IMG/VR virus record: IMGVR_UViG_3300045119_000559 | Coordinates: 1 to 60,870 of that record | Reading direction: 5' to 3' (one strand) | DNA: 60,870 nucleotides | Source: a virus | Lineage: Duplodnaviria; Caudoviricetes | In this document: positions 1 through 60,870 of the stretch, piece by piece | Layout: each line of letters opens with the position of its first letter | Position numbering within the stretch: position 1 is the stretch's first letter | Notes under the pieces: generated by a model | What the model was told of the DNA's origin: nothing | What the model saw: the letters and a program-made list of their open reading frames with translations, nothing else | The model's database searches: none | Translations under genes and position numbers: made by a program

Positions 1-1368
1 CTCGCGCAGATCACCGTGCGGCGGAGTGATCGCCAGAGGCGATCACTCTACACTGACAAGGGCCAGTTCATCGACTCGGACGGGCTGGTGGCGTCAGTGA
101 AGGCGAAGGGGGTGCTCAATCCCCTCATCGTGACGCGAGACTTCACCCTCGTCGCCGGCGAGCGCCGCCTCGAAGCATCGAAGCTCGCTGGTCGCACCGA
201 CGTTCCCGTACGGTTCATCGAGGACCTCGACGAAGCCGAAGCCAGGGAGGTGGAGCTTGAGGAGAACCTCAAGCGCACGGATTTGCCATGGCGCGACGAG
301 GTCGCGGCGATAGCGGAGTTGCACGCGCTGTACAAGAGCCGCAACCCCGCGCACACGCAAGCCGACACTTCTCGCCTCATCGGCTACGACAGCGTCGCCG
401 AGGCGCTACGTGTCGCCCGCGACCTCGACTCGCCGCGCATCGTCCATGCCAGCGGCATGCGGCAGGCATACAACGTGCTGTCGCGGATTGACGATCGCAA
501 AGCTGCCGACGCCGTCAACGACATAATCGACGGCGCAGCGGCGATATTCAGCGGGGCGGCTACACCTCCGCAACCAGAAGGCGCGGGCACCACAGCCCCG
601 CCCCAGGGGGGTACGGCGAGCCCAATCACCCACGCCGTACCCCCCGCCCGGCCCACGGCCACGGACTCCCCCGACATCATGCTCGGCGATTTCATCGAGT
701 GGTCGCGGACGTACAGCGGGCCGAGCTTCAACTTCATCCATTGCGACTTCCCCTACGGCATCGACCCGTTCAGCGGGCCGCAGGGGCGCATGGGTGCCAG
801 CACGGTGTACGCGGACACTCCAGACATATACGATGCCCTGATCCGCGCCCTGTGCTCCGCCCTGCCGCGCATCATGAGCCATAGCGCCCACCTGATGTTC
901 TGGCTCACCGCAGACATCGGCGTGCAGTGGCGGACGCTCGAAATGTTCCGAGCGCTCGCACCGTCGCTAACCTTCGCCATGAAGCCCCTCATCTGGCATA
1001 AGACCGACAACGTCGGGGTGCTCGCCGATCCGAAGCGCGGCCCACGGCATGTGTACGAGACAGCCTTGATCGCATCGCAGGAGGACAGGCTCATCGCCAA
1101 GGCGGTATCCGATGCATACGGCGCACCGACCGACAAATCCCACCACCCAAGCGCAAAGCCCGAGCCTGTGCTGCGCCACTTCATGCAGATGTTTATAGAT
1201 GATTGTTCGCTAGTGCTCGATCCTACATGCGGTGGCGGCAGTTCGCTTCGCGCGGCTGAAAGCCTAGGAGCGAGGAGGGTCTTTGGTATTGAAAGAGACC
1301 CTGAACACTACAATGCTGCGCAGAGCGCTATGCGGACGTTTAGGACCTTGCGGAGGGTAAGCAAGTGA
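1..1368 (+). CDS. ParB/Srx-domain + N4/N6 DNA methyltransferase fusion (5' end truncated by window)
   Basis: Frame is open from base 1 (LAQITVRRSDRQRR). ParB motif GVLNPLIV..LVAGERRLEA..ELEENLKR. MTase catalytic motif DFPYG (DPPY variant), HPSAKP, and SAM motif VLDPTCGGGS in beta-class order. Confidence 0.85.
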   Translation, partial: LAQITVRRSDRQRRSLYTDKGQFIDSDGLVASVKAKGVLNPLIVTRDFTLVAGERRLEASKLAGRTDVPVRFIEDLDEAEAREVELEENLKRTDLPWRDEVAAIAELHALYKSRNPAHTQADTSRLIGYDSVAEALRVARDLDSPRIVHASGMRQAYNVLSRIDDRKAADAVNDIIDGAAAIFSGAATPPQPEGAGTTAPPQGGTASPITHAVPPARPTATDSPDIMLGDFIEWSRTYSGPSFNFIHCDFPYGIDPFSGPQGRMGASTVYADTPDIYDALIRALCSALPRIMSHSAHLMFWLTADIGVQWRTLEMFRALAPSLTFAMKPLIWHKTDNVGVLADPKRGPRHVYETALIASQEDRLIAKAVSDAYGAPTDKSHHPSAKPEPVLRHFMQMFIDDCSLVLDPTCGGGSSLRAAESLGARRVFGIERDPEHYNAAQSAMRTFRTLRRVSK

Positions 1369-1886
1369 GGAAAGCTGAGGGCAATTGCATCATCGAGGGC
1401 TGTACTTCTCCGAAGTACTCGCGAGGGTGGTGCAAAATGCATTACGGGCGTTGGTATAGACGAGGCGATCCACAAACACGCCTACACGCAGAAAAGAATG
1501 CTCATGTTGGTAAAACCTGCACAGTTGAGGGATGTACCAATCCACAACGATGGATTGGTTTGTGTAAGGTACATTATCACAGGCAACAACAATTCGGAAG
1601 ATTTCACACAATAAAACGTCTGGATGGAGAAGGCACAATAACAAGGAACGGGCACAAGCTTCTCCAGATCAACGGCAAGAAGCAGTTCGAGCATGTAATC
1701 CTTGCAGAGAAGGCTCTGGGAAAGAAACTCCCTCCCAAGGCTGTAATCCATCACATGAACGGTAAAGGCGACGACAATCACACTCCATTCAACTTGATTG
1801 TTTGTCCAGATCAAGCGTATCATATGCTGCTTCACAAGAGAACTCGCGAATATGAAGCCAGAGTTTTCTGGAGTCGCATAAAATGA
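1365..1886 (+). CDS. HNH homing endonuclease with two N-terminal Cys/His zinc-finger repeats
   Basis: Two repeats of CxxxGC...CxxHY; EHVILAEKALG..VIHHMNG..DDN..FNLIVC..YH motif; AT-richer than its flanks. Confidence 0.85.
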   Translation: MRKAEGNCIIEGCTSPKYSRGWCKMHYGRWYRRGDPQTRLHAEKNAHVGKTCTVEGCTNPQRWIGLCKVHYHRQQQFGRFHTIKRLDGEGTITRNGHKLLQINGKKQFEHVILAEKALGKKLPPKAVIHHMNGKGDDNHTPFNLIVCPDQAYHMLLHKRTREYEARVFWSRIK

Positions 1887-2431
1887 CCTCGCGCATCCTC
1901 ATCGGCCTTTGCGGCCTCGCCGGCAGCGGCAAGTCCACTGTCGCGGAGCATCTCACGCGCGTCCATGGGTTCAGCCGCATCCGTTTCGCGGGCGCCTTGA
2001 AGCGCATGCTCGCCGCAGCAGGTGTGACGCACGATATGCTCGACGGTAGCGCGAAGGAGGAGCCCTGTGCCCTGCTATGCAACCGCACCCCGCGCCACGC
2101 GATGCAAACCCTCGGCACCGAGTGGGGCCGCCAGTGCATCGGACAGGACTTCTGGATCGGGCTGTGGCGCGCGGAAGTGGAACGATGGCCCTCGATGCAC
2201 ATCGTGGCAGATGATGTACGGTTCCCGAACGAACTTGCCGCCGTCCGCGCCCTTGGCGGTCGCATCTGGCTCGTCAAACGCCCTGCGCTACGCGCTATGC
2301 CGCACGCGAGCGAGCAACTTGACTTCGGCACTTGTCCGCCCAACCTTACGCTGCACAACTACGGCAGCATCGACGACCTCCACACGAAGGTCGATGATAT
2401 CGCAGGGGCGATGCTGGCGCAAGCGCGATGA
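1883..2431 (+). CDS. deoxynucleoside monophosphate kinase
   Basis: IGLCGLAGSGKST P-loop, FAGALK, TPRHAMQTLGTEWGR, DDVRFPNE, HASE. Confidence 0.9.
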   Translation: MTSRILIGLCGLAGSGKSTVAEHLTRVHGFSRIRFAGALKRMLAAAGVTHDMLDGSAKEEPCALLCNRTPRHAMQTLGTEWGRQCIGQDFWIGLWRAEVERWPSMHIVADDVRFPNELAAVRALGGRIWLVKRPALRAMPHASEQLDFGTCPPNLTLHNYGSIDDLHTKVDDIAGAMLAQAR

Positions 2432-2841
2432 CAGAGGAGTACCACGCAGTGGAAAAGATACGAGATCAAGCACACAGAGACGAAATCGAAGGGAAATCCA
2501 GCCTTTCATTTGATAGGCTTCGCGCCGTTAGCGCAGATCGCTGTAGAACAGGCTTCGGCCATACCTTAGACTCGTGGTCTGTCGCCGAGTGGGGCAACGC
2601 TGCCGCTGGTGAGTGCGGTGAAGCCTGCAACGTGGCGAAGAAGATACTTCGGTTCCGCGACGGCGTAGCGGGGAACAAGAAAACCAAGGAGGAATACATC
2701 GCAGACCTTGCCAGCGAAATCGCCGGTACGGTGATATATCTCGACTTGTGGGCCGCAAGCCAGGGTATTGACCTCGGCCAAGCCGTTATAGACGAGTTTA
2801 ACAAGAAGTCTATAGAAATCGGCTCGGATCGGCGACTATAG
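2428..2841 (+). CDS. MazG-like NTP pyrophosphohydrolase
   Basis: AGECGEACNVAKK...LASEIAGTVIYLDL...IDL..AVIDEFN pattern; the second ExxD motif reads EIAG. Confidence 0.75.
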   Translation: MTEEYHAVEKIRDQAHRDEIEGKSSLSFDRLRAVSADRCRTGFGHTLDSWSVAEWGNAAAGECGEACNVAKKILRFRDGVAGNKKTKEEYIADLASEIAGTVIYLDLWAASQGIDLGQAVIDEFNKKSIEIGSDRRL

Positions 2842-2848
2842 CCCCGCG

Positions 2849-3967
2849 ATGCACACCCCCACCGCGCCCTTCGCCCACACCAGCGGCCCTCGCACCGCAG
2901 CGATCGCCATTGTCGGGGAGGCTTTCGGCGAGCAGGAGGATTTGGTCGGCCTCCCGTTCATCGGCAACGCTGGGCAGGAGCTAACGCGCCTGCTGGAGGA
3001 GGCCGGCATCGCGCGGAAGGACTGTTTCCTCACCAATACCTTCGCCCTGCGCCCCTACACCGACGGTGGCACCGGCGCCGATGGTAAGCCAATCCGCATC
3101 CCGACCAACGAGATCACCGCCCTCTGTGTGAGCAAGCGCGATGTACTATCCCTCGATGCTACCTACAGTGCCCCGGCCCTGCGTACAGGTAAGTACATCC
3201 GCCCCGAGTTCCTCCCCGAGGTGGATCGACTTCGCGTGGAACTGCGCACTGTACGCCCAAACCTCGTGCTGGCGCTCGGCGGCACGGCGCTCTGGGCACT
3301 GTGCGGCACAAGCGCTATCGGAACACTCCGTGGGACTGCGGTGCAGGCAACTCTCGGCGACTACACCGCTAAGGTCTTGCCTACCTACCACCCTTCTTAC
3401 CTGTTCAAAATGTGGTCATACCGTCCGATTGTCCTGGCGGATTTGATGAAGGCGGGCAGGGAGGCAAGGTTCCCCGAGATTCGGCGGCCGCGCCGGCGAG
3501 TGCTGGTATTCCCCACCGTTGCCGAAGTGCGCGAGTGGTTCGCCGAGCATATTCCATCGACGCAAATGCTCGCCGTGGACATCGAGACCGCACGCGGTCA
3601 GATCACCGAGATCGGCTTCGCCAACGCCCGGGATAATTGCATGGTCGTGACGCTCGTGCAGGAGGATGCGGCGGAGCCGAGCTACTACAGCGAAGATGAC
3701 GAGGCGGACGTTCGGCGCGCGATACAAGGCGCACTGTCTGCGCCTTGTCGCAAACTCTTTCAGAACGGCATCTACGATCTGTCGTACTTGCTGCGTGAAG
3801 GTTTCCACCCTCGCAATTGTAGCGAGGACACGATGCTCTTGCATCATTCGTACTACCCGGAGGTGATGAAGGGCCTCGGGTTCCTAGGGAGCATTTACAG
3901 TAGTGAGCCAGCGTGGAAGATGATGTCTCGTAAACCCAAGGTACAGGAGACGAAGCGAGATGAATGA
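2849..3967 (+). CDS. uracil-DNA-glycosylase-like domain fused to 3'-5' exonuclease (N-terminal half of a split family A DNA polymerase)
   Basis: UDG family-4-like motifs IVGEAFG..E...GLPFIG.AG and TYHPS; ExoI VDIET, ExoII FQNGIYD, EDTMLLHH..KGLGFLGSIY. Confidence 0.85.
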   Translation: MHTPTAPFAHTSGPRTAAIAIVGEAFGEQEDLVGLPFIGNAGQELTRLLEEAGIARKDCFLTNTFALRPYTDGGTGADGKPIRIPTNEITALCVSKRDVLSLDATYSAPALRTGKYIRPEFLPEVDRLRVELRTVRPNLVLALGGTALWALCGTSAIGTLRGTAVQATLGDYTAKVLPTYHPSYLFKMWSYRPIVLADLMKAGREARFPEIRRPRRRVLVFPTVAEVREWFAEHIPSTQMLAVDIETARGQITEIGFANARDNCMVVTLVQEDAAEPSYYSEDDEADVRRAIQGALSAPCRKLFQNGIYDLSYLLREGFHPRNCSEDTMLLHHSYYPEVMKGLGFLGSIYSSEPAWKMMSRKPKVQETKRDE

Positions 3968-3976
3968 GGCCTTCGC

Positions 3977-4396
3977 ATGATCCGCGTTTACACAGCATCG
4001 AAGATCAGCACCGCGCCTGAGTGGCGCGACATCCATGCCACTCACCCCCATGTGCACTTCCACGCCCGGTGGCTCAAGCACAACCTCAAGGGCACGCCCG
4101 ACAGGGCAGACTTCGCATCGAAGTTCTGGCTGGAGGATGAGCGCGACGTTCACGACTGCGAGGCGCTCATCGTGTGGGCACGTGAGGGCGAGCACCTCCG
4201 TGGGGCGCTTGTCGAGGTCGGCATGGCCATCGCGTTTGGCAAACCAGTCATCGTCGTCGGCACGCATGCAGACTACAGCACCTGGCAGCATCATCCGCAG
4301 TGCCAACTGGCGCGCGATCTCGCGCATGCGCTGGAGTTGCTCGTGGCGCTGGACATCGCCAACGGCACGCACCAGGATCATGGGGCGCATCCCTGA
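3977..4396 (+). CDS. nucleoside 2-deoxyribosyltransferase-like protein
   Basis: VYTAS...ED..DV..CEALIVW...GALVEVGMAIAFGKPVIVVG. Confidence 0.75.
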   Translation: MIRVYTASKISTAPEWRDIHATHPHVHFHARWLKHNLKGTPDRADFASKFWLEDERDVHDCEALIVWAREGEHLRGALVEVGMAIAFGKPVIVVGTHADYSTWQHHPQCQLARDLAHALELLVALDIANGTHQDHGAHP

Positions 4397-5910
4397 TGCC
4401 CTACGTCTACACCGACGAGCTACAGCAGGGCATCCGGCACTTGTACAATGACCAATTGTACAACGGCCTCGACGCCTGCATAACGCTCGAGGTGTTCGAG
4501 GAGCTTTGCGGACTTAGCAACCGCCCCCCGCCGGTGTATGACTTCAGCCGGGCGCTCCAAGCGCCCGTGCTAGAGATGATGCTTCGCGGCTTCGCGGTGG
4601 ACGAGTATGAGCGCCAAGCAGGCCTGCGCCTGCTGCGCGAGCGCCGCACGGTTCTGAACAACGCGCTGCAGCTCATGGCCTACGCCGTATGGGACCGGCC
4701 CTTGAACCCACGCTCGCCGCCCGCTTTGCGGGCCTTCTTCTACGATACCATGCGGCTGCCTGTGCAGCATGCATCGACGAAAGGCGAACGCCGTGTTAGC
4801 ACAAATCGCGAATGCTTGGAGAAACTTGAGGTCTACTTGTATGCTCGACCCATCATCGCTACAATTCTTGCCGTACGAGACACTGACAAACAGATTGAAG
4901 ACTTTGAACAGTTGCTTGACCCTGATGGACGATTTAGAACTTCGTTCAACATCGCAGGGACGGAAACATGGCGCTTCTCTTCAAGCAAATCGCCAACTGG
5001 TACTGGCGGAAATATCCAGAACAAAACGCGCGATGACGATCCAGAATTCGGCAAACACGGAGAGCAGTCGTTACGGAAGCCCTTCATAGCCGACGCAGGG
5101 ATGAAGTTGTGCGAACTCGACCTTGAACAGGCCGAAAGTCGAGAGTGCGGCTTGATCTTCGGCACGCTCTTCGACGATTGGTCCTACCTCGACGCATGCG
5201 AGCAAGACGATCTTCACACCACCACGGCGCGTATGGTCTGGCCTGGCGTCATCACCGATCGCAAGTCTGCCGATCGGTCGTTCTACCGCAACTACACCTA
5301 CCGCGACATGTCGAAGCGCGGCGGGCATCTCACATCCTACATGGGCACTGCGTGGACCATGAGTCGTTCATTGAAAATCCCCCTTCGTACGGCAGAGGCA
5401 TTCCAACTTGCCTTCGCCACCGGGCCAAAGGCCGCCTTCCCTGCCTTCCCGCGCTGGTGGCGCCACTGTGCGCAGCAATTGCAGACGAAGCAGGAACTGT
5501 GCAACTCCTTCGGCGTCACGCGGCTTTTCTTCGGCAGGCCCAGCGACGACGCCACGCTCCGCGAGGCCGTAGCGTTCGGGCCGCAGAGCAGCACCGCGAT
5601 GCGGACGAACCTCGGCCTATGGCGCATCTGGCGCACCATGCACGATGCCGGAGTGCAGGTGCTGGCACAGAAGCACGACTCCGTGACATTCCAGTATCCC
5701 GAAGGGGCGGATGAAGCGGGCATCGTGAAGCGCGCCCGCGCATGCATGAGCACGCCACTGGCATGCGCCGGCCGCACATATGACGTTCCCACCGATGCGA
5801 AGGTCGGATGGAATTGGGGCGCGTACGGCCCGCGCAACCCGAATGGCATGCGCAAGTTCCGTGGCACCGATGACCGCCGCCGACTCGTCGGTATGGAGAG
5901 GCCTCTATGA
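4396..5910 (+). CDS. polA: family A DNA polymerase, polymerase domain with N-terminal ExoIII motif
   Basis: ATG overlaps the upstream stop (TGATG). YNGLD (ExoIII), GTETWRFSS, motif A DLEQAE, motif B RDMSKRGGHLTSYMG, motif C KHDS. Confidence 0.92.
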   Translation: MPYVYTDELQQGIRHLYNDQLYNGLDACITLEVFEELCGLSNRPPPVYDFSRALQAPVLEMMLRGFAVDEYERQAGLRLLRERRTVLNNALQLMAYAVWDRPLNPRSPPALRAFFYDTMRLPVQHASTKGERRVSTNRECLEKLEVYLYARPIIATILAVRDTDKQIEDFEQLLDPDGRFRTSFNIAGTETWRFSSSKSPTGTGGNIQNKTRDDDPEFGKHGEQSLRKPFIADAGMKLCELDLEQAESRECGLIFGTLFDDWSYLDACEQDDLHTTTARMVWPGVITDRKSADRSFYRNYTYRDMSKRGGHLTSYMGTAWTMSRSLKIPLRTAEAFQLAFATGPKAAFPAFPRWWRHCAQQLQTKQELCNSFGVTRLFFGRPSDDATLREAVAFGPQSSTAMRTNLGLWRIWRTMHDAGVQVLAQKHDSVTFQYPEGADEAGIVKRARACMSTPLACAGRTYDVPTDAKVGWNWGAYGPRNPNGMRKFRGTDDRRRLVGMERPL

Positions 5911-6266
5911 TGTGGCTGTTACGAACATTGTTCGGGGCACTAAGTTCTTCGGTGAATGCTGGCTTCGTCAACTCCATATCACCAACAGAGGCGAGACACG
6001 CACGACTAAAGTCCTTGCGAGATGAAACTCGAAAGTTCATATCTGAGATGAGAGAGCTACACGGAACTTCAGAATTTAGAATGTCAGAAATGGCGAAGCA
6101 ACATCAAGAAGAAACTTGCAGGCTCGTTGCCCGCATAGAATTTCTCGAGCAACTCAATGCTGCTCATCTTAAGGAGAAGATGGACGTTATCGAACTCATG
6201 AGGAAGATGTCGCACAGTGCCTTGGTAGGTGCGATAACTTCAGTCATAAACCGCCCGAGGCTGTAA
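5907..6266 (+). CDS. hypothetical coiled-coil protein
   Basis: ORF fills the gap between polA and the ATPase with an ATGA overlap; lower GC. Confidence 0.6.
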   Translation: MMWLLRTLFGALSSSVNAGFVNSISPTEARHARLKSLRDETRKFISEMRELHGTSEFRMSEMAKQHQEETCRLVARIEFLEQLNAAHLKEKMDVIELMRKMSHSALVGAITSVINRPRL

Positions 6267-6267
6267 T

Positions 6268-7440
6268 GTGGCTGCAGATTTCATCGACTCTTTCTTGGCG
6301 TACACCGATCAGGTGCCCTCGCCGTATATCTTCCGCCTCTGGGCGGGTATCGCCGGCGTGGCGGGCGCGCTGGAGCGCCGCGTCTGGGTCCGAGCGCTGC
6401 CGCAGCCGACGTTCGCGAACTTGTACGTCTTGCTCGTAGCCTCGCCGGGCATCGGCAAGGGCGTAATTGACGAGATCACCCATGTCTGGAAGCGCGCGAA
6501 GAAGTTGCACTTGGCACCCGACAGCGTCACCAGTGCTAGCCTCCTTGACGCCCTGCTCGATGCTCGTAGACTTATTGTCAAAGATGGAGTACCAGAGTTC
6601 GAGTACCATTCTCTTATCGTACCAAGCGAGGAATTTGGAGTTCTTGTTCCGGCACATGATCTTGAGTTCCTTTCCAGGCTTAACCGCATATTCACCAATC
6701 CCGAGGAGCTGCGTGTCCGCCGCAAGTACATCAAGGAGGAAATCCGCATCGTGCAGCCACAGCTAACGATATTGGCTGGAACCCAACCCGGTTACCTGGC
6801 GTCTCTGCTGCCCGAGGAGGCCTGGTCGATGGGTTTCACGCAGCGTATCCTGTTCATCCACGCGAGCAAGGGCGAGCACAAGACGCTATTCGCGCATGAG
6901 GAGCGCAGCGCCGAGTCCATCGGCGCGTGCATGCGACAACTGGCGGATATGAAGGGCGAAGTGCGATTTGCCCCTGTGGCGGCGAAGCGCATCGGCGAGT
7001 GGCACAACGCCGGAGGGCCGCCAAGGCCCTCCCATGTACGCCTAACGCACTACCTCAACCGCCGTACGCAGTTCATGCTCAAGTTGATGCTTGTGAGTTG
7101 CGCCAGCCGCCTCGACGGCGGCGAGGTCATCGAGTTCGACTATGAAAGGGCGCTCACTTGGCTGTTGGCCGCCGAGCATCACATGCCAGATGTGTTCCTG
7201 GAGATGGCCGGCAAGTCCGACGCCAATGTGCTGTCGGACCTCTCTTATTGGGGCTGGACCGTCTACACTCGGACGAAGTCTCCCATCCACGAGTCGCGCA
7301 TCCATGCCTTCCTCTCAACCCGCGTGCCGAGCGAGAAGGTGCCGCACATCTTCGCCCTGGCGATACGATCGGCGCTATGGGAGAATATCCCGGAGGGCAG
7401 CAAGACCTGGGTGCCACGAGCCAGAGAAACAGAGGCCTGA
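6268..7440 (+). CDS. DUF3987-like P-loop ATPase (putative replicative helicase/primase partner)
   Basis: FIDSFLAY...P..F..W.GI..VAGAL.RRVW...NLYVLLVASPGIGKG; EEFG Walker-B-like; GFTQR; located in the replication module. Confidence 0.7.
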   Translation: MAADFIDSFLAYTDQVPSPYIFRLWAGIAGVAGALERRVWVRALPQPTFANLYVLLVASPGIGKGVIDEITHVWKRAKKLHLAPDSVTSASLLDALLDARRLIVKDGVPEFEYHSLIVPSEEFGVLVPAHDLEFLSRLNRIFTNPEELRVRRKYIKEEIRIVQPQLTILAGTQPGYLASLLPEEAWSMGFTQRILFIHASKGEHKTLFAHEERSAESIGACMRQLADMKGEVRFAPVAAKRIGEWHNAGGPPRPSHVRLTHYLNRRTQFMLKLMLVSCASRLDGGEVIEFDYERALTWLLAAEHHMPDVFLEMAGKSDANVLSDLSYWGWTVYTRTKSPIHESRIHAFLSTRVPSEKVPHIFALAIRSALWENIPEGSKTWVPRARETEA

Positions 7441-7552
7441 CGCATGCGCGATGAGCAGTCTGAACGCCTTATACGTGCTCTGGTAGAGATAGACAAAGGA
7501 CTTGGAGCAATTGCACTCGTGATGATGCTATGTACCTTCTTCCTTGTAGCCT

Positions 7553-7795
7553 GTGGTCACGGCTGATATGAACCGCCTCCTCGCGAACTCTTACTTCCGC
7601 CCCGCCGGCACGGACCTCGTCCCGTGCAGCACCCTGCTGGCGAAGTACCGCCATTGGCGCTGGATTAACCGGGATAGGTCGCTCTGCGATAGGGTCCTCG
7701 CGCCCACACCGCCCGGCCACGACGCGCGGCCGGTGTGCCCTGAGTGCCACATCGCCCGCCGCTACATGCGCGCCAAGGCCGAGGCCTGCACATGA
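7553..7795 (+). CDS. hypothetical protein (Cys/His, possible Zn-binding)
   Basis: ORF in operon orientation; CPECH motif. Confidence 0.45.
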   Translation: MVTADMNRLLANSYFRPAGTDLVPCSTLLAKYRHWRWINRDRSLCDRVLAPTPPGHDARPVCPECHIARRYMRAKAEACT

Positions 7796-8064
7796 GCGGC
7801 GCTGGTGCGCCGCAGGCGCTGGTCTACGCCTACACCGTACTGGCCTGCGAGCGCCGCAGGGCGCTGACGAGCGCGCAGAAGCTCGCCGACGGCACGGTGC
7901 GGCAGCTATTCACGGACTTGGGGTGGTTCGTCACGGTGCGGGCAGTTGCGCCGGCAACAGCCCCGGCGCTGTCCTTCGGCACCGGCACCGATGATCCGGG
8001 CTTCCGCGCCGGCATGATGATCGACCTTGTACTCAGACCCAGAAAGGACCAAGCAGATGGCTAA
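7792..8064 (+). CDS. hypothetical protein
   Basis: ATGA overlap with the previous ORF; ends overlapping the endolysin start. Confidence 0.5.
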   Translation: MSGAGAPQALVYAYTVLACERRRALTSAQKLADGTVRQLFTDLGWFVTVRAVAPATAPALSFGTGTDDPGFRAGMMIDLVLRPRKDQADG

Positions 8065-8725
8065 AGCAGCAGCAGCACCAGTGCAAGCACCACAGGCGGC
8101 ATACTCGCAGCCACTCGTCGTGGATATCTACCATGGCGACAACGTCATCGACTTCCACGCAGTGCGCGCCAGTGGCATCCTCGGAGTGATTCACAAGGCT
8201 TCCCAGGGCACCGGCATCACGGATGTGGCGTATGCCCAGCGACGCAAGGCGGCCCTAGCCGCCGGGCTGCGGTGGGGAGCGTATGGCTTCATGTCGCTGG
8301 AGGACGGAGTGGCCCAGGCGCGGCACCTGCTCAGCGTCGCCGACTGTGACGCTGATACGCTCATCGCCATCGACTGGGAGAACGTCGGGCGCGCAGCGCC
8401 GAGCGCGCACATCGCCCGCGCGATGCTCGAAGAGATCGCCGCGACTCTTGGCCGCCGGGCGAAAATCTACAGCGGCAACGTGGCGAAGGAGCAGCTCGGC
8501 GACTCGGCCGATGAGTTCTTCGCCGGGCATGATCTGTGGCTCTGCCAGTACGGGCCGAAGTGGCGGACACAGGCATCGTGGAAGCGCCCGTGGCTGTGGC
8601 AGAACAATGGCGACGCCTTTGGCCCCGGCCCGCACAGGATCGCGGGCATCTCCGGCCTATGCGACAACAACTGCGTCATCGCACCCGACACTGCAGAGTC
8701 GATGCTGGCGAGGTGGGCAGCATGA
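8057..8725 (+). CDS. GH25 muramidase endolysin
   Basis: VVDIYHG, VIHKASQG, WGAYGF, IAIDWE (DxE), LWLCQY, WLWQ, CDNN; RBS AAAGGA. Confidence 0.88.
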   Translation: MAKAAAAPVQAPQAAYSQPLVVDIYHGDNVIDFHAVRASGILGVIHKASQGTGITDVAYAQRRKAALAAGLRWGAYGFMSLEDGVAQARHLLSVADCDADTLIAIDWENVGRAAPSAHIARAMLEEIAATLGRRAKIYSGNVAKEQLGDSADEFFAGHDLWLCQYGPKWRTQASWKRPWLWQNNGDAFGPGPHRIAGISGLCDNNCVIAPDTAESMLARWAA

Positions 8726-8997
8726 CAGTCGTCTGCGCTGGTGTTGTATTAGCGGTTGCCGTGCTTGGGCAACCGCTACACGTAGGGAACGACACCTGGG
8801 GAGCGTTCTGCTCCAGCGACTCTAGAGTCCTGCCCGATAATCTCAAGCTGATCTTCGACACTCCATACTACGCCGGAGTGTACTGCCGCACCAGTGATGA
8901 GATGACATTCTATGCATCTGGCGTAGTGCGGGAGATCGAACTACACCCGCGCAGCAAAGAAGTGCATTACTTCTGCGTATCGGGGCCAGGGGGCTGA
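8722..8997 (+). CDS. hypothetical protein with hydrophobic N-terminus
   Basis: ATGA overlap with the endolysin; last + strand gene before the convergence point. Confidence 0.5.
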   Translation: MTVVCAGVVLAVAVLGQPLHVGNDTWGAFCSSDSRVLPDNLKLIFDTPYYAGVYCRTSDEMTFYASGVVREIELHPRSKEVHYFCVSGPGG

Positions 8998-9212
8998 TCC
9001 GCCAGTTGCGACTTCAACGCATCTCGCTCTTTCGTCACCGCCGCAACTTGCGCCTGCAGCGATTGCACCAGCGCTTGCAACCTCGCCACGGCAAGGTCCT
9101 GCAGCGCAAGTTGCTGACCATAGCCGGAGATGAGGCGCTCCTCTGGCGACTGTTGCGCTAGCGCTGGCGTCAGCACCAGGGCCAGCACCAGTGCAATTGC
9201 AATTCTATTCAT
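8967..9212 (-). CDS. small exported coiled-coil protein
   Basis: Signal peptide MNRIAIALVLALVLTPALA|QQ followed by a heptad-like helix. Confidence 0.65.
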   Translation of the reverse strand: MNRIAIALVLALVLTPALAQQSPEERLISGYGQQLALQDLAVARLQALVQSLQAQVAAVTKERDALKSQLADQPPGPDTQK

Positions 9213-9217
9213 CGCCT

Positions 9218-10483
9218 TTACCCCCCATTCCGTGCTATGCAGGTATAGTTGACCTTGTTGCTGCTCGTTGCGGTCTGCGTTATCGTTATTGCTGCGGTGC
9301 TAACCGTATAGTGCTGCGTTGCGAGCGGATCGCCCTGCCACGTCACGGTACAGAACGGTGCGGCATTGTATGCCCCGTACGTCCCCGGAGTGAACGAGAT
9401 CACACAGCCCGTCGGGGTGCCGGTGCCCATGGTCACTTCGCCGGCCGTGTCGCTCCCGGCGACTGCCGGGTTCGTGCCGCATGCTGTGAGCGTCGGCGGA
9501 ATAACGTGCGTAATCCAGTGCCCGCGCATCTCCACGGGCGTCTGCGCGGCGGTGAAGATGCATCGGCTGCTCGTCGATGCCGTCAGCGCCGGGCAGTTGT
9601 AGCAATTGTAATTGGCGACCGTCGCGCCGCCGCTGAGCGACACGTCCTGGCAATTCGCGAAGACCAATTGCGTCACAGCGCCTGCGGTGAGCGCCGGTGA
9701 GAAGTTCGCAAATCCCATCACCGCCATGGTGCCAGCGCCACTCCATGATATGAATGACTGGTAGCTGTAGCAGTGATTGGGATTGATAGCACCAGAGGTG
9801 CCAGTGCAGATCGTCTGGTCATCGTACGATGCGTGGCCGAGGCCGCTCGCGGTGTAGTTGATCGTGTCGGATACGCTGAAGTCGTGCGTATTGCCGTTCG
9901 TCGACAGCACCCGGCATGTCCAAATCTGCGAGCCGCCGGAGCGATCCGTGGTGCACCCATCGCCGGCGACGAGGCGGGTAACATTGAGGGGATTGAGCGT
10001 CGGCGGCCCGATGCCAATCTGCCAGTTGGTGCCATCGGAGACGATTTGGTACGATTGGTTGGTCGTGACGACGAGGTTCGACGCTCCGTTGATGGTACTC
10101 ACCTGCGGGGTGATTGTCACAGCCCCGACGCCGAGGTTGCGCATGAAGAAGTTGAATGTACTAAGTGCGCCGTTTGCCTGAGGCAGCGTTACAGCGATAG
10201 CCCCGGCATTGTTGTAGAGCACAAGCTGTCCATAGTCCCCGACGCCGATGGTATCAGTGACGCCAGTAACGTTGCGAATGCCCTCGTACTGCTGGTAGGA
10301 GTTCACAAGGGTCGTCATGAATGCTCGGACAGCGCTCGGTGTGATCGCCCCTACGGTCTGATCAGGGAACGTGGTGGCGATATTCGTCGCCATGGTGGAC
10401 TTCGACACCTGAGCGGCGCAGGGCGCCGCTGCCAGCACCCATGCCGCAACGGCCGCGATAATTGCCCTTGCTCTACTGCGCAT
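9218..10483 (-). CDS. tail fibre/appendage-like protein with Sec signal peptide
   Basis: MRSRARAIIAAVAAWVLAAAPCAA|Q; GAITPSAVR, TIGVGDYGQLV..SDGTNW fibre-type repeats; T/S/G/C-rich. Confidence 0.65.
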   Translation of the reverse strand: MRSRARAIIAAVAAWVLAAAPCAAQVSKSTMATNIATTFPDQTVGAITPSAVRAFMTTLVNSYQQYEGIRNVTGVTDTIGVGDYGQLVLYNNAGAIAVTLPQANGALSTFNFFMRNLGVGAVTITPQVSTINGASNLVVTTNQSYQIVSDGTNWQIGIGPPTLNPLNVTRLVAGDGCTTDRSGGSQIWTCRVLSTNGNTHDFSVSDTINYTASGLGHASYDDQTICTGTSGAINPNHCYSYQSFISWSGAGTMAVMGFANFSPALTAGAVTQLVFANCQDVSLSGGATVANYNCYNCPALTASTSSRCIFTAAQTPVEMRGHWITHVIPPTLTACGTNPAVAGSDTAGEVTMGTGTPTGCVISFTPGTYGAYNAAPFCTVTWQGDPLATQHYTVSTAAITITQTATSSNKVNYTCIARNGG

Positions 10484-11963
10484 TGACTTTGTCCTTAAAG
10501 CCCGTGATCCACAACGCGCCCGCTGCGCCGCTCGTGCAGGCCTGCAACGTGACGGCTTCGAGTTTCATCCAATCCCGGAGGATAGCCGCTGCGCCGGTGC
10601 CGATGGCGATGGGCGGCGGGTTCGTCGTGGTGAGATTGCCATAGTTCGCATTTGGCGCAATCATCGTCAGCACCGACGCTCCGCCATTGTAGTCGTTTTG
10701 CGCCGAGATGTGCACATCGGTGCCAGTCGGCGGCACCCACACCGTACTGCCCGGTGCGGTGCCCTGCACTGTCTCGGCGGCCCATGCAACGGCCCCGGCG
10801 CTGCAGTTCGACCCGACTGTGCCGTTGAACACCGGACGCATTGTGGCGTTGTTCGTGACGCCTGCGTTCACCCACTCGGTCGTCGCGCCTGTTTGCAGCG
10901 TGCGGTAGAAGTTCCCGCTGCCATCGACCGCCATGGTGCCCAGGCGGCACTTGTACGTGTACCCGCTGGGCATCGTCGGCGCGGTCGCGCTCAGCGACCC
11001 GAGGCTCGCCCCCTGCGCCCCGTTGTCAATGATCCAGATGTATATCCAAGCGCTCGTACCGGGGGCTTCGCCGTCCATGCCGTTCGCAGCGGCCGTGGCG
11101 GTGCCCGTCGTAATGTTGAGCGTATAGTTGGCGCTGGTACGCGAGACGGTCTGCGAGGACGGGTTGATTGCGGTGGTTTGGTCAGCCGTAATGACAGCCT
11201 GGCTATTGGGCGTCCCGCTGCTGTTGGTGATCTTCAGCCCGATGGCGCCGCAGAGCGTCTGTGCTGTGGTCGGATTACTTTGGTTCACGAGGTTCAAGAG
11301 ATGGAAGTTCGCCTGCGAGGCGCTGTACACCACGCTCACCACGTTGCTCGGGCTCGCTGCGACGATCTCGCCGCCCTGTAGCGCCACGGCACCAGTAGCG
11401 GTGTCCTTCACAATCGCGACAGGCACACCCGTACCGCTCGGCGTGAGCGTCGTGGCACCAGTATTGGTGAATATGGGAATGAACTGAATGATCGAGCCAT
11501 CGGTGGCATTGAAGCCAGCATCGACCACGGTGATGGCATTGGGAGTCCCGCCGGCCGTACCGGCCCAAAACACCGAGTTCGACGCGCTCGTGTCGCACGT
11601 CGTCTGGTCGTACAACTGCACGCTCGATGCATCGAAGACTACCTGGCGATAGCACCCCGTGCCGTAGATGACCGCCATGCCGTTCGAGTCGAGGGTGATG
11701 GGGCAAGTATTCGGCGCACTTTGCGCCGAGTCCTTCCACGTTGTCTTGCAGCTACTCGTGGCGGGCGAGTACATGAACACCGTGCCATTCGCTAGCGGCA
11801 CGCCGTTGCCGTTGATAAACTGCTGCTCGCCGTTGGGCAGCAAGGTCGCGGCGGGCGAGTGGGCGCAGGTGTACAGCGCCGCTGCGATGGCGATGACCGC
11901 TATGGGCCACCATCGCCACGACGAACGTGGCCTTCGGCCCTGCCACCGCTTACTGCCTCGCAT
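10473..11963 (-). CDS. tailspike/tail fibre with P22-tailspike-like head-binding N-domain preceded by a signal peptide
   Basis: QQFINGNGVPLANGTVFMY...TTWKDS...NTCPITLDSNG.A.IYG.G.YRQVV.D head-binding-type motif follows a basic n-region and hydrophobic WWPIAVIAIAAALY..SPA|A. Confidence 0.7.
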   Translation of the reverse strand: MRGSKRWQGRRPRSSWRWWPIAVIAIAAALYTCAHSPAATLLPNGEQQFINGNGVPLANGTVFMYSPATSSCKTTWKDSAQSAPNTCPITLDSNGMAVIYGTGCYRQVVFDASSVQLYDQTTCDTSASNSVFWAGTAGGTPNAITVVDAGFNATDGSIIQFIPIFTNTGATTLTPSGTGVPVAIVKDTATGAVALQGGEIVAASPSNVVSVVYSASQANFHLLNLVNQSNPTTAQTLCGAIGLKITNSSGTPNSQAVITADQTTAINPSSQTVSRTSANYTLNITTGTATAAANGMDGEAPGTSAWIYIWIIDNGAQGASLGSLSATAPTMPSGYTYKCRLGTMAVDGSGNFYRTLQTGATTEWVNAGVTNNATMRPVFNGTVGSNCSAGAVAWAAETVQGTAPGSTVWVPPTGTDVHISAQNDYNGGASVLTMIAPNANYGNLTTTNPPPIAIGTGAAAILRDWMKLEAVTLQACTSGAAGALWITGFKDKVNAQ

Positions 11964-13755
11964 TGTAGAGGTCCTCCGTCGCAAGTATCGCCGGGTTCAT
12001 GCCGTGCAGCCACGGGGCCGTGCGGCCCTGCGCGATGTCCAGCAAGTGCCGCGTGTATGTCTGGGAGTTGAACCATGCATTGGCGGCCTTGCCCCCCGCC
12101 GCTGCTGCCGCAATGCCCATCGCAGGTAGCACCGCCTCGTGTGGATTATGCCACAAGTTTAGCAGGTGCTCGCCCGCAGGTCCGGCATAGTGCTCCGCGA
12201 GTGCTGGCACTGACGCTGCCGCGCCAATAGTCGCCAGCGGATGGCGGTACAGCACACTCCCCTGCTTCGCCGCAGGCACATCTGGCTTGTAGATGAACTG
12301 CCCCGCAGTGGCAATGTCGCCAATATCACCAGCCTTCATAGCATTGCCGAAGCTCTGCTGGATACGCTTCAACAAGTTGTGTGGATTGTACTCGCCGGCC
12401 TCATTCACGTCTTTGTCGATAGCTCGCGTAATGCGATAGCCCCGACGCGCACTTTGCCATGCTTGCACATCTTCGGGCGTACCACTCGACGCGATAGCAC
12501 GCTCCCAAGCATTATCCAGCACATCCCGTACATTCGGTATCGGATGTCCAGCACTATCGAAGCCGCCGTAGATATATGGCTTCATCGCAGGGTCCTTCGA
12601 GAAGCTGTACAGCTTCCCACCGTAGCCGGTCCACCGCTTGTACACTTCTCCTGGAACATCTCCAACAGCAAATTCACTCTTCAAATCGTCCAAGAGCCCG
12701 CTGAACTTCTTATACTGCTCCGTATCCATGGCGCCTTTTGCAGCGCCCTCGGCATGGGCAAAGTCTGATGCAAGGCGAGGATCGTTGCCAGGAATACTAT
12801 GGGCAGCTGCTACACGACCCATGGTGCCGCCATTGACGTTATCGGCCTCTTGTACCCACTTCTGCGTGATGCGCTCTGTTGGAACTCCTACTTCTCTCCC
12901 TACTGCATTCGCAAAGGCTCCTCGCTGCACCTCGCCTGATGCCTTCGAGGTAAACAGGCGATCCAAGAGCGTCAGCCCCGGCGCCGCGCCGGGCAACTTC
13001 CCAGCCTGCATTGGCAGGCCAAGGTCCATCGCCCTGCGTGTGCTCGCCGCGACTTCGGGCGAAATGTTGCTGCCATGGATGATCAGCAGATTGCCGAGCG
13101 GCCCCACTATGCTGCCGACCTCTGCGCCGGTCTTGACTTGATCCAGCAGCGAACCCTCGCCCGCGGGCGCCTGCACCGCTCCGCCAAAGGCGCCCTCAAT
13201 GGCGCCTCGCGTAGCACTCGACGCCACGCGAGTTGCCGAAGGCACGATGCCGCGTCCGTATGCGCCAGCGGAGCCACTGAGGAAATCAATCGCCGGCGCT
13301 ACGCGCGGGGCCATCGTCGCAATCCGTACTGCCAGCGGCGCCGCAATGTACTCCTGTCCTAGAATTGCCGCCGTCAGTGCCGGCACAATGTTGCCCATCA
13401 CATCGAGCTGCAACCCCTGCGTCGGGTGCTCCTTCATCCACGCATCGCGATCCGCAGCGATGCGCTCGGCCACAGGGCCGGGATTTAATGGTGACACTAA
13501 CGCCCCTGCGGCCTGCGGTCCGAGACCCATCGTCAATGCGCTGACGAAGTGCGACAGCGGACCCCACGCAGCGGGATCGCCGCCCTCGGCAGGCGCCACA
13601 GCGCCAGGCTTCGCTACTGGCCTCTCTGCACCGAAGTGTGCATCGAACAGCGTATCGAGATTGCGATCCGCGCCGAGTGGCACAGCTGGCACTGCCGCCG
13701 GTCGGCTGTCCTTGCCGAAGTACCCATCCAGCAGATCATCAAGTTCATCGGCCAT
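11950..13755 (-). CDS. putative DNA ejection (internal virion) protein
   Basis: Ala/Gly-rich helical protein, third of the three P22-like ejection genes; TGATG coupling. Confidence 0.6.
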   Translation of the reverse strand: MADELDDLLDGYFGKDSRPAAVPAVPLGADRNLDTLFDAHFGAERPVAKPGAVAPAEGGDPAAWGPLSHFVSALTMGLGPQAAGALVSPLNPGPVAERIAADRDAWMKEHPTQGLQLDVMGNIVPALTAAILGQEYIAAPLAVRIATMAPRVAPAIDFLSGSAGAYGRGIVPSATRVASSATRGAIEGAFGGAVQAPAGEGSLLDQVKTGAEVGSIVGPLGNLLIIHGSNISPEVAASTRRAMDLGLPMQAGKLPGAAPGLTLLDRLFTSKASGEVQRGAFANAVGREVGVPTERITQKWVQEADNVNGGTMGRVAAAHSIPGNDPRLASDFAHAEGAAKGAMDTEQYKKFSGLLDDLKSEFAVGDVPGEVYKRWTGYGGKLYSFSKDPAMKPYIYGGFDSAGHPIPNVRDVLDNAWERAIASSGTPEDVQAWQSARRGYRITRAIDKDVNEAGEYNPHNLLKRIQQSFGNAMKAGDIGDIATAGQFIYKPDVPAAKQGSVLYRHPLATIGAAASVPALAEHYAGPAGEHLLNLWHNPHEAVLPAMGIAAAAAGGKAANAWFNSQTYTRHLLDIAQGRTAPWLHGMNPAILATEDLYNARQ

Positions 13756-15332
13756 CAGGGCGCCCCCTTGCCAATGGCCCCGGCGGAGACCTGCCCGCGC
13801 TTCACGAGCATATTGTTGTACCAATTCTCAAACTGCGACAGATCGCTCATGCCATCCGGCAGCGGCTGTCCGCTGTTCGCCTTCCCGTACAGGATGCTCA
13901 GCGAGTGCATTCGCGCCATGGCGATGCTGTTCTGCTTGCGAATGAACTGGAACATCTTATCGACCGTCCGCGGATCGCTCTCGATGTTCGGGTTCTTGTC
14001 TTGATAGTTCTGATATTCGACCTGGAGGATGCGGCCTGGCCCGCCCTCACCCGCCGCGCCCATGAGGCCCTGCTTCAGCATGGCTACGCCCAACTGCAGG
14101 GAGAGTTTGTTGTACTCTTGCGCATCGGGCAGCGAGCCATTCGAGATTTTGTCCACCGTGGCGTTGTTGATGCCGAAAGCCTGCGCGATTTGGCCGATGT
14201 GCGCGAATAACTCCGCACCACCGCCTGTTTTCATCGCCGTGCGGGCTTTGTCCATCTCATCCATTATCTGGTTCACGGTGAGCGCCGTAGTGCCGAGCCT
14301 ATTGACACTCTGAATATACGGCCCCATACCCTTGAGCGCTTCCTCCTGCACAGGGCCGAGTTTGTTCATCCACGCGGCGGTGCCGGGGACTGGTTGGCCG
14401 GGCTCGGGGATGGTGGAGGTCGGCGCGCCTGGCGCGGGTGCTGCAGGCGCAGCAGTTGTACCGCCAGTTCCAGGTGCCGGTGTCCCCGCACCCGTCTGCA
14501 TCGGCATCGCGGCGCGCGAGGTCTGCGACTGCGCACCAGTTACAGGGTTCGTTGTCGTAACAGGAGCATTGCGCTCTGACGCAGTGGGCAACTCAGGGAA
14601 CTGTCCACCTGGCACTGGTGCACCCTGCAGAGGAGTATACGTACCTTGCGTCTTGGACACTGTCCCCCGCGATGTAACACCACCCTGCGCCGTACTCACT
14701 GCATCGAAGGTACTTCCAAGGGTCTTCTCCGCCCCTTGCTGCGCCTGCGTAAATCGCAGCAGGTGCTGGTAGCCCAATCGCGGATCGTACTTGCCGGTCT
14801 TTGGATCAACGCCCATATTGCTGAGGAATGCGATCTGATCATCGTGCGAGATCTGGTGCAAGTCTCCTGCGGTCTTAACAGCCCCGACGAGGTCCTCGCG
14901 CGAGATGGCATCGCTCACTGGGTTACCTTGCGGGTCCTTGAACGATCTGCCGGAGTGCCCGCTATCGACTAGCCCGCCGGCGATGCCCCCGAGCGATGCC
15001 GCACGCTTGTTCGCTATGTCGAGGTTTGTCAGCACCGTATCGGCCTGGGTTTTCTCCCGTGCGATCCACCCATTGATGATGTCCGGGGCGAGGAATGCCG
15101 CATCGGGGTGGGTGCTGAGCATCACTGCTGCACGATTGTAGTCAATGCTTCCGTCGGGATTGACCGCCTGCTGCATGATCGGGCCGATAGCCTTGCGCGC
15201 CGCAAAGGTCTGCTCAAATAGCTGGTTCTGATTCAGAGCGTTCTGCGTCCGGGCGAAGTCCCCGATCATGCCGAGCATATTCACCTGCGGCTGCGCAGGC
15301 GGAGCGTACATGCTGGTGTCGATGCCGGGCAT
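13755..15332 (-). CDS. putative DNA ejection protein (P22 gp20-like position)
   Basis: MPGIDTSMY..NMLG...QNALNQNQLF N-terminus typical of this slot; synteny. Confidence 0.6.
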   Translation of the reverse strand: MPGIDTSMYAPPAQPQVNMLGMIGDFARTQNALNQNQLFEQTFAARKAIGPIMQQAVNPDGSIDYNRAAVMLSTHPDAAFLAPDIINGWIAREKTQADTVLTNLDIANKRAASLGGIAGGLVDSGHSGRSFKDPQGNPVSDAISREDLVGAVKTAGDLHQISHDDQIAFLSNMGVDPKTGKYDPRLGYQHLLRFTQAQQGAEKTLGSTFDAVSTAQGGVTSRGTVSKTQGTYTPLQGAPVPGGQFPELPTASERNAPVTTTNPVTGAQSQTSRAAMPMQTGAGTPAPGTGGTTAAPAAPAPGAPTSTIPEPGQPVPGTAAWMNKLGPVQEEALKGMGPYIQSVNRLGTTALTVNQIMDEMDKARTAMKTGGGAELFAHIGQIAQAFGINNATVDKISNGSLPDAQEYNKLSLQLGVAMLKQGLMGAAGEGGPGRILQVEYQNYQDKNPNIESDPRTVDKMFQFIRKQNSIAMARMHSLSILYGKANSGQPLPDGMSDLSQFENWYNNMLVKRGQVSAGAIGKGAP

Positions 15333-15345
15333 ATGCAGTGGGCTC

Positions 15346-16134
15346 CTATCCAGCAACGCCAGGACCGCCAGAGAAGTCGAAACTTCCTGGATTGCTCATG
15401 CCTATGGAAGACAAAGGCCCGAGCGGGTTTGGCTCGCCAAATGCACCGAGGCGATTTAGCATTGAGTACTGCATGTAGGAGTTGAGCGCGTTGGTAGGGA
15501 GGCTTCCAAGGGCGTTCGTACCAGCCATTGTTGCAGCAGCTTGTGCATTCCCCGCCCCAATCATGTTTGAGCCAATCTGCCCTCCCGTACCGACCGCGCC
15601 GCCGAGCAGCGATTGTCCCGCGCTCGCGCCGAGTTGCGACGGCCCCATCATCATGCCATATTGCTGCTGATGCTGTTGCAAGTAATTCTGAAACTGCTGT
15701 TGAAACGTCGTAGATGCAAGTCCCTGTGAATAGTCGGCGATACCGCGGCCTAGGGCGCCACTGGTACCAAGGCCCATTGCGGTAAGCGCGTTGGTAGTGG
15801 ACTTGAGGCCCTGGCCGAGAGTGAACTGATATCCCGGTGTGTTCTCCAATGCTGTTTGCAGTCCGTGCTGATCAACCTGCCCACCAGGGCCGCTGCCGGC
15901 GGGGGCGCCAAAGGGCGTCGTGAGCGCGGACAGGTTCGAGTTAAGCATGTTGAATGCGCCAGCACCGCCACTGATGTACGGATCGAGGGCCTGCTTGCCT
16001 TGGTTGAACATTTGCAGCTGCGCCTGCGTCGCAGCCTGCGCTGCGGCTGTCTGCGCGCTCGCAGCGCGATTGGCACCGTAAATCGACGCACCCGCACCAA
16101 CGGCTGCCGCAGCAAGTGGTCCTCCTATGGGCAT
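15346..16134 (-). CDS. DNA transfer/ejection protein, P22 gp7-like
   Basis: GASIYGANRAASAQ..A, LDPYISGG, ENTPGYQFTL.QG motifs. Confidence 0.75.
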   Translation of the reverse strand: MPIGGPLAAAAVGAGASIYGANRAASAQTAAAQAATQAQLQMFNQGKQALDPYISGGAGAFNMLNSNLSALTTPFGAPAGSGPGGQVDQHGLQTALENTPGYQFTLGQGLKSTTNALTAMGLGTSGALGRGIADYSQGLASTTFQQQFQNYLQQHQQQYGMMMGPSQLGASAGQSLLGGAVGTGGQIGSNMIGAGNAQAAATMAGTNALGSLPTNALNSYMQYSMLNRLGAFGEPNPLGPLSSIGMSNPGSFDFSGGPGVAG

Positions 16135-16925
16135 AGCTCTACCTCGAAGCTTCCATCATCGCCGATGGCCACGAACGCTCCCGGCAGCGCGAGGTCCAGC
16201 ACGAGTGGATAGCGCTGCACGATGCCGATGCCGGCATAGCCGGCGAAACGTGCCCAACGATTGTACAGGATGAGGGCTTTGTCAACCTGCCCCGCGCGAA
16301 TGGTGTCCACCGTGGCCCCCACGGCCCGGTCATGCGCGCTATCGCGCGGATGGGGCGCATGGGCAATGCCGAGTTCCTCACATTGCTGCTCCAACTCCGC
16401 ATGGAAGTCCGCCCCCCGACGCTCGATGCCGCTGGCGGTGTACAACCAGTCCCAATATCGCAAAGCGTAGTGCTCGCAATCCACGGCAGGTGAGCCGTCC
16501 TGCGGTCTCCATTCGCCCTCACGGAGGTACTCCCGGCGTCCATGTATCGCCCGGACAAGCCCGAGTGCCGCCGGATTGTTGCACGGCACGCGGGTCAGCA
16601 ACTCCATGGCATCTGTGCGGGTGAACATCCACCATATCGCCTCGCGCACTGCACGGATCGCACCAGCGCCACGCGCCCCCTCGATGAACTGTGTATGGAC
16701 CTCATACACCGTTGGCTCATGGAAGTGGAACAGCACGACGCCGCCAATGGGCGCCAGCAGCGCCACATTGCGCCGGTCGCTTAGCAGCGCCGTTGCGTCG
16801 AGGCGCTCTTGTCCAGCCTGGGCTATCCACGGTAGCACACCTGGATCATTCAGCACAGCATTGACCTTCGCTGGCTGGAAGGTGCGCCAGACAAGTGCTT
16901 GCGGCGTGGCCGAAGGTGCGAGCAT
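16125..16925 (-). CDS. GNAT-fold DUF2824-like virion assembly protein
   Basis: VNAVLNDP..YEVHTQF...RG......WWMF..TD...L.T.VP..N.AA; lies between the gp10-like and gp7-like genes. Confidence 0.6.
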   Translation of the reverse strand: MLAPSATPQALVWRTFQPAKVNAVLNDPGVLPWIAQAGQERLDATALLSDRRNVALLAPIGGVVLFHFHEPTVYEVHTQFIEGARGAGAIRAVREAIWWMFTRTDAMELLTRVPCNNPAALGLVRAIHGRREYLREGEWRPQDGSPAVDCEHYALRYWDWLYTASGIERRGADFHAELEQQCEELGIAHAPHPRDSAHDRAVGATVDTIRAGQVDKALILYNRWARFAGYAGIGIVQRYPLVLDLALPGAFVAIGDDGSFEVELCP

Positions 16926-16932
16926 CGAAAGG

Positions 16933-17370
16933 CTATCCTAACTGCGTACTGCTAAGCTGTGTCGTGGTCTGGAACCAGAAGATTTGCGCCTTGCCGCTCG
17001 CCAGGGCATATGAGGCATTCGCGCTGAGGGCGTCAATCTGCGCACCAACAGGCGGGAACACGTTGGCGGTGCCCCCTAGGGCAAACACCATGACGAACTG
17101 AAACGCCTGCAGCGCCGGGATCACCACACCGCCACCGGCAGCATTGACGAAGTTAATCCCCGGTATGAGTTGTGTGCCATCGGCCTGTGTGTTCGTCCCG
17201 TCGAAGAGCACAGCCCCGGCAAACGTGGGCGCTCCGTTCCCCCCGCCCGTCCGGGTGAAGAACGTACGCAGCAGCTTGTACCAAGTATTATCAATAACCC
17301 TGTCCTCATCAACCAGCGCAAGCGTACGGTTCGGGAACAGTTGTGCATTGCCAACGACCGGATTGCCCAT
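16933..17370 (-). CDS. hypothetical virion protein
   Basis: Operon position; C-terminal ANVFPPVGAQIDA..YAL.SGKA.IF segment shared with 25104-25532. Confidence 0.6.
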   Translation of the reverse strand: MGNPVVGNAQLFPNRTLALVDEDRVIDNTWYKLLRTFFTRTGGGNGAPTFAGAVLFDGTNTQADGTQLIPGINFVNAAGGGVVIPALQAFQFVMVFALGGTANVFPPVGAQIDALSANASYALASGKAQIFWFQTTTQLSSTQLG

Positions 17371-17374
17371 AGCA

Positions 17375-18889
17375 CTAGCCTGCCTGCCCCTGGCGCGTTT
17401 TCATCGCCGGCGTGGAGTCGAGCCAGGCACCCTGCAGCGCCGTCGCCACCGGGGAGGCCCAAAACACCTCCAGCACCGCATCGCGCGAAAGCCCCATGTT
17501 GCGCCACTGCGGCTGTACGAGGGTATTGCCCGTGCCGCCAAGGGTCTGCCCGACGGGCTGGCCATACGATTTGCCCCGGTCCAAGGACACCCGCAGGTAG
17601 ACTTCGTCGAGTGAGAGCACCCCCGGAGGGCCGAAGCCAGGGCTGAAGCCCAAGGACCACGGCGAACCACCGGTGGCGAACACCGTGCCGCACTCCATGT
17701 TGAGCCGTACTGCGCCGATGGCGAATTGGTTGCCGTCAGCGACAATGTGGCGGAACCCCCTTCGCCGTACGATCGGAGCCCCTGCATCGGTGTAGTTGTC
17801 CAAGTCAAGCGTGTAGAGTTGCCCATTTGCGTAGTCCCCGCACACGATGCTGCCATAGGCGTTGGCGATGCAATTCATCCGGTGCCGATGCTCCACGCCA
17901 TTCACATCCAGCCACGAGCGCTGGTGCCATGCGAAGTCCTCCGTAATGTCGCATGCGAGCGTCACATCGGAGCTTGGAAACGTGAGCACATAGAACGTAT
18001 GATCTTGCTGCTGATATGTCATCCCGATGGCATCATCGACTCGCGGCAACTTCCTCAGCAGATCGCTCACGAACCTGTCGCTGATGCGCTTCGCCGTGTA
18101 CCCCGCGCCCATATACACCGTACGATTACCGGCAATGTCGGTGCCGAGCCAGAACACTACGAGGTCCCCGCTCTTTGCAATGCTGTACGGTGCGATGCAC
18201 CCGTGCTCGATGTATATCCCAGGCGATATGGCGAACGGAAACGCGGCGCCGCCAGCATTGTACCAGACCTCCGTCCCCTGCTGATTACCGAAGAGCCACA
18301 GCTCGCGATGCATCACGATGAGGCCCGCCAGGGCATCGGGGTAGCCAGACTTTGCCGCGAGGTACGTCCCGTCGAAAGCGACTTGGTTGCTGAGCGAGGA
18401 GTAGAAGTTCCGCGTACCGGGCTGGTTGAACAGCAGGAACGTATCGAGGAAGCCCGCGTGCGTGCCGCCGAGAAAGTTCGGGTCGCCTATTTGCGCCACG
18501 GCATTCGTCGCAAGGTCGATGGTGTAGCCCTGCGGAGAGCCATCCACGATGACAGCATTTTGCCCATTATCGGCGAACTTTACAGGCGTCTGCGCGGGTG
18601 CAGTGAGCGGGCCGCCAATCGGCGTGGCGACCCAGTTCGCGTCGATGTAGTAGACGTTTTGGTTCAGCACTCCGTAGAGTTTGCGATTTGTCGCGGTGTA
18701 CAGCCCGCGCCATGTGCCAGCTTCCGGCACTGCACCCACGGCCGTCAGGCCGGGCGTCGGATACAGCGTATATGGGTCCGGTGCATCTGGCTCCCTGTTC
18801 CGCTCCGGGTAGAGGTTCGTGCAGCGCTGAGTGTCGGCGATAGCACTGCGCGCTACGCGATATCCACCGATAAGGGGAAGCTGCGCCAT
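17375..18889 (-). CDS. packaged DNA stabilisation / tail hub protein, P22 gp10-like
   Basis: QRCTNLYPE..LYPTPGL, FADNG, FLDTFLLFN, ELWLFG..TEVWYN.G...FPF, HGCIAPYS, SLDRGKSYG..WRNMG.SRD.V.EV. Confidence 0.85.
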   Translation of the reverse strand: MAQLPLIGGYRVARSAIADTQRCTNLYPERNREPDAPDPYTLYPTPGLTAVGAVPEAGTWRGLYTATNRKLYGVLNQNVYYIDANWVATPIGGPLTAPAQTPVKFADNGQNAVIVDGSPQGYTIDLATNAVAQIGDPNFLGGTHAGFLDTFLLFNQPGTRNFYSSLSNQVAFDGTYLAAKSGYPDALAGLIVMHRELWLFGNQQGTEVWYNAGGAAFPFAISPGIYIEHGCIAPYSIAKSGDLVVFWLGTDIAGNRTVYMGAGYTAKRISDRFVSDLLRKLPRVDDAIGMTYQQQDHTFYVLTFPSSDVTLACDITEDFAWHQRSWLDVNGVEHRHRMNCIANAYGSIVCGDYANGQLYTLDLDNYTDAGAPIVRRRGFRHIVADGNQFAIGAVRLNMECGTVFATGGSPWSLGFSPGFGPPGVLSLDEVYLRVSLDRGKSYGQPVGQTLGGTGNTLVQPQWRNMGLSRDAVLEVFWASPVATALQGAWLDSTPAMKTRQGQAG

Positions 18890-18901
18890 GCAATCACGAT
18901 G

Positions 18902-18976
18902 CTATGTGTTACGCCAATAGCCCCAAGTAACATACATCGCGTTCGCAGCGAGCACTACGGCGAGGACTGTCATCAT
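18902..18976 (-). CDS. 24-aa hydrophobic peptide
   Basis: MMTVLAVVLAANAMYVTWGYWRNT; ATGA overlap with the upstream stop. Confidence 0.4.
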   Translation of the reverse strand: MMTVLAVVLAANAMYVTWGYWRNT

Positions 18977-21234
18977 TGCAGCGGGCCAAGGGTCGGTGTC
19001 GTCTGCGGCACGGCTTTCCCGGCGAAGTCGAACCACACCGGCGCGGCCACGCCAACGCTCTTGTAGTTCGAAAGCCCCACGGCGTAATCGCTGTAGAGCG
19101 AATAACCGCCGCTGCCGTTGCTCCACATCGGGTTGACGGTGGCGCCACCGCCCGACACTTGATCCGAATTACCAGCCTTCACCGGCACCGATGAAGAACC
19201 CGAGTCGGTCACAACTGGTGCACTCGTCGCCTGCACACAGAATTGCAAGTTGTTCTTAAAGAAGCTCGTTCCCGGAACGTATTGCTCCTCGAAATGGAAC
19301 ATCCCGCTGCCAGAAGTGGTGATGTTGTTCGTGTTGCAATTGTAGGCGTTGAAGTAAGCCCATATATTCTGCGGCTGCGGATGAAACGGAGTATCCATGT
19401 CCCATATCAGTGCGTATCCCGCCACGGTATTGCCAGCCGCACGGAGGATACCATTCACTATGTTGTTACGCCAAGTGACGTTGCTCGCTTCTGCTGTGTT
19501 GATGCACCCATGCGAAGATGTGATGCCCATCCAGCAAGCATTGCTTTCAACAAGTATGTCTTGAATACCGTAATCCTGCGGGCTGCTTTGCGGCTCGTTG
19601 ACGATCAGCGGGTTGCCGCCGCCGCCTGTTTCACCGTTTGCCCAAAGGACGTTGTGGTGAATGTTTGCGAATTTGTCATATATAACAGGCCCACCGGCCT
19701 GCGGGCTCGTATCGCCACGAAGATCTATTCCGGCCCTGCCGGGGCAAGGTCTGCCGTATATATTCCAGCCAACCTCGGCCTCATTCCATGTTTGAAGCCG
19801 CGTCATGCTTTGTGACATACTGTCGGCCATCTCAAAGACGGACCCAAGAACTGATAGCCTTGTCACGCCTCGAAAGAATACGACCTCAAGACCGCACTTT
19901 GTTTGATCTCCAGTGGTCGAGCCAGACCCATGCCAAATCACGCTGTTGATGTAGACTTCATCGACAACCGCCGAACTGTTAGTCGGCGTGCTGCTGCCGA
20001 GGTAGGAGCCAGAATTCGTGCAAGTTACATTGAACGTCAAGAATCTTTTGCTATTCTGTGGCAGGTTGAAGCAGGCGTTGTTATCGCCCACCGCATCAAC
20101 CTGCACGTCATGCACAGATAGATTGCTGCTACCGGCGCCCCCTAGTCCGCCAATGATAACATTGGCGCTGGATGCCACGGTGCTAGTAACTATGGCCTTC
20201 GACTGGATGATAGGCTGCGCCCCGGTATCAAAACTTCCAATCTGGCAGCTGCTGCATTGAACCAGCACGCCACCAACGTTCATCGTCCCGCCCGTGATGG
20301 TCGCTGCGCCAACGTTCGTCGGAGTCACGTAAGTGACAGTCGAACCACTCACAGATGCAGAGGCAAAGTTTCCCTCCAGCGACGCGAAGGCGCCTGTTCC
20401 GGTAAGGCCGCTTATGGCGAGTGTATCCCCAACCTGCATACTCTGCGCGGGTGCTGCTAGCGTCAAAGTAACAGTGCGCGTCCCTGTGTTGTAAGTGCCA
20501 GACGAAATTGTCTGAGCCGCGCCGGTATCGAGCGACTCCGTCGCGTGCAATAGCACACGATGCGAGCCACTAGTGGCAGTCAGGTAAGTGTTGGCAATAG
20601 CTGCAACAACAATGCCGGCAGACTTCGGATCATTGTTGCTAGCACCGCCGGGGCAGTTCGTAAAGGCTGCCCCGATGCACACGGTGCAGCCGATCGCAGG
20701 AGAGTTCGCGGTGCAATTGCCGCCGCTCCACGTCCCGCCATAGATATCGTTCGGGTTATTGACCGTCACCGTCACAGCAGCGGATTGAACCGAACCGTAA
20801 GGCCCGGTCATCGTGGTGACGATGCTATACACGCCTGCTGTGCGGTAGACGTGCCCGACCTCTGGCCCGATGCCGATGTTCTTGCTGGTGAGCGATGCCG
20901 GCAAGCCCACCATGAAGCCGCAATACGTTGTCTGCGGAGTTCCCGGCACAGTGCAGGGCGTCAGGACCGAATTGCTGGAGCCATAGCCATCCGTCCAATT
21001 GCCGTAGCCCGGATCGACACCAGTAGCGTCGAAGTTCGTGCTATAATATCGCTCGTGGTACGGCCAGAACGTCGAGGCGTCGGTGGATTGATCCAGGCGC
21101 ACGAACACCGGGCACGGTGCGGTGCAAGACGACACCGACACATTTGGCACCGGCGTCGGCGATGAGACCTGAAAGCCCTGCGCCTGCGCGGCGGCAGAGC
21201 AGATCGCGAGGGCCGCAGCGAGAAGCCAACGCAT
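18973..21234 (-). CDS. large exported beta-helix (tailspike/depolymerase-like) protein with PKD/Ig-like N-region
   Basis: Signal MRWLLAAALAICSAAAQA|Q; HVYRTAGVYSIVTT PKD-like motif; Asn-ladder repeats (IHHNV, VESNA, WRNNI, FKNNL); about 18 Cys in the mature part. Confidence 0.65.
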   Translation of the reverse strand: MRWLLAAALAICSAAAQAQGFQVSSPTPVPNVSVSSCTAPCPVFVRLDQSTDASTFWPYHERYYSTNFDATGVDPGYGNWTDGYGSSNSVLTPCTVPGTPQTTYCGFMVGLPASLTSKNIGIGPEVGHVYRTAGVYSIVTTMTGPYGSVQSAAVTVTVNNPNDIYGGTWSGGNCTANSPAIGCTVCIGAAFTNCPGGASNNDPKSAGIVVAAIANTYLTATSGSHRVLLHATESLDTGAAQTISSGTYNTGTRTVTLTLAAPAQSMQVGDTLAISGLTGTGAFASLEGNFASASVSGSTVTYVTPTNVGAATITGGTMNVGGVLVQCSSCQIGSFDTGAQPIIQSKAIVTSTVASSANVIIGGLGGAGSSNLSVHDVQVDAVGDNNACFNLPQNSKRFLTFNVTCTNSGSYLGSSTPTNSSAVVDEVYINSVIWHGSGSTTGDQTKCGLEVVFFRGVTRLSVLGSVFEMADSMSQSMTRLQTWNEAEVGWNIYGRPCPGRAGIDLRGDTSPQAGGPVIYDKFANIHHNVLWANGETGGGGNPLIVNEPQSSPQDYGIQDILVESNACWMGITSSHGCINTAEASNVTWRNNIVNGILRAAGNTVAGYALIWDMDTPFHPQPQNIWAYFNAYNCNTNNITTSGSGMFHFEEQYVPGTSFFKNNLQFCVQATSAPVVTDSGSSSVPVKAGNSDQVSGGGATVNPMWSNGSGGYSLYSDYAVGLSNYKSVGVAAPVWFDFAGKAVPQTTPTLGPLQ

Positions 21235-22841
21235 CAGAAGCTCTCAATAATCATGAACCCAGCGCCACCCTGCGCACCTGCGCCAGCGGTTTGCCCGGCA
21301 ATGGCGGTGCCACCGCCGCCACCGCCGCCACCGGCAGTTCCAGCACTGCCATTGCCCGCTACCGTGGTGCTACCGCCGCCGCCAGCACCGCCACAGCCAG
21401 AGTGGTAGTTAAAGTCCGGGTTAACTGCCGTGCCACCATTGGTGCTGGTCGCACCGCCCGTGGGCGGGGCTAAGCAGCCGAGCGACTTGCCGCCCATGCC
21501 AGTCGCGGCCGTGACGGCCGCACCGCCGTTCGTGCCACCGCCGCTGGCGCCCCCTGGCGCTCCCGTGGGGGTGAAACCGCCCGTCCTCGCAATGCCAGCG
21601 GCCGACGAGCCACCGCCGCCGGCACTGCACGACAGGCCGTCCGAGCCAACCGCACCGCTGCCGCCCCCGCCGATGCTTCCGCATCCAACTTGGCCCGCCG
21701 TGGTGGCGTTCGCGCCAAGCGCGAACGGCGAACCTCCCTGCCCGCCGACCGACGCGGCGCCACCTTGGCCCACACCCCCACCGCCGCCGCCGAAGAAGGT
21801 AATCAAGGCGCCAAAGGTGCTCGATGTCCCCTGCGTGCCGCCTGCGCCAGCCGCCCCGCCATTCGCCGCATTGCCAATGGTAATGGTCTGTGAGACCCCC
21901 GCATCAGCTGCCTTGAGCCATACATCGTGGCAATCGCCCCCGCCGCCCCCGGCGCCACCACTCGCAGTGCTATTGGCAATGCCGCCGCCGCCCCCACCAC
22001 CCTGCCCACATCCAAAGATGTGGACAAGCGTAACGCTCGCCGACCGCGTCCAGGTGCCATTGCCTGTGAAGACCTGCACGTCCACCGCGCAGGTTCCGGT
22101 TGATGTAATCACGCCGCCTGATGGACACGTTACAGACGTTACTGGGTTCGCCGCACAGCCAGTCCCGACGCCATTCAGCGCAGCACAGTTCAGCGTGGCG
22201 TAGGTGCCATCGCCACGGAAGAACGTAGTGGTAGTGTTCGGGAATGCTGGCAGCGCCCCTGGCAGGGCCGCCGTCGCGGCATTGATCAGCGCCGTCAGCG
22301 CGGTGTTGGTAATCCCGTTGAACCCGCCAGAGCCATTGTTGGTCTGCACTTGGCCGTTCGACCCGCCCGGTGCGGCGCCAACGCCGCAGGCGATATTCCA
22401 GTTCGTCCCGTCGAACTCAATGTCTGCGGATTGGTTCTGCGCAACGGAGGTACACCCGGCGTTGATCGCCCCGACGCCCGCTGCGAGGGTCCACGTCCCA
22501 GCACCCTTGTTGATGAACCTGAAGTATGTATTCGCTGCGAGGTTCTGCAGCGTGAGCGTCGCAGCACCGGCAGAATTGCCAATGACCTGCTGCCCGCACC
22601 ACGCAGCGGCGTCCTGCTGGCTCACTGTGATGGTAGCGGCGGTGGCCAGTGTAATTGCCACTGTGACCACCCCGCTTGCGGGGCCGCTGGAGGGGCAGCT
22701 GGTCGAGATCGACGTAACGCCCGCGCCACCGCCTCCGCTTGCAGTGGTCGTGGTAATCGTCTCGGCATCGGCAACGGCGAGCCAGGCGAATAGCAGCGCT
22801 ATCGCAATACTCCCGACGCCCCACACCGCTTTGCGCATCAC
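21234..22841 (-). CDS. glycine-rich tail fibre-like protein with signal peptide
   Basis: Signal ...IAIALLFAWLAVADA|E; PGGSNGQVQ.N..GGF.G; TTFFRGDGT; QVFTGNGTWT + GGGGGGG Gly-rich domain ending GAGFMIIESF. Confidence 0.7.
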   Translation of the reverse strand: MMRKAVWGVGSIAIALLFAWLAVADAETITTTTASGGGGAGVTSISTSCPSSGPASGVVTVAITLATAATITVSQQDAAAWCGQQVIGNSAGAATLTLQNLAANTYFRFINKGAGTWTLAAGVGAINAGCTSVAQNQSADIEFDGTNWNIACGVGAAPGGSNGQVQTNNGSGGFNGITNTALTALINAATAALPGALPAFPNTTTTFFRGDGTYATLNCAALNGVGTGCAANPVTSVTCPSGGVITSTGTCAVDVQVFTGNGTWTRSASVTLVHIFGCGQGGGGGGGIANSTASGGAGGGGGDCHDVWLKAADAGVSQTITIGNAANGGAAGAGGTQGTSSTFGALITFFGGGGGGVGQGGAASVGGQGGSPFALGANATTAGQVGCGSIGGGGSGAVGSDGLSCSAGGGGSSAAGIARTGGFTPTGAPGGASGGGTNGGAAVTAATGMGGKSLGCLAPPTGGATSTNGGTAVNPDFNYHSGCGGAGGGGSTTVAGNGSAGTAGGGGGGGGTAIAGQTAGAGAQGGAGFMIIESF

Positions 22842-23311
22842 TGCACCTCCCCGGCGAACGTGCAGTCGCTAGTCACGGTCTTGGTGAATGGGCCGGTAGT
22901 GGAGCAGACGAGTGTGATGCCGGCGAGGAACCGAGGGAACGGCCCCGGAGCCCATGTAACGCCAATGGTGTTATTCGCCGGGATTTGGTACGAGCGCGCG
23001 ACGCACGGGCGGGTGCTCTGCGCATTGGTACAGCCGGTCACGGCTCCGTCGCTCGGCACCGTTGCGGAGTCAAAAAGCAATATCCAGCGCGCAGCGGCAT
23101 TGGTGTTGTTGGCGCTGAAGCCGGCGAGCGTGCCCGCAGTGGCCTTCAAGATACGCGAGCCCTCCACGGCGCTCGCCATGCCGAGCGGAACGATGAGCGC
23201 GGCGCAGCCGGCATTGTTCACCTGGCTCAGGCATGACGCTACAGGCGCCTGCGCCAAGGCGGGCGGCGCAAAGAGCGCCAGCAACAGCGCAATAGTGCCA
23301 AGTACCTTCAT
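22838..23311 (-). CDS. small exported virion-associated protein
   Basis: Signal MKVLGTIALLLALFAPPALA|Q; ILKATAGTL.G....N...RWILLFDSATVP.DG; 6 Cys. Confidence 0.65.
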   Translation of the reverse strand: MKVLGTIALLLALFAPPALAQAPVASCLSQVNNAGCAALIVPLGMASAVEGSRILKATAGTLAGFSANNTNAAARWILLFDSATVPSDGAVTGCTNAQSTRPCVARSYQIPANNTIGVTWAPGPFPRFLAGITLVCSTTGPFTKTVTSDCTFAGEVQ

Positions 23312-23547
23312 CTTTGTGTCTCCGTTGCTGCTTGCCCTTGCAAGACACCCTTCGCGTGCTCGGACTCGCCCGTGACCTTCAGCAATTGCTCGAATTTGCT
23401 ATTCGTGTTGACTTCAAGGGTCTTGATGGTCTTGGCGGTCTCCGTCTGCATCCTCGATGCTCGGTGGGTCATTACGATGCCATAGATCGTAATGACCGTA
23501 TTGACGATCATCGCGATGCCGATGAAGAGTTCGCCAAGACCCTCCAT
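23308..23547 (-). CDS. small single-TM protein (holin/antiholin-like)
   Basis: One TM helix followed by LEVNTNSK coiled segment. Confidence 0.55.
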   Translation of the reverse strand: MEGLGELFIGIAMIVNTVITIYGIVMTHRASRMQTETAKTIKTLEVNTNSKFEQLLKVTGESEHAKGVLQGQAATETQR

Positions 23548-23570
23548 AGTGTGTAGCGCCTGCGCGCGGG

Positions 23571-24377
23571 CTAGAAGTTGATCTTCGCGTAGACTTCGTA
23601 CTTGCGGCCGACACTCAGCGAGCCGATGGTTGGCCCCCCGGCGGTGCCGAAGGCATTGCTCACGCCGAGGGCCTTATCGGCGAAGACAATTTGCGCGCCG
23701 GTGTCGAGCACGTAGCCCGTCGGCACGCCCTTGGCATCGAGGATTTGGTTGAAGATGCCGGCACCGACGAGCGGCGCGATGCCCACTGTGCTGCCACCAG
23801 CGGTGAAGAACTGCCCCTCGACGCCAAACGCCTCAACGCCCGCGGCGAAGTACATGAGGCCCGGCGACAGCACGCTGATGCCTGGCAGGGTCGGCGGGGC
23901 GGGTAGGCCAGGGAACGTAATGCCGAGGTTCGGCAGCCACGACAGCGGATTGAAGCCCCCGAACTTCACGGTGGCATCAGCACTCCAGCGCGATGCGTAC
24001 GATGCCGGCAGCGCAACGGCCACGCCAGCCCCATTCACTGCCGGCGCTGCAGCCGTGATGTTCTGGTAGTACGCAGTGGCTTCGTAGCCGATCCACTGGA
24101 TCGACGAGCCCGGTCCGTAGTAGTGAATGCAGCCAACATCCCCGCCCACGCCACCACCGGCAGCGGTGAGGCTCCCCGACGCAAGCGACGTGGCAAACAG
24201 CGCATTGCCACTCGCATTGACCTGATCCACTCCGCCCTTGATCGCGATGCCAAAGTAGCACCCCGTCGATGCGTACGGGAAGGCCTTCGACTGTGGGGCC
24301 TTTACTACGAGATCGGCGGCGCACGCCGGCGCCACGATTGCGGTGCTGAGCACCAGTGCTGCGATGATCTTCTTCAT
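23571..24377 (-). CDS. outer-membrane beta-barrel protein (alphaproteobacterial Omp25/RopB-like)
   Basis: Signal MKKIIAALVLSTAIVAPACA|ADLVVKAP; G.YFG...G; alternating strands; C-terminal YEVYAKINF (terminal Phe, BAM signal); RBS AGGAG. Confidence 0.75.
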   Translation of the reverse strand: MKKIIAALVLSTAIVAPACAADLVVKAPQSKAFPYASTGCYFGIAIKGGVDQVNASGNALFATSLASGSLTAAGGGVGGDVGCIHYYGPGSSIQWIGYEATAYYQNITAAAPAVNGAGVAVALPASYASRWSADATVKFGGFNPLSWLPNLGITFPGLPAPPTLPGISVLSPGLMYFAAGVEAFGVEGQFFTAGGSTVGIAPLVGAGIFNQILDAKGVPTGYVLDTGAQIVFADKALGVSNAFGTAGGPTIGSLSVGRKYEVYAKINF

Positions 24378-24424
24378 ATCCCCTACTCCTACTTCATACC
24401 CCTGTATCGTCGAGGCGTAACGCT

Positions 24425-24898
24425 TCATGGCGCCTTTGGCACTTCGGCCACTGTGGCGACGACCTTCTCGCTTACAGTGGCGTTTGCCACTGCGGGCGTA
24501 GCTACAATGGCGCGGACCTCTGGCATCTGCGCCACCGCATTCACAAGGAGATTGCGCGAAGCGGGGTCTACCGCCGCATTCGCATCCTGCACGGACTTCG
24601 GCTGAGCCAGTGTGTCCGCCACGGATTTGATCTGCGCCGACGGGCTCGCGCTGGCAGCGCCCTTCAGCGCGCTGTAGATGGGTGCCACGGCGCCAATGAG
24701 CGCCACGATCCCCGTAACGACTTCCATAAATCCGTGCCATATCTGGTTCACGTCCGTGGCAATGTCGCTCGCTGCCTGCGGCGTGAGGCCAGAGATAAAG
24801 TGCATCGTAGCCAGCGTCGCGAGGATGGTTCCCCCTGTGTTAAGCGCATGCCGACCAGCCGAACTGATCTGGTCCCAATTCCACTTCAGTGGGTTCAT
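24425..24898 (-). CDS. two-TM membrane protein, putative holin
   Basis: WDQISSAGRHAL..GG.IL helix plus a second TM segment VVTGIVALIGAVAPIYSAL. Confidence 0.55.
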   Translation of the reverse strand: MNPLKWNWDQISSAGRHALNTGGTILATLATMHFISGLTPQAASDIATDVNQIWHGFMEVVTGIVALIGAVAPIYSALKGAASASPSAQIKSVADTLAQPKSVQDANAAVDPASRNLLVNAVAQMPEVRAIVATPAVANATVSEKVVATVAEVPKAP

Positions 24899-24928
24899 GC
24901 AGGGCGCCCCTTCATCCTTGGCCTGGCA

Positions 24929-25093
24929 TCAAAGGCGCCCGGTAATCAGGAGGATGAGCAAGACGATGACCAAGAGCCCCACAAGCCCAATGCCGCTGTG
25001 TCCATAGCCATATCCGTAGCCCCACGGAGCCAGGCTGCCGCCGAGACCGCCGAACAGCAGGAGGATCAAGATGATGAGGATGATGAGTCCCAC
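24929..25093 (-). CDS. DUF3309-like small membrane protein
   Basis: GTG start after AGGAG; GLIILIILILLLFGGL...GYGYG..GIGLVGLLVIVLLILLITGRL. Confidence 0.75.
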   Translation of the reverse strand: MGLIILIILILLLFGGLGGSLAPWGYGYGYGHSGIGLVGLLVIVLLILLITGRL

Positions 25094-25103
25094 TGGCGCG
25101 CTC

Positions 25104-25532
25104 CTATGACGACTTCGCCGCTGCGAGCGACATCCACGTACGGACGCCGCCGGCTTCCAGCACACAGGCGAAAATGGCGCCCTTGTTATTGCCTAGGTTC
25201 ACCGCTGCGCCGGCTGTGCCGCCGTCGATGATATCGTTCGCCCCACCAGGGAACACTTGCACCGTCTGCCCGCTCTCGTTGAACACCACGAGCATGTTGA
25301 GCGCCCCGGCGCCGCTGGCGGGGAGCTTCACCGCATCGCTCGCAGCGGAGGTCGTAACGCTGGTGATCGCCTGCGTGAGTTGCTTCGCGCCGGCGCGGGT
25401 CTGCACCGTCGATGCCGTCACGCCGCTATCGGTACTGAGGCTAAAGCCGGCGATGGCCTTGTTCAGATCCGTGCCGTCGATGAGCCGGAAGCCCGGCTGG
25501 AAGAGCGTGGGGGTAGTGGAGACTTCGGCCAT
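25104..25532 (-). CDS. hypothetical virion protein
   Basis: FQPGFRLIDGTDLN; AVKLPA..LVVFN...TVQVFP...DIID..AV.L; strong RBS AAGGAG. Confidence 0.65.
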   Translation of the reverse strand: MAEVSTTPTLFQPGFRLIDGTDLNKAIAGFSLSTDSGVTASTVQTRAGAKQLTQAITSVTTSAASDAVKLPASGAGALNMLVVFNESGQTVQVFPGGANDIIDGGTAGAAVNLGNNKGAIFACVLEAGGVRTWMSLAAAKSS

Positions 25533-25604
25533 CGTGTGTGCTCCTTAGTCGCACAGGCGGGATTGCCTGCGTTCTGATCGCACGTGCGGCGGCAAGCCGC
25601 GAAA

Positions 25605-26333
25605 TTATCTCACTTGGTCACTGTACGGATTATAAATACCCGGCCGAGCGAGATCGGTAGGCATCTGCAGGGCTGCGATTTGCGTATTGGCCTTGCGCAT
25701 GATGTTCAGGGCATTCTTCGCGAGCCCGATGAAATCGGGCCTGGGCGGCAGGTCGTACCCCGCGCGCAGGCGCACGACGAGGTTCCAATGGATTGCGCTG
25801 AAGTACTCCTTCGGCAGCACCAGCGCGACGTTCATGGCATTCGCTGCGATGTCGCTCAGGATGGCCTTCACCGTGATGTGCAGCTCGTAGATGTTCGGCT
25901 GCGCTATGGGCCAAAAGTACACCCGGCCGAGGGGATAGTCGCTGTCGTAGAAGACATTCATCGGGAAGGACTGCAGCTGCTTCAGCGCGATGAGGTTGTA
26001 GTCCTCGCGGCTCTGCAGCACCCTGCATGGGTAGTCGATCTGGTTTGGGGTGCTCTGCACGAGCTGGCGGAAGAATGCAGCCTCCAGCCGGTCGGGCGCG
26101 TCGGGAGTGTTGATATCCCCGGCGGGGCCAACCGTGTAGCTCTGCGCCCCCGTCGAGACCACCGACAGGTCCTGCAGATGCCGCACGAACCACCTGTTGT
26201 GGTTCCACTCCCCGAGCATGTAGTTGAACCGTTGACGGCACAGCTCGATGTCCTGGCCAGTGGCCGCTTGGCCGGTGCCCACAACCCCCGCGTCGAACAA
26301 CGCGAGGGTAAAGAGATCGAGTGCTGTGGGCAC
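25605..26333 (-). CDS. head-tail adaptor, P22 gp4-like
   Basis: TALDL...AL.DAGV.G.GQ..TG.D.......N.ML.EW; LPKEY..AI.WNL.VRL...Y. Confidence 0.75.
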   Translation of the reverse strand: MPTALDLFTLALFDAGVVGTGQAATGQDIELCRQRFNYMLGEWNHNRWFVRHLQDLSVVSTGAQSYTVGPAGDINTPDAPDRLEAAFFRQLVQSTPNQIDYPCRVLQSREDYNLIALKQLQSFPMNVFYDSDYPLGRVYFWPIAQPNIYELHITVKAILSDIAANAMNVALVLPKEYFSAIHWNLVVRLRAGYDLPPRPDFIGLAKNALNIMRKANTQIAALQMPTDLARPGIYNPYSDQVR

Positions 26334-26348
26334 GCGCAGGCACCATGG

Positions 26349-26732
26349 TTAGAGCTTCGCCGCAGGGCGCGGGGGCGAAGGCGGCGGGGGTTTCGGCGTC
26401 GCCATCGGCGGCACGTACGGAGGCTTCGCGATGGGCGGCACGGGCGGTTTCGCCGGGGGCGCGGGCTCGCCAGCGAACGGATCGAACGGAGGTTCGGGCT
26501 TCGCCGCCGCAGGTGGCGGGAACTCCGGCTCAGGCACCGTGCCCTCCGGCGGGGGCACATCGGCGCCGGGCGGCGGTACGAAGGTCATATCCTTCGGCTC
26601 TGCCGGCGGATGATCGAGGGCCTCTTCCTCCGCGCGGGAGTGTGCCACGACGCCATGCTTCGCGACGTACTTCGGATACTCCACGACTGGCTTGTCCTCA
26701 GGCATCTCCTGGCCGCACTGGCTGCACTTCAT
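26349..26732 (-). CDS. proline-rich hypothetical protein
   Basis: CxxC, EYPKYV..V.HS..EE motif, then a Pro-rich tail. Confidence 0.55.
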   Translation of the reverse strand: MKCSQCGQEMPEDKPVVEYPKYVAKHGVVAHSRAEEEALDHPPAEPKDMTFVPPPGADVPPPEGTVPEPEFPPPAAAKPEPPFDPFAGEPAPPAKPPVPPIAKPPYVPPMATPKPPPPSPPRPAAKL

Positions 26733-26767
26733 CGAGGTAGCTCCTATGTAGGCGGCGCCTCGCGCCG

Positions 26768-27130
26768 CTATTGCTTCGTCTGCACTGCGCCAATCTTCAC
26801 GCCTGGCGGCAGGGCGTCGTCGGGCTTCACCGGCACCGGAGGTGACTCGACGCGCGGGGCCTCCGCGAGTTGCGCCAGTTCCGCGCGCAACTTCGCATTC
26901 TCTGCCGCCAGCCTGTTGCGCTCCGCAACGACCGGATCATCTTCGGCCTTGATCCCCGGCGCGCTTTCGCCCGCCTTGGCGAGTTCTTCCCGTTGGTTCT
27001 GCACGATGCATGGCTTGCCATCGGCGCCAGTGATCCACTTCGGATACTCGGCGTAGGGGCGCGGCCGTCCGTTCTCGTCAAACTGCCCGATCTTGCCTTC
27101 GGCTTCCATACGCTTGTAGACCTGTAGCAT
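26768..27130 (-). CDS. hypothetical protein downstream of coat gene
   Basis: RBS AAGGAG; YAEYPKWI...IVQNQREE motif plus coiled coil. Confidence 0.6.
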   Translation of the reverse strand: MLQVYKRMEAEGKIGQFDENGRPRPYAEYPKWITGADGKPCIVQNQREELAKAGESAPGIKAEDDPVVAERNRLAAENAKLRAELAQLAEAPRVESPPVPVKPDDALPPGVKIGAVQTKQ

Positions 27131-27257
27131 TGTCGGCTCCTTATTTGCTTCGGCGAAAGTGCTGCAACGGGAGTGGGAGGGGGTTAAGTCTGCCCTCTCC
27201 CGTCGCGCCAAGTCACAAGCGACGCCGACCGCACCTGTGACAAGCAAGCATAGCGCA

Positions 27258-28490
27258 TCAGATTGCGTCGGCGACGGCACAGGCCCATTCCGGCCTGACC
27301 CAGAGATATCCGTACAGCACATCGAGTCTCGTGATGAACTGATCCGACATGATATTGTATGCGCTGATCATGCGCATCGAGATGCCATCGAAGGCCTCTC
27401 TCGCCGCCTCATGCACGCCACGCGGCAGCTCCAGGTCCGCCGTCGCCATTGTCACGGCCTCTGGCACAAAGGCGAAGTTCTTGCGATACGACGATGCACT
27501 CAGCGTCGCCGGCACGACATTCGCGGCGTTCGCCGGCGAGGCATCGACCGTCTGGTACTGCACAGGCGTCGGGCCTGCCGCGGGCGGGATGAGCGCGGGA
27601 TAGATGTTCAGCGTGGTGCCGCCATTCGCCAGTGGCGAAGTGACTACGAACTGCATGAGGGTCTGCGTGGAGACCTTCGTGATGCGGTTGACGGAGTTGA
27701 CGCCCGCGAACGTCACAATATCGCCCTGCGCGAGCGGCCCACCAGCGGCGTTGATGGTGATCGCGAGGCCGGTCTGCGTCGCGCCATTCACGGTGAAGGC
27801 AGTGGCCTGCGCGCCTGTGTATGCCCCGGTAGTGTGCTTAATCGTGGTCTGATCCATATACCAGTCGAAGCCGAGCGTATCGCTGGCGATCTGCCCACTC
27901 CGGTACTGGTCGCCGATCTTGCTCTGCGGGTTGAGCAGCCCGGCGAGGCTCGCGACGCTGCGGGCCATGGTCAGCGGATCGAGGATGAGCTTGCGGCGCC
28001 CGCGCGGCGCGGAGTTCAGGTCGAGGATCGCGCCGGCCTGCAGCCAGGTCTGCGCCACTGGGGTCTGTACATTGCCGGCGCCATCGAAGTTGGCGGTGAG
28101 GCGGGCCACGCCGCCCTCGACACCGCCCATGATATTGGCGGCGACCGCGCCGGCAAGGTTGTTGACCATCGGTGCGAGCACCCGGCGCGAGAAGTCGTCC
28201 AGGGACATGGTGCGATCCACGGACGAGTATGATACGTCCACGCCCTGCTGGGTCGAAAGTGACAGCGTGGTGGACTGTTCCGAGGTGTCCTGCACCGAGG
28301 CGGCGGGGCCGGTACGGACTGTGAAATCGTTGGGCAGCCGAATCCGTACCGTGGTGCCGATCTTCGCGCCAGTCTTGGCGAACTGATCGTCGTACTGCTG
28401 GTCGATGTGCTGGATGAACTCGTTGGAGTTCTTCCACAGCCGTACAGCCTCGCGGGTAATCATGTTGATCGTAAGGAGGGTATTCGCCAT
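27258..28490 (-). CDS. major capsid protein, P22 coat (gp5) family
   Basis: MANTLLTINMITREA, GAKIGTTVRIRLP, SLDDFSRRVLAPM, GFDWYMDQ, GDIVTFAGV, RLDVLYGY..VRPEWAC. Confidence 0.92.
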   Translation of the reverse strand: MANTLLTINMITREAVRLWKNSNEFIQHIDQQYDDQFAKTGAKIGTTVRIRLPNDFTVRTGPAASVQDTSEQSTTLSLSTQQGVDVSYSSVDRTMSLDDFSRRVLAPMVNNLAGAVAANIMGGVEGGVARLTANFDGAGNVQTPVAQTWLQAGAILDLNSAPRGRRKLILDPLTMARSVASLAGLLNPQSKIGDQYRSGQIASDTLGFDWYMDQTTIKHTTGAYTGAQATAFTVNGATQTGLAITINAAGGPLAQGDIVTFAGVNSVNRITKVSTQTLMQFVVTSPLANGGTTLNIYPALIPPAAGPTPVQYQTVDASPANAANVVPATLSASSYRKNFAFVPEAVTMATADLELPRGVHEAAREAFDGISMRMISAYNIMSDQFITRLDVLYGYLWVRPEWACAVADAI

Positions 28491-28634
28491 GGCTCAGGCT
28501 CCAAGGGCGCGGACGCGCGCTGTTGACACAATGGGCGGCCAACGGCCGCGCCGCTCGTGCCAAGGGCCTGAGGCTTGGCAATTCGTTGCAGGCAGGCAGG
28601 ACGCGATGCAGGGTCCTGAAGTCTGCGCCGAGCA

Positions 28635-29639
28635 TTACGCCCGGCCATTGGCGCGCGCTGCGCGCTCCTTCTCATTCCGTTGCTTGATGAAATCATCCAT
28701 CGAGCAAGTTTCAAGGTCGATGTTCGGTGTGGTGCGGGCACCGACGCGCGGCTTGATCGGCTCCGGTGCAGCGCTCACGCGCCGACCTGCGGTCAGCGCG
28801 GCAGCGGCGCGCAGGACAGGATTGGCTTCGCTGCCTTCACCGGCGAGTTCATCGCCTTCTGGCGCGGTCGTCTTAGGCTTCAGCCCCTCGCTATATCGTG
28901 CCACCGCGATCGCCATTCGCATCGGCGGGAGGGACAGTATCCGGTCGAGTTCATCGGGGTCCTTGCCAAGCCTGTACAGCACTTCCCCTGCATGTTGCGA
29001 GTCGCCAGTCTCCAGCACGGCCTGGACGAAGTCCCCCGGCACGACAGGGCCGGTGAGGGCCTTCAGCCCTGCAATCGACTCGTCATAATCCGCATGGGTC
29101 TTACGCCCGGCGATCACCGCGTCATCGACTCGGCGGTTGAAGAGGTTCTGCTCAGCGAGGCGGCCGGCTTCGCGCTGGAGATCGGCCTCGGTGTAAGTGC
29201 GCTTCGCGGGCGGCGCAGGCGCGGCAGGATCACCCGGCTTCGCCGCACCTTCGGCACCGGGCAACTTTGCGAGTTCCGCCAGGGTCTCCTCGGCGAGCCG
29301 CGCCCTGGCCTCTGCGGCCTCTGCGCGCCTGCGCTCGGCCCACTTCTCGCTCGTGAGCCGCGAGATGCGCCCGGTGGCGGTGTCTGCGGCGGGCCTTGGC
29401 GCTGTCGGCGCGGCGGCGGGCTCATCAGCGGGAGGCTCAGTCCCGCCGCCGCCCTCTGCACCCGCCGCTGCTGCCGGGGGCTTCGCTGCGGGCGAGAGGA
29501 GTTCACTTAAAGGCTTCAGCGGCGCTGCAGGCGCGTCGCTCGGCTGTGGTGTCGGAGTCGGGCCGGGCTCAGGCGTGGGCGTCGGCACTCCGCCGGGGCC
29601 AGCGGCCAGTTCGGGATTTGCGTCGTCTGGAGGTGTCAT
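28635..29639 (-). CDS. scaffolding protein
   Basis: Pro/Ala-rich N-terminus, RISRLT.EK coiled coil, LY.LGKDPDE..RI..LPP, C-terminal SMDDFIKQRN; immediately upstream of the coat gene. Confidence 0.75.
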   Translation of the reverse strand: MTPPDDANPELAAGPGGVPTPTPEPGPTPTPQPSDAPAAPLKPLSELLSPAAKPPAAAAGAEGGGGTEPPADEPAAAPTAPRPAADTATGRISRLTSEKWAERRRAEAAEARARLAEETLAELAKLPGAEGAAKPGDPAAPAPPAKRTYTEADLQREAGRLAEQNLFNRRVDDAVIAGRKTHADYDESIAGLKALTGPVVPGDFVQAVLETGDSQHAGEVLYRLGKDPDELDRILSLPPMRMAIAVARYSEGLKPKTTAPEGDELAGEGSEANPVLRAAAALTAGRRVSAAPEPIKPRVGARTTPNIDLETCSMDDFIKQRNEKERAARANGRA

Positions 29640-30007
29640 GGGGCAGTTGTTCCGCGTTGTCGGCCGCGCGTCAGGGTGGCATCGGCGATTAGGGCATCGT
29701 ACACGCGCTCTTTCAAGGCCTCCGGGGCCGGGGATGCCAACACGGCGGCGAGTGTGGCCCGAGCCGATCCGTCGCGCACGAACACCGGATACAGCAGTTC
29801 GATGAACTCAATCTCCAGCAGCGCGGGCGATAGCTCAGGGCAGAGGGCCTTCATCTGCGCGTAGAGGGCATTATCCCCACCCATGACCTTCGCGTATAGC
29901 TCGTGGGCCATCTCGATCGCAGTGTTGCGCACCAGGGGATGGCAGTGCATATCCCGCCGGGTGTCGCGGCGCGCCAGCGCGCGCTTCATAGCAGACATCT
30001 CACTCAT
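29636..30007 (-). CDS. hypothetical head-module protein
   Basis: HCHPLVRNTA.EMAHELY...ARATLA..L...LKERVYDALI.D; overlaps both neighbours. Confidence 0.65.
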   Translation of the reverse strand: MSEMSAMKRALARRDTRRDMHCHPLVRNTAIEMAHELYAKVMGGDNALYAQMKALCPELSPALLEIEFIELLYPVFVRDGSARATLAAVLASPAPEALKERVYDALIADATLTRGRQRGTTAP

Positions 30008-31427
30008 CTGCGAACTCCGGGATGCCGGCGGCGGGGCGAAGCTCGCGGGGCTTCCCGTCCGTGCCGAGGGCGTACGCGCCTGTGGCCGCTGCGAGTGGCA
30101 CGCCCATGCGCAGCACGCCGGGGTGCTTGAACATCGCCGGGTCGAACTTCGCCCATGGCACCCTGGCGCCGTACACGTAGCCCGGCTTGTGCGGAGACTC
30201 GCGGAATAGGATGTACGAGTCATGGCCTGGGTCCTCGACGGTGTTCTCGTACACAATAGAGTCGTGGCCCTTCGACTCAAGGTAATTGCGGAGGTTCTTC
30301 ACCTGCTTCTCGCGATTGCCGAGGTAGTCGGAGAATGCGCGGACGGACTGAGGATTTGTCGCATCATGCGGCGCGCGGGGTTCGAGGAAGCTCTCTGGCA
30401 CTACGTCCTTCGCCAGCGCGCGCTTCAGTTCCTCCATCGGGAACTTGTCCGGGTCCATAAGATGTAACTTGTTTGCGACCTTGCCGGCTTCCCACGTGCC
30501 GGCGTCCGGCATGCGCAGCGGGTTCTGCGCCACGATGGCACTCGGGTACACCCGCGGTGCCTGCGTCAAGCCAAGTGGATTGCCTTCGCCTGCGTACTCC
30601 TTGTATGTGTTGGGAGTACCACTAGGCATGATTTCCTGCGCCGCGCGGGGCGAGCCGAAGTGGACGCCCAGTTCATCGTCCGGCAACTTGAACTCATCGA
30701 ATACGTTGTGCGAGCCGGAAGCGCTGCGATCCATCTGGTTCGTACCGTGATGCACTGCGACGTTGTAGCCCTGTGCCTGCGCCTCTGGCGGGATGGTCCA
30801 TTGGGCCTCGCGCGGCAGCGCGTGCGGGTCGAGGGGCGCGGGTGGAGGTGCCGGTGGTGCCTCTGCTCCCGATACATCGAAGATACTTGCACCAGGGTCC
30901 TTCGCCAACTTCGCTGCTATGGCAGCATCACTAATGTCAACCTTGTGCCAATTAGCACCCTCCCCAGACGGGAGCCCGAGTGCATCTTCGACGTGCTTCA
31001 TTGCCTCCTTGGATGACAATTTGCTGAACTCTGCCCACGTTGGCATCTTCATCGGCGCGTTCATGCCGAGGGCTCCCGTGCGGCCGAACGGCATGGCGCC
31101 TCCAGCGGCGTAGCCGCTCATCGTCACTGCGTCGCGCACGAGCGCGTTCATCTCGGGCAGGCTCTGCGGCTGCAGATTCGAGCCGTGGGTGTAGGCGCGT
31201 TCGAGGCCCTCCTGCGTCAGCCGCCCCGGAGTGAGCAGCGCCTGTGGCGCGGCGGCAAGGAGATCGTATAGCATATTGCCGCCGGCGAAAAGGCCACGGG
31301 CAACACTGCCGGGGGCTCCGGGCGGGCCGAGAGGCGCCCTGTGCGTCATGGTCGCCGCGAGGGCGTCATAGTCCACCGGCAGCAAGTCGCGCGGCGGGGT
31401 GTCAAGTTCGGTGTCGGGCGGGCACAC
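30000..31427 (-). CDS. protein with ADP-ribosyltransferase-like (ART-PolyVal-type) domain
   Basis: VHHGT...FDEF..LGVHFGS..AA; RVYP..IVAQNPL; GHDSIVYEN..ED..DSYILF. Confidence 0.6.
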   Translation of the reverse strand: MCPPDTELDTPPRDLLPVDYDALAATMTHRAPLGPPGAPGSVARGLFAGGNMLYDLLAAAPQALLTPGRLTQEGLERAYTHGSNLQPQSLPEMNALVRDAVTMSGYAAGGAMPFGRTGALGMNAPMKMPTWAEFSKLSSKEAMKHVEDALGLPSGEGANWHKVDISDAAIAAKLAKDPGASIFDVSGAEAPPAPPPAPLDPHALPREAQWTIPPEAQAQGYNVAVHHGTNQMDRSASGSHNVFDEFKLPDDELGVHFGSPRAAQEIMPSGTPNTYKEYAGEGNPLGLTQAPRVYPSAIVAQNPLRMPDAGTWEAGKVANKLHLMDPDKFPMEELKRALAKDVVPESFLEPRAPHDATNPQSVRAFSDYLGNREKQVKNLRNYLESKGHDSIVYENTVEDPGHDSYILFRESPHKPGYVYGARVPWAKFDPAMFKHPGVLRMGVPLAAATGAYALGTDGKPRELRPAAGIPEFADE

Positions 31428-31429
31428 GT

Positions 31430-33772
31430 CTACTTCACCACACTATACGCATTGCTGGCACCATAGTTCCGCACGTACCAGTGGCCGTCCTTGCCCTTCC
31501 GCGCGCCAGGGATGGGTGGAACGTCGGTGACCTTGCTCGGCAACTGGATTGGGCCACCTTGGCCGTTGGCTGCTGCAGGACCATTGCCGCCTACGTCCTG
31601 CATATTCGCCCGGAGTATCTCGCCCGTGGCATCGGTGCCGATGATCTCGCGCATCGTGCGGTCGATCATCTCGTCCAGCCCCGGCACTGCCGGCGGGCCG
31701 CCCTCGCCACCTTGCTGCTTCTTGTAGTCCAGCAGGGTCTTGAGGCGCTCTCGCACCTCGCGCATCGCGTCGATATCTCGCCGCTCGTCCTTGCCGCGCA
31801 GCTTCAGCTTGTCGCCGGCGGTGTCCATGAGGGTCTTGCGCAGCAGGTCCTGCAATTGGGCTACTTGGGCCTGGAGTTGTTGCTCGGTGATTGTTGGTCC
31901 TTCGCCGAGGGCTTGCGGCGGAACCATGCGGCGCAGCCTAGCGGCCGCCTCATCCGCCATATCGAAGTCCATCGAGCGCAATAGCAAGTCCCCGACGAGC
32001 GGGACCATTGTTGGGGCCTGCGTAAGTAGCAGCGTAAGGGCATTCGCGGTCTCCTCGCGCTTGGTGCCATAGGAGGGCCCGATATCGGCCTCGACTTCGT
32101 AGGTGCCAACGGCGGGATTCAGCACATGCGCCGCGACGGTGCCATCATGCTGCATTCGCTTCGCATACACCGCCTGCGCCTGGGGGTCGATCTCCAGCTG
32201 GAAGTCGATGCCATCCTCTGCGACGATGCGCATCACGCGAGCGGTGTCGAACAGCCTCGGGATGAGATCGAGGAGGATTTTGCCGACCTGGCGTATCGCA
32301 ATGGCCAGATTGTCGATGTAGTGATACGTTGCGTTATCGCCCTGGCGCTGGCGTTCGCCGATGGCCTTGGCAGAGCGCTCGTTGCTGCGCTCGCCCATGG
32401 AGTCTTGGTACTGGCCCGAGACCATGGCGAGCTCATTCGCACTGATCTGCATGCCACTGAGGGCCACGGGCGCCGCGACGGGCGGCTCGACGCGCTGCGG
32501 CGCCGGGATGGGGTTGCCAGCGTCATCAAGGCCATTGAATGGCAGTACAGAGTGATTCGTCCTGTTTGCGGTGTTCCAATAAGACTCGTACCCCTCGATG
32601 GCCTCTGCCGGCGCGATCCAAGGGCTCTTCGCCTGCAGCGCGCCGTACTCCACCGCCAGCGACGACCAGTAGTTGTACATCCGCTGCGGATCAATCATCG
32701 CACGAGTGTGGCCCTTGCAGTCATACACCCCGTCGATGACGACCTCTTCGCCGATGACCGGCACCAGCGGGATGTACTTCCCGACCCATTCTTTCGACTC
32801 TACAACCCTGTCGCCGACGATGAAGTGCCACTCAATGCGCTCAGTGGTAGTATCGCGGCGCTTAGTTTGCGGAGCGTCTTGGATCATCTTGAGCAGGTCT
32901 GGCGCCTCCTTCAGTATGCTCTCGCGCATAGTCAGCACGGTGCCAGACTTCGGATCGGTGTAGGCGTACAGCACATCTGCTTCGGACACCTTGCGGAAGT
33001 ACTCACAGACGCGGACGAAGTCGGTATGGACCCATGATCCGTCCGCGCTAACTGCGTTGTCTGGCGCGGCGAAGCCCTTGAACTCCGGGTACTGCGTGTC
33101 GAACTCGTCCTTGAGCACATCATCGAAGATGAACGCATAGCGCATGTCGGACTTGTCCGCCTCGCGGCACTCAGGATCGACGTACACCGTAAGCGGGTCG
33201 TCGATGCGCATGATCCGGGGCTCCTGGTCGAAGGAGTCCTCATTCACATACTGCGTCGTGACGCGGAGCCAGCCCTTCCCGGCCTCCACCTGGAACCGCG
33301 TCGCGGTGTCGTACGCCACGGTGGCGTTGCTGCGGTACTCGATATACCTCATGATGGCATTCAGCATGCTCGCTGACTCTGCCGTCGCACCGTTCCCCGT
33401 CGGCCTGATCTTGATCGCCGGTTTGTTCTGCAGCGCGTCGTTGATGATTTGCCTGTTGTGCTGCCGAACCTTGTTGATCGTCAGGCAGGGGCGCTCTTCC
33501 ACATCCCGGTTGCGGCGGATGTCATTCGGCCACTGGTAGCCATTATAGGCGTCTGCGTTGGCGAACTTGATATCATCGAGGTAATACTGCCGCGCGTTGT
33601 GCTCCCACTTCGCCGAGTGATTGAAGCGATCCTTGGCCTCGCGCAGGAGGGTGGCATCGGTGCTGTTGCCCGTGTGCGGGTTGTCGTCCGAGCGCTCCAT
33701 GGCGCTATTGCCGGGCGCAGAGCCCTGCGGCATGGGCGACGGGTTGGCGCGGGAGGCGAGGGTGTCGGCCAT
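31430..33772 (-). CDS. portal protein, P22-like
   Basis: DDIKFA..QWP...R....RPCLTINK, G.GWLRV, DP...EADKSD, W.GKYIPLVPV.GEE, DPQRMYNYW.S, YEV..DIGPSY.TKR.E. Confidence 0.92.
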   Translation of the reverse strand: MADTLASRANPSPMPQGSAPGNSAMERSDDNPHTGNSTDATLLREAKDRFNHSAKWEHNARQYYLDDIKFANADAYNGYQWPNDIRRNRDVEERPCLTINKVRQHNRQIINDALQNKPAIKIRPTGNGATAESASMLNAIMRYIEYRSNATVAYDTATRFQVEAGKGWLRVTTQYVNEDSFDQEPRIMRIDDPLTVYVDPECREADKSDMRYAFIFDDVLKDEFDTQYPEFKGFAAPDNAVSADGSWVHTDFVRVCEYFRKVSEADVLYAYTDPKSGTVLTMRESILKEAPDLLKMIQDAPQTKRRDTTTERIEWHFIVGDRVVESKEWVGKYIPLVPVIGEEVVIDGVYDCKGHTRAMIDPQRMYNYWSSLAVEYGALQAKSPWIAPAEAIEGYESYWNTANRTNHSVLPFNGLDDAGNPIPAPQRVEPPVAAPVALSGMQISANELAMVSGQYQDSMGERSNERSAKAIGERQRQGDNATYHYIDNLAIAIRQVGKILLDLIPRLFDTARVMRIVAEDGIDFQLEIDPQAQAVYAKRMQHDGTVAAHVLNPAVGTYEVEADIGPSYGTKREETANALTLLLTQAPTMVPLVGDLLLRSMDFDMADEAAARLRRMVPPQALGEGPTITEQQLQAQVAQLQDLLRKTLMDTAGDKLKLRGKDERRDIDAMREVRERLKTLLDYKKQQGGEGGPPAVPGLDEMIDRTMREIIGTDATGEILRANMQDVGGNGPAAANGQGGPIQLPSKVTDVPPIPGARKGKDGHWYVRNYGASNAYSVVK

Positions 33773-33775
33773 TTG

Positions 33776-35203
33776 CTAGTGCCCAAGCCAGCGGGTGTTG
33801 GCGCGGGCGGCTTCGCCGGCGTACGGCACGCCGGTGTGGTCCTCGGGCTCGCCAAAGGCCCCCGCAATGGCACCGATGACGCTCGCCATGCCTGGCAATG
33901 CAAGCCGCCGGCGCTGCGAGGGCATCTTGCTCGCTACGCCGAAGTACTCGAAGGCCTTCGATGCATCGGAGTGCTCGTCGTGCAGCGGGTGCTGCGAGAA
34001 TTGCTTCGTCTGCGAGTCGATGTCATAGCGGTAATGCCGCAAGTGGTGTATTCCTTCGGCGCACCGCGCCGCATCGAAGTAGCACTGCGGGAACACCGTG
34101 CGTGCGGCGTTGATGAGGTCCTTCTCACTCACCTTCTGCACAATACGCACGGTCTGCAGCTTCGCCCTGGCCTGCTCCTCGATGGTCATCTTCATGCCGA
34201 GCTGCTTCGCCCTGGCATCGTGCGGGAGCCAGTGGGTGCCGTACAGATAGGATCTGTCCTGCAAGACCTTCAAGTAGTGGTCGATGTGCTTCAGCCGGGA
34301 CTCGTAGAAGTCGATGATACGGTACTCATAGCCGACTTGCTGCACAAACCATATGCTGGTGTGATCGCTGCGGCCAAGGTCCCAATAGGTGTTCACCGGC
34401 ACGGCACGGTCATAGGGGACCTTGCAAATGCGCTCCTGCACCGCAGCCTCACGCAGCTCATCGGCATAGACACTACCTTCGAGGTTGCGCTTGCACTGAC
34501 CTTCCCACACATGCAGGTAGGAGTCATAATTGCGTGCCTTCAGCGCATCCCGTTCCGCCGGGAGTTCTGTTTCGGCGAACCACGGGTTATCCCGCCACGT
34601 CATGAACACTGCGATGCAATTCGGCGGGGGGTTCTTCACGAAGCGCTCGTACGTCGCGTCAGTCTCCAGATCGGGATTGAAGGTGGCAATGATCTCGCTT
34701 CCAGGTTTCCGAACTGTGGGGATCAACACGTCCCAGGAGTTCGCACTCACCGCATTGGCCTCTTCGACCCAACAGTAGTCCACGCCCTCGTAGGACTTGA
34801 TCTTCGTAATGTTGTGCCGGATGCCCTCGAAGCGGAACTCACTGCCGCACGCAGAGCGGATCACCGCCTGCTGCACATCGTAGAGATGCCCGAGGCCGAG
34901 CTTGTCGATCTGCTGAACCAGCAGCTTATGCACCGAGTCCTGAATGGAGTGCTGCAGCTCGCGACCGCAGAGGAATTGCAGCGGGCGCCGGGCGGCCTCG
35001 ATGACGGCCCACCTGGCCACGCCCCACGACCTGCCGGCACCGCGGCCTCCGTACAGTATCTTGTACCGGCTTGCCCGGTGCTTGGGCTGCCCATCTGGGG
35101 CCAGCACCGGCGATCCGTCCTTCAGCGTTTCGTAGAAGGTGTGGAAGATTTTCGAGGGGAACTGCGCGTCGATGCGCGCTGCGGCGGGGGCTGTTGCGTA
35201 CAT
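33776..35203 (-). CDS. terL: terminase large subunit (PBSX/Terminase_3-type)
   Basis: YKILYGGRGAGRS, RELQHSIQDSV, IKSYEG.D.CWVEEA, PTVRKPGSEI..TFNP, DNPWF, WDLG..D.TSIWF.Q, LPHDA. Confidence 0.92.
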   Translation of the reverse strand: MYATAPAAARIDAQFPSKIFHTFYETLKDGSPVLAPDGQPKHRASRYKILYGGRGAGRSWGVARWAVIEAARRPLQFLCGRELQHSIQDSVHKLLVQQIDKLGLGHLYDVQQAVIRSACGSEFRFEGIRHNITKIKSYEGVDYCWVEEANAVSANSWDVLIPTVRKPGSEIIATFNPDLETDATYERFVKNPPPNCIAVFMTWRDNPWFAETELPAERDALKARNYDSYLHVWEGQCKRNLEGSVYADELREAAVQERICKVPYDRAVPVNTYWDLGRSDHTSIWFVQQVGYEYRIIDFYESRLKHIDHYLKVLQDRSYLYGTHWLPHDARAKQLGMKMTIEEQARAKLQTVRIVQKVSEKDLINAARTVFPQCYFDAARCAEGIHHLRHYRYDIDSQTKQFSQHPLHDEHSDASKAFEYFGVASKMPSQRRRLALPGMASVIGAIAGAFGEPEDHTGVPYAGEAARANTRWLGH

Positions 35204-35370
35204 GCTATGGAGCGAAGTGGGGCCACGTTCGTCTCAACGATTGTGGCCCCACACCCATCCCCCCGTTCACTGTGCTCGCCGCTGTCGGCCCATTTGCCAG
35301 TCTCGACAAAACGTTTCCATCGGAACAGCCGATGGAGGCGCATGGCAGCGGCGGGGCCGCTGCCAGTGCA

Positions 35371-35691
35371 CTACGCCAGCCCAAGGGCTGCAATGAGTGC
35401 CGAGTCGCCCGTAATGGTCGGGCTGCCGACCAGCACAATTCGTCCATTGCGATCGAGCGACGCGATGCCGGGGATGAAGTCGTTGAAGCGCTGCACGATG
35501 AGCGCTGGCGTGCGGCGCATCAAGTCACAGGAGAACGTAGTGCCATTCACCGTGATCGTGGCGCCAGGCTGCGGCGTCGTGAGCGTCCGCGGAGCTTGGC
35601 CCTCGAACGCCGGCGGCTGCACGAACGTCGCCGATTGTGACGGCGGGGCGATAGGGCACTGCGACACAGTCCACTGCGCTACGGTAGTCAT
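35371..35691 (-). CDS. hypothetical protein
   Basis: RBS GGAG; operon orientation. Confidence 0.55.
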   Translation of the reverse strand: MTTVAQWTVSQCPIAPPSQSATFVQPPAFEGQAPRTLTTPQPGATITVNGTTFSCDLMRRTPALIVQRFNDFIPGIASLDRNGRIVLVGSPTITGDSALIAALGLA

Positions 35692-35787
35692 GGGCAAAAA
35701 CTCCACTCGGGTTGATAAGAGAGGCGCATTTGCGCGCCCAAGTCTACAGGTCGCTGCCGTGGGAGGCTTTCAGACAACCTGTCCTTC

Positions 35788-36057
35788 CTAGTGCGTGGCG
35801 AGCCACCTCGCTACATTCGCCAAGTCAGGCGCGTACGGATCATTGCGTTGCGCAATTGCCACTGCTGCGCGCAACTCCATTACAGTCGTCGGCCTTTGCA
35901 TCAGTTCATACGCCCATACCGACGTTACTCGACGCTCGAACGGGAACAACAGCGCCGCGTCCATATAGTGATGCTGTGCAATATTCACCTGTGCCACGAT
36001 AAGCATACTCGCGTACAACGCACCCAGCCCGACACAGAGCACCAGCAGCGCTTGCAG
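35788..36057 (-). CDS. TM + TPR-like segment overlapping the O-antigen-ligase-like gene in the +1 frame
   Basis: LQALLVLCVGLGALYASMLIVAQ TM helix, then AALLFPF..AQRNDPYAPD TPR-like; start uncertain. Confidence 0.5.
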   Translation of the reverse strand: MQALLVLCVGLGALYASMLIVAQVNIAQHHYMDAALLFPFERRVTSVWAYELMQRPTTVMELRAAVAIAQRNDPYAPDLANVARWLATH

Positions 36058-37072
36058 CCAGGAATGCTGTTGCGGGTTCGTGGGCTGGGAAGCCCGCCAG
36101 CGCACATACGCCAAACGCCACGAGGCTTGCGCGCTCGCCGGCGCACGCGCCCGTGCCCCAACCACGCAGCAGGCGCCATCCGGCAGGAAGCAGCAGCAGC
36201 ACTCCCAATCCATATTCGGCGAGAGCCTCGATGAAGTCCGCATGCGCATGTTCAGGCCGCCACTCGAAGATCGGCAGCTGCGCGATGCGCGGATATTCGG
36301 CGGGCCAAGAGCCCGCACCGAAGCCGAACCACTCCAGATTGCGCACCGTGTACAGCACATAGTCGAAACGCTCGTGCAAATGCGGCGATTTCGCCAGCAG
36401 GGCAGCGGCGGCGACGGTCGCCAGTGCAATTCCCCACATCCACCACAAGCGAGTGGAACGAACGCTCAGTGGTGCAAGAGCACATACCACGGCGATAGCA
36501 CTGGTGATATTGCCCACTACCAATTCCACTCCGTCCGGCCGTGGCACGAGGAACCAGCACAGGAAGCACGGCACTACGGCTGCTGCGGCGATCCACTCGC
36601 GCCGGCCGTAGGCCCATGCGAACACCACTGCTGCAGTCCAGCCGAGCACGTTGCTGTTGACGAACAGCCCCGCTGGCATCGCACCCGGCCCAGCCTGGGC
36701 TACGCCGTCCCAGCCAAAGAGTTGCGCTAGCACTACGGCAGAGTTGACCGCCATGCCAGCCGCTGCACCGCGCCACAACCACCGCGTGTCGCCCTGCGTC
36801 GCTAGCGCGAAGCCCATCGCCACCAAGACGCATTGCCACACGGTGTTGACGGACTCCAGCGGCACAGGGGACCATGCGACGCTGAGCGCGGCATATGCGA
36901 GGAACGCAACGATGGCGCCGATGCCAGGCACTTTCGTCCATGGCATTGCCACTGCGATACATGGCACTATGGTTGCAAGGAGTATCCACTTCGGAGCCTC
37001 AGAGGGGTCGATCCACCCAGGTACGAACGCAGCGCACAGCAAAAACCCGAAGGCTGCTTGCGCTGCGTTCAC
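35906..37072 (-). CDS. O-antigen ligase / O-oligosaccharyltransferase-like (Wzy_C) polytopic membrane protein
   Basis: About 10 TM segments; GLFVNSN, ERF, FGFGAGSW, EHAHADFIEALAEYGLG, FPAHEP motifs. Confidence 0.8.
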   Translation of the reverse strand: MNAAQAAFGFLLCAAFVPGWIDPSEAPKWILLATIVPCIAVAMPWTKVPGIGAIVAFLAYAALSVAWSPVPLESVNTVWQCVLVAMGFALATQGDTRWLWRGAAAGMAVNSAVVLAQLFGWDGVAQAGPGAMPAGLFVNSNVLGWTAAVVFAWAYGRREWIAAAAVVPCFLCWFLVPRPDGVELVVGNITSAIAVVCALAPLSVRSTRLWWMWGIALATVAAAALLAKSPHLHERFDYVLYTVRNLEWFGFGAGSWPAEYPRIAQLPIFEWRPEHAHADFIEALAEYGLGVLLLLPAGWRLLRGWGTGACAGERASLVAFGVCALAGFPAHEPATAFLAASAAGALCRAGCVVREYAYRGTGEYCTASLYGRGAVVPVRASSNVGMGV

Positions 37073-37090
37073 GTCGCGCTCCGCGGGGGC

Positions 37091-38356
37091 CTAGAGGCCC
37101 GTCCAGGCGTTGATGACGCCACTGCCGCCCATCGACAGGATGTAGATGCTGCTGCCAGCGGCGGGGAAGCCCGCGGTGCTGGTGCACTCGATCGGTACGT
37201 TCACCTGCGTGGCGAGGAACGTCTGCAGGGTGCTGGTGCGCAGGGCAGTACAGGCGGTATTGCCGGTGCATGCAGTCGTGGTACATGACCCGAAGCCCGC
37301 CGTGTACGTCATCGTCGGGGTCTTATACATCTGCACAGGGAAGGGCAGAATGCCCTCCGCGAGCGATGTGGTGGAGGTGAAGCCCCCGGCGATCACCGCA
37401 CCGGCACCGGCGCCCTCGGAGAGCTTGTAGAAGTACTTCAGCGCTGCCGCGGCGTCCTTCTCCTTCGGCTGGACCTCGAACAGCGACGCCACGCCGCTGC
37501 GCTCCAGCTGCGCCCCGGTCCAGGCGAAGCCATCCGTGGCTCCGCTGCCGGCAGCCGTCGGGGTGAAGCAAATCTCGACACCGACCTCGGTCGCCGTGGC
37601 GGGAATCGTGACAGTGGTGCTATACCTCGCGAAGGTCGTGGAGACCGAAAGCGAGGTGTTGACCACCGTGGTGATGCCGGTCCAGGCGGGGGTGATGGCC
37701 GGCGAAGCCGTGGGCGTTGCATTGAGGCCTTCATCGGTGCCGGTGCCGCTGATGACGATCATGTTCACTACATTGCCGTTGTCGGCCGAAAGGCCGGCCA
37801 AGGCGGCAATGTATGCGCTGAACGTCACGACCTGCCCAGCGAGCTGGGTGGCATCGGGCGTGGGCACAGCCGACATGACACACACGGGTTGCGTCAGTGC
37901 GCCCGAGGTGCGGAACACCTTCATCACATTGGTGAAGCCCGCAGGCGGCGACGGCGACGAAGTCACGATGGCCGTACGGCCAGCGCCTACAGCGACATTG
38001 GCGATGCAGCCCCACCGATCGGCCGAAAGGCCCGTGGTGGCAATCGCCGCGTTCTGGGCACATGTGACCGTGCCAGTGCCGTTGGTATTGGTGATGTTGA
38101 GCGCGCCGTTGCCGAGGAAGTTCCTCGGGGTGCCCCAGGTGGCACCGATGGCACTCGATGGGATCGTCACGGTCTGCGGGAACGCCCCACCGGGGAGGAG
38201 GGTGTCGGCTGGTACGTTCTCATTGCCCGTGATATACGGGTAGCCGGGAGACGAGCCTGGCGTGGGGTAGCCGGGGAACTGCCCCGCCGCGTACGCGGCC
38301 GTTGCCGCCACCATCGCGAGCGCGCCGAGGGCGCCAAAAACCTTACGCCTGTGCAT
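37091..38356 (-). CDS. exported beta-sandwich (CBM-like) virion-associated protein with RR-containing signal
   Basis: MHRRKVFGALGALAMVAATAAYA|AG; RNFLGNGAL.I, ADRW, LAGQVVTFS, TTFARYS.T..IP, GAQLE...ASLFE, KYFY; RBS GGAG. Confidence 0.7.
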   Translation of the reverse strand: MHRRKVFGALGALAMVAATAAYAAGQFPGYPTPGSSPGYPYITGNENVPADTLLPGGAFPQTVTIPSSAIGATWGTPRNFLGNGALNITNTNGTGTVTCAQNAAIATTGLSADRWGCIANVAVGAGRTAIVTSSPSPPAGFTNVMKVFRTSGALTQPVCVMSAVPTPDATQLAGQVVTFSAYIAALAGLSADNGNVVNMIVISGTGTDEGLNATPTASPAITPAWTGITTVVNTSLSVSTTFARYSTTVTIPATATEVGVEICFTPTAAGSGATDGFAWTGAQLERSGVASLFEVQPKEKDAAAALKYFYKLSEGAGAGAVIAGGFTSTTSLAEGILPFPVQMYKTPTMTYTAGFGSCTTTACTGNTACTALRTSTLQTFLATQVNVPIECTSTAGFPAAGSSIYILSMGGSGVINAWTGL

Positions 38357-38438
38357 CTTGCTTACTCCGTGTGCCCCCGGTGCAAGGGATCAGGTCGGGA
38401 CGAGTGGCCGGGGCCACCAGCACCGACGCTACTCGGTG

Positions 38439-38699
38439 TTACTTCAGCGACTTCACGGCGTCGCGCAAGGACTCGCTACCGGCGTTGGTGCCCTGGCCCT
38501 CGATTTCACTCAGCCGCGGGCGCTCCGCGTGGTATTCCTCGCGCCGGTGGTAGCCAGTACGGTCGCTGCGCGAATGGCAGGACACCCAGCCGTTGTCGAT
38601 CTTCCGCACGTCGATGCTCATGCTCTCGCCCATATCTTCGCGAGAGCCTACGGGGGCTGTGGCGATCACATCGACGCTACTGCGACTGCGCTTTCCCAT
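38439..38699 (-). CDS. hypothetical protein
   Basis: SIDVRKIDNGWV...EEY..ERP; start could also be 38633. Confidence 0.55.
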   Translation of the reverse strand: MGKRSRSSVDVIATAPVGSREDMGESMSIDVRKIDNGWVSCHSRSDRTGYHRREEYHAERPRLSEIEGQGTNAGSESLRDAVKSLK

Positions 38700-38717
38700 A
38701 CCACTTTGCCCTTGCTG

Positions 38718-38897
38718 CTACCGCCCACCCTGCAGGATGAAGCCGAAGTTGTGCCAACCGAGGAGGAACAGAAGTACCCACAGGAACAAGCCCGTCATGT
38801 ACGGACCGCGGACTCCGCCCCAGCCCCACCAGCCGACACCGACGTAGCCGAGGAGCCACAGGAGCATCAATATCCAGAAGAGGAAGCCAATCGGCAT
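38718..38897 (-). CDS. 59-aa Trp/Gly-rich two-TM membrane protein
   Basis: Translated by hand: MPIGFLFWILMLLWLLGYVGVGWWGWGGVRGPYMTGLFLWVLLFLLGWHNFGFILQGGR. Confidence 0.7.
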   Translation of the reverse strand: MPIGFLFWILMLLWLLGYVGVGWWGWGGVRGPYMTGLFLWVLLFLLGWHNFGFILQGGR

Positions 38898-38901
38898 GGC
38901 G

Positions 38902-39120
38902 CTAGCACCCGTGCTCGTTGCGCTTATGCCCGAACAGGCGGCCCTTCATGTCCGGCGTGGGGCCTAGGTGCGTCAGGCCGGCCTTCGCCGAAGGCGGCGA
39001 GGCGATGCGGGTGCTCGGCCCGTGCTTCCCACGGTCCTTGCCACTCATCTCCATGCGATCGTGCGGCTTCGGGAGGGCGTTTTCGCCCCCTTCGGGGCTC
39101 TTGAGGTGCTTGCCGCGCAT
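38902..39120 (-). CDS. small basic/hydrophilic hypothetical protein
   Basis: RBS GGAG before MRGKHLKS; TTGACA upstream at 39195-39200. Confidence 0.55.
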   Translation of the reverse strand: MRGKHLKSPEGGENALPKPHDRMEMSGKDRGKHGPSTRIASPPSAKAGLTHLGPTPDMKGRLFGHKRNEHGC

Positions 39121-39233
39121 ATCAGGGGGCTCCAGCAGTGCGGGATGGGCGCGCGTTGCGCTATGCCGGCATATGATCGCGCCTGCGCGGGCGCTGTCAA
39201 CGCCTACGGCGTCGCAATGGCGTTGGTGTGGCC

Positions 39234-39485
39234 TCAGCAACCACCAGCAGCTATCTCCCCGCCCGGTCCGGGCCTATTTCCGTCGTTTAACGGGATTGGA
39301 AATCGAGGATGTACTGCATTTACAATGCAGGGACCGAAATGGTCCGTATATTCGCGCAATTCAGCGTTGCTCATGTATCCTGCACGCTTCCCGCAGTCTA
39401 CACACTCGCCCCACATGCCTGTTTCATCACTCGCAGGGCGAAACGGGCACATTTGAAGCCAACAGCGGATGAATCTGAACATCAT
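39234..39485 (-). CDS. small Cys-containing hypothetical protein
   Basis: C...C...CVDCGK. Confidence 0.45.
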   Translation of the reverse strand: MMFRFIRCWLQMCPFRPASDETGMWGECVDCGKRAGYMSNAELREYTDHFGPCIVNAVHPRFPIPLNDGNRPGPGGEIAAGGC

Positions 39486-39694
39486 TTCCTCACTGACTGT
39501 CCGAACAGGAACCCCAGCGCGAGGCTCAAGAAGTCGCTAACTGCGTCCAGGGCGTCTTTCTTCGTCACCCCGGCATCGTTCGGCGCGAAGAACAGCACTG
39601 CGGTGAACAAAACGAGTGCCAAGAGGGTCACCAGCGCTGCTGTGTTGCCGGGAAGGTGCGCCGGATCGCCGAAGATGCGGTTGAGCCAGCCCAC
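39482..39694 (-). CDS. small two-TM membrane protein
   Basis: Hydrophobic helices ending LALGFLFG. Confidence 0.6.
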   Translation of the reverse strand: MGWLNRIFGDPAHLPGNTAALVTLLALVLFTAVLFFAPNDAGVTKKDALDAVSDFLSLALGFLFGQSVRK

Positions 39695-39695
39695 T

Positions 39696-40196
39696 CTACG
39701 GTGCCCCTTTGCCGATGTAGTGCCACGTCGGTATTTGCGAGCCCCCGAGCGCCACGCGCAGCGCGGTGCGGAAGTCCCCGTACACGAGCGTTGGGTCGCT
39801 ATCTCGGGTCAAGTGGCGAGTGACGACAATGCCGGCGACGTGGCGGCCGTACGCAGCACCGACGACAGGCATGTACAGCGTGCGCAGCGACTGCCTGGCA
39901 CTCGTGGTGTCGGTGAGTTTGCACTCCAGCACCACCCAGGCATCGACGTTCTCGATGTGCAAGAGCACATCCGCCTGGCAGTACCCGCGACCGTTGGCGT
40001 CGATGTAATCGAACCACTGCCCAATGTGCCATCTGCTCGATGGAAATGCCCCCTTGAGGGCCTTGGCCACCGTGCGCTCGTACCGAATGCCGAGGGCCTT
40101 AACGCCGCGTGGGCGGCCGATAGGGATGCAACGCGGCCGAGGGCACGGTTCGGCGCGCAGGAGGTCCGCAACGCAGCGTTTTGCCTCAGCTGCCAC
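39696..40196 (-). CDS. PD-(D/E)xK nuclease-like protein
   Basis: G.RYE, CQADVLL...VLECKLT, Y.PVV. Confidence 0.6.
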   Translation of the reverse strand: MAAEAKRCVADLLRAEPCPRPRCIPIGRPRGVKALGIRYERTVAKALKGAFPSSRWHIGQWFDYIDANGRGYCQADVLLHIENVDAWVVLECKLTDTTSARQSLRTLYMPVVGAAYGRHVAGIVVTRHLTRDSDPTLVYGDFRTALRVALGGSQIPTWHYIGKGAP

Positions 40197-40875
40197 CGCC
40201 GGAGTCCCATTTATCGCATACGTACTCGGGCGCTATCTTGCCCTTCACCCAGGTGCAGAGCCCCGTGCGGGGCAGGAACATGCCGCACGAAGCGCATGCA
40301 CGGGTATCGCGGCCCTCCTCGCGGTAGCGGACCTCGGCCTGCGTGAACTGCGACTTCGCCCGCACGCGCTCCATGTGGGCGAGCAACTTGCCGCCGTACG
40401 GATACAGCGCCAAGTCCCGTGGTACACGCGTGATGCGCTCGTGCTCGATCGGCGCGTACTCGGGGTGCAGGGCACCTCGATAGGTCTGCCAATCATAGCC
40501 AGCGCTGACTACCGCATATTGCTCCGCCGCTGTGGCGAGATGGTGGCACGGCTCGTACTTGCGATACTCACGCAGGCCTGCTTCGGCCTTTGCCTGCAAC
40601 TGCGCCTCGTGCCAGATGGCCTCCTCGATGGCCTCATGGACTTCGAGGAACTTGTCCAGCGGAATTCCGCTCACCTCCGCGGGGAGGTCCTTGTCCACAT
40701 AGACATACAGCCCATCCTCGCTAATACCGGCGAGATACGGAATGGTGAAGGTGCGCAAGATGCGGCGCTTGCGACCGATCCGTGCGCCGATGGCGGGGTA
40801 CTTCAGCAGCAAGGCGCGCAAGCGCGGCAACGAGCCGGGGGCATCATCATACAGTGAATGATCCCCGCTGGCCAT
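40186..40875 (-). CDS. protein with HExxE/H-rich domain and C-terminal HiPIP-like 4-Cys domain
   Basis: IPYLAG.S, VHEAIE, HHLA; C-terminal AEVRY...CASCGMF....LCTWVKGKIAP..VCDKW. Confidence 0.6.
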   Translation of the reverse strand: MASGDHSLYDDAPGSLPRLRALLLKYPAIGARIGRKRRILRTFTIPYLAGISEDGLYVYVDKDLPAEVSGIPLDKFLEVHEAIEEAIWHEAQLQAKAEAGLREYRKYEPCHHLATAAEQYAVVSAGYDWQTYRGALHPEYAPIEHERITRVPRDLALYPYGGKLLAHMERVRAKSQFTQAEVRYREEGRDTRACASCGMFLPRTGLCTWVKGKIAPEYVCDKWDSGGGS

Positions 40876-40877
40876 GG

Positions 40878-41099
40878 CTACGCCAGCCTGCCGGGGCGCA
40901 ACGTCACAAGTTGATCTGCTGAGGGCGGCGCGTCGCGCCTGAGCGGATCGCGCGCTCGCGCATCCTCGATGTGCGCGTTGTACCATGCGAGCATGGCATC
41001 AGCGTCGCTGAGCACCGTGGCGACCTGCCCATCGTCGTTAATGCGCGTGGCGCAATCGATGCACATCGTCAGCGTGGCGCGGTCGCCTAGGGCGCTCAT
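40878..41099 (-). CDS. hypothetical protein
   Basis: ATGA-coupled ORF. Confidence 0.5.
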   Translation of the reverse strand: MSALGDRATLTMCIDCATRINDDGQVATVLSDADAMLAWYNAHIEDARARDPLRRDAPPSADQLVTLRPGRLA

Positions 41100-41341
41100 C
41101 GGTGCAAGTGCTCCATATCATGCAGGACCTTACGGATATCCGCGGGCTTGATGCCCCTGCAGGAGTTATCCGGCAATAGCTCGTCGATTTCCGCCTGCAG
41201 TTGCTCCTGTGTCACCACCCGCGTAGCGCGCCACTCAGCCATCTGGCGAGTGACAGGGTCATCACACACAGCGCCGCCGATGGTGCCATCGCAGCTGGCG
41301 AGCATTAGTGCTGCGCCGATCGCCGCGCAAAGCGCCCTCAC
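41096..41341 (-). CDS. putative lipoprotein
   Basis: MRALCAAIGAALMLAS|C lipobox. Confidence 0.55.
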   Translation of the reverse strand: MRALCAAIGAALMLASCDGTIGGAVCDDPVTRQMAEWRATRVVTQEQLQAEIDELLPDNSCRGIKPADIRKVLHDMEHLHR

Positions 41342-42075
41342 TGCTCGTCCTCCGTGCTGCTTGCGTCGGGCGACCCGATCAGGCCTAAGGGGCCTGCTGG
41401 CGCCTGCGGCGAGGTGATCTGCGGGAATGCGTGGCCAGAGCCGCCGGTGATGAGGGCCTCGTCTCCATCGAGGGTCAGGGCGAGTTCGGGCGTGCCGGCC
41501 TTCGGGGTGACGCAGGAGATGGTGAGGTGCAGGCCAGGGCCGGTGCCGTTGGTGCTGCCGCGCGCACCGCGCCGCTCTGCCGCAGGCCCGATGAACTCCG
41601 TGACGATCTCCTTCAGCTGCGTGTTGGTGAATTTCTCCGGGGCGTCTTCAAGGCGATCCAGTAACTCCTCCGCTGCGGTCATCCCCACTACTGCCAGCCG
41701 CGAGGCCGCATCACCGAACTTCGCGTCATGGAGGTCCTTATAGTGCGCCACGAGGTCCATGAAGCCCTGGTCGCTCGACTGCAGGCGATAGATGGTCGTG
41801 AGGGCGTGGCCGGTGAGGGCGCTACATTCGGCGGGGGACTTGCCGAGGGCGATAAGGCGGGCGAGCATATGATGCGAGTACCGTAGCCGCGCGAGCTGTG
41901 GGGCGCCGGTGCCGAGGGGGGTAGTGTTGAGGGTGTGAATGTCATCCGGCGTGAGGTCGCGCAGATATGTGAGGTGAACATCGACTTCCCGCGCCTTGCG
42001 CGTGCCGGGGCCGCCGGCGAAAGCCTCCAGCCCGAGCAACGCGATGTCGTCGAGAATCTCGCCGGTGCGGGTCAT
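41338..42075 (-). CDS. HTH protein, candidate terminase small subunit
   Basis: HHMLARLIALGKSPAECSALTGHALTTIYRL..DQGF HTH followed by helical oligomerisation-like region; near the start of the late operon. Confidence 0.5.
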   Translation of the reverse strand: MTRTGEILDDIALLGLEAFAGGPGTRKAREVDVHLTYLRDLTPDDIHTLNTTPLGTGAPQLARLRYSHHMLARLIALGKSPAECSALTGHALTTIYRLQSSDQGFMDLVAHYKDLHDAKFGDAASRLAVVGMTAAEELLDRLEDAPEKFTNTQLKEIVTEFIGPAAERRGARGSTNGTGPGLHLTISCVTPKAGTPELALTLDGDEALITGGSGHAFPQITSPQAPAGPLGLIGSPDASSTEDEQ

Positions 42076-42513
42076 AGCGGCGCAGCGACAGTGGTGAGGT
42101 TAAATGGAAGTACTTCGCGCACGGTGAAAGCCTTTGGCAACCTGATGCAACTGCGTACCGAGTTTGCTCTGCGTCTGCGCGAAGGCTTCGTCGTATTGGT
42201 GGTCGATGTGCTGCAGGGATGCGTTTGAGTCCTTCCACAAGCGCACCGACTCGCGCGTGATTTGCGAAACGCCGAGGAGGTTCCCAGCACCAGTGCTGCC
42301 ATACATCACCGCATCGGCGACCTGCTGCTGCAGCTTGTCGATCATCAGCCCCATGATGCGCGCGGCGCACTCGTCGAGCGTGAGCCAATCGCGCGCTGCG
42401 AGCGCCCTGACGGGCATGATATTCGTCGCCTTGACGATCGCCGGGGCGAAGATGAAGAGCGCGCCGAGGCCAGTGATGAAGCCGCGCCGATGCAGGGCAG
42501 GCGAGTCGATCAT
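42072..42513 (-). CDS. twin-arginine-leader protein built from coat-protein fragments (frameshift near 42147)
   Basis: HRRGFITGLGALF..APAIVKA leader; ITRESVRLWKDSN..QHIDHQYD..FA.T..K.GT matches the MCP N-terminus; the match continues as IRLPKAFTVR in another frame. Confidence 0.7.
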
Positions 42514-42761
42514 TATCTGGTTCCTAAGATTTTCTTGCTATCTGCTTCAGATGCGCGCACCGCGCCGGACTGCAAGGGCTCATATGAGCTGTGATCTCCG
42601 GGTACGTTCTCGTGGTGCTTGAACATGCACTTGCGGCAGAAGTACACATGAGCATAGTACACGTAGTGCGCGCCGCTGCCTGGGCGTAAATGATCGCTAA
42701 TTGCTGCGACAAGACCCTGATACTGGAAGTCGTGGTCTAAGCCTTGGTCTTGGCACTGCAT
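42513..42761 (-). CDS. small Zn-ribbon-like protein
   Basis: C.....HDF...YFCRKC. Confidence 0.55.
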   Translation of the reverse strand: MQCQDQGLDHDFQYQGLVAAISDHLRPGSGAHYVYYAHVYFCRKCMFKHHENVPGDHSSYEPLQSGAVRASEADSKKILGTR

Positions 42762-42765
42762 CGAG

Positions 42766-42999
42766 CTATAGCTCCCTCACGATGTTCACCTGCGTCACGT
42801 AGCACCGGCCCAGGAGGTCCATGCCGGTCGAGACGCTCATGTGGAAGTTGTGCTTCCGGGCCTCCTCGAATATACGGCACACTGGCTCGTATGCCTCTAG
42901 CACGCGCTTGCGCAGATCCGCGGCGAGTTGCACGTCGGTCTGCGTGGCGGGAGCAAGCCGGGTGATGTTGGATGGCTCGGGGGCGGGGATGTCGGTCAT
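42766..42999 (-). CDS. hypothetical protein
   Basis: Downstream of the TTGACG promoter-like site at 43007-43036. Confidence 0.6.
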   Translation of the reverse strand: MTDIPAPEPSNITRLAPATQTDVQLAADLRKRVLEAYEPVCRIFEEARKHNFHMSVSTGMDLLGRCYVTQVNIVREL

Positions 43000-43123
43000 G
43001 GGCGGCGGTGTAGCATGCGCGGCGCGGTGGCGTCAAGGCTGCTGTGGTGGGCCGCGCCGGGGAGGTGCACAACGTGGCCCCAGCGGCGCGGCCCCGGTAA
43101 GGTGACGGCAGACGATGCAGGCG

Positions 43124-43363
43124 CTATGCCGCGAGCCCAGCTTCGCCCGCTTCGCCGCCGAGAGCATCGTAACGCACCGTAGCGGGCTCTGGCAGCCCGC
43201 GAGGGCCGTAGACGAACGCCGTGCCGTTGCGGACGAAAGCCACAGTTCGCACCACGCCCTCGGACGTAACCACGCGCTGGCCGGGGAGGGCGGTTGTGCC
43301 GGGGCGCCCCGTGGTGCGGGATCGCAACAGGACGCTACCATTGGCGCGATGCATTACAGACAT
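43124..43363 (-). CDS. hypothetical protein
   Basis: RBS GGAG; own promoter at 43398-43426. Confidence 0.55.
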   Translation of the reverse strand: MSVMHRANGSVLLRSRTTGRPGTTALPGQRVVTSEGVVRTVAFVRNGTAFVYGPRGLPEPATVRYDALGGEAGEAGLAA

Positions 43364-43397
43364 GGAATTTCTCCAACGATTTCCAACCATTGCCCAC

Positions 43398-43426
43398 ACC
43401 ATACCACGGCCGTAGGCCCGTGTCAA
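43398..43426 (-). promoter_or_regulatory. sigma70-type promoter
   Basis: TTGACA-N17-TATGGT with palindromic spacer. Confidence 0.7.
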
Positions 43427-43608
43427 GCGATACGTTGTGGCGAGCGACGGCGCAGCCGTCCCACAATGTGGGCTCGCAGTCTTAGCGATCGCACAGAGGT
43501 CGCTTCTATGCCACGTAACTGGCGATCCCTTATGGCCAGTACCCCCGGTCGCCTACAGCGACGAGCGCTTGCAGCGCGAGGGGAGGGCGCCGCAACGCCC
43601 TCGTCGCG

Positions 43609-43791
43609 TCAGTCATACATCGCTGCTCGTATCGCCTCGTTCGCTACCGTTGCAGGCCTTGCTCCTTCCTCATACCTGTCTGCGTAGCAGTAGTCAGGCA
43701 GATCATCGTAGCTCATGCCTGTCTTTGCCCGCACCACTGCATCGACCTTGCGCAGCCAGTCGCGAAACTTTGCCTCGTTCCAATCCGACAT
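43609..43791 (-). CDS. hypothetical protein
   Basis: F.DW...VD.......G.S.DDLPD..Y.D.YE.G..P pattern typical of small phage early proteins; RBS AAGGGA. Confidence 0.65.
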   Translation of the reverse strand: MSDWNEAKFRDWLRKVDAVVRAKTGMSYDDLPDYCYADRYEEGARPATVANEAIRAAMYD

Positions 43792-43874
43792 GCTCTTTCC
43801 CTTTTCCCGTTACCGGCGCGGTATCCGCGCGCCCACTGTGTGATATTCCCAGGCCTGTCCGATCCAACTCGCGC

Positions 43875-43903
43875 ACTATAGCACAACGCGCGGCGCGATG
43901 CAA
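43875..43903 (-). promoter_or_regulatory. sigma70-type promoter
   Basis: TTGCAT-N17-TATAGT; near-duplicate of the promoter at 44861-44889. Confidence 0.65.
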
Positions 43904-44117
43904 GCACAATCTTTGTGCACCAGTGCTGCGGCGTTGCCGCGATGCACATGCGGGGTGCATGTGCGCTCGTGGCGGGCGTTGCGCCGACCCTATGTCGCGG
44001 GCCGAATGGGGCGCGCCGGGGCAGCGCGCCCCATGGGTGCGATTTGGCGCAATCGGCCTATACCGATGTCGCGGGCGTCCGTCGCGTGTTAGCACCCCGC
44101 GCGGCGATTGCGTCGCG

Positions 44118-44549
44118 TTGCGCACAATGTCGCGCACTATACCGCGCACATGGATTTGCGTATCCCAGGGGTCTCGTCGGTCCCCGGTGCGTGGGCGCAG
44201 CGCGCCGTCCCACCATCGCCGCGACGAGCGTGGCCCCATGCCTGCGCCGCGCCGCGCGTGCGGTCCAATCTGTGCCCTGCGTACCACACCCCTCGACCCC
44301 TACCCTCAGATTGTGGCTTTTCTGTGTCATTATTTTTATATTACAGACAGACAGCCCTACGGCACACGCGCGGGGGGACGGGGAGGGGCCTGGCATGCCA
44401 AAATCCATGTGCGCAGCACGGTGCGCAGCATTGTGCGCATGCCGCGCGGTGCGCGCCAAATCCCGTGCAATTCCAACCACATACCGCACTGCGCAATAGT
44501 CCTGTTTCGGACCTATTGCGCATGTGCTGCGCACCATACCGCGCACATG
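44118..44549. repeat. iteron-like repeats and inverted repeat around an AT-rich core (candidate origin/terminus)
   Basis: GCGCACtATACCGCGCACATG at 44132-44152 and 44529-44549 (20/21 identical); inverted copy at 44406-44426; AT-rich 44318-44344. Confidence 0.6.
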
Positions 44550-44563
44550 TTTTCGCTCGCCCA

Positions 44564-44821
44564 TCACGGCAACGCAACAGGCTTAATCACCACAATTTGC
44601 GCCTCGACGCCTGCGCGCAGCACATCATACAAATCCCGCGCAACACGCGATCGCATCGACTCCATAGCCCTCGCGATCCGCGCCCCTGGCGCACTGCTAT
44701 CCGACCACGTTGGCGCAACAGCCCGCGCAAAGTCCTTCAGGTCCTGTTGATCGGCGTACTTGGGCGCCCAATCGGGCGCGATCAGGTCCAATGCCTTCAT
44801 AAGTTTCTCGATATCATCCAT
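44564..44821 (-). CDS. hypothetical protein
   Basis: RBS GGAGG; own promoter. Confidence 0.6.
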   Translation of the reverse strand: MDDIEKLMKALDLIAPDWAPKYADQQDLKDFARAVAPTWSDSSAPGARIARAMESMRSRVARDLYDVLRAGVEAQIVVIKPVALP

Positions 44822-44860
44822 GGCGTCAGCCCTCCATATCGTGTTGCATTCAACTCGCGC

Positions 44861-44889
44861 AATGTAGCACATGCGCGGCGCGCACGCAA
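44861..44889 (-). promoter_or_regulatory. sigma70-type promoter
   Basis: TTGCGT-N17-TACATT with GCATGTG in the spacer. Confidence 0.6.
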
Positions 44890-44892
44890 GCA

Positions 44893-45126
44893 CTATTTCT
44901 CACGCCGCACAACACCATCAGCAGAAACGTTCGCCAATGCGACTGCATCCTCGAAGCGTGCATAGTCGAAGCGCCCGTCCCCAAATTCTGTGCATACCAG
45001 GGCGATTTGATCCAACACGGTTTCCTGCACCAGCGCCCGCGCCGCGAATGGCACGCCTTCAATTGCAAGGGACTTATCAATCGCACCGATTGCTTTCGCA
45101 AGGCGAATGAAGTGGTGTTTGTGCAT
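44893..45126 (-). CDS. hypothetical protein
   Basis: MHKHHFIRLAKAI...RFDYARFEDA; RBS GGAGG. Confidence 0.65.
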   Translation of the reverse strand: MHKHHFIRLAKAIGAIDKSLAIEGVPFAARALVQETVLDQIALVCTEFGDGRFDYARFEDAVALANVSADGVVRREK

Positions 45127-45152
45127 GGTGAAGCCTCCAAGTTGATAGCGCG

Positions 45153-45181
45153 ACTATACCACGGTGCTGCGCATGTGTCAA
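45153..45181 (-). promoter_or_regulatory. sigma70-type promoter
   Basis: TTGACA-N17-TATAGT. Confidence 0.75.
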
Positions 45182-45351
45182 GCGCCCCGCAACGTAATGT
45201 ACCAATACCAGTACGCATCATCATGCCACCACAGCGCGATCACCAGCACGCGCCCGCGATACGGCGGCGCGTTGCCGAATGCGCGCACGCGCACATAGTT
45301 GTTCGCCCAGATGGCCGCAATGCGTGCGGCAAGCGTGGTTTTCATGTGCAT
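45178..45351 (-). CDS. small aromatic-rich hypothetical protein
   Basis: RBS GGGAG; own promoter. Confidence 0.5.
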   Translation of the reverse strand: MHMKTTLAARIAAIWANNYVRVRAFGNAPPYRGRVLVIALWWHDDAYWYWYITLRGA

Positions 45352-45378
45352 GACGTGTGCTCCCGATTTGATGTACAC

Positions 45379-45407
45379 ATAGTAGCACATGCAGGCGCAT
45401 GTGTCAA
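45379..45407 (-). promoter_or_regulatory. sigma70-type promoter with palindromic operator-like spacer
   Basis: TTGACA-CATGCGCCTGCATGTGC-TACTAT. Confidence 0.75.
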
Positions 45408-45447
45408 GCGGGCGATGCAAACAATCCGCTCGCATCGCCCCGTCGCA

Positions 45448-45633
45448 TCATTCGGGCAATTTCACCGGCGCGAGCGTAATGGGCGCGCGTTTACGGTTGC
45501 CACGATTGGCGAGCCGTCGCCGCAATGTTTGCGGCCCAAACACGCGCGGCAAATTGCGCACGACAACTCGCGACCACGCATGCACGGGGCCAATTTGATC
45601 CAACCCCGCACGTCGCCGCGTGCGCCGCATCAC
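45448..45633 (-). CDS. small Arg-rich hypothetical protein
   Basis: Start overlaps the upstream stop. Confidence 0.4.
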   Translation of the reverse strand: MMRRTRRRAGLDQIGPVHAWSRVVVRNLPRVFGPQTLRRRLANRGNRKRAPITLAPVKLPE

Positions 45634-45944
45634 AACGGCTCGCACGAATGCCCGATACCATCGGTGCATTCCACAACGCACGACGAGCCGTCAATGAACG
45701 CGACCGTCGCGACGTACAACGTCGCGGGCGCAACATCACCGGCCCGCACCGCATCGGCTTCCCTCATATGCACCACATGCGCCTCGTCACGGTACAATAT
45801 ACCAATAACATCGAACAGGTTTTCCACGTTTGTTCGATGCGTCTTGACATACGCCGCGCACGCCCGTGCAACGCCCGTATGCGACGAGTCTGTATCGCCC
45901 CACAGCACGGACATAACATCCGCGCACAGTTCGGCCATGGTCAT
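45630..45944 (-). CDS. hypothetical protein
   Basis: RBS AAAGGA before MTMAEL. Confidence 0.55.
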   Translation of the reverse strand: MTMAELCADVMSVLWGDTDSSHTGVARACAAYVKTHRTNVENLFDVIGILYRDEAHVVHMREADAVRAGDVAPATLYVATVAFIDGSSCVVECTDGIGHSCEPL

Positions 45945-46021
45945 CTTGGATGGTCCTTTCATCGGGCACGCTCGCGCGGTCCCATTACGCATGGTGGCAT
46001 TGTTGCCCACATGACGCGCGT

Positions 46022-46050
46022 AGGATAGCACAACGCCGCGCATGTGTCAA
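46022..46050 (-). promoter_or_regulatory. sigma70-type promoter (leftward member of divergent pair)
   Basis: TTGACA-N17-TATCCT. Confidence 0.7.
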
Positions 46051-46107
46051 CCCACATTATCGCCCCACGATATCACAATTTCGTGATCGACTTTCCGCAC
46101 AATGCCA

Positions 46108-46136
46108 TTGCAATCCAAGCTGGTCCGTGCTATACA
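46108..46136 (+). promoter_or_regulatory. sigma70-type promoter (rightward member of divergent pair)
   Basis: TTGCAA-N17-TATACA. Confidence 0.55.
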
Positions 46137-46193
46137 TCACGGTGTCGGGCGCAGCCAATGCGCCGCACCATCAACCCAAAAGGACGCCACACC

Positions 46194-46742
46194 ATGGACC
46201 CCAATACCAACCCCGAACCGACTGCGACCAGTACACTGTCGTATGGTCGCTGGAGCACAGATGCCAATCACCTTCCGCCGAAGGCTGTTGCGTACCTGTT
46301 GGCGAACGGCTTCACACAGAGCATGACCGATGCGGCTGCGTTCACCAAGGAGCAGAAGGCCAACGCACACGAGGCGTTCGCGAAGGCCCACGGCGTCGAG
46401 GTGGCGTCGCTCAGCGAGGCCGACAAGGAGTCCGCCGTCGCGGCCCTCGCGGACGAAAAGCGCGAAGCCCGGTTTCAGGCCATCCTGAAGGGCGAAGTCG
46501 GCACCCGCGTAGGCGGACCGCGCCTGCCGCAAATCGACCGCGTGATGCGCGAAGTGGCGGAAGAGACGGTGCGAGCGATTGCGACTGCGCGCAACGTCGC
46601 GATGCCCAAGGGCGATGTCCTGAAGGCCGCGATTGAGAAGGTCCTGGCGCGCAATCCCGACGAAATCCGGGCGAAGGCCCAGGAGCGCATCGACAGCGCC
46701 AAGGCCCTCGCGGAAGGCGCGGACGACTTGTTCGCGGCTTAG
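46194..46742 (+). CDS. early helical protein
   Basis: RBS AAAGGA; strongly biased codons; C-terminal half resembles 54421-54942. Confidence 0.75.
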   Translation: MDPNTNPEPTATSTLSYGRWSTDANHLPPKAVAYLLANGFTQSMTDAAAFTKEQKANAHEAFAKAHGVEVASLSEADKESAVAALADEKREARFQAILKGEVGTRVGGPRLPQIDRVMREVAEETVRAIATARNVAMPKGDVLKAAIEKVLARNPDEIRAKAQERIDSAKALAEGADDLFAA

Positions 46743-46768
46743 CGGCCAGCCTCGATGCCACGGCGAGC

Positions 46769-46791
46769 GGGCAGCGCAAATGCTGCCCTTT
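46769..46791 (+). terminator. intrinsic terminator-like hairpin
   Basis: GGGCAGCG-CAAA-TGCTGCCC-TTT. Confidence 0.5.
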
Positions 46792-46901
46792 CGCGCTTGC
46801 GCGCAGCACGGCCCTTAGCCGTGTTCTGGTCACACGACGCGCGCCGCGCCTACGGCGCAGCCCATTCACGCATTTGTGATGCCAGCGCGCGCACATTTCG
46901 G

Positions 46902-46930
46902 TTGACACATAGGCGCGCATGTGCTACTAT
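46902..46930 (+). promoter_or_regulatory. sigma70-type promoter
   Basis: TTGACA-CATAGGCGCGCATGTGC-TACTAT. Confidence 0.75.
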
Positions 46931-47070
46931 CCGCGCATAGACATGGAGGGCGCCAACGGCGCCAGCATCGAGGGGGAACCCAATGCCTGTACGGCGGCGC
47001 GTTCGCGGCGCACAGCACCGATGCCGATGGCGGCGACAATGATCCAGGCTAATAGGAGGGCCACCGCTGC

Positions 47071-47544
47071 ATGCCCATAACCCAGGACCGCATCCTAGCC
47101 CTCTGCGACGCAGCGCAAGCGGCGTACTCGAAGCTCGAGGCGCTCAGCGCATGCGTCGCGGCATCGGCAGCGGCCGAGAATAGCGAGGATGCCCTCGCGG
47201 GCCTTGCCGCCGTGATGCACCTCTATGCCCTGGAACCCCGCCACATTGCGACGCTCATCCGCGAGCGGACGCATTTCGAGATGCATCGCCACCGCAACGC
47301 CCGCAACGCCGCGCGCATGCGCAAGGTGCGCCACGCGCCACGCGATGGCGACGAGGAATACTTCCGCCCGGCGCCACCAGCACCCGACGCCGGCGCCATC
47401 GCAGCAGAAATGCTCGCCGATGGCAGCGCGGCGGCACTATTCGCGGACATACACGCGGCCGCACGCGTCGCGCCCGCCATCGGCACCGACGGCACCGCCG
47501 ACGGCCCGTTGCAAATAGTTATTGACACGGCCCACGGTGTGTGA
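47071..47544 (+). CDS. hypothetical protein
   Basis: RBS AGGAGG. Confidence 0.6.
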   Translation: MPITQDRILALCDAAQAAYSKLEALSACVAASAAAENSEDALAGLAAVMHLYALEPRHIATLIRERTHFEMHRHRNARNAARMRKVRHAPRDGDEEYFRPAPPAPDAGAIAAEMLADGSAAALFADIHAAARVAPAIGTDGTADGPLQIVIDTAHGV

Positions 47545-47550
47545 TACACT
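47522..47550 (+). promoter_or_regulatory. sigma70-type promoter
   Basis: TTGACA-N17-TACACT. Confidence 0.75.
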
Positions 47551-47556
47551 ACGCAA

Positions 47557-47730
47557 ATGATGAACCGTCCGACACGTCGCGCCATGCATGCACATGCCGC
47601 GCAACGCGCGGCGCAATGGCAGGCACACTTCCCCTTGCTCACAACCGACATCGGTGCACCGAGCAACAGTGGGCAATTGTGCAATCGCGCATTGCGTGCA
47701 TGCATGGCGCGACGTGTCGCGCGGGCGGAT
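47557..47730 (+). ncRNA. candidate structured small RNA / long leader
   Basis: Perfect 24-bp inverted repeat (47570-47593 / 47696-47719) enclosing several hairpins, starting just after the promoter. Confidence 0.45.
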
Positions 47731-47864
47731 CGGGCATAGTATAGCGTCCCGAAACCCGTCCGCCGATGGCGGCAGGGCCTCGCCAGCCCCGAGCCCTGCC
47801 GCCACTACCTCGCCAGGGGCTGTCGGGCGGCATTCGCCGCCGCAACGCAGAGGGCTGCTGCATC

Positions 47865-48611
47865 ATGACCAACACCACCGCATCGCGCGACTCCATAGTG
47901 GATCGCATTCGCAAACTGGCGAAATTCACCACCGCCAACGGTTGCACGGAGGCCGAGGCCGGCCTAGCGGCGGCGAAAGTCGCCGCGCTTATCGCCGAGT
48001 ATGACGTTACGCAAGACGAACTGTCCTTGCGCCGCGACGACACAGGCTGCATCACCGACGACTACACCGAACTGAATGCCACCATCAGCGATTGGGCTGA
48101 GTGCTGCGCCGACATCGCGGCGCTGTACGGCACGCGCGGGTGGTTCAAGCAGGGCAGTGAGGATGCCCTCGGCCTGGGCTTCGAAACCCCCACGGTACGC
48201 ATAAAGTATTTCGGCCTCCCTTCGGACGTAGCGGCATGCCTGGCGACAAGCGCCCTCATCTGCGTCGCCGTGAATACCGAGGCCGTCGCGTTCAAGACGC
48301 GCAGCCCTAACGCGCGCCTCGACTTCCGCGGCGGCATGGTGTCGAGGCTGTGCGAGAGGCTCCAGCAAATGCATCGCGAGCGTACCGTAGCGCAACGCAG
48401 CACCGGCACGGCGCTCATCGTGCTGAAGGACCAGCTCGTTACGGAGGAATACGCCAAACTTAACATGCGCCTTCGCGCCCGCTACGGCAGCGCGCCGACG
48501 CGCCAGCGCAATGCCGACGCCTGGGTCGCAGGCCGCAATGCCGGAGCGCGCGTGGACCTCACCGGCAGCGCGAAGATCGCCCAGGCGCCACTGCGCATCG
48601 GGAGGGCATAG
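47865..48611 (+). CDS. DUF2786-like protein
   Basis: RDSIVDRIRKL.....ANGCTEAEA..AAAK...L..EY; F.G..SDV; FRGGMV.RL; GTALIV.K; AGRNAG..VDL. Confidence 0.8.
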   Translation: MTNTTASRDSIVDRIRKLAKFTTANGCTEAEAGLAAAKVAALIAEYDVTQDELSLRRDDTGCITDDYTELNATISDWAECCADIAALYGTRGWFKQGSEDALGLGFETPTVRIKYFGLPSDVAACLATSALICVAVNTEAVAFKTRSPNARLDFRGGMVSRLCERLQQMHRERTVAQRSTGTALIVLKDQLVTEEYAKLNMRLRARYGSAPTRQRNADAWVAGRNAGARVDLTGSAKIAQAPLRIGRA

Positions 48612-48612
48612 C

Positions 48613-48891
48613 ATGAGCACCACCGCCGAAGGCGATATCATCCTGCTCGTCCTGGTGCAAGACCGCCGCATATCGCACAAGTACGCGCTGTCAATGCAGG
48701 GGCTCCAAGCGCGCCCCGAATACGTCGAGCGTATCGAGGACTGCCTCGCGGCATGGCTCGCGCGCGAGCCACGGCGCCGCTTGTTCGCGCAATTCCGAGG
48801 CATGACGCACATCATCGGCGCGCACGTCAGCACGACCCCCGGCCGTGATCTGGTCGCAAGCGCCACACAGGCGGAGGGCCACGCGCAATGA
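48613..48891 (+). CDS. hypothetical protein
   Basis: RBS GGAGG; coupled ORF. Confidence 0.55.
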   Translation: MSTTAEGDIILLVLVQDRRISHKYALSMQGLQARPEYVERIEDCLAAWLAREPRRRLFAQFRGMTHIIGAHVSTTPGRDLVASATQAEGHAQ

Positions 48892-49076
48892 AGATGGTCA
48901 GCACATATCTCGTTGCGCGGCAGGAAACACCCGACTCGTCCAACCCATGGTGGGTTATGCGAGTGGACTACCTTCTCGATGGCTTCTATACCACGAAGCA
49001 TAGCCTAACCATCGGCCCCTTCAAGACCGAGGAAGAAGCCATCGCTGCCAAACGTAGCGCGGAGGGCTTGCCATGA
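48888..49076 (+). CDS. hypothetical protein
   Basis: GPFKTEEEA motif; ATGA coupling. Confidence 0.6.
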   Translation: MKMVSTYLVARQETPDSSNPWWVMRVDYLLDGFYTTKHSLTIGPFKTEEEAIAAKRSAEGLP

Positions 49077-49444
49077 ACCCCGAGCGCGACACGTACCCCG
49101 TGCCGGCGTTCGCCGCCTATGTGTGGCTGGCAGGGGATAGGCTCATGGTCGGCCTCCCGCCAGGGGCGGGCCACGAGCGCGGTCACACGGTGGCGCTGCC
49201 GCTCGCGAAGTGCGAAGTGGAGCGCAGCATCATGGGCGCTGTGCCCGCCCGCGTAGCGGGTTGGGCCACCCTGCTCGACCTGCTGAAGCAACGCGAGCGT
49301 GCCGGCCGCATCGCACCCATCGGCGAGCGCTCGGAGCCCACGCAATACCAACTCGACGCGGTGCTCGCGAACATCACCCGATTTGCGGCCAAGGGCCGCA
49401 AGCCCGCCGCCACCTCGCTCAACGACCTTGGACTGGAGGACTAA
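49073..49444 (+). CDS. hypothetical protein with C-terminal SLNDLGL motif
   Basis: ATGA coupling; RBS GGAGG. Confidence 0.65.
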   Translation: MNPERDTYPVPAFAAYVWLAGDRLMVGLPPGAGHERGHTVALPLAKCEVERSIMGAVPARVAGWATLLDLLKQRERAGRIAPIGERSEPTQYQLDAVLANITRFAAKGRKPAATSLNDLGLED

Positions 49445-49448
49445 CGCA

Positions 49449-49856
49449 ATGGCAAAGTCACAGGTAATGGAAGTCGTCTTGCACGTCAACGCCGCAACGC
49501 TCCCGGCACTCCTGGAGGTCATCGTGCCGCAATGCAAGCTCGTGAGCGTCAGGGCACACGAGGCGCCCGATGATGCCAGCGCGCATGCCAATGCCCTGCA
49601 CCGACAGCCGCGCTTCCACGGCGGCAAGAGCAACAAGGGCATCAGCGCCTCGGCGCTCGTGCTCGAAGTCCTTGCCGACGGCAAGCTGCACACCTACACG
49701 GAGATCACCGAGGCCTTCGCAGCGCGCGACTTCGCACGTAATAGCGCCTCGCCAGCCATCAGCAACTGCGCCGCCGAAGGCACCGTGCGGGCGCTTGGCA
49801 ACGGCATCTACGCCCTCACCGACAGCACAGTCGTCAAAACGGAAGCCACAGCATGA
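49449..49856 (+). CDS. putative winged-helix DNA-binding protein
   Basis: LVLEVLADGK.HTY.EI..AF......NSASPAIS.....G.V..LG.G.Y.L. Confidence 0.6.
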   Translation: MAKSQVMEVVLHVNAATLPALLEVIVPQCKLVSVRAHEAPDDASAHANALHRQPRFHGGKSNKGISASALVLEVLADGKLHTYTEITEAFAARDFARNSASPAISNCAAEGTVRALGNGIYALTDSTVVKTEATA

Positions 49857-50266
49857 CCATCGCCACAGCGCCGCTCGTCGGCATGCACTTCCGTCCGCCT
49901 GCCAAGGCCATCCTCGCCGTCCTTCCCGGCCACACACCGCTGCGCTGCGTGCTGGAGCCCGACAACCCCTACGACGCGAACGCCATCGCGGTGTTCATCG
50001 CCAGGGAGGCCCTGGAGGCCCTGCCCCTCGCGGCACGCGCCGACTTCGAGCGCGAAGGCGAAGGCTACGGCTTCGCGGTATTCACCGCGCTCTTGGAGCG
50101 CGAAGCGTGGCAACTCGGCTATGTGAAGGCCACAGACGCATTGCATCTCGCCCCGCGCATTGGATGCGCCATCGCCGATGCTGGCGAGACCGACGAGCCT
50201 GCATGGCCCGCGCACCTCGCCTTCGATCCCGCCGGCAAGCCCCTCGTGCAGATGGACCTGCCCTAG
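49853..50266 (+). CDS. HIRAN-domain protein
   Basis: LVGMHFR...LEPDNPYDANAIAV...LGYV. Confidence 0.85.
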   Translation: MTIATAPLVGMHFRPPAKAILAVLPGHTPLRCVLEPDNPYDANAIAVFIAREALEALPLAARADFEREGEGYGFAVFTALLEREAWQLGYVKATDALHLAPRIGCAIADAGETDEPAWPAHLAFDPAGKPLVQMDLP

Positions 50267-50320
50267 CGGGCAGCACAAGTGCCGATGCCAATGCTCATAG
50301 CCATCAAGGAGCCACCGCGC

Positions 50321-50761
50321 ATGACCACCAAGCCCAACGGCACGCTGCAAGTAAAGCCAGCACCAGTGCAAGGCATAGCGCCAGCGGCGCCCGGCACCAA
50401 GTCCGCCGAGCCAGACGCCCCGCCACCGGCGCCGCTGGCCATCGCCCCGGAGGACGCTCCTGCGCACCTGCTGCGCTCTGCCATGTCCCGCAGCATCGAG
50501 GACGCGACGCAGTCGGTGCTTGCGGAGATGGAAGGGCTGAAGCAGGAAATAGATGCACTGTGCTCTGATATCCTGCAGCGCGCCGCCCTGGCGAAGGACG
50601 TTCTTAGCGAGCACATGAGCGTTATGGCCGAAGCCGTCGCGTTTCGCCAGCGCGTGAGCGAGCGCCTTGCATCGCTGTCGGACGCCCCGCGCGGGCCGGG
50701 ATGCCGCGTAACGGACGCCACGGGCGCGGGTGTGCCGCAAATCACGCACGATAGGGGTTGA
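50321..50761 (+). CDS. hypothetical coiled-coil protein
   Basis: RBS AAGGAG. Confidence 0.55.
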   Translation: MTTKPNGTLQVKPAPVQGIAPAAPGTKSAEPDAPPPAPLAIAPEDAPAHLLRSAMSRSIEDATQSVLAEMEGLKQEIDALCSDILQRAALAKDVLSEHMSVMAEAVAFRQRVSERLASLSDAPRGPGCRVTDATGAGVPQITHDRG

Positions 50762-50786
50762 CACAACCCACGGCGTGTGCTATACA
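50758..50786 (+). promoter_or_regulatory. sigma70-type promoter
   Basis: TTGACA-N17-TATACA. Confidence 0.65.
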
Positions 50787-50849
50787 CCACCATCGCACCG
50801 CGCGGGCGCATGTGCGCGCCGCCATCGCATAACAGGGGCATCCGCCACT

Positions 50850-52379
50850 ATGCAACACACTCCAACACCGGAACAGCAAGCCATCATCGACGCAGCGCGC
50901 AGCGCGCGCACCTCGCTCATGATCCGGGCATATGCTGGCTGCAGCAAGACCACGGTGCTTGAGATGTGCTCGCGCAGCGCCATCGCCGAGCCGCATCTCT
51001 ACATCGTGTTCAACACCAAGAACCGCAAGGAGGCCGAAGGGCGATTCCCCTCGCACTGCACGGTCAAGACCATCAATAGCATCGGCCATAGCGCCTGGGG
51101 CCGCGCCATCGGCAAGACCCTCGGCAAGCCCGACGACCGGAAGCAGGGCAAAGCGGTGACAGCGGTGTTTAAAGAGGCAGGCTTCCAGGCGACCACGGAG
51201 CAATGGTCCGCTTGCAAGGGCATCGTCACGCTGGCGATGCAGTGCGGGCTTGTCCCGCGGGAGTTCCACCCGCGCAGTCTGGTGCCCGACACTGACGACA
51301 CATGGCGCGACCTCGCCACCGAGGCTGTCGCCAATGGCGACAGCGCGGTGCTCGTGGAGTTCGCCAGGAAGGCCCTGGTGCTGAGCATCAAGCAATCTTT
51401 CGAGGGCAACATTTCCTTCGACGATCAGATTTATATGTCTGTTTGCTTCAACGGAGTATTCCCGCGCTTCAGCACCGTCATGGTGGACGAAGCACAAGAT
51501 CAATCCGTGCTGAATATCGAGATGATCCGCCGTTGCTGCGCGGATCGCCTTATCGTTGTGGGCGATCAAATGCAAGCTTGCTACGCATTCCGCGGTGCTG
51601 CGGGCGATGCACTTGACCTATTGCGCGCTCTGCGCCAGGAGTGGATCGACCTGCCCCTCGCCACTACCTTCCGCTGCCCGAAGCGCATCGTGTCGCGCAG
51701 CGCTACGCACGCCATCGGCTTCATCGCATGGCACGCCAATGCCGAGGGCGAGCACCTCGCATGGCCCACCAACGACCAGATCGAGGACCATTGTGGCTGG
51801 AACGCCAGCGACGTAGCGCGGTGCGCCGAAGGCGGTACAGTGGCAGTACTCTGCCGCAACAACGCCCCGCTGCTGGGCCTCGCTTTCAAGCTCCTCGCGG
51901 CGCGCGTGCCGGTGGTAATGCTCGGCCGGGACATCGGCAAGGGCCTCACAGCACTCGCGAAGAAGCTCCTACCAGACAACGCCCTTGGCGCCCCGGAGTG
52001 CGCGCGCAGGATCAACGAGTGGGCAGACAGGGAGGCCGCCTTGGCGGAGGCCAACGACAAACCCTCGCAGGCGGAAAGCGTGCGCGATAGGGCTGAATGC
52101 TTGCTTGCAGTGCTGAATGGTGGCGCCGCCTATGCCGGCGACCTCATCGCCATGCTCACCGACCTGTTCGCCCGCGACAGCGGTCGCGTTACGCTCAGCA
52201 GCATCCACCGGGCGAAGGGCCTTGAGTGGGATACGGTGTTGCATTTGGACCCTTGGAGGATACCCTCGAAGTGGGCGAGAGGGGTGCAACTGGTGCAGGA
52301 GCGAAACTTGAAGTATATCTGCGAGACCCGCACCAAGCATACACTCATCGAGGCCTCGCTAGAGGACTTCGCTGCTTAA
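50850..52379 (+). CDS. UvrD/Rep-family SF1 helicase
   Basis: PTPEQ, AYAGCSKTT, VDEAQD, VGDQMQACYAFRGA, TFRCP, LCRNNAPL, SSIHRAKGLEW, ERNLKYICETR. Confidence 0.9.
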   Translation: MQHTPTPEQQAIIDAARSARTSLMIRAYAGCSKTTVLEMCSRSAIAEPHLYIVFNTKNRKEAEGRFPSHCTVKTINSIGHSAWGRAIGKTLGKPDDRKQGKAVTAVFKEAGFQATTEQWSACKGIVTLAMQCGLVPREFHPRSLVPDTDDTWRDLATEAVANGDSAVLVEFARKALVLSIKQSFEGNISFDDQIYMSVCFNGVFPRFSTVMVDEAQDQSVLNIEMIRRCCADRLIVVGDQMQACYAFRGAAGDALDLLRALRQEWIDLPLATTFRCPKRIVSRSATHAIGFIAWHANAEGEHLAWPTNDQIEDHCGWNASDVARCAEGGTVAVLCRNNAPLLGLAFKLLAARVPVVMLGRDIGKGLTALAKKLLPDNALGAPECARRINEWADREAALAEANDKPSQAESVRDRAECLLAVLNGGAAYAGDLIAMLTDLFARDSGRVTLSSIHRAKGLEWDTVLHLDPWRIPSKWARGVQLVQERNLKYICETRTKHTLIEASLEDFAA

Positions 52380-52404
52380 CCCGGCATAGAGAGGACCCTT
52401 CCCG

Positions 52405-53661
52405 ATGCCCATCACCTTCACCAATCCCGGCACCATCGACCCTCGCCTCATCACGACGCTCGGCGTCAACGTAAAGGACACCGCGAGTGCCATCGGCTAC
52501 TTCGGCACGGGGCTGAAGTACGCCATCGCCACGTTGCTGCGCGAGAAGCAGGCTATCGCCATCCGCAGCGGCGGCGTGGAGTACACCTTCGCCCCGCGCA
52601 CGGAGGAAGTGCGCGGGAAGGCTTTCCAGTTCATCCGCATGCGCGCGGCGGGCGGCCTCGGCGCACCCACCTGCATCGACCTCGGCTTCACCACAGATCT
52701 CGGCCGCAACTGGCAGTTGGAGCAGGCATACAGGGAACTCTGGAGCAACTGCCAGGATGAAGGCGGCACGGTGCTAGAGCACGCGCGGCCGATGCCACCC
52801 GAGGGCCACACAGATATCACAGTCTTTGGCAGCGACTTCGACACCGTCCACCGCCGGCGCTACGCCTTCCTCATCAATCCGGCGCTGCCGGTGCTGTGGT
52901 CCAACGATGCGCTGCAGGTGCTGCCGGGGCAAAACGATCGGCTCTTCTACCGCGGCATCGCTGTGGCGAAGTTGCATGTGCCCGCCGGGCACACCTACAA
53001 CATCCTCGCGCCCCTGCGCCTCACCGAAGACCGCACCGTGGAGTCCGACTGGAGTGCGCAGCAGATCGTCGGGCAGGCGCTCGCGCGGTGCGATGTGCAC
53101 ACAGTGGTGGAGGATGCCTTCGCGCAACCGCATCGGTGGGAGCAAGGCATCTCGTTCTCCTTCATGGATTGCAGCGAGGAGTTTCTCAACATCATCGGCG
53201 ATGTGTACGCGCGGAAGCCACTCGAAGTGTCGAAGGAAGTCGTGCAGCGGTACATGCGCCTGCGCAAAGCGCGCGCGGATCGCACCGCAGTGCCCATGGC
53301 CGAGTGGCAACGCGCGGCGCTCGCCGAGGCGCAAGTGTGGTGCGCAAACGTAGGGTTCCCCGTCGCCGGCTACGACACCATCATGTGCGCCAGCCTCGGC
53401 AAAGACGTGCTGGCGTGTGCCGAACATGGCACCATATACCTCACGCCGGAGTGCTTCCTCGGCGGGGTGTTGCGGCGGGCACTGCTGGAGGAATACGTGC
53501 ACCTTGCACACTCGGTGCCCGACCATTCGCGGGCGATGCAGAACGTCCTGTTCGACCAAATCGTGCGCCTTGGCGAAGCAGTGATCGCTGCGAAAGCGCC
53601 AACCACGAGGCGTATGCCATCGCCACTCGGCAAGGTGCTCAACGACAAGGTGCCCTTCTGA
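52405..53661 (+). CDS. GHKL/HSP90-like ATPase-domain protein
   Basis: TTLGVNVK...AIGYFGTGLKYAIA, W.LEQAYRELWSNCQDEGG; C-terminal LLEEYVH. Confidence 0.65.
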   Translation: MPITFTNPGTIDPRLITTLGVNVKDTASAIGYFGTGLKYAIATLLREKQAIAIRSGGVEYTFAPRTEEVRGKAFQFIRMRAAGGLGAPTCIDLGFTTDLGRNWQLEQAYRELWSNCQDEGGTVLEHARPMPPEGHTDITVFGSDFDTVHRRRYAFLINPALPVLWSNDALQVLPGQNDRLFYRGIAVAKLHVPAGHTYNILAPLRLTEDRTVESDWSAQQIVGQALARCDVHTVVEDAFAQPHRWEQGISFSFMDCSEEFLNIIGDVYARKPLEVSKEVVQRYMRLRKARADRTAVPMAEWQRAALAEAQVWCANVGFPVAGYDTIMCASLGKDVLACAEHGTIYLTPECFLGGVLRRALLEEYVHLAHSVPDHSRAMQNVLFDQIVRLGEAVIAAKAPTTRRMPSPLGKVLNDKVPF

Positions 53662-54026
53662 TGCACCTGCATGCCCCCGAGCGCCCGCGCTACGCCAACG
53701 GTACGCCGTTGCTGGTGCTCGACAGCGGTAAGGCCGTCGGGCCTCACCTCGCGGTGCCCGCGGTGTACGTCACTCCGCTCGAAGGTCTCCCCGACGGGTA
53801 CGAGTTGCAGATGCTCGCACCAGCCGCGACGTACGCCGCCTTCACTTCCTTGCGCATGCCGTGGCATGAGGGCCTCGACAGGTTCTTCGCTTTGTGGCGC
53901 GAGGACCCCGAGGGCGTCCTGTGGCGGGTGTTCAAGTACAAGGTGCAGGCGCAAGGCGCGCGGCCTACGGCCGCAGCAGCACCATTGCGCAAAGTCACCA
54001 CCACACTCGCCGATCTCGGACTCTAA
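53661..54026 (+). CDS. hypothetical protein with C-terminal TLADLGL motif
   Basis: TGATG coupling. Confidence 0.65.
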   Translation: MHLHAPERPRYANGTPLLVLDSGKAVGPHLAVPAVYVTPLEGLPDGYELQMLAPAATYAAFTSLRMPWHEGLDRFFALWREDPEGVLWRVFKYKVQAQGARPTAAAAPLRKVTTTLADLGL

Positions 54027-54051
54027 CCACCAACGCAACGGAGCCACGCCG

Positions 54052-54294
54052 ATGCCGCTGAAAATCACCGCCACCCTGCATATCGAGCAGATCCTCGACC
54101 TCGCCGACTACGCCGACGCGATCCTCGATGCTCACAATGAGGACCTCGAAGATGAAGATCAGGTCGCCTCAATTGACGACCTCAGCACTGGCGATGTGAA
54201 GAGTGCACTGCAGAAGCTCCTTGACGATGACTTCGACATCTTCGATTGGGATATCGACTCGGACAAAGTCACCATCAAAGTCACGAACGCTTAG
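54052..54294 (+). CDS. small highly acidic protein (possible DNA mimic)
   Basis: 22 D/E against 5 K and 0 R in 80 aa; RBS GGAG. Confidence 0.65.
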   Translation: MPLKITATLHIEQILDLADYADAILDAHNEDLEDEDQVASIDDLSTGDVKSALQKLLDDDFDIFDWDIDSDKVTIKVTNA

Positions 54295-54365
54295 GCGGGT
54301 GTAGCGCCACGGCCCACGTTCGCCTTAACGATAGTGGGATGCGGCCATGCGGGCCGCATGGCCCA

Positions 54366-54394
54366 TTGACCCGCTGTCCCACATCGTGCACTAT
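54366..54394 (+). promoter_or_regulatory. sigma70-type promoter
   Basis: TTGACC-N17-CACTAT. Confidence 0.55.
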
Positions 54395-54420
54395 AACCCC
54401 GCACCCAGGAGACCTTCCCC

Positions 54421-54942
54421 GTGAACGCCACGCCGAACCCTGCCCCCCGTACCGCACACATCACCATCCTCGGCCTCACGTTCGAGGCCCCGCAGCCCTA
54501 CAGCACCGGGCACCAGTGCACCGAAGCCGAGGCCGGAGTGCTCAACTCGGCCCTAGCTGAGAACTTGCGCAATAACTTCTCCCGCAAGGTGCGCGCAGCG
54601 TGCGAGGAAACAAAGACCGAGAAAGCACTGGAATTGAGTGTTCCGCACGTTGCGGAGCTGCAGCATCAATTCGCCAAATATGCCGCCGAGTATACCTTCG
54701 CCTCCGCGCGCCCCTCCGCAGCGCGATTGTCCCCCGTCGATCGCGCCGCGCATCGCATCGCCGCGGACCTCGTCCGGGAGAAGCTCCGCGAGCGCGGCCT
54801 ATCGGCGGTGGACTTGGCCGAGGGCAAGTTCGACGAACTCGTTGCGCAAGTCGCAGCGCGCGAAGCGGTGCAGGCAGAGGCCGCGCGAAGGGTCGCTGCA
54901 ACGCAGGCCATCGTGGACACTGCGCTCGATATCGGGGCTTAG
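54421..54942 (+). CDS. conserved-looking phage protein
   Basis: ITI.GL.F..PQPY..GH..TEAEA.VLN....ENLRNNF; RBS AGGAG. Confidence 0.75.
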   Translation: MNATPNPAPRTAHITILGLTFEAPQPYSTGHQCTEAEAGVLNSALAENLRNNFSRKVRAACEETKTEKALELSVPHVAELQHQFAKYAAEYTFASARPSAARLSPVDRAAHRIAADLVREKLRERGLSAVDLAEGKFDELVAQVAAREAVQAEAARRVAATQAIVDTALDIGA

Positions 54943-54945
54943 CCA

Positions 54946-55182
54946 ATGCCTGTGTGGTACTTTTTCGCCGTCGTCTGCATGTCAAACGCGCCAGCCGATT
55001 GCGAGCGAGTTGTGCTTGACAAGCCGCGCGAAGCGGCAAGCATCCACAGCAAAGGTATAATCATGCCTCCAGTGTTCGCCAGCGCTGCCGACTGCGTCCA
55101 TTCGATGCCGTCTATTCAGAATTTCCTCCCATTCAAGGTTATGGGTTCAGAATGGACTTCGATCGGCTGCATGAGGCAATAA
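54946..55182 (+). CDS. small Cys-containing hypothetical protein
   Basis: Four Cys, hydrophobic N-terminus. Confidence 0.5.
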   Translation: MPVWYFFAVVCMSNAPADCERVVLDKPREAASIHSKGIIMPPVFASAADCVHSMPSIQNFLPFKVMGSEWTSIGCMRQ

Positions 55183-55187
55183 TACGC

Positions 55188-55316
55188 ATGTACCGAACCA
55201 TCGCCGAAGCCGCCATCTGGCTTGTCCTTGCCGCCATGGTGCTCGCCATCGCTGCCGGCACCGCGCCGGATTGGCGCAATGAATACATCGGAGCCGCGCA
55301 GCATGTCAGGCAGTGA
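55188..55316 (+). CDS. 42-aa single-TM peptide
   Basis: Translated by hand: MYRTIAEAAIWLVLAAMVLAIAAGTAPDWRNEYIGAAQHVRQ. Confidence 0.45.
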   Translation: MYRTIAEAAIWLVLAAMVLAIAAGTAPDWRNEYIGAAQHVRQ

Positions 55317-55545
55317 ACTCAGGGCGCTCTGTACGGAGCTGCTGTATCAGGCCCTCACGGCGCCGATTGGCATCGCAGTTGTGACGAACGACCCAGAGCG
55401 GGCAGTACAGAGGTTGTATGCTGCCCGCACCGCTGCAGGCGATCCGCAGCTCGCGCGGCTGTCCCTGCGCCGCAACCCGCTGCGCCCGGAGGCCGAAGTG
55501 TTCATCATCAAGACCACCGTGGAGCGAACGGAGGCAATGCCATGA
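55303..55545 (+). CDS. hypothetical protein
   Basis: LYQAL.APIGIAV.TNDP....QRLYAAR...DP.L..LS; RBS GGAG. Confidence 0.65.
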   Translation: MSGSELRALCTELLYQALTAPIGIAVVTNDPERAVQRLYAARTAAGDPQLARLSLRRNPLRPEAEVFIIKTTVERTEAMP

Positions 55546-55748
55546 ACACCCTGAAGATCAAAGTCATTGGCGCTCGTGGCAGCGGCAAAACCACCATCAT
55601 GCGTCACATTCGGCGCATGCTGCAGGAACTCGACATTGCATGCACCAGCGAAGTGTGCGAGAACATCGACACAGAGAACCTGCTAGTGCAACTCAGCAAA
55701 CACGACCTTGCATTCCTGCAGGGCAAGATTGAGAGTCCTGCTGCATGA
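55542..55748 (+). CDS. small protein with P-loop motif
   Basis: IKVIGARGSGKTT in only 68 aa. Confidence 0.6.
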   Translation: MNTLKIKVIGARGSGKTTIMRHIRRMLQELDIACTSEVCENIDTENLLVQLSKHDLAFLQGKIESPAA

Positions 55749-55999
55749 CCTCCCGCCGCGACGGCGAACCGCGCACTCGGCGCCATATCTGGATCGACGA
55801 CGACGACTGGCAGTGGATCACCTCCCGGTGGGGCTCGCGGGACAGCATCGGAGTGTCGAAGGCGATAAGGCTCATCATAAAGACCTTCCGCCGCAATGCC
55901 GAGGCCGCGGCAGGGGCCAGCGCGAAGCGCCCACAGGTGGACATCAGCGCCGAGGTCGATGCGGCCGTCGCGGCACGCGAGGCGCAGGAACTTCCATAA
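55745..55999 (+). CDS. ribbon-helix-helix-like regulator
   Basis: TRRHIWIDDDDWQWI...GVSKAIRLII. Confidence 0.6.
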   Translation: MTSRRDGEPRTRRHIWIDDDDWQWITSRWGSRDSIGVSKAIRLIIKTFRRNAEAAAGASAKRPQVDISAEVDAAVAAREAQELP

Positions 56000-56011
56000 C
56001 GGAGACGCAAC

Positions 56012-56233
56012 ATGAACGGGTGCAGTTACCAAGGTAACAACACGTATCAGTGCTCTGGCAACATCGGCAACGGCACTGGCGTTGTGGTCTTCGAGACCAC
56101 GAAGTGGGCCAGCGATTCCGTCTACCTCGGCGAGACAGCCATTCTCCTCGGCATCGCCATCTGCCTCGTCACCGCCGCCCGCATCGCCTGGGTCAATCAG
56201 GCGAAGCTCTTTGGCCCCAGGGGCCGCCGCTGA
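56012..56233 (+). CDS. small single-TM protein
   Basis: RBS GGAG; TM segment AILLGIAICLVTAA. Confidence 0.55.
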   Translation: MNGCSYQGNNTYQCSGNIGNGTGVVVFETTKWASDSVYLGETAILLGIAICLVTAARIAWVNQAKLFGPRGRR

Positions 56234-56445
56234 TGGGTGCATTCAGCCTCACGCATTGGCTCCTCGTCGCCGGGGCGGTGATGTTGCTGTTCGGCGGCGG
56301 CAGGATATTCACCCGGACAATGGGCGACCTCGGGCAGGGGCTACGCCAGTTCAAGTCCGGCATGACGGAGGCGCTGGGGCCTACGGCCCCACCCACAGCG
56401 AAGTTGCCTCCGAAGGAGGACGAAGATGACGACCTCGATGCATAG
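56233..56445 (+). CDS. tatA: twin-arginine translocase TatA/E subunit
   Basis: MGAFSLTHWLLVAGAVMLLFGGGRI....MGDLGQGLRQFKSGM: TM with His at the polar position, FG hinge, amphipathic helix ending FK, acidic tail. Confidence 0.88.
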   Translation: MGAFSLTHWLLVAGAVMLLFGGGRIFTRTMGDLGQGLRQFKSGMTEALGPTAPPTAKLPPKEDEDDDLDA

Positions 56446-56944
56446 CACCCTGCTGCGTCCGAGCCGCCGTGGCATCATCGGTGCCCTGGGCGCCCTGTTC
56501 GCCGCCCCTGCCATCGTACGAGCCGCGTCCTTGGACGCCCTGCGCGGCGTGCCGTACGGCCTCGGTGCCGATGGCACCCTCGCGCCCATCACGCAGGGCT
56601 ACGCGACGGAGTCGCTCGACTACGAGTATTGGGTCTCCATGGGCGGCACCATCGTGCGTCGCAGTGCTCGCGACATCCTCGCCGCGCCTGCGGGCACGTA
56701 CCAACCTTGGCTTGGCATCAATGATACGCATATTGGTTCCAGCATAGCCTTCCGCCCTACCGACGGACAAAAGAAGGGTCTGTCATTCGCGTATGACAAG
56801 ACTACGCGCAGCTTGCAGATCATTAACTTCGACGACCCCCTTGCGCGCGATCCGGTCATTCTGCGGCTTCGCCAAGAGCAGGACGACTTACGCCAGCGCC
56901 TACAGCGGGCACAACTCGCGACGGGAGATGTACTTTATGGCTGA
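56426..56944 (+). CDS. twin-arginine-leader protein
   Basis: SRRGIIGALGALFAAPAIVRA|AS; overlaps the tatA 3' end. Confidence 0.7.
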   Translation: MTTSMHSTLLRPSRRGIIGALGALFAAPAIVRAASLDALRGVPYGLGADGTLAPITQGYATESLDYEYWVSMGGTIVRRSARDILAAPAGTYQPWLGINDTHIGSSIAFRPTDGQKKGLSFAYDKTTRSLQIINFDDPLARDPVILRLRQEQDDLRQRLQRAQLATGDVLYG

Positions 56945-57221
56945 TGCATCCGCCACATCTGCACTCGACGGCCCCGCCGCCTTGGCGCAGGCCGATGCAC
57001 AATCCCTAGAGGAACTTTTCTCCCGCGATCCCTTCGAGATGGCTGCGGAGGACAGCGCGGCGCAAAGCGCCGGCACCGCGCCTCGCAACTTCCCGGCCAT
57101 CGTCGCGGCGTTGCGGCGCCAGCGCTCCGCGTGGAAGATCGCCGAGACCCAGGGTGCGAAGCAGGGCAAGGCTAAGGCCCCGAAGGCCTCCGTGTCGCTC
57201 GCGGACCTCGGGCTAGAGTAG
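56937..57221 (+). CDS. hypothetical protein with C-terminal SLADLGL motif
   Basis: SLEELFSRDP...IVAALRRQR..W...E; RBS GGAG. Confidence 0.7.
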   Translation: MADASATSALDGPAALAQADAQSLEELFSRDPFEMAAEDSAAQSAGTAPRNFPAIVAALRRQRSAWKIAETQGAKQGKAKAPKASVSLADLGLE

Positions 57222-57226
57222 CGCCG

Positions 57227-57361
57227 ATGCAAACGTGGCAATGGGTGCTTCTCGGCATCGCCCAATTGGGGCAGTTCGCCGTCGCCGCACATTGCGTCTA
57301 TGACGAGTACTGGCTTGCCCCGCGCCGCCGCATCGCGCGCATTGCCAAGGTGTTCGAATGA
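57227..57361 (+). CDS. 44-aa hydrophobic peptide
   Basis: Translated by hand: MQTWQWVLLGIAQLGQFAVAAHCVYDEYWLAPRRRIARIAKVFE; ATGA coupling. Confidence 0.45.
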   Translation: MQTWQWVLLGIAQLGQFAVAAHCVYDEYWLAPRRRIARIAKVFE

Positions 57362-58353
57362 CCGCTGCAGCCGCGATGCAAGCGCCCGAGTCACCGGGCA
57401 TCGTCAATTCGTCATTCTCGCGCGTGCTGCCGCGCCTGCAGCTAGCATGGGACAGCACCTCCATCGGGGCGCTTAAGACCTGCCCGGAGTTCTACCACCT
57501 GAGCATCGTGGAGGGCTACCAGCCGCGCTTGCAGTCGCCTCATCTGACGTTCGGTATCCTTGTGCATCAGGCGAAGGAGACATACGACCGCCAGCGCGCC
57601 AGCGGCGCCGACCACGATGCCGCTGTGCTCGCCGTCGTGCAGCACCTCATGTGCGCAACGTGGGACCGCGAGCGCAAGCGCCCGTGGGCCAGCGGCGACG
57701 AGAATAAGAACCGCTATACCCTGTTGCGCACCGTGGTGTGGTACTTCGAGGAGTACAAGGACGATCCCATCCGCACGGTGCAGTTTGCGAATGGCAAGCC
57801 CGCGGTGGAACTGTCATTCTCGTTCGAGAGTGGCATCACCGCCAACACCGGCGAGCCCTACCTGCTGTGCGGCCACATCGACCGAGTGGGCGCCCTGAAC
57901 GACAAACTCTACGGCTGCGACGTGAAGACCTCGAAGTACGAACTCAACGCACGGTGGGTCGCGCAGTTTAGCCCGCACAATCAGTTCACCCTCTACGCCT
58001 TCGCCCTGCGGGTGTTCTACCAGCTGCCCGTGCAAGGGTTCATCGTCGATGGCGCGCAGGTGCTCGTGACTCTGTCGCGCTTCGGACGGGAGTTCATCCC
58101 GAGGGCGGAATCGCAGCTGGAGGAATGGTTTAGGGGCTTCGCGGTGTTGGTTCGGCAGGCCGAAGGCTACGCCCGCGATGGCTTCTGGCCCCTCAACGAG
58201 ACTTCTTGCGACAAATTCATGACCGCAGACGGCCGAGGTGGCTGCCCATTCCGCACCGTGTGCGCCCGGCCCCCTGAGGCCCGCGCCGCATGGTTGAAGA
58301 GCGACTTCGTGCGTAGGGTGTGGGACCCGCTGCAGGTGCGAGGGGATGTATGA
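57358..58353 (+). CDS. Cas4/RecB-like PD-(D/E)xK exonuclease
   Basis: DSTS....KTCP, FGILVH, AVEL.F, GHIDR, DVKTS, QF..Y, SC.K...CPFR.VC (4 Cys). Confidence 0.85.
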   Translation: MTAAAAMQAPESPGIVNSSFSRVLPRLQLAWDSTSIGALKTCPEFYHLSIVEGYQPRLQSPHLTFGILVHQAKETYDRQRASGADHDAAVLAVVQHLMCATWDRERKRPWASGDENKNRYTLLRTVVWYFEEYKDDPIRTVQFANGKPAVELSFSFESGITANTGEPYLLCGHIDRVGALNDKLYGCDVKTSKYELNARWVAQFSPHNQFTLYAFALRVFYQLPVQGFIVDGAQVLVTLSRFGREFIPRAESQLEEWFRGFAVLVRQAEGYARDGFWPLNETSCDKFMTADGRGGCPFRTVCARPPEARAAWLKSDFVRRVWDPLQVRGDV

Positions 58354-58556
58354 CCACTATCAACGCCGTGCAAATCTACGTCCCGGAGGACTGTCGGCAC
58401 GGTCTGTGCGACTGCGCCAGCGCGAAGGAGTGCAAGTTTCCGCGCTGCGACAATTGCGACGAAATCCTCGACGCCAATGGCAAGTGGATCGACGACAATC
58501 AGTACCACGGTGAGGAACCGCTGCATTGCCCAGACTGTGGAGCACCGCTGAAATGA
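58350..58556 (+). CDS. small zinc-finger protein
   Basis: Multiple CxxC motifs. Confidence 0.6.
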   Translation: MTTINAVQIYVPEDCRHGLCDCASAKECKFPRCDNCDEILDANGKWIDDNQYHGEEPLHCPDCGAPLK

Positions 58557-58813
58557 GTGTCGATCTCTGGTGGCAGCACGACGAGCATAGCAAGTACGAA
58601 TATCTCCACGCTGGTTGCTGCCCAAACCACATCGGATGGATCGAACGCAGCAGCAGTGGCAAAACGATGCTCATGGTACTCGATCTCCCAGGTGTAGCGT
58701 TGCGGAAATCTTACCTGCCGCCTGCGGAGGCCCGCGTGGAGATGGAGCGCGCCGCGGGAGACTGGTTCGACTTTGCCTGCACCAACCGCCCTGCAACAGA
58801 GGACGCCACATAG
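58553..58813 (+). CDS. hypothetical protein
   Basis: ATGA coupling. Confidence 0.55.
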   Translation: MSVDLWWQHDEHSKYEYLHAGCCPNHIGWIERSSSGKTMLMVLDLPGVALRKSYLPPAEARVEMERAAGDWFDFACTNRPATEDAT

Positions 58814-59721
58814 TGCCCAACATCGCGCAGCACCCGAGCGCCCGCTCGACGAAGCTCCTCCTCATCGGCGAGAGCGGCAGCGGCAAGACCGGCGGGCTGT
58901 GCAGCCTCGCCGCGGCGGGATATCGCCTGCGCATACAGGACTTCGACAACGGCACAGAGATAATGCGCAATTACCTCCTCGGCGACACGGCATATGTCAA
59001 GCAGTGCCCCGGTGTTGCCGCCAACGTCGAGTACGTCACCCTCACCGACCCAATGCGCAACATCGGCGGGCAGATATCGCCGCTGAGGGCCACCGCATGG
59101 CAACACGCGACGCAGCTGCTGATGCATTGGCGTTACTGGCTCGCCGCCGATGGCACCGTGCTGTGGGACAAGCCCAAGGACGATGCAGGAGCCACGCTCG
59201 TCGATCTTGGAAAGATCGTCGATTGGACCGAGCAGGACGTGCTCGTCATCGACACCCTCACCGGCGCCGCCAGCGCCGCCCTGAACTTCCACCTGCAGAT
59301 GAACGGCAAGCTCGGGCAGGCCAGGACGAGCAACGAGATAAGGCGGGATATTGGTGCGGCGCAGGGGCACATTCGCAAGTTGCTCGAACTCCTATACGAC
59401 GAAAGCATCAAGTGCAATGTCATCGTCAACAGCCATGTAACAACCGTCACCGAGAGTGGCTTGTCACCGCAGAGCGAGGACGCGAAGGACGAGCGCGACA
59501 CGGCGCGGGGGTTCCCCTCTGCCATCGGCCGGGCACTTTCACCACTGATACCCCGGTACTTCAACAGCGTGCTGGAGGCCGACACCGTCGGCTCCCGCCA
59601 CATCATCCGCACCGTGACGCGCAGCAGCGTCCTGTGCAAGACCGCTGCGCCGACCAAGGTCAAAGCAGAGTACGACCTGGCGAACGGGCTGGCGGAGTAC
59701 TTCAAGGCGGTGCGGGCATGA
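58813..59721 (+). CDS. AAA_24/Sak4-like ATPase (recombination)
   Basis: KLLLIGESGSGKTG, DFDNG, VLVIDTLT, NVIVNSH, G.AL...IPRYFN. Confidence 0.8.
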   Translation: MPNIAQHPSARSTKLLLIGESGSGKTGGLCSLAAAGYRLRIQDFDNGTEIMRNYLLGDTAYVKQCPGVAANVEYVTLTDPMRNIGGQISPLRATAWQHATQLLMHWRYWLAADGTVLWDKPKDDAGATLVDLGKIVDWTEQDVLVIDTLTGAASAALNFHLQMNGKLGQARTSNEIRRDIGAAQGHIRKLLELLYDESIKCNVIVNSHVTTVTESGLSPQSEDAKDERDTARGFPSAIGRALSPLIPRYFNSVLEADTVGSRHIIRTVTRSSVLCKTAAPTKVKAEYDLANGLAEYFKAVRA

Positions 59722-59963
59722 GCGCAAGCGCAGACATGGACGCTGACATCCGCGCGGTGAAGATCAAGTACTTCGGGCAATGCCCTGAGTACAAGTCGCA
59801 CGACGAAGGGGTGTTTGTGCTGGGCATGGTGACATGTTTTCTCATCTGTGCCGTGGGAGCAGTAATCATCAACTACCTTGCCGCAAGCAACTCGACCAGC
59901 GATATGATCAAGCACGGCTGTGGATCGTGGGCTCCGACAGGGCAATGGACATGGACGAGATAG
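59718..59963 (+). CDS. small single-TM protein
   Basis: TM segment VFVLGMVTCFLICAVGAVII. Confidence 0.5.
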   Translation: MSASADMDADIRAVKIKYFGQCPEYKSHDEGVFVLGMVTCFLICAVGAVIINYLAASNSTSDMIKHGCGSWAPTGQWTWTR

Positions 59964-60042
59964 CGCGCTTTGCGCGCCACCGAGGCACCGCCTAGAGGCG
60001 GAGCATTCACCGTAACGTCAACCTCATAAAGGACCAAGCAAA

Positions 60043-60498
60043 ATGGCTGTAGACTTCAAAATGCTGCTCGCTCGCAATCCCTCCGACGCTAAGCGCCCCC
60101 CGACGCTCCCCGCCGGCACGTACTACGGCGTCATCACGGCGTTCAAGTTCCAGGAGTCCAAGTGGGACAACCAGGACACCGGGGACAAGGACGCGCAGGT
60201 GCGCTACACGATCAAGAACCTCGAACCCGGCGAGGACATCCAGGCGACGCCGCAGTTGCTCGAAGGCATCGACCTCGCGAAGCGCCAGACGCAGGCCGAC
60301 CTGCCGCTGAGCGGCGGCAACGAGTACGTCACGAAGATGTTCCTCGAGTCCTTGGGCATCACGGCTGCGTCGTGGGGCGAAGCCTGCCCCGAAGCGCAAG
60401 GCAAGGCCGTCATGTTTGACGGAGTGCAGCGGATGAATAAGAACGACCCGAGCGCGCCGTTCTTCGACGTACGGAATTTGCGAGCGCGCCCTGCGTAG
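60043..60498 (+). CDS. putative single-stranded DNA-binding (DUF669-like OB-fold) protein
   Basis: RPPTLPAGTY.G.I; FLESLGI; follows the exonuclease and Sak4-like genes; RBS AAAGGA. Confidence 0.65.
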   Translation: MAVDFKMLLARNPSDAKRPPTLPAGTYYGVITAFKFQESKWDNQDTGDKDAQVRYTIKNLEPGEDIQATPQLLEGIDLAKRQTQADLPLSGGNEYVTKMFLESLGITAASWGEACPEAQGKAVMFDGVQRMNKNDPSAPFFDVRNLRARPA

Positions 60499-60507
60499 CG
60501 CCCGCAA

Positions 60508-60660
60508 CGAGAGTGGTGCGGTTCAATTCCGCCTCGGTGACTGAGATCAGGTGAGTAATAGGGTTCGAATCCCTCCCATGCGCGAGCATGGTTCCATTGC
60601 CCGCGCGGAGGCGGGAGTCTGACGGCTTGGCGGTTGCTGACAAGTGCAAGGAACCGCCAC
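60508..60660 (+). ncRNA. tRNA-like T-arm hairpins (not a full tRNA)
   Basis: GCGG-TTCAATT-CCGC (60518-60532) and AGGG-TTCGAAT-CCCT (60560-60574); downstream TGGCGGTT..AACCGCCA stem. Confidence 0.4.
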
Positions 60661-60667
60661 TAACATC

Positions 60668-60870
60668 GTGGAGCCCTTCGTGCCGTCCGTCCCGCCCGCC
60701 CTTGGCCGCCGCTACAGCCAGATCTTCTGGTTCGTGGCCCTCTCGCCAAGCGGCGTCATGAAGGCCCAGATATACGATATGCTCTACGCCGACGATGCAG
60801 ACGGCGGTCCCGACACTCGGTGCATTGACACCTACATCTCGCAACTCAACACCATGCTTCGCCAGCACGG
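60668..60870 (+). CDS. OmpR-type winged-helix DNA-binding protein (3' truncated)
   Basis: Translated by hand: ...QIFWFVALSPSGVMKAQIYDMLYADDADGGPDTRCIDTYISQLNTMLRQHG. Confidence 0.65.
   Translation, partial: MEPFVPSVPPALGRRYSQIFWFVALSPSGVMKAQIYDMLYADDADGGPDTRCIDTYISQLNTMLRQH

What the first reader, a model, noticed from the sequence alone, without database searches (positions are those of the whole stretch)
8967..38356. All tail-appendage-like genes carry export signals: possible periplasmic maturation of virion parts
Seen: ORFs 8967-9212, 9218-10483, 10473-11963, 18973-21234, 21234-22841, 22838-23311 and 37091-38356 start with n-h-c signal peptides ending in AxA-type sites. All but the first are Cys-rich (about 18 Cys in the mature 18973 protein, often closely paired) and Ser/Thr/Gly-rich. 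The core virion proteins (portal, coat, gp4, gp10, ejection) lack signals. In 10473-11963 the signal sits directly before a P22-tailspike-like head-binding motif. Known: tailed phages assemble in the cytoplasm, disulfides form in the periplasm (Dsb), and P22 tailspikes attach spontaneously to finished heads. Inference: the appendages are exported, folded and disulfide-bonded in the periplasm, then added to particles at or after lysis. That would be an unusual assembly route.
Basis: partly seen in the sequence, partly recalled or inferred. Interest (0 to 1): 0.88.

Follow-up and report, generated by a model that had tools for sequence, protein, structure and literature searches.

The report
Phage tail fibres carrying export signals
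In this 61-kb P22-like phage and its uncultured relatives, the tailspike and other fibre-like proteins begin with conserved secretion signals and carry paired cysteines, so the host-recognition parts are probably made in the periplasm, apart from the rest of the virus particle.

Summary
All seven flagged ORFs start with n-h-c signal peptides at start codons backed by ribosome-binding sites or gene overlaps. The core virion proteins have none.

The strongest case is 10473-11963. Its mature part begins with a P22-type tailspike head-binding domain (Z 9.3-9.7 to the P22 and Sf6 domains). In 108 of its 120 best homologues a signal peptide with an AxA site sits directly before that domain. Tailspikes of isolated relatives (PAE2, P26218) start at the same motif with no signal and no cysteines there.

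Cysteines covary as perfect pairs (105 both, 0 single, 9 neither). Mature cysteine counts are even in all seven Cys-bearing exported proteins here.

37091-38356 has a tail-fibre fold, and 110 of 150 family representatives carry a signal peptide. Related complete phages keep a fast-changing cassette of exported proteins upstream of the gp10-like hub gene.

Export and disulfide bonding are well supported. Attachment to particles after holin action is an inference. The main rival is exported non-virion glycan-binding proteins, as with Pantoea WceF. Six literature searches found no precedent for signal-bearing tailspikes in tailed phages.

The parts
10473..11963 (-). C: pre-tailspike/tail fibre of 496 aa. 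It consists of a signal peptide (aa 1-38), a P22-type head-binding domain (aa ~43-126), a fibre-shaft-like domain (131-230) and an Mtd-like distal domain (234-400+).
   Evidence: AF2 gives pLDDT 85. The top 6 VIA-align hits are tailspike head-binding domains, Z 8.2-9.7, and Foldseek agrees. 108 of 120 homologues carry a signal peptide. SD-like motifs (the script's patterns include GGAGG) lie at -14 to -12 of the ATG.
11850..11963 (-). The signal-peptide coding part of C (38 codons). The predicted SPase I site lies just before the conserved LLPNG motif.
   Evidence: AF2 models aa 19-32 as a lone helix.
11586..11837 (-). The head-binding (particle-binding) domain of C, aa 43-126.
   Evidence: tblastn matches the N-termini of tailspikes of PAE2, P26218, MW202557 and others at 40-54% identity.
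9218..10483 (-). B: exported Cys-rich (12 Cys) fibre-like protein. It overlaps the end of C by 11 nt.
   Evidence: Signal peptide in 9 of 9 homologues in related loci. phrog_15797 domain. Its nearest Atlas clusters are viral (a lead only).
8967..9212 (-). A: small exported protein of 81 aa with no Cys and a heptad-like mature part. It is the last gene of the late operon, facing the endolysin gene.
   Evidence: No family match. The function (lysis accessory or periplasmic helper) is inferred only.
18973..21234 (-). J: exported 753-aa protein with 18 mature Cys, probably a PKD domain plus a right-handed beta-helix (depolymerase-like). It lies directly upstream of the gp10-like gene.
   Evidence: Atlas features and structure point to Beta_helix/PKD/NosD clusters, all scores under 0.9 (a lead only). 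Its one close homologue, P0124, also has a signal peptide.
21234..22841 (-). K: exported Gly-rich 535-aa protein with 14 mature Cys.
   Evidence: Weak match to phrog_863 'tail fiber assembly', E 1.8e-6. The 10 closest homologues all begin with signal-like N-termini: 8 by heuristic and 2 by eye. The 8 scored ones have even Cys counts of 6-18.
22838..23311 (-). L: exported 157-aa protein with 6 mature Cys.
   Evidence: Both ORF hits carry a signal peptide, but they are the same IMG/VR contig seen through two loci (L003 and L006).
23308..23547 (-). M: 79-aa protein with one transmembrane segment and a charged C-terminus. It is a holin-type candidate (inferred).
   Evidence: No family match.
23571..24377 (-). 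N (short form, 268 aa): exported protein ending in an aromatic residue, with an outer-membrane beta-barrel-like look.
   Evidence: Positional homologues with signal peptides occur in L003 and G001. The barrel fold was not tested.
24425..24898 (-). O: 157-aa protein with hydrophobic segments. It is a second holin-type candidate (inferred).
   Evidence: Only a weak NCBIfam match below the cut-off.
37091..38356 (-). Z: exported 421-aa protein with 8 mature Cys and a tail-fibre distal (CBM-like jelly-roll) fold. It lies upstream of the terminase block.
   Evidence: AF2 gives pLDDT 85.8 and pTM 0.79. BFVD hits to phage tail fibre proteins have E 5e-27 to 1e-13 and TM 0.5-0.7. PDB hits are CBM4/22/16 modules and the phi812 baseplate. 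110 of 150 family representatives carry a signal peptide.
35906..37072 (-). Y: polytopic membrane protein of 388 aa, next to Z. Its role is unknown.
   Evidence: No family match. It is absent beside the Z homologue of G001.
17375..18889 (-). gp10-like tail hub (head closure Hc3), without a signal peptide. This is the presumed docking partner of C.
   Evidence: phrog_578, E 2.4e-86. 39 phage records match.
25605..26333 (-). gp4-like tail adaptor, without a signal peptide.
   Evidence: phrog_12985 and phrog_637 (Ad3).
8027..8725 (+). GH25 endolysin without a signal peptide or SAR segment. This implies holin-dependent release.
   Evidence: Pfam Glyco_hydro_25, E 4e-22. N-terminus read.

Best explanation
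This phage divides virion morphogenesis between two compartments.

Head, portal, gp4/gp10 hub and ejection proteins are made and assembled in the cytoplasm in the usual way. The receptor-binding appendages are made as Sec preproteins. This is certain for C as a tailspike/fibre, probable for B and Z, and possible for J, K and L.

The preproteins cross the inner membrane unfolded. Signal peptidase I cuts them at an AxA site, which for C exposes the same N-terminus that ordinary tailspikes have. They then fold, oligomerise and acquire structural disulfides in the periplasm.

The endolysin has no export signal, so lysis must begin with holin holes in the inner membrane. At that moment, or in the lysate, the mature appendages meet tail-hub-bearing particles, and C docks by its P22-type head-binding domain. 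P22 tailspikes are known to do this spontaneously in vitro (established knowledge, recalled).

Shown here: signal peptides, their conservation, the Cys-pair covariation, and the head-binding and tail-fibre folds. Inferred: actual export, disulfide formation, presence in virions, and the timing of attachment.
For: (1) C's signal peptide is conserved. 108 of 120 best homologues have one directly before the LLPNG motif, and most of the other 12 look like truncated gene calls. In 102 sequences an AxA-type site lies within 6 residues of the motif: position -1 is A in 90, G in 7 and S in 5; position -3 is A in 67 and V in 17; the median signal length is 25. In raw DNA of related loci the signal is present in all hits that include the N-domain, except one ORF cut by my start rule.

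(2) The mature N-terminus of C is a tailspike head-binding domain. The top 6 of 48,161 chains by VIA-align are P22, Sf6, Pam1 and Pan3 head-binding domains, Z 8.2-9.7. Foldseek gives the same set at probability 1.00. The family profile's best PDB sequence hit is 7eeq 'Tailspike head-binding domain', at a weak E of 0.063.

(3) The closest isolated-phage relatives of that domain start at the motif right after Met. PAE2, P26218 and MW202557 (40-50% identity) have no signal there, and PAE2 (the one sequence read) has no Cys at the paired positions.

(4) Cysteines behave as disulfide pairs. One column pair shows 105 both, 0 single, 9 neither. A replacement pair shows 8 both, 0 single. One pair is invariant in 114 of 114. 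Mature Cys counts are even in 107 of 114. All seven Cys-bearing exported proteins of the window have even counts. Across 26 related loci, 52 of 63 strong-signal proteins with at least 2 Cys are even (p = 1.7e-7).

(5) C shows receptor-binding-protein modularity. The N-terminal and middle domains are kept in all 24 loci (42-76% identity), while the distal domain is replaced in 10 of 24.

(6) No conserved in-frame internal start lies near the mature N-terminus. 8 of 18 distinct sequences have none within -14 to +3.

(7) Controls behave as expected. Nine core virion families (gp7-like set aside) give 2 of 75 false signal calls (my sum of the counts), and the PAE2 late region gives 0 of 15.

(8) The pattern recurs. 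Related complete phages G001-G003 carry 1-4 exported, even-Cys proteins between gp4 and gp10, plus exported C- and B-like genes. In Acetobacter phage phiAX1, both genes between gp4 and gp10 begin with signal peptides.

(9) Z has a tail-fibre fold, and 110 of 150 family representatives carry a signal peptide.

(10) The endolysin has no signal.
Against: There is no direct evidence that any of these proteins is in a virion. No isolated phage in the 50,697-record collection holds a homologue of B, J or Z, or of C beyond its N-domain.

Pantoea WceF is an exported (Tat) non-virion enzyme with a P22-like head domain that it needs for stability. It appears among C's structural matches at Z 5.8. A head-binding fold therefore does not prove head binding.

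J, K and L have no recognisable particle-binding domain and turn over completely between close relatives. That also fits accessory genes that play no part in the virion (morons). Z lies outside the tail gene block, beside a membrane-protein gene.

My signal-peptide caller is a home-made heuristic that flags 34 of 304 ORFs at its permissive threshold. SignalP was not available.

Non-signal ORFs also show a mild excess of even Cys counts (61%).

Joining parts only after the membrane is breached is a second-order reaction. It would be inefficient unless it happens inside the still-confined cell.
Confidence: 0.55

Rival explanations
1. The proteins are exported but are not virion parts. They act on the host envelope from the periplasm or cell surface during infection or lysogeny, as glycan-binding or glycan-cleaving enzymes. 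Possible roles are destroying receptors, blocking superinfection or easing release. This would resemble Pantoea WceF, whose head-like domain is only a folding and stability module. The particle would then adsorb by the hub, the needle or a protein not yet recognised.
For: WceF is Tat-exported, has a P22-like head domain and depends on it for solubility. J looks like a beta-helix/PKD depolymerase (a lead only). Z has a CBM-like fold. J, K and L lack any particle-binding domain and are replaced between close relatives. Phage PBR31 has a signal-bearing esterase that its authors read as a lysis helper.
Against: C sits at the tailspike position of a P22-like late operon, and no signal-less tail-fibre candidate was found among the late ORFs. 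Its head domain matches true tailspike domains (Z 9.3-9.7) far better than WceF's (Z 5.8). That domain is 40-54% identical to tailspike N-termini of phages sharing the same hub family. The N-domain stays conserved across 24 loci while the distal part is swapped, which is the signature of a protein that must keep fitting a particle. The signals are Sec-like, with no conserved twin arginine.
Confidence: 0.25
2. Each protein has two fates. Part of it is exported as a free enzyme or adhesin. Part stays in the cytoplasm, through slow export or an alternative start, and is built onto particles in the ordinary way.
For: In the window itself the first Leu codon of the mature motif is TTG, a possible start. 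Phages are known to make free and virion-bound forms of depolymerases (general knowledge, recalled).
Against: TTG at that Leu occurs in only 2 of 18 distinct sequences. 8 of 18 have no ATG, GTG or TTG within -14 to +3 of the motif. A cytoplasmic form could not make the covarying, parity-conserving disulfide pairs. The SD lies before the signal-peptide start.
Confidence: 0.1
3. The hydrophobic N-terminus is not an export signal. It is a membrane tether or pro-peptide that holds appendages at the cytoplasmic face of the inner membrane until assembly.
For: The gp7-like ejection protein also has a hydrophobic N-terminus that my heuristic flags (6 of 14 family members). So hydrophobic N-termini occur in proteins of this module that are not exported.
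Against: The C, B, K and Z families have the full n-h-c layout, with A at -1 in 90 of 102 and A or V at -3 in 84 of 102. This fits signal peptidase I, whose active site is periplasmic (established knowledge). Even Cys counts and pair covariation point to an oxidising compartment. The gp7-like N-termini lack a charged n-region and have no Cys.
Confidence: 0.04
4. The signal peptides are artefacts of wrong start codons or chance hydrophobic stretches in GC-rich DNA.
For: The window is about 62% GC, and the heuristic flags many shadow ORFs weakly (34 of 304).
Against: 7 of the 8 top-scoring ORFs are the flagged genes. The signal is conserved in hundreds of diverged homologues. SD motifs or stop-start overlaps sit at these starts. 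No alternative start lies between the signal and the conserved domain.
Confidence: 0.01

Closest known systems
P22 gp9 and Sf6 gp14 tailspikes (head-binding domain; PDB 1lkt, 2vnl, 8eb7, 8tvr, 7sg7)
   Same: C shares the N-terminal head-binding fold (Z 9.3-9.7, 79-94 residues aligned). Its gene follows the ejection-protein genes of a P22-like module with gp4- and gp10-like hub proteins.
   Different: C is preceded by a conserved cleavable signal peptide and carries covarying Cys pairs. Its distal part is fibre-shaft plus Mtd-like rather than a beta-helix endoglycosidase. Sequence identity to the solved domains is only 14-16%.
Tailspikes of Pseudomonas phage PAE2, Rhodoferax phage P26218 and Manatee Spring podovirus MW202557
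   Same: These are the closest sequence relatives of C's N-domain among isolated or deposited phages (40-50% identity over about 80-90 aa). The same phages also hold the closest gp10-like hubs.
   Different: Their ORFs start at the conserved motif directly after Met, with no signal peptide, and the PAE2 sequence has no Cys at the paired positions. The PAE2 late region has 0 of 15 strong signal-peptide ORFs.
Pantoea stewartii WceF (PDB 6tgf; PMC7949094, passages read)
   Same: It is an exported trimeric tailspike-like protein with a P22-like N-terminal head domain. It matches C's N-domain at Z 5.8.
   Different: WceF is a chromosomal gene of an exopolysaccharide cluster, uses a Tat signal and is not part of a virus. 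C and its kin use Sec-like signals and sit in phage late operons next to hub and ejection genes.
Bordetella phage BPP-1 Mtd (PDB 1yu0; Pfam PF21916 mtd_2nd)
   Same: C residues 234-400 align to Mtd at Z 6.9. Of 4 homologues scanned, P0021 scores 26.8 bits, above the 24.6-bit cut-off. P0012 and P0053 score below it, and P0070 has no match.
   Different: No reverse transcriptase was seen among the window ORFs scanned with Pfam, though not all ORFs were scanned. That Mtd has no signal peptide is recalled knowledge, not tested here.
Filamentous phage minor coat protein pIII (recalled knowledge, no call)
   Same: It is a virion receptor-binding protein made with a Sec signal and disulfide-bonded in the periplasm before joining the particle.
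   Different: Filamentous phages assemble by extrusion through the envelope without lysis. Here the particle is a tailed, DNA-packaging, lytic-type podovirus whose head forms in the cytoplasm.
Bdellovibrio bacteriovorus fibre proteins (PDB 8ond, 8ok3; PMC10769870, search listing and abstract only)
   Same: These are phage-fibre-like proteins used outside the cytoplasm. Their C-terminal domains match C residues 357-490 at Z 5.1-5.2.
   Different: They are cellular proteins of a predator, not encoded in a phage structural module.

Membership tests
P22-type tailspike / tail fibre with head-binding domain | N-terminal head-binding domain fold | tested here: met
   C aa 43-126 gives VIA-align Z 8.2-9.7 to the P22, Sf6, Pam1 and Pan3 domains, the top 6 of 48,161 chains. 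Foldseek probability is 1.00.
P22-type tailspike / tail fibre with head-binding domain | Encoded in a P22-like morphogenesis module with gp4- and gp10-like hub genes, downstream of the ejection genes | tested here: met
   PHROG matches for portal, coat, Ad3, Hc3 and the ejection protein, and the gene order.
P22-type tailspike / tail fibre with head-binding domain | Conserved particle-binding N-terminus with an exchangeable distal receptor-binding part | tested here: met
   The N-terminal and middle domains are kept in 24 of 24 loci. The distal domain is undetectable in 10 of 24.
P22-type tailspike / tail fibre with head-binding domain | Made in the cytoplasm, with the ORF starting at the head-binding domain (no signal peptide) | tested here: not met
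   A 38-aa signal peptide precedes the domain, and 108 of 120 homologues have one. Canonical relatives lack it.
P22-type tailspike / tail fibre with head-binding domain | Physically present on virions, bound to the gp4/gp10 hub | not testable with these tools
   This needs virion proteomics or cryo-EM.
Sec/SPase I (type I) signal peptides | n-h-c architecture with small residues at -1 and -3 | tested here: met
   Own heuristic. C family: position -1 is A in 90, G in 7 and S in 5 of 102; position -3 is A in 67 and V in 17 of 102. SignalP and DeepTMHMM were not available.
Sec/SPase I (type I) signal peptides | Conserved across homologues despite sequence divergence of the peptide itself | tested here: met
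   C 108 of 120, B 9 of 9, K closest 10 of 10 (2 by eye), Z 110 of 150.
Sec/SPase I (type I) signal peptides | Actual translocation and cleavage | not testable with these tools
   This needs reporter fusions or N-terminal sequencing.
WceF-like exported bacterial tailspike-like enzymes | Tat (twin-arginine) signal | tested here: not met
   The window's C has RR in a long basic n-region, but homologues have ordinary K/R n-regions without a conserved RR motif.
WceF-like exported bacterial tailspike-like enzymes | Chromosomal polysaccharide-biosynthesis context, not a virus | tested here: not met
   The window is a 60,870-base virus record. The genes lie in the late operon, and relatives are complete phage genomes, one with terminal repeats.
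WceF-like exported bacterial tailspike-like enzymes | Trimeric right-handed beta-helix catalytic domain | tested here: inconclusive
   C has none. J may have one (scores under 0.9), but no model of J was made.
Mtd / DGR-diversified tail fibres | Mtd-like distal domains | tested here: inconclusive
   Z 6.9 to 1yu0. PF21916 scores above its cut-off in 1 of 4 homologues scanned, and none was found in the window protein itself.
Mtd / DGR-diversified tail fibres | Reverse transcriptase and template repeat nearby | tested here: inconclusive
   No RT family appeared among the ORFs scanned. No repeat search was run and not all ORFs were scanned.

The most novel reading that the evidence does not exclude
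A whole clade of roughly 60-kb podoviruses of uncultured Alphaproteobacteria builds its particles in two compartments. Heads and tail hubs form in the cytoplasm. Every receptor-binding appendage is exported by Sec and oxidatively folded in the periplasm. Holin-triggered permeabilisation of the inner membrane then doubles as the final assembly step that brings the two halves together. Signal peptides also appear on unrelated fibre types (the Z family with 1,601 representative clusters, and a second N-terminal fibre motif in L033 and L037). This would make periplasmic maturation of tail fibres a widespread, overlooked route among environmental tailed phages.
Probability: 0.5. Interest if true: 0.92.

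Novelty: new variant of a known kind. Interest (0 to 1): 0.85.

Why it matters
Textbook assembly of tailed phages takes place wholly in the cytoplasm. Signal peptides in phage genomes are normally read as marks of lysis proteins, exclusion proteins or accessory cargo genes (morons).

Here a bona fide tailspike head-binding domain is systematically fused behind a cleavable export signal, and the rest of the protein has evolved paired cysteines. If the proteins are on the virion, three things follow:
- Holin action becomes an assembly checkpoint.
- Host Sec, signal peptidase and Dsb functions become phage dependency factors.
- Disulfide-stabilised receptor-binding proteins become an adaptation of soil phages.

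There is also a practical consequence. Annotation pipelines that discard signal-bearing ORFs as non-structural would miss the receptor-binding proteins of this clade. Even under the rival reading, a large family of phage-encoded, exported, tailspike-derived envelope-acting proteins would be new.

Tried and rejected
**Family scans.** Pfam, PHROGs and NCBIfam on the flagged proteins gave almost nothing. Pfam returned 0 families for 10 proteins. PHROGs returned three weak hits. NCBIfam returned nothing above its cut-offs.

**Searches against the phage collection.** tblastn of J, B and Z found no match.

**Searches for relatives.** The first genome-contig scan, with the gp10-like protein alone, found nothing. 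The second, with the C alignment, found only two MAG contigs, one Xanthobacteraceae and one uncultured Alphaproteobacteria. K had no match in five related complete phages. Z matched in 2 of 5, one of them only weakly.

**Complex prediction.** I submitted gp10-like 1-492, gp4-like and three copies of C 39-126, each with an alignment. The result was 'no answer', score 0.00 against a mark of 0.32. This is neither for nor against binding.

**Internal start.** I considered a cytoplasmic isoform from an internal start and rejected it as a conserved feature.

**Wrong starts.** I considered wrong start codons and rejected the idea.

**A as a spanin.** I considered whether A is a spanin. It has no lipobox and no partner gene was recognised, so the question is left open.

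**DGR on C.** No reverse transcriptase appeared among the scanned ORFs. I ran no repeat search.

**Literature.** Six searches for signal-bearing tailspikes or tail fibres, or for periplasmic assembly of tailed phages, returned no paper describing this. The library lacks most subscription journals, and supplements were closed, so a precedent could exist unseen. I saw the following:
- The phiAX1 paper (PMC8566455, passages only; found via the name search) reports no virion proteomics and saw only myovirus-like particles.
- PMC10975493 (passages) notes a signal peptide on an esterase of phage PBR31.
- PMC13001222 (passages) was irrelevant.
- PMC7949094 (passages) gave the WceF facts.

Full report
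**What the window is.** The window is a complete-length virus record of 60,870 bases at about 62% GC. The plus strand at 1-8,725 and from about 43,000 onward holds replication and nucleotide-metabolism genes: a ParB-methylase, dNMP kinase, UDG-like protein, family A DNA polymerase, DUF3987, UvrD-like helicase and PD-(D/E)XK nuclease. It also holds a GH25 endolysin at 8027-8725. The minus strand from 35,203 down to 8,967 is a P22-like morphogenesis operon (PHROG matches):
- large terminase, 33776-35203
- portal, 31430-33772
- scaffold, 28635-29639
- coat, 27258-28490
- gp4-like adaptor, 25605-26333
- gp10-like hub, 17375-18889
- gp7-like ejection protein, 15346-16134
- two further large Cys-free proteins at the gp20 and gp16 positions

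The nearest deposited phages by the hub protein are PAE2, P26218, phiAX1, PBR31 and Manatee Spring podoviruses, at 29-38% identity.

All seven flagged ORFs begin with a basic n-region, an uncharged hydrophobic core and an AxA-type site. I applied one fixed heuristic to all 304 six-frame ORFs of at least 80 aa. It flagged 34, so it is permissive. Only eight scored 5.3 or more, and seven of those are the flagged genes. SD-like motifs lie 6-14 nt upstream of the starts of A, B, C, K, L and Z, and the M-L-K-J genes overlap stop to start at exactly these codons. All are even. Thirteen core proteins hold 28 Cys in 5,169 residues, and the three ejection-type proteins hold none.

**The key protein is 10473-11963 (C).**
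- *Homologues.* A search of 5.8 billion proteins returned 275 homologues. Among the 120 best, 108 carry a signal peptide directly in front of a conserved LLPNG-type motif. Most of the other 12 look like truncated gene calls.
- *Cleavage site.* In 102 sequences an AxA-type site lies within six residues of the motif, three residues before it in 78. Position -1 is Ala in 90, and position -3 is Ala or Val in 84.
- *Raw DNA.* In 45 related IMG/VR loci the signal is present ahead of the motif in every hit that includes the N-domain, apart from one ORF lost to my start rule.
- *Internal starts.* No in-frame start codon is conserved near the mature N-terminus.

**The mature N-terminus of C is a tailspike head-binding domain.**
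- *Fold.* An AlphaFold2 model built on 46 sequences has mean pLDDT 85.
- *Foldseek.* Against the PDB, its best matches are the head-binding domains in the Pan3 and Pam1 cyanopodovirus tails and in P22 and Sf6.
- *VIA-align.* An independent all-against-all alignment puts six such domains at the top of 48,161 chains (Z 8.2-9.7, residues 43-126). It also shows a fibre-shaft-like middle domain (Pa193 tail fibre, Z 7.9) and an Mtd-like distal part (Z 6.9).
- *Sequence.* The same N-domain matches tailspike N-termini of the phages that share the hub family: PAE2, P26218, MW202557, Ralstonia P4282 and others, at 40-54% identity.
- *Contrast.* In those phages the ORF starts at the motif right after the initiator Met, with no signal; the PAE2 sequence also has no cysteine at the paired positions. 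Signal-peptidase cleavage of C would therefore recreate essentially the N-terminus that ordinary tailspikes have.

**Cysteines behave as disulfide pairs.**
- *C-family alignment (114 sequences).* One pair of columns is Cys-Cys in 105, single in 0 and absent in 9. In eight of those nine, a different pair appears together. A third pair is invariant.
- *C-family parity.* Mature Cys counts are even in 107 of 114.
- *Related loci.* Across 26 loci, 52 of 63 strong-signal proteins with at least two Cys have an even count (p = 1.7e-7). The figure is 90 of 148 for the remaining ORFs, a set that includes missed signals and spurious GC-rich ORFs.

**C evolves like a receptor-binding protein.** Its N-terminal and middle domains are kept in all 24 loci at 42-76% identity, as conserved as the hub itself. 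The distal domain is replaced beyond recognition in 10 of 24.

**The other exported proteins.**
- *B* overlaps the end of C. Its relatives in eight loci all carry signals (9 of 9 ORFs) and range up to 1,005 aa with 16 Cys.
- *K*'s ten closest homologues all begin with signal-like N-termini (8 by the heuristic, 2 by eye); the 8 scored ones have even Cys counts of 6-18. Its distant relatives, which share only Gly-rich or DUF2793-type parts, mostly lack a signal and have few Cys.
- *J* has one close homologue, also signal-bearing. Language-model neighbours suggest PKD plus beta-helix (a lead only).
- *Z* belongs to a very large family: 1,601 representative clusters at E up to 0.001, with 110 of the best 150 carrying signals and most exceptions being fragments. 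Its AlphaFold2 model (pLDDT 85.8, pTM 0.79) matches predicted phage tail-fibre proteins strongly (E 5e-27 to 1e-13, TM 0.5-0.7). In the PDB it matches carbohydrate-binding modules and a phi812 baseplate protein.
- *A* is a small Cys-free exported protein at the operon's end, and I do not regard it as an appendage.

**The pattern belongs to a clade.**
- *G001.* The closest complete relative has, between its gp4- and gp10-like genes, small membrane proteins, an OMP-like exported protein and four exported proteins of 146-546 aa with 2, 6, 4 and 8 Cys. BLAST found no similarity between these and J, K or L. It also has a signal-bearing Z homologue upstream of its terminase.
- *G002 and G003.* Each has an exported protein between gp4 and gp10, and exported C-, B- and further Cys-rich proteins after the ejection genes.
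- *phiAX1.* In this more distant, mitomycin-induced Acetobacter phage, both genes between gp4 and gp10 start with signal peptides. For gene 450, a glycanase-like protein, this holds only if the ORF is read from an upstream ATG that the deposited annotation skipped.
- *Controls.* Nine core families (gp7-like set aside) gave 2 of 75 false signal calls, summing the counts. The gp7-like family has an uncharged hydrophobic N-terminus that was flagged in 6 of 14. The PAE2 late region gave 0 of 15.

**Mechanism.** The endolysin has no signal or SAR segment, so lysis should start with holin holes. Two small membrane proteins in the cassette (23308-23547 and 24425-24898) are candidates, by inference only.

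The best-supported reading has four steps. The appendages are exported unfolded by Sec, processed, disulfide-bonded and oligomerised in the periplasm. Particles carrying the gp4/gp10 hub are finished in the cytoplasm. The two meet once the inner membrane is breached. C docks through its head-binding domain.

The signals, their conservation, the Cys pairing pattern and the folds are shown here. Export, oxidation, virion membership and timing are inferred.

**Main rival.** These could be exported non-virion glycan-binding or glycan-cleaving proteins. Pantoea WceF shows that a P22-like head domain can survive in such a protein, and it matches C at Z 5.8, against 9.3-9.7 for P22 and Sf6. Against the rival stand C's gene position, the lack of any signal-less fibre candidate among the late ORFs, the closeness of the N-domain to true tailspikes of hub-sharing phages, and the conserved-N, swapped-C pattern. 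For J, K and L the rival remains quite possible.

**Hosts and novelty.** Only two GTDB species-representative genomes hold a relative, a Xanthobacteraceae MAG and an uncultured alphaproteobacterial MAG, and no isolated phage does. This probably explains why six literature searches found no description of signal-bearing tailspikes or periplasmic maturation of tailed-phage parts. The library is incomplete and supplements were closed.

**Verdict.** I file C as a new variant of the P22-type tailspike/tail fibre. It meets the fold, context and modularity criteria, but it fails the implicit criterion of cytoplasmic synthesis. I rate the finding as highly interesting.

Noticed in passing
window 42100-42513 (-) and 56426-56944 (+): Two small ORFs of 137 and 172 aa share a twin-arginine-like N-terminus (RRG, then a hydrophobic stretch ending in APA, followed by IV+A). 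They scored 5.1 and 5.4 in the signal census. They may be Tat-exported paralogues in the early and replication regions. Pfam found nothing.
   Followed up: partly
window 23571-24377 (-): An exported 268-aa protein ending in Phe, with an outer-membrane-barrel-like look, sits inside the structural operon between the gp4- and gp10-like genes. Positional homologues with signal peptides occur in L003 (4769-5587) and G001 (29% identity). Its fold and role were not tested.
   Followed up: partly
L001 (phiAX1, LC644973) 12089-14014: The deposited CDS PhiAX1_450 ('cycloisomaltooligosaccharide glucanotransferase') starts at an internal ATG. The open frame extends 35 codons upstream to an ATG that gives a canonical signal peptide.
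   Followed up: yes
L002 (PAE2, OK041467) about 14864-16873 (+): The PAE2 tailspike ORF, whose N-domain is 50% identical to C, is not annotated on its own strand. The tblastn match lies under a feature annotated only as a hypothetical protein, and the plus-strand tailspike frame found is absent from the annotation table.
   Followed up: partly
L033 and L037 versus L029 and L030; protein P0138: A second, unrelated tail-fibre N-terminal motif (the 'PNTF.NGT..DA.Q' type) occurs both with a signal peptide (L033, L037, P0138) and without one (L029, L030). The signal-on-fibre trait is therefore not confined to the C family.
   Followed up: partly
L026 / L028: One related phage, seen through two near-identical contigs, carries two C-like paralogues in tandem, each with its own hydrophobic signal-like leader before the conserved motif.
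   Followed up: no
window 15346-16134 (-) and homologues: The gp7-like ejection protein has an uncharged Ala/Gly-rich hydrophobic N-terminus. The signal heuristic flagged it in 6 of 14 family members. It has no basic n-region and no Cys.
   Followed up: partly
window 35906-37072 (-): A 388-aa polytopic membrane protein with no family match lies directly downstream of Z. It is absent beside the Z homologue of G001, so it is probably accessory.
   Followed up: partly
window 7444-7566 (+): A 40-codon ORF with one hydrophobic segment and a lipobox-like LVAC three residues from its end lies upstream of the endolysin gene. It may be a small lysis-related membrane peptide or may not be a gene at all.
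   Followed up: no
window 9218-10483 and 21234-22841 (-): B and K appear to share a roughly 70-aa domain (the phrog_15797 region of B, ending in a 'DGTNW' motif). I saw this by eye in the translations and did not align it.
   Followed up: no

What the first reader, a model, noticed from the sequence alone, without database searches (positions are those of the whole stretch)
42072..42513. Tat-leader protein assembled from rearranged pieces of the phage's own coat protein
Seen: after the RR leader comes LTLDECAARIMGLMIDKLQQQVADAVMYG, resembling the MCP segment MSLDDFSRRVLAPMVNNLAGAVAANIMGG. Next comes LLGVSQITRESVRLWKDSNASLQHIDHQYDEAFAQTQSKLGT, with 26 of 42 residues identical to the MCP N-terminus LLTINMITREAVRLWKNSNEFIQHIDQQYDDQFAKTGAKIGT. 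The two segments are in reverse order relative to the MCP. Many conserved residues use different codons, which argues for selection on the protein rather than a recent duplication. Inference: a capsid mimic. It could be a decoy for capsid-sensing defence systems, a membrane tether or nucleator for procapsids, or an inhibitor of competing phage assembly.
Basis: partly seen in the sequence, partly recalled or inferred. Interest (0 to 1): 0.82.

Follow-up and report, generated by a model that had tools for sequence, protein, structure and literature searches.

The report
Export leader fused to coat-protein copies
A small phage gene joins a twin-arginine-type export leader to copies of two helices of the phage's own coat protein, and it belongs to a large, undescribed family in which the same leader carries pieces of each phage's own head or tail proteins.

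Summary
ORF 42100-42513 (minus strand, 137 aa) has an RR leader. After it come a weak but real match to the coat protein's long helix and a strong match to the coat N-arm (27/48 identical, E 1e-15), in reversed order.

It is not a decayed duplicate. A profile search found 166 clusters at E<=1e-10. All 150 best hits are small RR-leader proteins, and 149 of them carry coat-like pieces.

The leader (S-RR-G-F-L...AAPAIVRA-S-LMPV) is a mobile module. It occurs in at least 119 viral-contig stretches with very varied cargo. In 17 whole phage records, 7 of 19 leader proteins carry a piece of that phage's own major head protein. Across all loci, four head-protein families are involved. Some cargos are portal pieces or tail-collar domains.

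No Pfam, NCBIfam, PHROG or PADLOC family, no cultured phage and no paper was found. Leader features fit a Tat export signal, but export is inferred, not shown.

The function is unknown. I favour a periplasm-exposed mimic that excludes kin phages (0.35). Rivals are a scaffold-binding assembly factor and an immune decoy.

The parts
42100..42513 (-). ORF of 137 aa (P0002): leader plus two coat-like helices. Stop codon at 42100-42102.
   Evidence: GC3 0.80. AF2 with a 150-sequence alignment: mean pLDDT 74.8, helices 11-19, 46-72, 82-112, 118-130.
42409..42513 (-). Residues 1-35: twin-arginine-type leader MIDSPALHRRGFITGLGALFIFAPAIVKA|TNIMPV. A possible signal-peptidase site lies after VKA.
   Evidence: Leader HMM E 1.3e-15. 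The nearest bacterial matches are export signals of periplasmic binding proteins.
42277..42390 (-). Residues 42-79: copy of the coat protein's long P-domain ('spine') helix (coat HMM 92-129).
   Evidence: 12.0 bits; 0/3000 shuffles reach it; 9/29 identical.
42145..42288 (-). Residues 76-123: copy of the coat protein N-arm (coat residues 2-49).
   Evidence: 27/48 identical, E 1e-15; HMM i-E 5e-17; codon comparison.
42522..42525 (-). AGGA, 8 nt upstream of the ATG (ribosome-binding-site-like).
   Evidence: Read from the sequence.
43398..43426 (-). Nearest upstream promoter-like site (TTGACA-17-TATGGT). It is one of four copies of a repeated element on this strand.
   Evidence: family D1: 43401-43426, 45156-45181, 45382-45407, 46025-46050. 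Consensus match only.
27258..28490 (-). Major coat protein (410 aa, P22 type), the model for both copied segments. N-arm at 28344-28487; long-helix region at 28023-28208.
28635..29639 (-). Scaffolding protein (334 aa). It is a candidate partner of the copied coat elements.
   Evidence: phrog_8865 E 3.9e-12. The partner role is inference from the P22 literature (PMC9965877 passages).
56426..56944 (+). Second protein of the window with the same leader type (172 aa, P0001). Its cargo has no match in the window.
   Evidence: (leader HMM E 6.5e-7).

Best explanation
**What it is.** The gene encodes a two-module protein.
- Module 1 (residues 1-35) is a twin-arginine-type export leader. The same leader, almost letter for letter, heads hundreds of small proteins of uncultured phages.
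- Module 2 (residues 42-123) copies two helices of this phage's own P22-type coat protein: the long P-domain helix, then the N-arm.

In P22 itself these are the elements contacted by the scaffolding protein's C-terminal hook (N-arm D14/E15/E18 and R101). In other phages the same leader carries pieces of whichever head protein that phage uses. Some carry portal pieces or a tail-collar domain. So this is a mobile 'leader + own-virion-fragment' cassette kept by selection.

**Proposed working.** The leader takes the protein to the Tat translocase. The coat-like helices then end up on the periplasmic face of the inner membrane. They are free after cleavage, or, in 53 of 150 longer relatives, held by a C-terminal anchor ending in RRFW. 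There they act by mimicry and capture a protein that normally docks on those virion surfaces. The use I think most likely is blocking genome delivery by incoming phages of the same head type, that is, superinfection exclusion.

**Shown:** the architecture, the mimicry, its recurrence, and the conservation.

**Inferred from sequence only:** export and topology.

**Conjecture:** the partner and the exclusion.
For: **Architecture and mimicry**
-.

**A real family**
- 1789 profile hits at E<=1e-3 and 166 at E<=1e-10. The best 150 are 62-275 aa.
- Of those 150, all have RR, 134 have AP[AV][IVL][IV], and 149 have at least one coat-like piece. 32 have two or more pieces, and 24 of the 32 are out of coat order.

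**The leader is a separate module**
123 of 124 matched ORFs have RR upstream. Only 12 of 123 carry a P22-type coat piece.

**The cargo copies the phage's own head protein**
- In 17 whole records, 7 of 19 cargos match their own genome at E<1e-5, and all 7 targets are major head proteins: phrog_283, phrog_9953, and phrog_212 (= Pfam GP7).
- In the partial loci there are further cases, including a Phage_capsid_3 coat matched at 77% identity over 31 aa.
- In 304 cargo-by-other-genome comparisons, the 13 scores of 30 bits or more all fall on head-protein regions. 11 are in identified MCP ORFs. 2 are at a site in G016 that I did not annotate.

**Export-type leader** (248 of 267 unique sequences fitted)
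- Before RR: S 123, T 26.
- RR+2: F 165, L 58. RR+3: L 143, I 78.
- Hydrophobic stretch: median 15 aa.
- Basic residue after PAIV: 223 of 248.
- This fits the S/T-RR-x-F-L consensus with a basic c-region.
- The only 2 hits in 301 bacterial genomes are the N-terminal signals of periplasmic binding proteins, DctP and Peripla_BP_6.
- The language-model neighbours carry Tat signals; this is a lead only.
- 53 of 150 relatives add a C-terminal hydrophobic stretch plus RRFW. That is the layout of Tat-dependent tail-anchored proteins (PMC10924467, abstract).

**Precedent and gene position**
- A small inner-membrane protein can block injection by kin phages: P22 SieA (PMC10883804, abstract).
- The gene's position varies like a moron. 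It is 14-24 kb upstream of the coat gene in G000, G001 and G009. It lies between the scaffold and coat genes in G008.
Against: - No experiment or expression data exist. No RNA run is listed.
- The curated TAT_signal models score below their cut-offs: best 15.5 bits against 16.7 (TIGR01409) and 15.1 against 22.7 (PF10518). None was reported for the window protein itself.
- The residue at the classical -1 cleavage position is A in only 147 of 248 sequences, and V, I, Y or F in 87. Cleavage there is therefore not general.
- The leader plus the following SLMPV is far more conserved than ordinary signal peptides. This hints at a specific extra role.
- Coat and scaffold proteins act in the cytoplasm, and nothing is known to bind coat N-arms in the periplasm.
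- 9 of 19 leader proteins, including the window's second one, show no self-match.
- Some cargos copy the outward-facing insertion-domain region (coat HMM 226-325) or a tail-collar domain. One common partner is therefore unlikely.
- In G008 the gene sits inside the head-assembly operon, which suits an assembly role.
- The family was not found as prophage genes in 301+5 bacterial genomes. Prophage-expressed exclusion is therefore not supported for this group.
Confidence: 0.35

Rival explanations
1. Head-assembly factor acting on the cytoplasmic side. The N-arm and long-helix copies rebuild the docking site for the scaffolding protein's C-terminal hook. The protein would bind scaffold (or coat) and, through the leader, hold it at the membrane or at the Tat receptor. 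That would nucleate, time or limit procapsid assembly, or carry a partner along by 'hitch-hiking'.
For: - In P22 the scaffold hook binds N-arm D14/E15/E18 and R101 of the long helix (PMC9965877 passages; PMC12005531 passages).
- The window protein holds exactly those two elements. The family keeps I-T-R-E and N97 nearly invariant and keeps an Arg in the LTLD..R piece.
- Portal pieces also occur, and P22 scaffold binds the portal wing.
- In G008 the gene lies between the scaffold and coat genes.
- TerL, portal and coat genes are recurrent downstream neighbours.
- Tat can export partner proteins that lack a signal (PMC10924467, abstract).
Against: - An export leader would take the mimic away from the cytoplasm.
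- The long forms have two hydrophobic ends, each with RR on its outer side. That puts the cargo in the periplasm.
- Insertion-domain and tail-collar cargos are not scaffold sites.
- The equivalence of the window's residues to P22 D14 and R101 rests on position only. No alignment to P22 gp5 could be obtained.
Confidence: 0.2
2. Decoy or bait for host immune sensors that recognise conserved head-protein segments. The copied pieces are the most conserved blocks of the coat and portal proteins. The bait would bind the sensor without triggering it, and the leader would sequester or expel the complex.
For: - The copied pieces coincide with the conserved blocks of the coat alignment (consensus of A6).
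- The cargo is shuffled and very varied, as expected in an arms race.
- In the window the gene lies in a small-gene operon behind repeated promoter-like elements, away from the late genes.
- Sensing of coat proteins or coat peptides by defence systems (CapRel, Lit/Gol, PifA) is recalled knowledge, not from a call.
Against: - No match to any PADLOC model, and no defence gene nearby.
- A faithful copy could trigger rather than block a sensor.
- Known sensors are cytoplasmic.
- No partner is known.
Confidence: 0.15
3. Packaged internal protein. The coat-like module would be a capsid-targeting signal that co-assembles the protein into the procapsid. The conserved hydrophobic leader would then act in the next host's membrane during genome delivery.
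For: - The conserved part is the leader, and the variable part matches each phage's own head protein. That is the logic of an adaptor.
- Several phages hold a set of such genes covering different coat parts: L134 has three, L048 has two.
Against: - A canonical S-RR-x-F-L motif and a basic c-region are not needed for such a role.
- Tail-collar cargos do not fit.
- No virion proteomics exist.
Confidence: 0.08
4. Functionless remnant of a partial coat-gene duplication that happens to lie behind a signal-like sequence.
For: Only two close homologues turned up in the word-based search. The C-terminal 14 residues match nothing.
Against: - 166 clusters at E<=1e-10 share the architecture.
- Key residues are nearly invariant.
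- GC3 is 0.80.
- dN is 0.37 against saturated synonymous change.
- The same design was built on four unrelated coat families.
Confidence: 0.02

Closest known systems
Twin-arginine (Tat) signal peptides, including Tat-dependent tail-anchored membrane proteins (Gallego-Parrilla et al. 2024, PMC10924467; abstract read)
   Same: - S/T-RR-x-F-L motif, a short Ala/Gly-rich hydrophobic stretch and a basic residue before the end.
- Long relatives add a C-terminal hydrophobic helix followed by RR. This matches the N-signal plus C-tail layout.
- Bacterial periplasmic binding proteins carry near-identical signals.
   Different: - It is phage-borne.
- The leader and the next five residues (S-L-M-P-V) are conserved almost letter for letter across very different cargos.
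- The cargo is not an enzyme or cofactor protein but short copies of virion proteins.
- The curated Tat HMMs are not reached.
P22 coat protein gp5 N-arm and long P-domain helix, the scaffold docking site (Xiao et al. 2023, PMC9965877; passages read)
   Same: The window protein's two helices are homologous to the N-arm and long-helix regions of a P22-family coat protein. AF2 predicts both as helices.
   Different: - Only about 80 of the coat's 410 residues are represented.
- They come in reverse order and lack the rest of the HK97 fold.
- No Pfam P22_CoatProtein hit for the ORF.
Superinfection-exclusion membrane proteins such as P22 SieA (Leavitt et al. 2024, PMC10883804; abstract read). HK97 gp15 is recalled, not read.
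   Same: These are small phage-encoded proteins of the inner membrane that act on phages of their own kind, and their genes have moron-like placement.
   Different: - No sequence similarity to any PHROG family.
- SieA is not known to copy virion proteins.
- Exclusion by this family is untested.
Satellite proteins that copy helper head proteins (SaPI CpmB as a scaffold C-terminus mimic, SaPIbov5 Ccm as a coat homologue, P4 Sid).
   Same: They use molecular mimicry of head-assembly contacts by a small accessory protein.
   Different: - Those are cytoplasmic, lack an export leader, belong to satellites and target the helper.
- Here the gene sits in the phage that owns the coat gene.

Membership tests
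Tat (twin-arginine) signal peptide | S/T-R-R-x-F-L-K-type motif near the N-terminus | tested here: met
   Window: H-RR-G-F-I-T. Family (248 sequences): S/T before RR in 149, F or L at RR+2 in 223, L or I at RR+3 in 221.
Tat (twin-arginine) signal peptide | Moderately hydrophobic h-region and a basic residue in the c-region | tested here: met
   Median 15 aa, mean Kyte-Doolittle 2.18. R or K directly after PAIV in 223 of 248.
Tat (twin-arginine) signal peptide | Signal-peptidase site (small residues at -3 and -1) | tested here: inconclusive
   V-[RK]-A in 147 of 248, but V, I, Y or F at -1 in 87. An alternative [AV]-x-S site two residues later fits 179 of 248. The window has V-K-A.
Tat (twin-arginine) signal peptide | Score above the curated cut-off of TIGR01409 / PF10518 | tested here: not met
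   Best 15.5 bits against cut-off 16.7, and 15.1 against 22.7, in relatives. No hit reported for the window protein.
Tat (twin-arginine) signal peptide | Export that depends on TatABC and on the RR pair | not testable with these tools
   Needs a reporter assay.
Tat-dependent tail-anchored proteins | C-terminal transmembrane helix after the exported domain | tested here: not met
   The window protein ends ...HQVAKGFHRARSTSI with no hydrophobic tail. 53 of 150 relatives have one, with RRFW after it.
P22 coat protein family (PF11651) | Full HK97-fold coat protein matching the profile from end to end | tested here: not met
   No Pfam hit for the ORF. Only coat HMM positions 1-48 and 92-129 are represented, and out of order.
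Known phage or defence protein families (PHROGs, PADLOC, NCBIfam) | Any profile match | tested here: not met
   0 families in PHROGs and PADLOC. NCBIfam gave only a chance-level hit, E 0.08.
Superinfection-exclusion proteins (SieA type) | Blocks DNA entry of kin phages when expressed | not testable with these tools
   The phage is uncultured. It is known from one soil metagenome run.

The most novel reading that the evidence does not exclude
Phages own a general, mobile 'bait-and-export' cassette. A fixed Tat leader is fused to copies of the most conserved segments of the phage's own head, portal or tail proteins. The copy binds whatever recognises that segment, be it structural proteins of a competing kin phage or a host immune sensor. 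The leader then drags the complex to or through the inner membrane, so the partner is removed from the cytoplasm.
Probability: 0.2. Interest if true: 0.95.

Novelty: categorically new. Interest (0 to 1): 0.8.

Why it matters
A conserved export leader fused again and again to copies of a phage's own virion proteins, across four head-protein families, implies strong and repeated selection. The selection is for placing 'self' capsid surfaces where capsids never go.

- Whatever the partner turns out to be, it would reveal an interaction not yet on the map of phage biology. Candidates are a kin phage's ejection or assembly proteins, the phage's own scaffold, or a host sensor.
- It gives a simple sequence rule (leader + self-match) for finding such genes in metagenomes.
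- It marks which short coat segments are functionally 'visible' to other proteins.
- It shows that a class of small 'hypothetical' phage genes has a readable logic.

Tried and rejected
**Runs that gave no usable result**
- Complex prediction, coat protein (alignment A6) with ORF residues 36-137 (alignment A5): no verdict, score 0.00. This is no evidence either way.
- The look-up of sequencing runs: one DNA run (soil metagenome, probably the source) and no RNA holder listed.
- Leader region 1-40 against longer proteins (241-2000 aa): none at E<=0.01. The tool itself calls this weak evidence.

**Searches in cultured phages, bacterial genomes and structures**
- Cultured phages: the ORF hit only the coat N-terminus of Pseudomonas phage PAE2. 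A typical leader protein (L122) hit nothing meaningful (E 0.7).
- The genome-contig scan used an N-arm pattern and returned only coat genes (8 loci), so host taxa of the small proteins remain unknown.
- Leader HMM: 0 of 5 bacterial genomes with a P22-type coat. 2 of 301 genomes of one class, and both hits are host signal peptides.
- PDB by sequence: the coat matched only its C-terminal part, to 'putative coat protein' 8skg and 6mnt. The family profile matched nothing below E 0.04. No residue mapping onto P22 gp5 was therefore possible.

**Context and annotation**
- Neighbour clustering found no gene that always accompanies the leader gene.
- Neighbours of the ORF have no PHROG, Pfam or PADLOC family.
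- Cluster look-up of 10 members: all are metagenomic and named 'hypothetical protein' or nothing.

**Ideas dropped**
- The idea that the window protein's YGSTGAG stretch derives from the terminase Walker A was dropped. Similarity to the window's TerL is E 1.9, and the stretch aligns better with the end of the coat long helix.
- Similarity at RNA level was rejected: 61% nucleotide identity, on the same strand.

**Literature**
Five searches found no paper on an export leader fused to capsid fragments. Supplementary files were not consulted.
Full report
**1. The object**

The window is a complete-looking phage record: 60,870 bp, linear, CheckV 100%. It comes from a soil metagenome.

- A head module lies on the minus strand:
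  - TerL at 33776-35203;
  - portal at 31430-33772;
  - scaffold at 28635-29639;
  - P22-type coat at 27258-28490.
- Replication and recombination genes lie on the plus strand from 46 kb.
- The finding is ORF 42100-42513 (minus strand, 137 aa). It is about 14 kb upstream of the coat gene on the same strand, among small genes without any family.
- Its third-position GC is 0.80.
- AGGA lies 8 nt before the ATG. The ATG overlaps the stop of an upstream ORF.
- A promoter-like element lies about 900 nt upstream. It is one of four repeated copies on this strand.

**2. The observation**

- Residues 76-123 match coat residues 2-49 with 27/48 identical, E 1e-15.
- Residues 42-79 match the coat's long-helix region weakly: 9/29 identical, pairwise E 0.048. 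The match is nevertheless real. It scores 12.0 bits against a coat HMM at positions 94-129, and 0 of 3000 shuffles reach that.
- The two pieces are in reverse order.
- Of the 27 identical N-arm residues, 14 use other codons. Synonymous change is saturated (pS 0.73) while dN is 0.37. The copy is therefore old and constrained.
- AF2 with 150 relatives predicts helices at 46-72 and 82-112, with block-mean pLDDT of 81-96 over most of their length. It predicts no compact fold (pTM 0.31).

**3. A large family**

- The word-based search gave only two relatives.
- A profile of the three sequences, run against 1.84 billion representatives, gave 1789 hits at E<=1e-3 and 166 at E<=1e-10. The best 150 are all 62-275 aa.
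- In those 150:
  - all have RR;
  - 134 have AP[AV][IVL][IV];
  - 149 carry at least one piece matching my P22-type coat HMM, mostly positions 2-60;
  - 32 carry two or more pieces, and in 24 of these the long-helix piece (86-130) or the coat C-terminus (about 360-400, RLDVLYG..RPEW) stands before the N-arm piece;
  - 53 end in a hydrophobic stretch plus PVTRRFW.
- I-T-R-E and N97 are nearly invariant.
- Some members also match portal proteins. P0138 matches the window's portal at residues 318-391 with E 1e-8. P0058, P0083 and P0151 match the portal N-terminus.
- No Pfam, NCBIfam, PHROG or PADLOC model matches.
- Ten members looked up are metagenomic and unnamed.

**4. The leader is a module of its own**

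- A second protein of the window (56426-56944) has the same leader with other cargo.
123 of 124 matched ORFs have RR just upstream. The cargos are very diverse, and only 12 of 123 have a P22-type coat piece.
- Statistics on 248 unique leaders:
  - S or T before RR in 149;
  - G or S at RR+1 in 211;
  - F or L at RR+2 in 223;
  - L or I at RR+3 in 221;
  - about 15 hydrophobic residues;
  - R or K after PAIV in 223;
  - then A/V, x, S, L/I, M (242), P (208), V (197).
- This is the Tat consensus with a basic c-region. The conservation, which runs on into S-L-M-P-V, exceeds that of ordinary signals.
- In 301 bacterial genomes of one class, the leader HMM found only two partial matches. Both are the N-terminal signals of periplasmic solute-binding proteins, DctP and Peripla_BP_6.
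- Language-model neighbours carry Tat signals. This is a lead only.
- The curated Tat HMMs stay below their cut-offs.

**5. The cargo copies the phage's own virion proteins**

*Partial loci.* 12 of 118 cargos match another ORF of the same locus above 28 bits. The control 99th percentile is 23.9 bits. The targets I examined were these:

| Locus | Target | Annotation |
|---|---|---|
| L055/L145, L092, L126, L074 | P22-type coat proteins | L074 phrog_283; the others recognised by my coat HMM |
| L048 | One GP7-type coat, copied in two different parts by two leader genes | phrog_212 |
| L137 | Coat | phrog_9953 |
| L108 | Coat N-terminus, 77% identity over 31 aa | Phage_capsid_3 |
| L100/L142, L117 | Unclear | No PHROG or Pfam family for L117; L100/L142 not scanned |

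*Whole records.* I then took, without choosing, the first 15 loci by number whose contigs are 35-70 kb, and fetched the whole records. With G000 and G001 this gives 17 genomes and 19 leader proteins.

- 7 of 19 cargos match their own genome at E<1e-5. All 7 targets are major head proteins.
- 3 are marginal: the G007 coat long helix (E 4e-3), the G013 coat C-terminal part (E 1.2e-2), and the N-terminus of a G006 tail-fibre-like protein (E 8e-3).
- 9 show nothing, among them the window's second leader protein.
- The own genome ranks first of 17 in 5 of the 7 strong cases.
- In 304 non-self comparisons, the 13 scores of 30 bits or more all fall on head-protein regions. 11 are in annotated coat ORFs of the same type.
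- So the copy follows the coat family and subtype. Within a type, tracking is weak: the window's copy is 56% identical to its own coat and 63% identical to that of L001.

*Other cargos.* Two other leader proteins carry a Pfam tail-collar domain (L035 and L036). Some cargos copy the coat's middle region, HMM 226-325.

**6. Context**

- There is no constant neighbour. TerL, portal or coat genes often follow, and primase often precedes.
- In G008 the gene lies between the scaffold-like gene and the coat gene.
- In G000, G001, G007, G009 and G013 it is 12-24 kb upstream of the coat gene on the same strand.
- Some phages hold sets of these genes. L134 has three in a row, covering the N-arm, the C-terminus plus long helix, and a further weak C-terminal match. 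L048 has two.

**7. How it may work**

*Shown.* The architecture is modular, recurrent and conserved: an export-type leader plus copies of self virion segments.

*Inferred.* The protein is exported or anchored, with the cargo outside the cytoplasm. This follows from the leader's features and from the RR-hydrophobic ... hydrophobic-RR layout of the long forms. It parallels Tat tail-anchored proteins (PMC10924467, abstract).

*Conjecture.* The cargo captures a protein that normally docks on those virion surfaces, and thereby excludes kin phages. P22 SieA does this by another route (PMC10883804, abstract).

*Main rival.* In P22 the scaffold hook binds exactly the N-arm (D14, E15, E18) and R101 of the long helix (PMC9965877 and PMC12005531, passages). 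The window protein could therefore be a scaffold-binding site on a membrane-directed leader.

I could not map residues onto P22 gp5. The one complex job, with the coat protein, gave no verdict.

**8. Novelty**

Noticed in passing
window 43398-46050 (minus strand): Four copies of a conserved promoter-like element (TTGACACATGCGC...N...TAT..T), with a perfect TTGACA and a 17-nt spacer, at 43426, 45181, 45407 and 46050. The scan of 38000-46500 found 7 promoter-like sites in all, against 2.2 expected. The stretch between is full of short direct and inverted repeats built on CGCGCACATG.
   Followed up: partly
window 56426-56944 (+): A second protein with the same leader (SRRGIIGALGALFAAPAIVRA) lies inside the replication/recombination module. 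Its cargo matches nothing in the window. It shares the linker motif Y-D-K-x-x-R-S-L with 10 of 150 long family members.
   Followed up: partly
window 41096-41341 (-): An 81-aa ORF two genes downstream begins MRALCAAIGAALMLASC. By eye this looks like a lipoprotein signal with a lipobox. No family was found for it.
   Followed up: no
L014 9615-11052 (= G001 about 29.9-31.3 kb): Three adjacent ORFs each carry a different coat-like piece: HMM 358-384; leader plus 3-85; and 226-325. The intact coat gene lies 16 kb downstream.
   Followed up: partly
L175 6118-6588 (= G008 26118-26588, minus strand): A 157-aa frame without the leader starts with a charged, probably helical part and ends in an N-arm-like and 'LRIKFPKDFKV' coat-like piece. 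12 of the 150 family members hit it by blastp.
   Followed up: no
L035 9512-10105 and L036 7492-7818: Leader proteins whose cargo is a Pfam Phage Tail Collar domain (E about 2e-13). The leader therefore also carries tail-fibre parts.
   Followed up: partly
many family members (e.g. P0008, P0010, P0011), L053, L106, L134: A motif F/Y-x-x-G-x-Q-W follows the N-arm copy or stands alone. The same motif occurs near the N-terminus of the P22-type portal of G008 (L174 9396-11732). P0035 gives a weak P22_portal Pfam hit (E 0.053).
   Followed up: partly
L008 (IMG/VR contig of 36.8 kb): The coat N-terminus here is almost identical to the window's coat N-terminus, so this is probably a close relative of the window phage. 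Only 10 kb were held, and the small gene was not looked for there.
   Followed up: no

Follow-up and report, generated by a model that had tools for sequence, protein, structure and literature searches.

A complete soil podophage genome encodes a diverged TatA-family protein whose gene overlaps that of a putative twin-arginine-leader protein

TatA is the pore-forming part of the bacterial folded-protein export machine, and to our knowledge Tat components are treated as cellular genes. What, then, does a tatA gene do in a phage genome, where it overlaps the start of a gene for a protein with a twin-arginine (RR) leader? The window analysed here is the whole 60,870-bp genome (62.7% G+C, CheckV 100% complete) of a soil podophage, in which a sequence-only reading had proposed such a pair. 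A full-text literature search found no paper on phage- or virus-encoded TatA or on phage Tat substrates, and in the accessible part of a 2026 review of Tat evolution phages are mentioned only in contexts unrelated to phage Tat genes (PMC13673990).

PHROG profiles matched a portal (E 1e-111), a large terminase and a head-closure protein, as well as a DNA polymerase split over two ORFs, a primase and a ParB-methyltransferase fusion; the major capsid protein is of the P22 type (PF11651, E 3e-36). The terminase and portal DNA has only distant relatives, Pseudomonas podophages including PAE2 and LKA5, which align to 11-17% of the query at ~66% identity. A search of sequencing runs found the region in one soil-metagenome DNA run, possibly from the source sample, and in no RNA run, and a promoter and terminator scan of positions 54000-58600 gave signal at chance level. 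The features needed for the argument are these.

55745-55999, plus strand: conserved small ORF (HIWxDDDDWQW), left anchor of the tatA/RR slot
56012-56233, plus strand: 73-aa ORF with one C-terminal TM segment (GC3 0.82; no Pfam or NCBIfam match)
56233-56445, plus strand: tatA, 70-aa TatA-family protein (P0003) with a TMH (W9-F20), an FG-GG hinge, an amphipathic helix (residues ~25-47) and an acidic tail
56426-56944, plus strand: 172-aa RR-leader protein (P0001 family) with no known domain; alternative start at 56438; leader at about residues 1-33 (56426-56524)
56937-57221, plus strand: conserved small ORF (SLEELFSRDPFEM), right anchor of the slot, overlapping the P0001 stop by 8 nt
57358-58353, plus strand: PD-(D/E)XK nuclease, synteny anchor for finding related loci
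42100-42513, minus strand: 137-aa RR-leader protein (P0004), leader at 42427-42513
42145-42288 and ~42289-42399, minus strand: copies within P0004 of coat residues 2-49 and coat positions 90-126, respectively
37091-38356, minus strand: 421-aa protein whose N-terminus (MHRRKVFGALGALAMVAATAAYA) is of another, signal-peptide-like kind; residues 39-421 tail-fibre/CBM-like
27258-28490, minus strand: P22-type coat (major capsid) protein, from which the segments within 42100-42513 are copied
8027-8725, plus strand: GH25 muramidase (endolysin), ~12.6 kb from tatA across the record ends

The ORF at 56233-56445 reads MGAFSLTHWLLVAGAVMLLFGGGRIFTRTMGDLGQGLRQFKSGM... and its product, P0003, is indeed a phage-encoded TatA of the alphaproteobacterial type proposed. 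The MttA_Hcf106 profile that had been named as a check (PF02416, TatA_B_E) matched it above the gathering score (23.6 bits against 21; 22.1 bits in a six-frame search). NCBIfam TatA/TatE models matched it at best with E 7.8e-16, yet all below their equivalog cut-offs (NF001940, 57.9 bits with a cut-off of 83; TIGR01411, 38.6 with a cut-off of 53.9). By these scores P0003 is a diverged TatA-family member, not an equivalog. A PDB sequence search with it returned TatA chains in all five matches (best E 1.7e-4), and 717 relatives at E<=1e-3 were found among 1.84 billion representative proteins. The best short relatives are TatA-like proteins of 52-110 aa with 50-64% identity, whose shared form is MGSFSxxHW...LLFGxGRISxLMGDxGKGIKSFKKGM; the ten best are metagenomic singleton clusters. 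A few long repetitive matches (P0017 and P0018, fetched and checked) were false positives.

Aligned with 15 relatives, P0003 keeps all 11 invariant columns (M1, S5, H8, W9, F20, G21, M30, D32, G36, F40 and G43). We take the E. coli equivalents Q8, F20-G21 and F39 to be important for TatC docking, the hinge and transport, and presumably K41 as well. The TatA architecture was found in full, with a polar H8, a 12-residue hydrophobic stretch (W9-F20), a G21-G23 hinge and F40, and the TMH length of 12 residues is that given for TatA in the available text of PMC9527704. AlphaFold placed a helix at residues 3-21, a break at the GGG hinge, a second helix at 25-47 and a disordered acidic tail (mean pLDDT 68, rising to 84-90 within the TMH), the hydrophobic moment of residues 21-45 is 0.5-0.69, and Foldseek of the model against the PDB gave 0 matches, the protein being too small. 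P0003 departs from its relatives in a one-residue insertion after the hinge (RIFTRTMGD vs RI-SxLMGD) and in an amphipathic helix with fewer lysines, carrying Q or S where K is expected.

Its GC3 of 0.80 lies within the range of other phage genes (0.73-0.83), so that tatA is not a recent capture. We rejected the placing of TatA inside a longer 131-aa ORF, since the first M of P0003 is also where homologues start, and the extra upstream stretch overlaps another frame, of GC3 0.82. The earlier failure to see TatB or TatC was borne out across the whole CheckV-100%-complete record, with one match to PF02416 and none to PF00902 (TatC); the function of the phage TatA would thus depend on host TatBC.

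The overlap with the RR-leader ORF is real as well: 56426-56944, which begins MTTSMHSTLLRPSRRGIIGALGALFAAPAIVRAAS, shares 20 nt with the end of tatA. The ATG at 56426 is preceded, at a distance of 7 nt, by a strong AAGGAGG, and a second ATG at 56438 would shorten the overlap to 8 nt (ATGCATAG). On its other side, the tatA ATG (56233) shares one base with the TGA of the upstream 73-aa ORF (TGATG). The N-terminus of the 172-aa product, P0001, consists of SRRGII, 16 uncharged G/A-rich residues and VRA. P0001 has no family in Pfam, NCBIfam or PHROG; four homologues were found by a word-indexed search and two more (P0010 and P0015) by a leader-targeted search. In an alignment of eight family members, the ORF of the related phage G001 included, 12 of the 30 invariant columns fall in the first 36 residues, which makes the leader the best-conserved part of the family. 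AlphaFold of the family (8 sequences) gave a mean pLDDT of 51.6 and no recognisable fold, a model too poor for a fold search, and all ESM Atlas scores for P0001 were <0.8, with some rows being Tat-signal-bearing families (leads, not evidence).

Two further RR leaders are present on the minus strand, as the sequence-only reading had it, at 42513 (HRRGFITGLGALFIFAPAIVKA) and 38356 (HRRKVFGALGALAMVAATAAYA); a six-frame pattern scan of the window found 13 matches to RR plus hydrophobic residues, only three of them N-terminal on ORFs with coding-type GC3. The grouping of all three leaders stood in part. Those at 56426 and 42513 are alike, as claimed, sharing 16 of 29 residues, but the one at 38356 is different and has no match to the leader profile; it resembles an ordinary signal peptide and belongs to a tail-fibre/CBM-like protein (residues 39-421; Atlas score 0.94, TM 0.72 to viral tail-fibre/CBM-like clusters, a lead only). 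At the DNA level the two similar leaders have just 6 identical codons among their 16 identical residues and 59% nucleotide identity, so the likeness is at the protein level; a DNA repeat was rejected on the codon count.

The P0004 leader consists of HRRGFI, 17 uncharged residues and VKA. Both it and the 56426 leader have the RR, the uncharged h-region, the basic c-region and the AxA-type site of twin-arginine signal peptides, judged by sequence rules (hydrophobic residues at +2/+3, an h-region of at least 13 uncharged residues) that were applied by eye and with our own script. The Tat-signal profiles PF10518 (TAT_signal) and TIGR01409 found no match in P0001 or P0004 (E<=1 or 0.01); sub-threshold matches, at 17.6 and 17.3 bits against 22.7, were confined to a leader ORF of the viral record G076 and an ORF of the contig L069.

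Is the pairing of the two genes kept in related phages? A survey of phage tatA neighbourhoods, suggested in the same reading, gave a divided answer. Within the P0001 family the pair was kept: tatA lies directly upstream of the P0001-family gene in 4/4 loci with visible upstream DNA, and the genes overlap in three of them. These four are the window (G000), G001, L048 and L032; the contexts of P0006, P0007, P0009, P0010 and P0015 fall outside the count. G001, a 62-kb complete viral record, encodes a 63-aa TatA (PF02416, 35.8 bits) that is 44% identical to P0003, and its tatA stop overlaps by 8 nt the start of an RR protein 41% identical to P0001. The flanks are those of the window: to the left lies the HIWxDDDDWQW ORF, to the right the SLExLFSRDPFEM ORF together with the PD-(D/E)XK nuclease. 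The 1.1-kb metagenome contig L048 has the same left flank, a 62-aa TatA and an 8-nt overlap, its RR protein being cut by the contig end. L032 (2.7 kb) begins within the TatA amphipathic helix (local TatA profile, E 4e-5) and has a 53%-identical RR protein 88 nt downstream of the TatA end, followed by the same right flank. Between G000 and G001, identity is 84% for the coat protein, against 44% for TatA and 41% for the RR protein; the cassette has therefore remained intact through a divergence far quicker than that of the virion. The 73-aa one-TM ORF at 56012-56233 is missing from G001.

Outside this family the pairing did not hold. In a scan limited by pattern, the TatA alignment picked out four further viral TatAs (G074, G075, G076 and G077) from 2.9 million viral contigs. 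All have H8-W9 and the hinge, and none is directly followed by an RR ORF; G076 does have two leader ORFs at other places in its genome. The neighbours of tatA in G076 (54.8 kb, 98% complete) encode an exonuclease and an annealing protein that is RecT-like (phrog_2449, E 1e-87), in G074 a 45-aa TatA lies between tail-fibre-like and tail-sheath genes, and in G075 (91 kb, terminal repeats) tatA sits amid signal-peptide ORFs without PHROG matches. G077 is doubtful, its tatA having host-like metabolic neighbours. A homologous-protein search with the phage TatA returned only itself, a single-protein scan of viral contigs found none, and tblastn against 50,697 GenBank phage records gave no match. Viral TatAs exist beyond this phage but are rare.

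In relatives found via the nuclease, the slot is empty: L073 (60% identical) and L074 (43% identical) have the flanking genes with neither tatA nor an RR gene. On this comparison of loci, the tatA/RR cassette is dispensable. PF02416 was found in 0/45 related viral records, namely the two relatives found via the nuclease and 43 chosen among the 80 closest by coat protein, 11 of the 45 being at least 90% complete. Leader ORFs occur in 3/6 TatA-bearing viral records and in 2/45 TatA-free relatives, a co-occurrence with Fisher p 0.009 (0.045 with G000 and G001 taken as one lineage) in a sample that is small and ascertained.

On the strength of its family membership, the functional residues it keeps, the conservation of the cassette and a leader of Tat-like form, we tentatively propose that the phage protein is an accessory TatA working with the TatBC of the host, so that the coupled RR protein is exported or inserted into the membrane; we hold this to be about an even call, leaning slightly to doubt. 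The gene would be an orphan, diverged yet intact TatA paralogue, an accessory early-region gene made together with the RR protein by overlapping or coupled translation. Phage TatA would insert into the inner membrane, host TatBC with a twin-arginine leader bound would recruit it, and it would add to or replace host TatA protomers. The outcome would be export or Tat-dependent anchoring of the 172-aa protein and possibly also of the other RR-leader protein of the phage.

The spread of the leader itself weakens the accessory-TatA proposal, as do the oddities of its sequence. P0001-seeded searches gave 28 viral, 18 metagenomic and 1 genomic loci, most of them matching residues ~5-45 only, and a local leader profile found 68 frames (53 distinct) in all DNA examined. 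The consensus, RRGF[IL]xGLxxLxAAPAIV[RK]AxxLMPV[KR], stands before many unrelated bodies of 75-230 aa; judged from these alignments, the RR leader is a modular N-terminus widespread on small phage ORFs. Complete genomes have between one and four leader ORFs (four in G001, two each in G000 and G021, one each in G017, G024 and G028). TatA is absent from 27 of the 28 viral records recovered by the P0001-seeded searches, 5 of these at least 99% complete, the 28th being G001; the leader therefore does not need a phage TatA. A leader-only search of a protein collection returned 9 proteins, and tblastn of an abundant leader ORF against GenBank phages gave no match.

The LLAAPAIVRA end of the leader is shared by a proteobacterial MAG's solute-binding protein (SBP_bac_8, E 8e-41), whose N-terminus is RRRTLIGSTAALLAAPAIVRA; its presence on a periplasmic solute-binding protein is evidence for a genuine export signal. 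At the putative AxA site, the -1 residue is sometimes V, T or I in the leader family and the LMPV[KR] that follows is strongly conserved, which is more than a plain signal peptide needs. The predicted leader is thus compatible with an uncleaved anchor or another recognition role.

A second explanation, which we consider unlikely, dispenses with TatC: TatA oligomers would thin or permeabilise the inner membrane. The phage TatA would then be a small holin (or pinholin), a holin that serves the coupled protein without causing lysis, or an exclusion factor that drains the PMF, with the RR protein as cargo or periplasmic regulator. The short 12-residue TMH and the amphipathic helix are both kept, no convincing holin was found beside the GH25 endolysin (just a 40-aa one-TM ORF at 7444-7566), and the endolysin has no signal or SAR-like N-terminus. 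Moreover, the accessible text of PMC9527704 argues that TatA and the small holin TpeE share an architecture and a membrane-destabilising mechanism, and the T4 pair of holin T and periplasmic antiholin RI, as described in the available portion of PMC8385771, is a formal analogue. However, tatA lies in the early/replication block rather than near the endolysin, from which the ~12.6 kb given above separate it. H8-W9, F40 and K41, which have no obvious role in thinning, are conserved in all six viral TatAs with a visible N-terminus, and the canonical RR motif of the partner makes sense only with TatC.

Could the phage instead be jamming Tat? In this third explanation, which we regard as improbable, phage TatA would be dominant-negative or the RR protein would plug host Tat, for instance to stop the export of host envelope enzymes or to exclude other phages. 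P0003 is unlike cellular TatAs in its post-hinge insertion and its Q/S-for-K replacements, it scores under the equivalog cut-offs, and the structure predicted for its cargo is poor; Tat substrates that are unfolded are able to stall at TatBC. Against this, the TatAs of G001 and L048 have no insertion and keep FKKGM/FKSGM, so the oddities of P0003 are not family traits, and jamming Tat would be self-defeating for phages that encode two to four RR-leader proteins per genome. Sequence does not decide among the four roles offered in the sequence-only reading (boosting, hijacking or jamming host Tat export, or weakening the membrane), but the pair as a unit in 4/4 loci, the retention of subtype-invariant residues and the h/c-region of the leader on a solute-binding protein together favour cooperation of the predicted phage TatA with host Tat over jamming. 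That tatA is a mere passenger, a host fragment picked up and drifting without a role and overlapping its neighbour by chance, is very improbable: its rarity and the empty slots in L073 and L074 would suit such an origin, but the gene is intact in four loci, 44% identical between two complete phages, phage-like in GC3, true to the subtype-invariant residues and conserved in its order and overlap with the same partner family.

The accessory-TatA proposal has partial parallels in known systems. In E. coli, tatE is located away from tatABC. Like TatE and the orphan TatA paralogues of Proteobacteria, the phage protein is a short TatA on the TMH-hinge-amphipathic plan, encoded without TatB or TatC and presumably partnered by a TatBC from elsewhere; it differs in being viral, in overlapping a specific RR-leader gene and in being at most 50-64% identical to any of the representative proteins searched. 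In the phoD-tatAd-tatCd locus of Bacillus subtilis, a Tat substrate gene adjoins its dedicated translocase genes. A substrate gene and a TatA gene are likewise adjacent and co-expressed there, and this adjacency suggests a dedicated pairing, whereas the phage locus has no TatC, places tatA before the putative substrate in overlapping frames and has a cargo without a known enzyme domain. Small holins of the BhlA/TpeE type also combine a TMH with an amphipathic helix and, in the accessible part of PMC9527704, are proposed to move the product of a neighbouring gene across the membrane. TpeE is unrelated to TatA in sequence according to that same portion of PMC9527704, whereas the phage protein is a true PF02416 member and does not lie beside the endolysin.

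A separate observation concerns what some leader ORFs carry behind the leader. Residues 76-123 of P0004 are 56% identical to residues 2-49 of the coat protein of its own phage (E 2e-17), and residues 39-75 align to coat positions 90-126 in the coat profile, segments that we take to be the N-arm and the spine-helix region; among GenBank phages, tblastn of P0004 matched Pseudomonas phage PAE2 at its coat gene and nothing else. In G001, coat 3-63 is present in one leader ORF, and coat 360-398 and 95-127 in a second. The G017 leader ORF has coat 5-82 and 150-174, with two more coat pieces in neighbouring frames, a G072 leader ORF has coat 95-127, and leader ORFs of L040 and L043 have coat N-terminal pieces. 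Phages of other capsid families have copies too: in G024 the leader ORF resembles the N-terminal part of the phage's phrog_9953 major head protein (E 1.6e-11), and in G021 a leader ORF resembles the phrog_371 major head protein of that phage (E 3.4e-5). Altogether 10/53 distinct leader ORFs have in-frame coat-piece copies, and the remaining 7,247 open frames of that DNA with lengths of 60-250 aa gave coat-profile matches only beside leader ORFs, in G017 and G072. Complex prediction for the coat protein (27-row alignment) with P0004 residues 31-137 gave no verdict (score 0.00). The copies may function as mimics of the capsid; alternatively, a mobile leader ORF may have captured coat duplicates that are now decaying.

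We know of nothing that links Tat with capsid proteins. It is nevertheless conceivable, though we rate it a speculative and rather unlikely idea, that the RR leader marks an undescribed phage system in which Tat, in some phages together with phage TatA, would export or tether capsid-fragment proteins (N-arm, spine-helix region, C-terminal strands) and other cargoes. If so, the capsid mimics would bind coat or scaffolding protein, and the coat might be dragged to the membrane or out of the cell by hitchhiking. Tat hitchhiking, in the available text of PMC10924467, is the co-export of a signal-less partner, and the coat copies of the RR proteins could bind the signal-less coat protein. The mimics might keep out superinfecting relatives of the phage or link the state of assembly to the envelope, and the tatA/RR-protein cassette would be the dedicated-translocase version of the system.

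A phage TatA with its own putative substrate makes a compact, testable two-gene system for asking whether the supply of TatA limits export, whether a foreign TatA can be recruited by host TatBC and how close TatA stands to holins. Furthermore, the conserved RR leader on phage ORFs and its fusions to capsid fragments suggest that soil phages use the export machinery of their hosts in a way so far unrecognised.

We observed in-frame copies of major capsid protein segments within ten of the 53 distinct RR-leader ORFs, the small phage ORFs that share the RRGF[IL] N-terminus. The copied parts are the N-terminal ~50 residues, positions ~90-127, or the C-terminal ~40 residues of the capsid protein, and the ORFs carrying them span phages with three different capsid families.

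RR-leader ORFs with capsid protein copies
Window, 42100-42513 (-); capsid protein at 27258-28490 (-)
G001 (62-kb relative), 49500-50302 (-)
Viral record G017, 30044-31298
Viral record G024, 35762-36028
Viral record G021, 31377-31709
Loci L040, L043 and L160

Signal-peptide-like N-termini also occur on a minus-strand pair of window genes lying directly past the endolysin, the second of which possibly encodes a spanin-like or envelope protein:

9218-10483 (-), 421-aa protein, N-terminus MRSRARAIIAAVAAWVLAAAPCAAQ
8967-9212 (-), 81-aa coiled-coil protein, N-terminus MNRIAIALVLALVLTPALAQQ

A cleavable-signal-like N-terminus is unusual on a virion protein. The product of 37091-38356 (-), tail-fibre/CBM-like by its ESM Atlas lead (0.94), has an N-terminal extension that resembles a cleavable signal peptide and is missing from its 320-337-aa Atlas relatives.

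TatA-family proteins are encoded on four more viral contigs, of which G077 may represent contamination, given its host-like neighbours.

TatA-family genes on other viral contigs
G076 (locus L071), 51239-51379; neighbours RecT-like and exonuclease genes
G074 (L069), 6570-6695; between tail-fibre-like and tail-sheath genes
G075 (L070), 28887-29009; 91-kb genome with terminal repeats
G077 (L072); neighbours host-like

On G074, 1.9 kb upstream of tatA, a 64-aa ORF (L069 1898-2092) begins with MRRRDFLTGSAALAAFA, and its match to Pfam TAT_signal is sub-threshold (17.3 bits vs. 22.7).

Elsewhere in the window, the record opens with a 450-aa ORF, and a short P-loop ORF lies much further along:

16-1368 (+), ParB-like nuclease domain fused to a DNA methyltransferase domain
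55542-55748 (+), 68-aa ORF with little beyond a Walker-A P-loop

The latter gave weak matches to many AAA/NTPase families, all below cut-offs (best E 4e-5), and has no counterpart in the syntenic region of G001. The DNA polymerase is encoded by two ORFs that align to consecutive stretches of phrog_17 (profile positions 478-785, then 808-1232), with a third ORF between them:

2849-3967 (+), first polymerase ORF
3977-4396, 139-aa ORF
4300-5910 (+), second polymerase ORF

The arrangement could stem from a mobile element lodged between the two parts, or the polymerase could be truly split.
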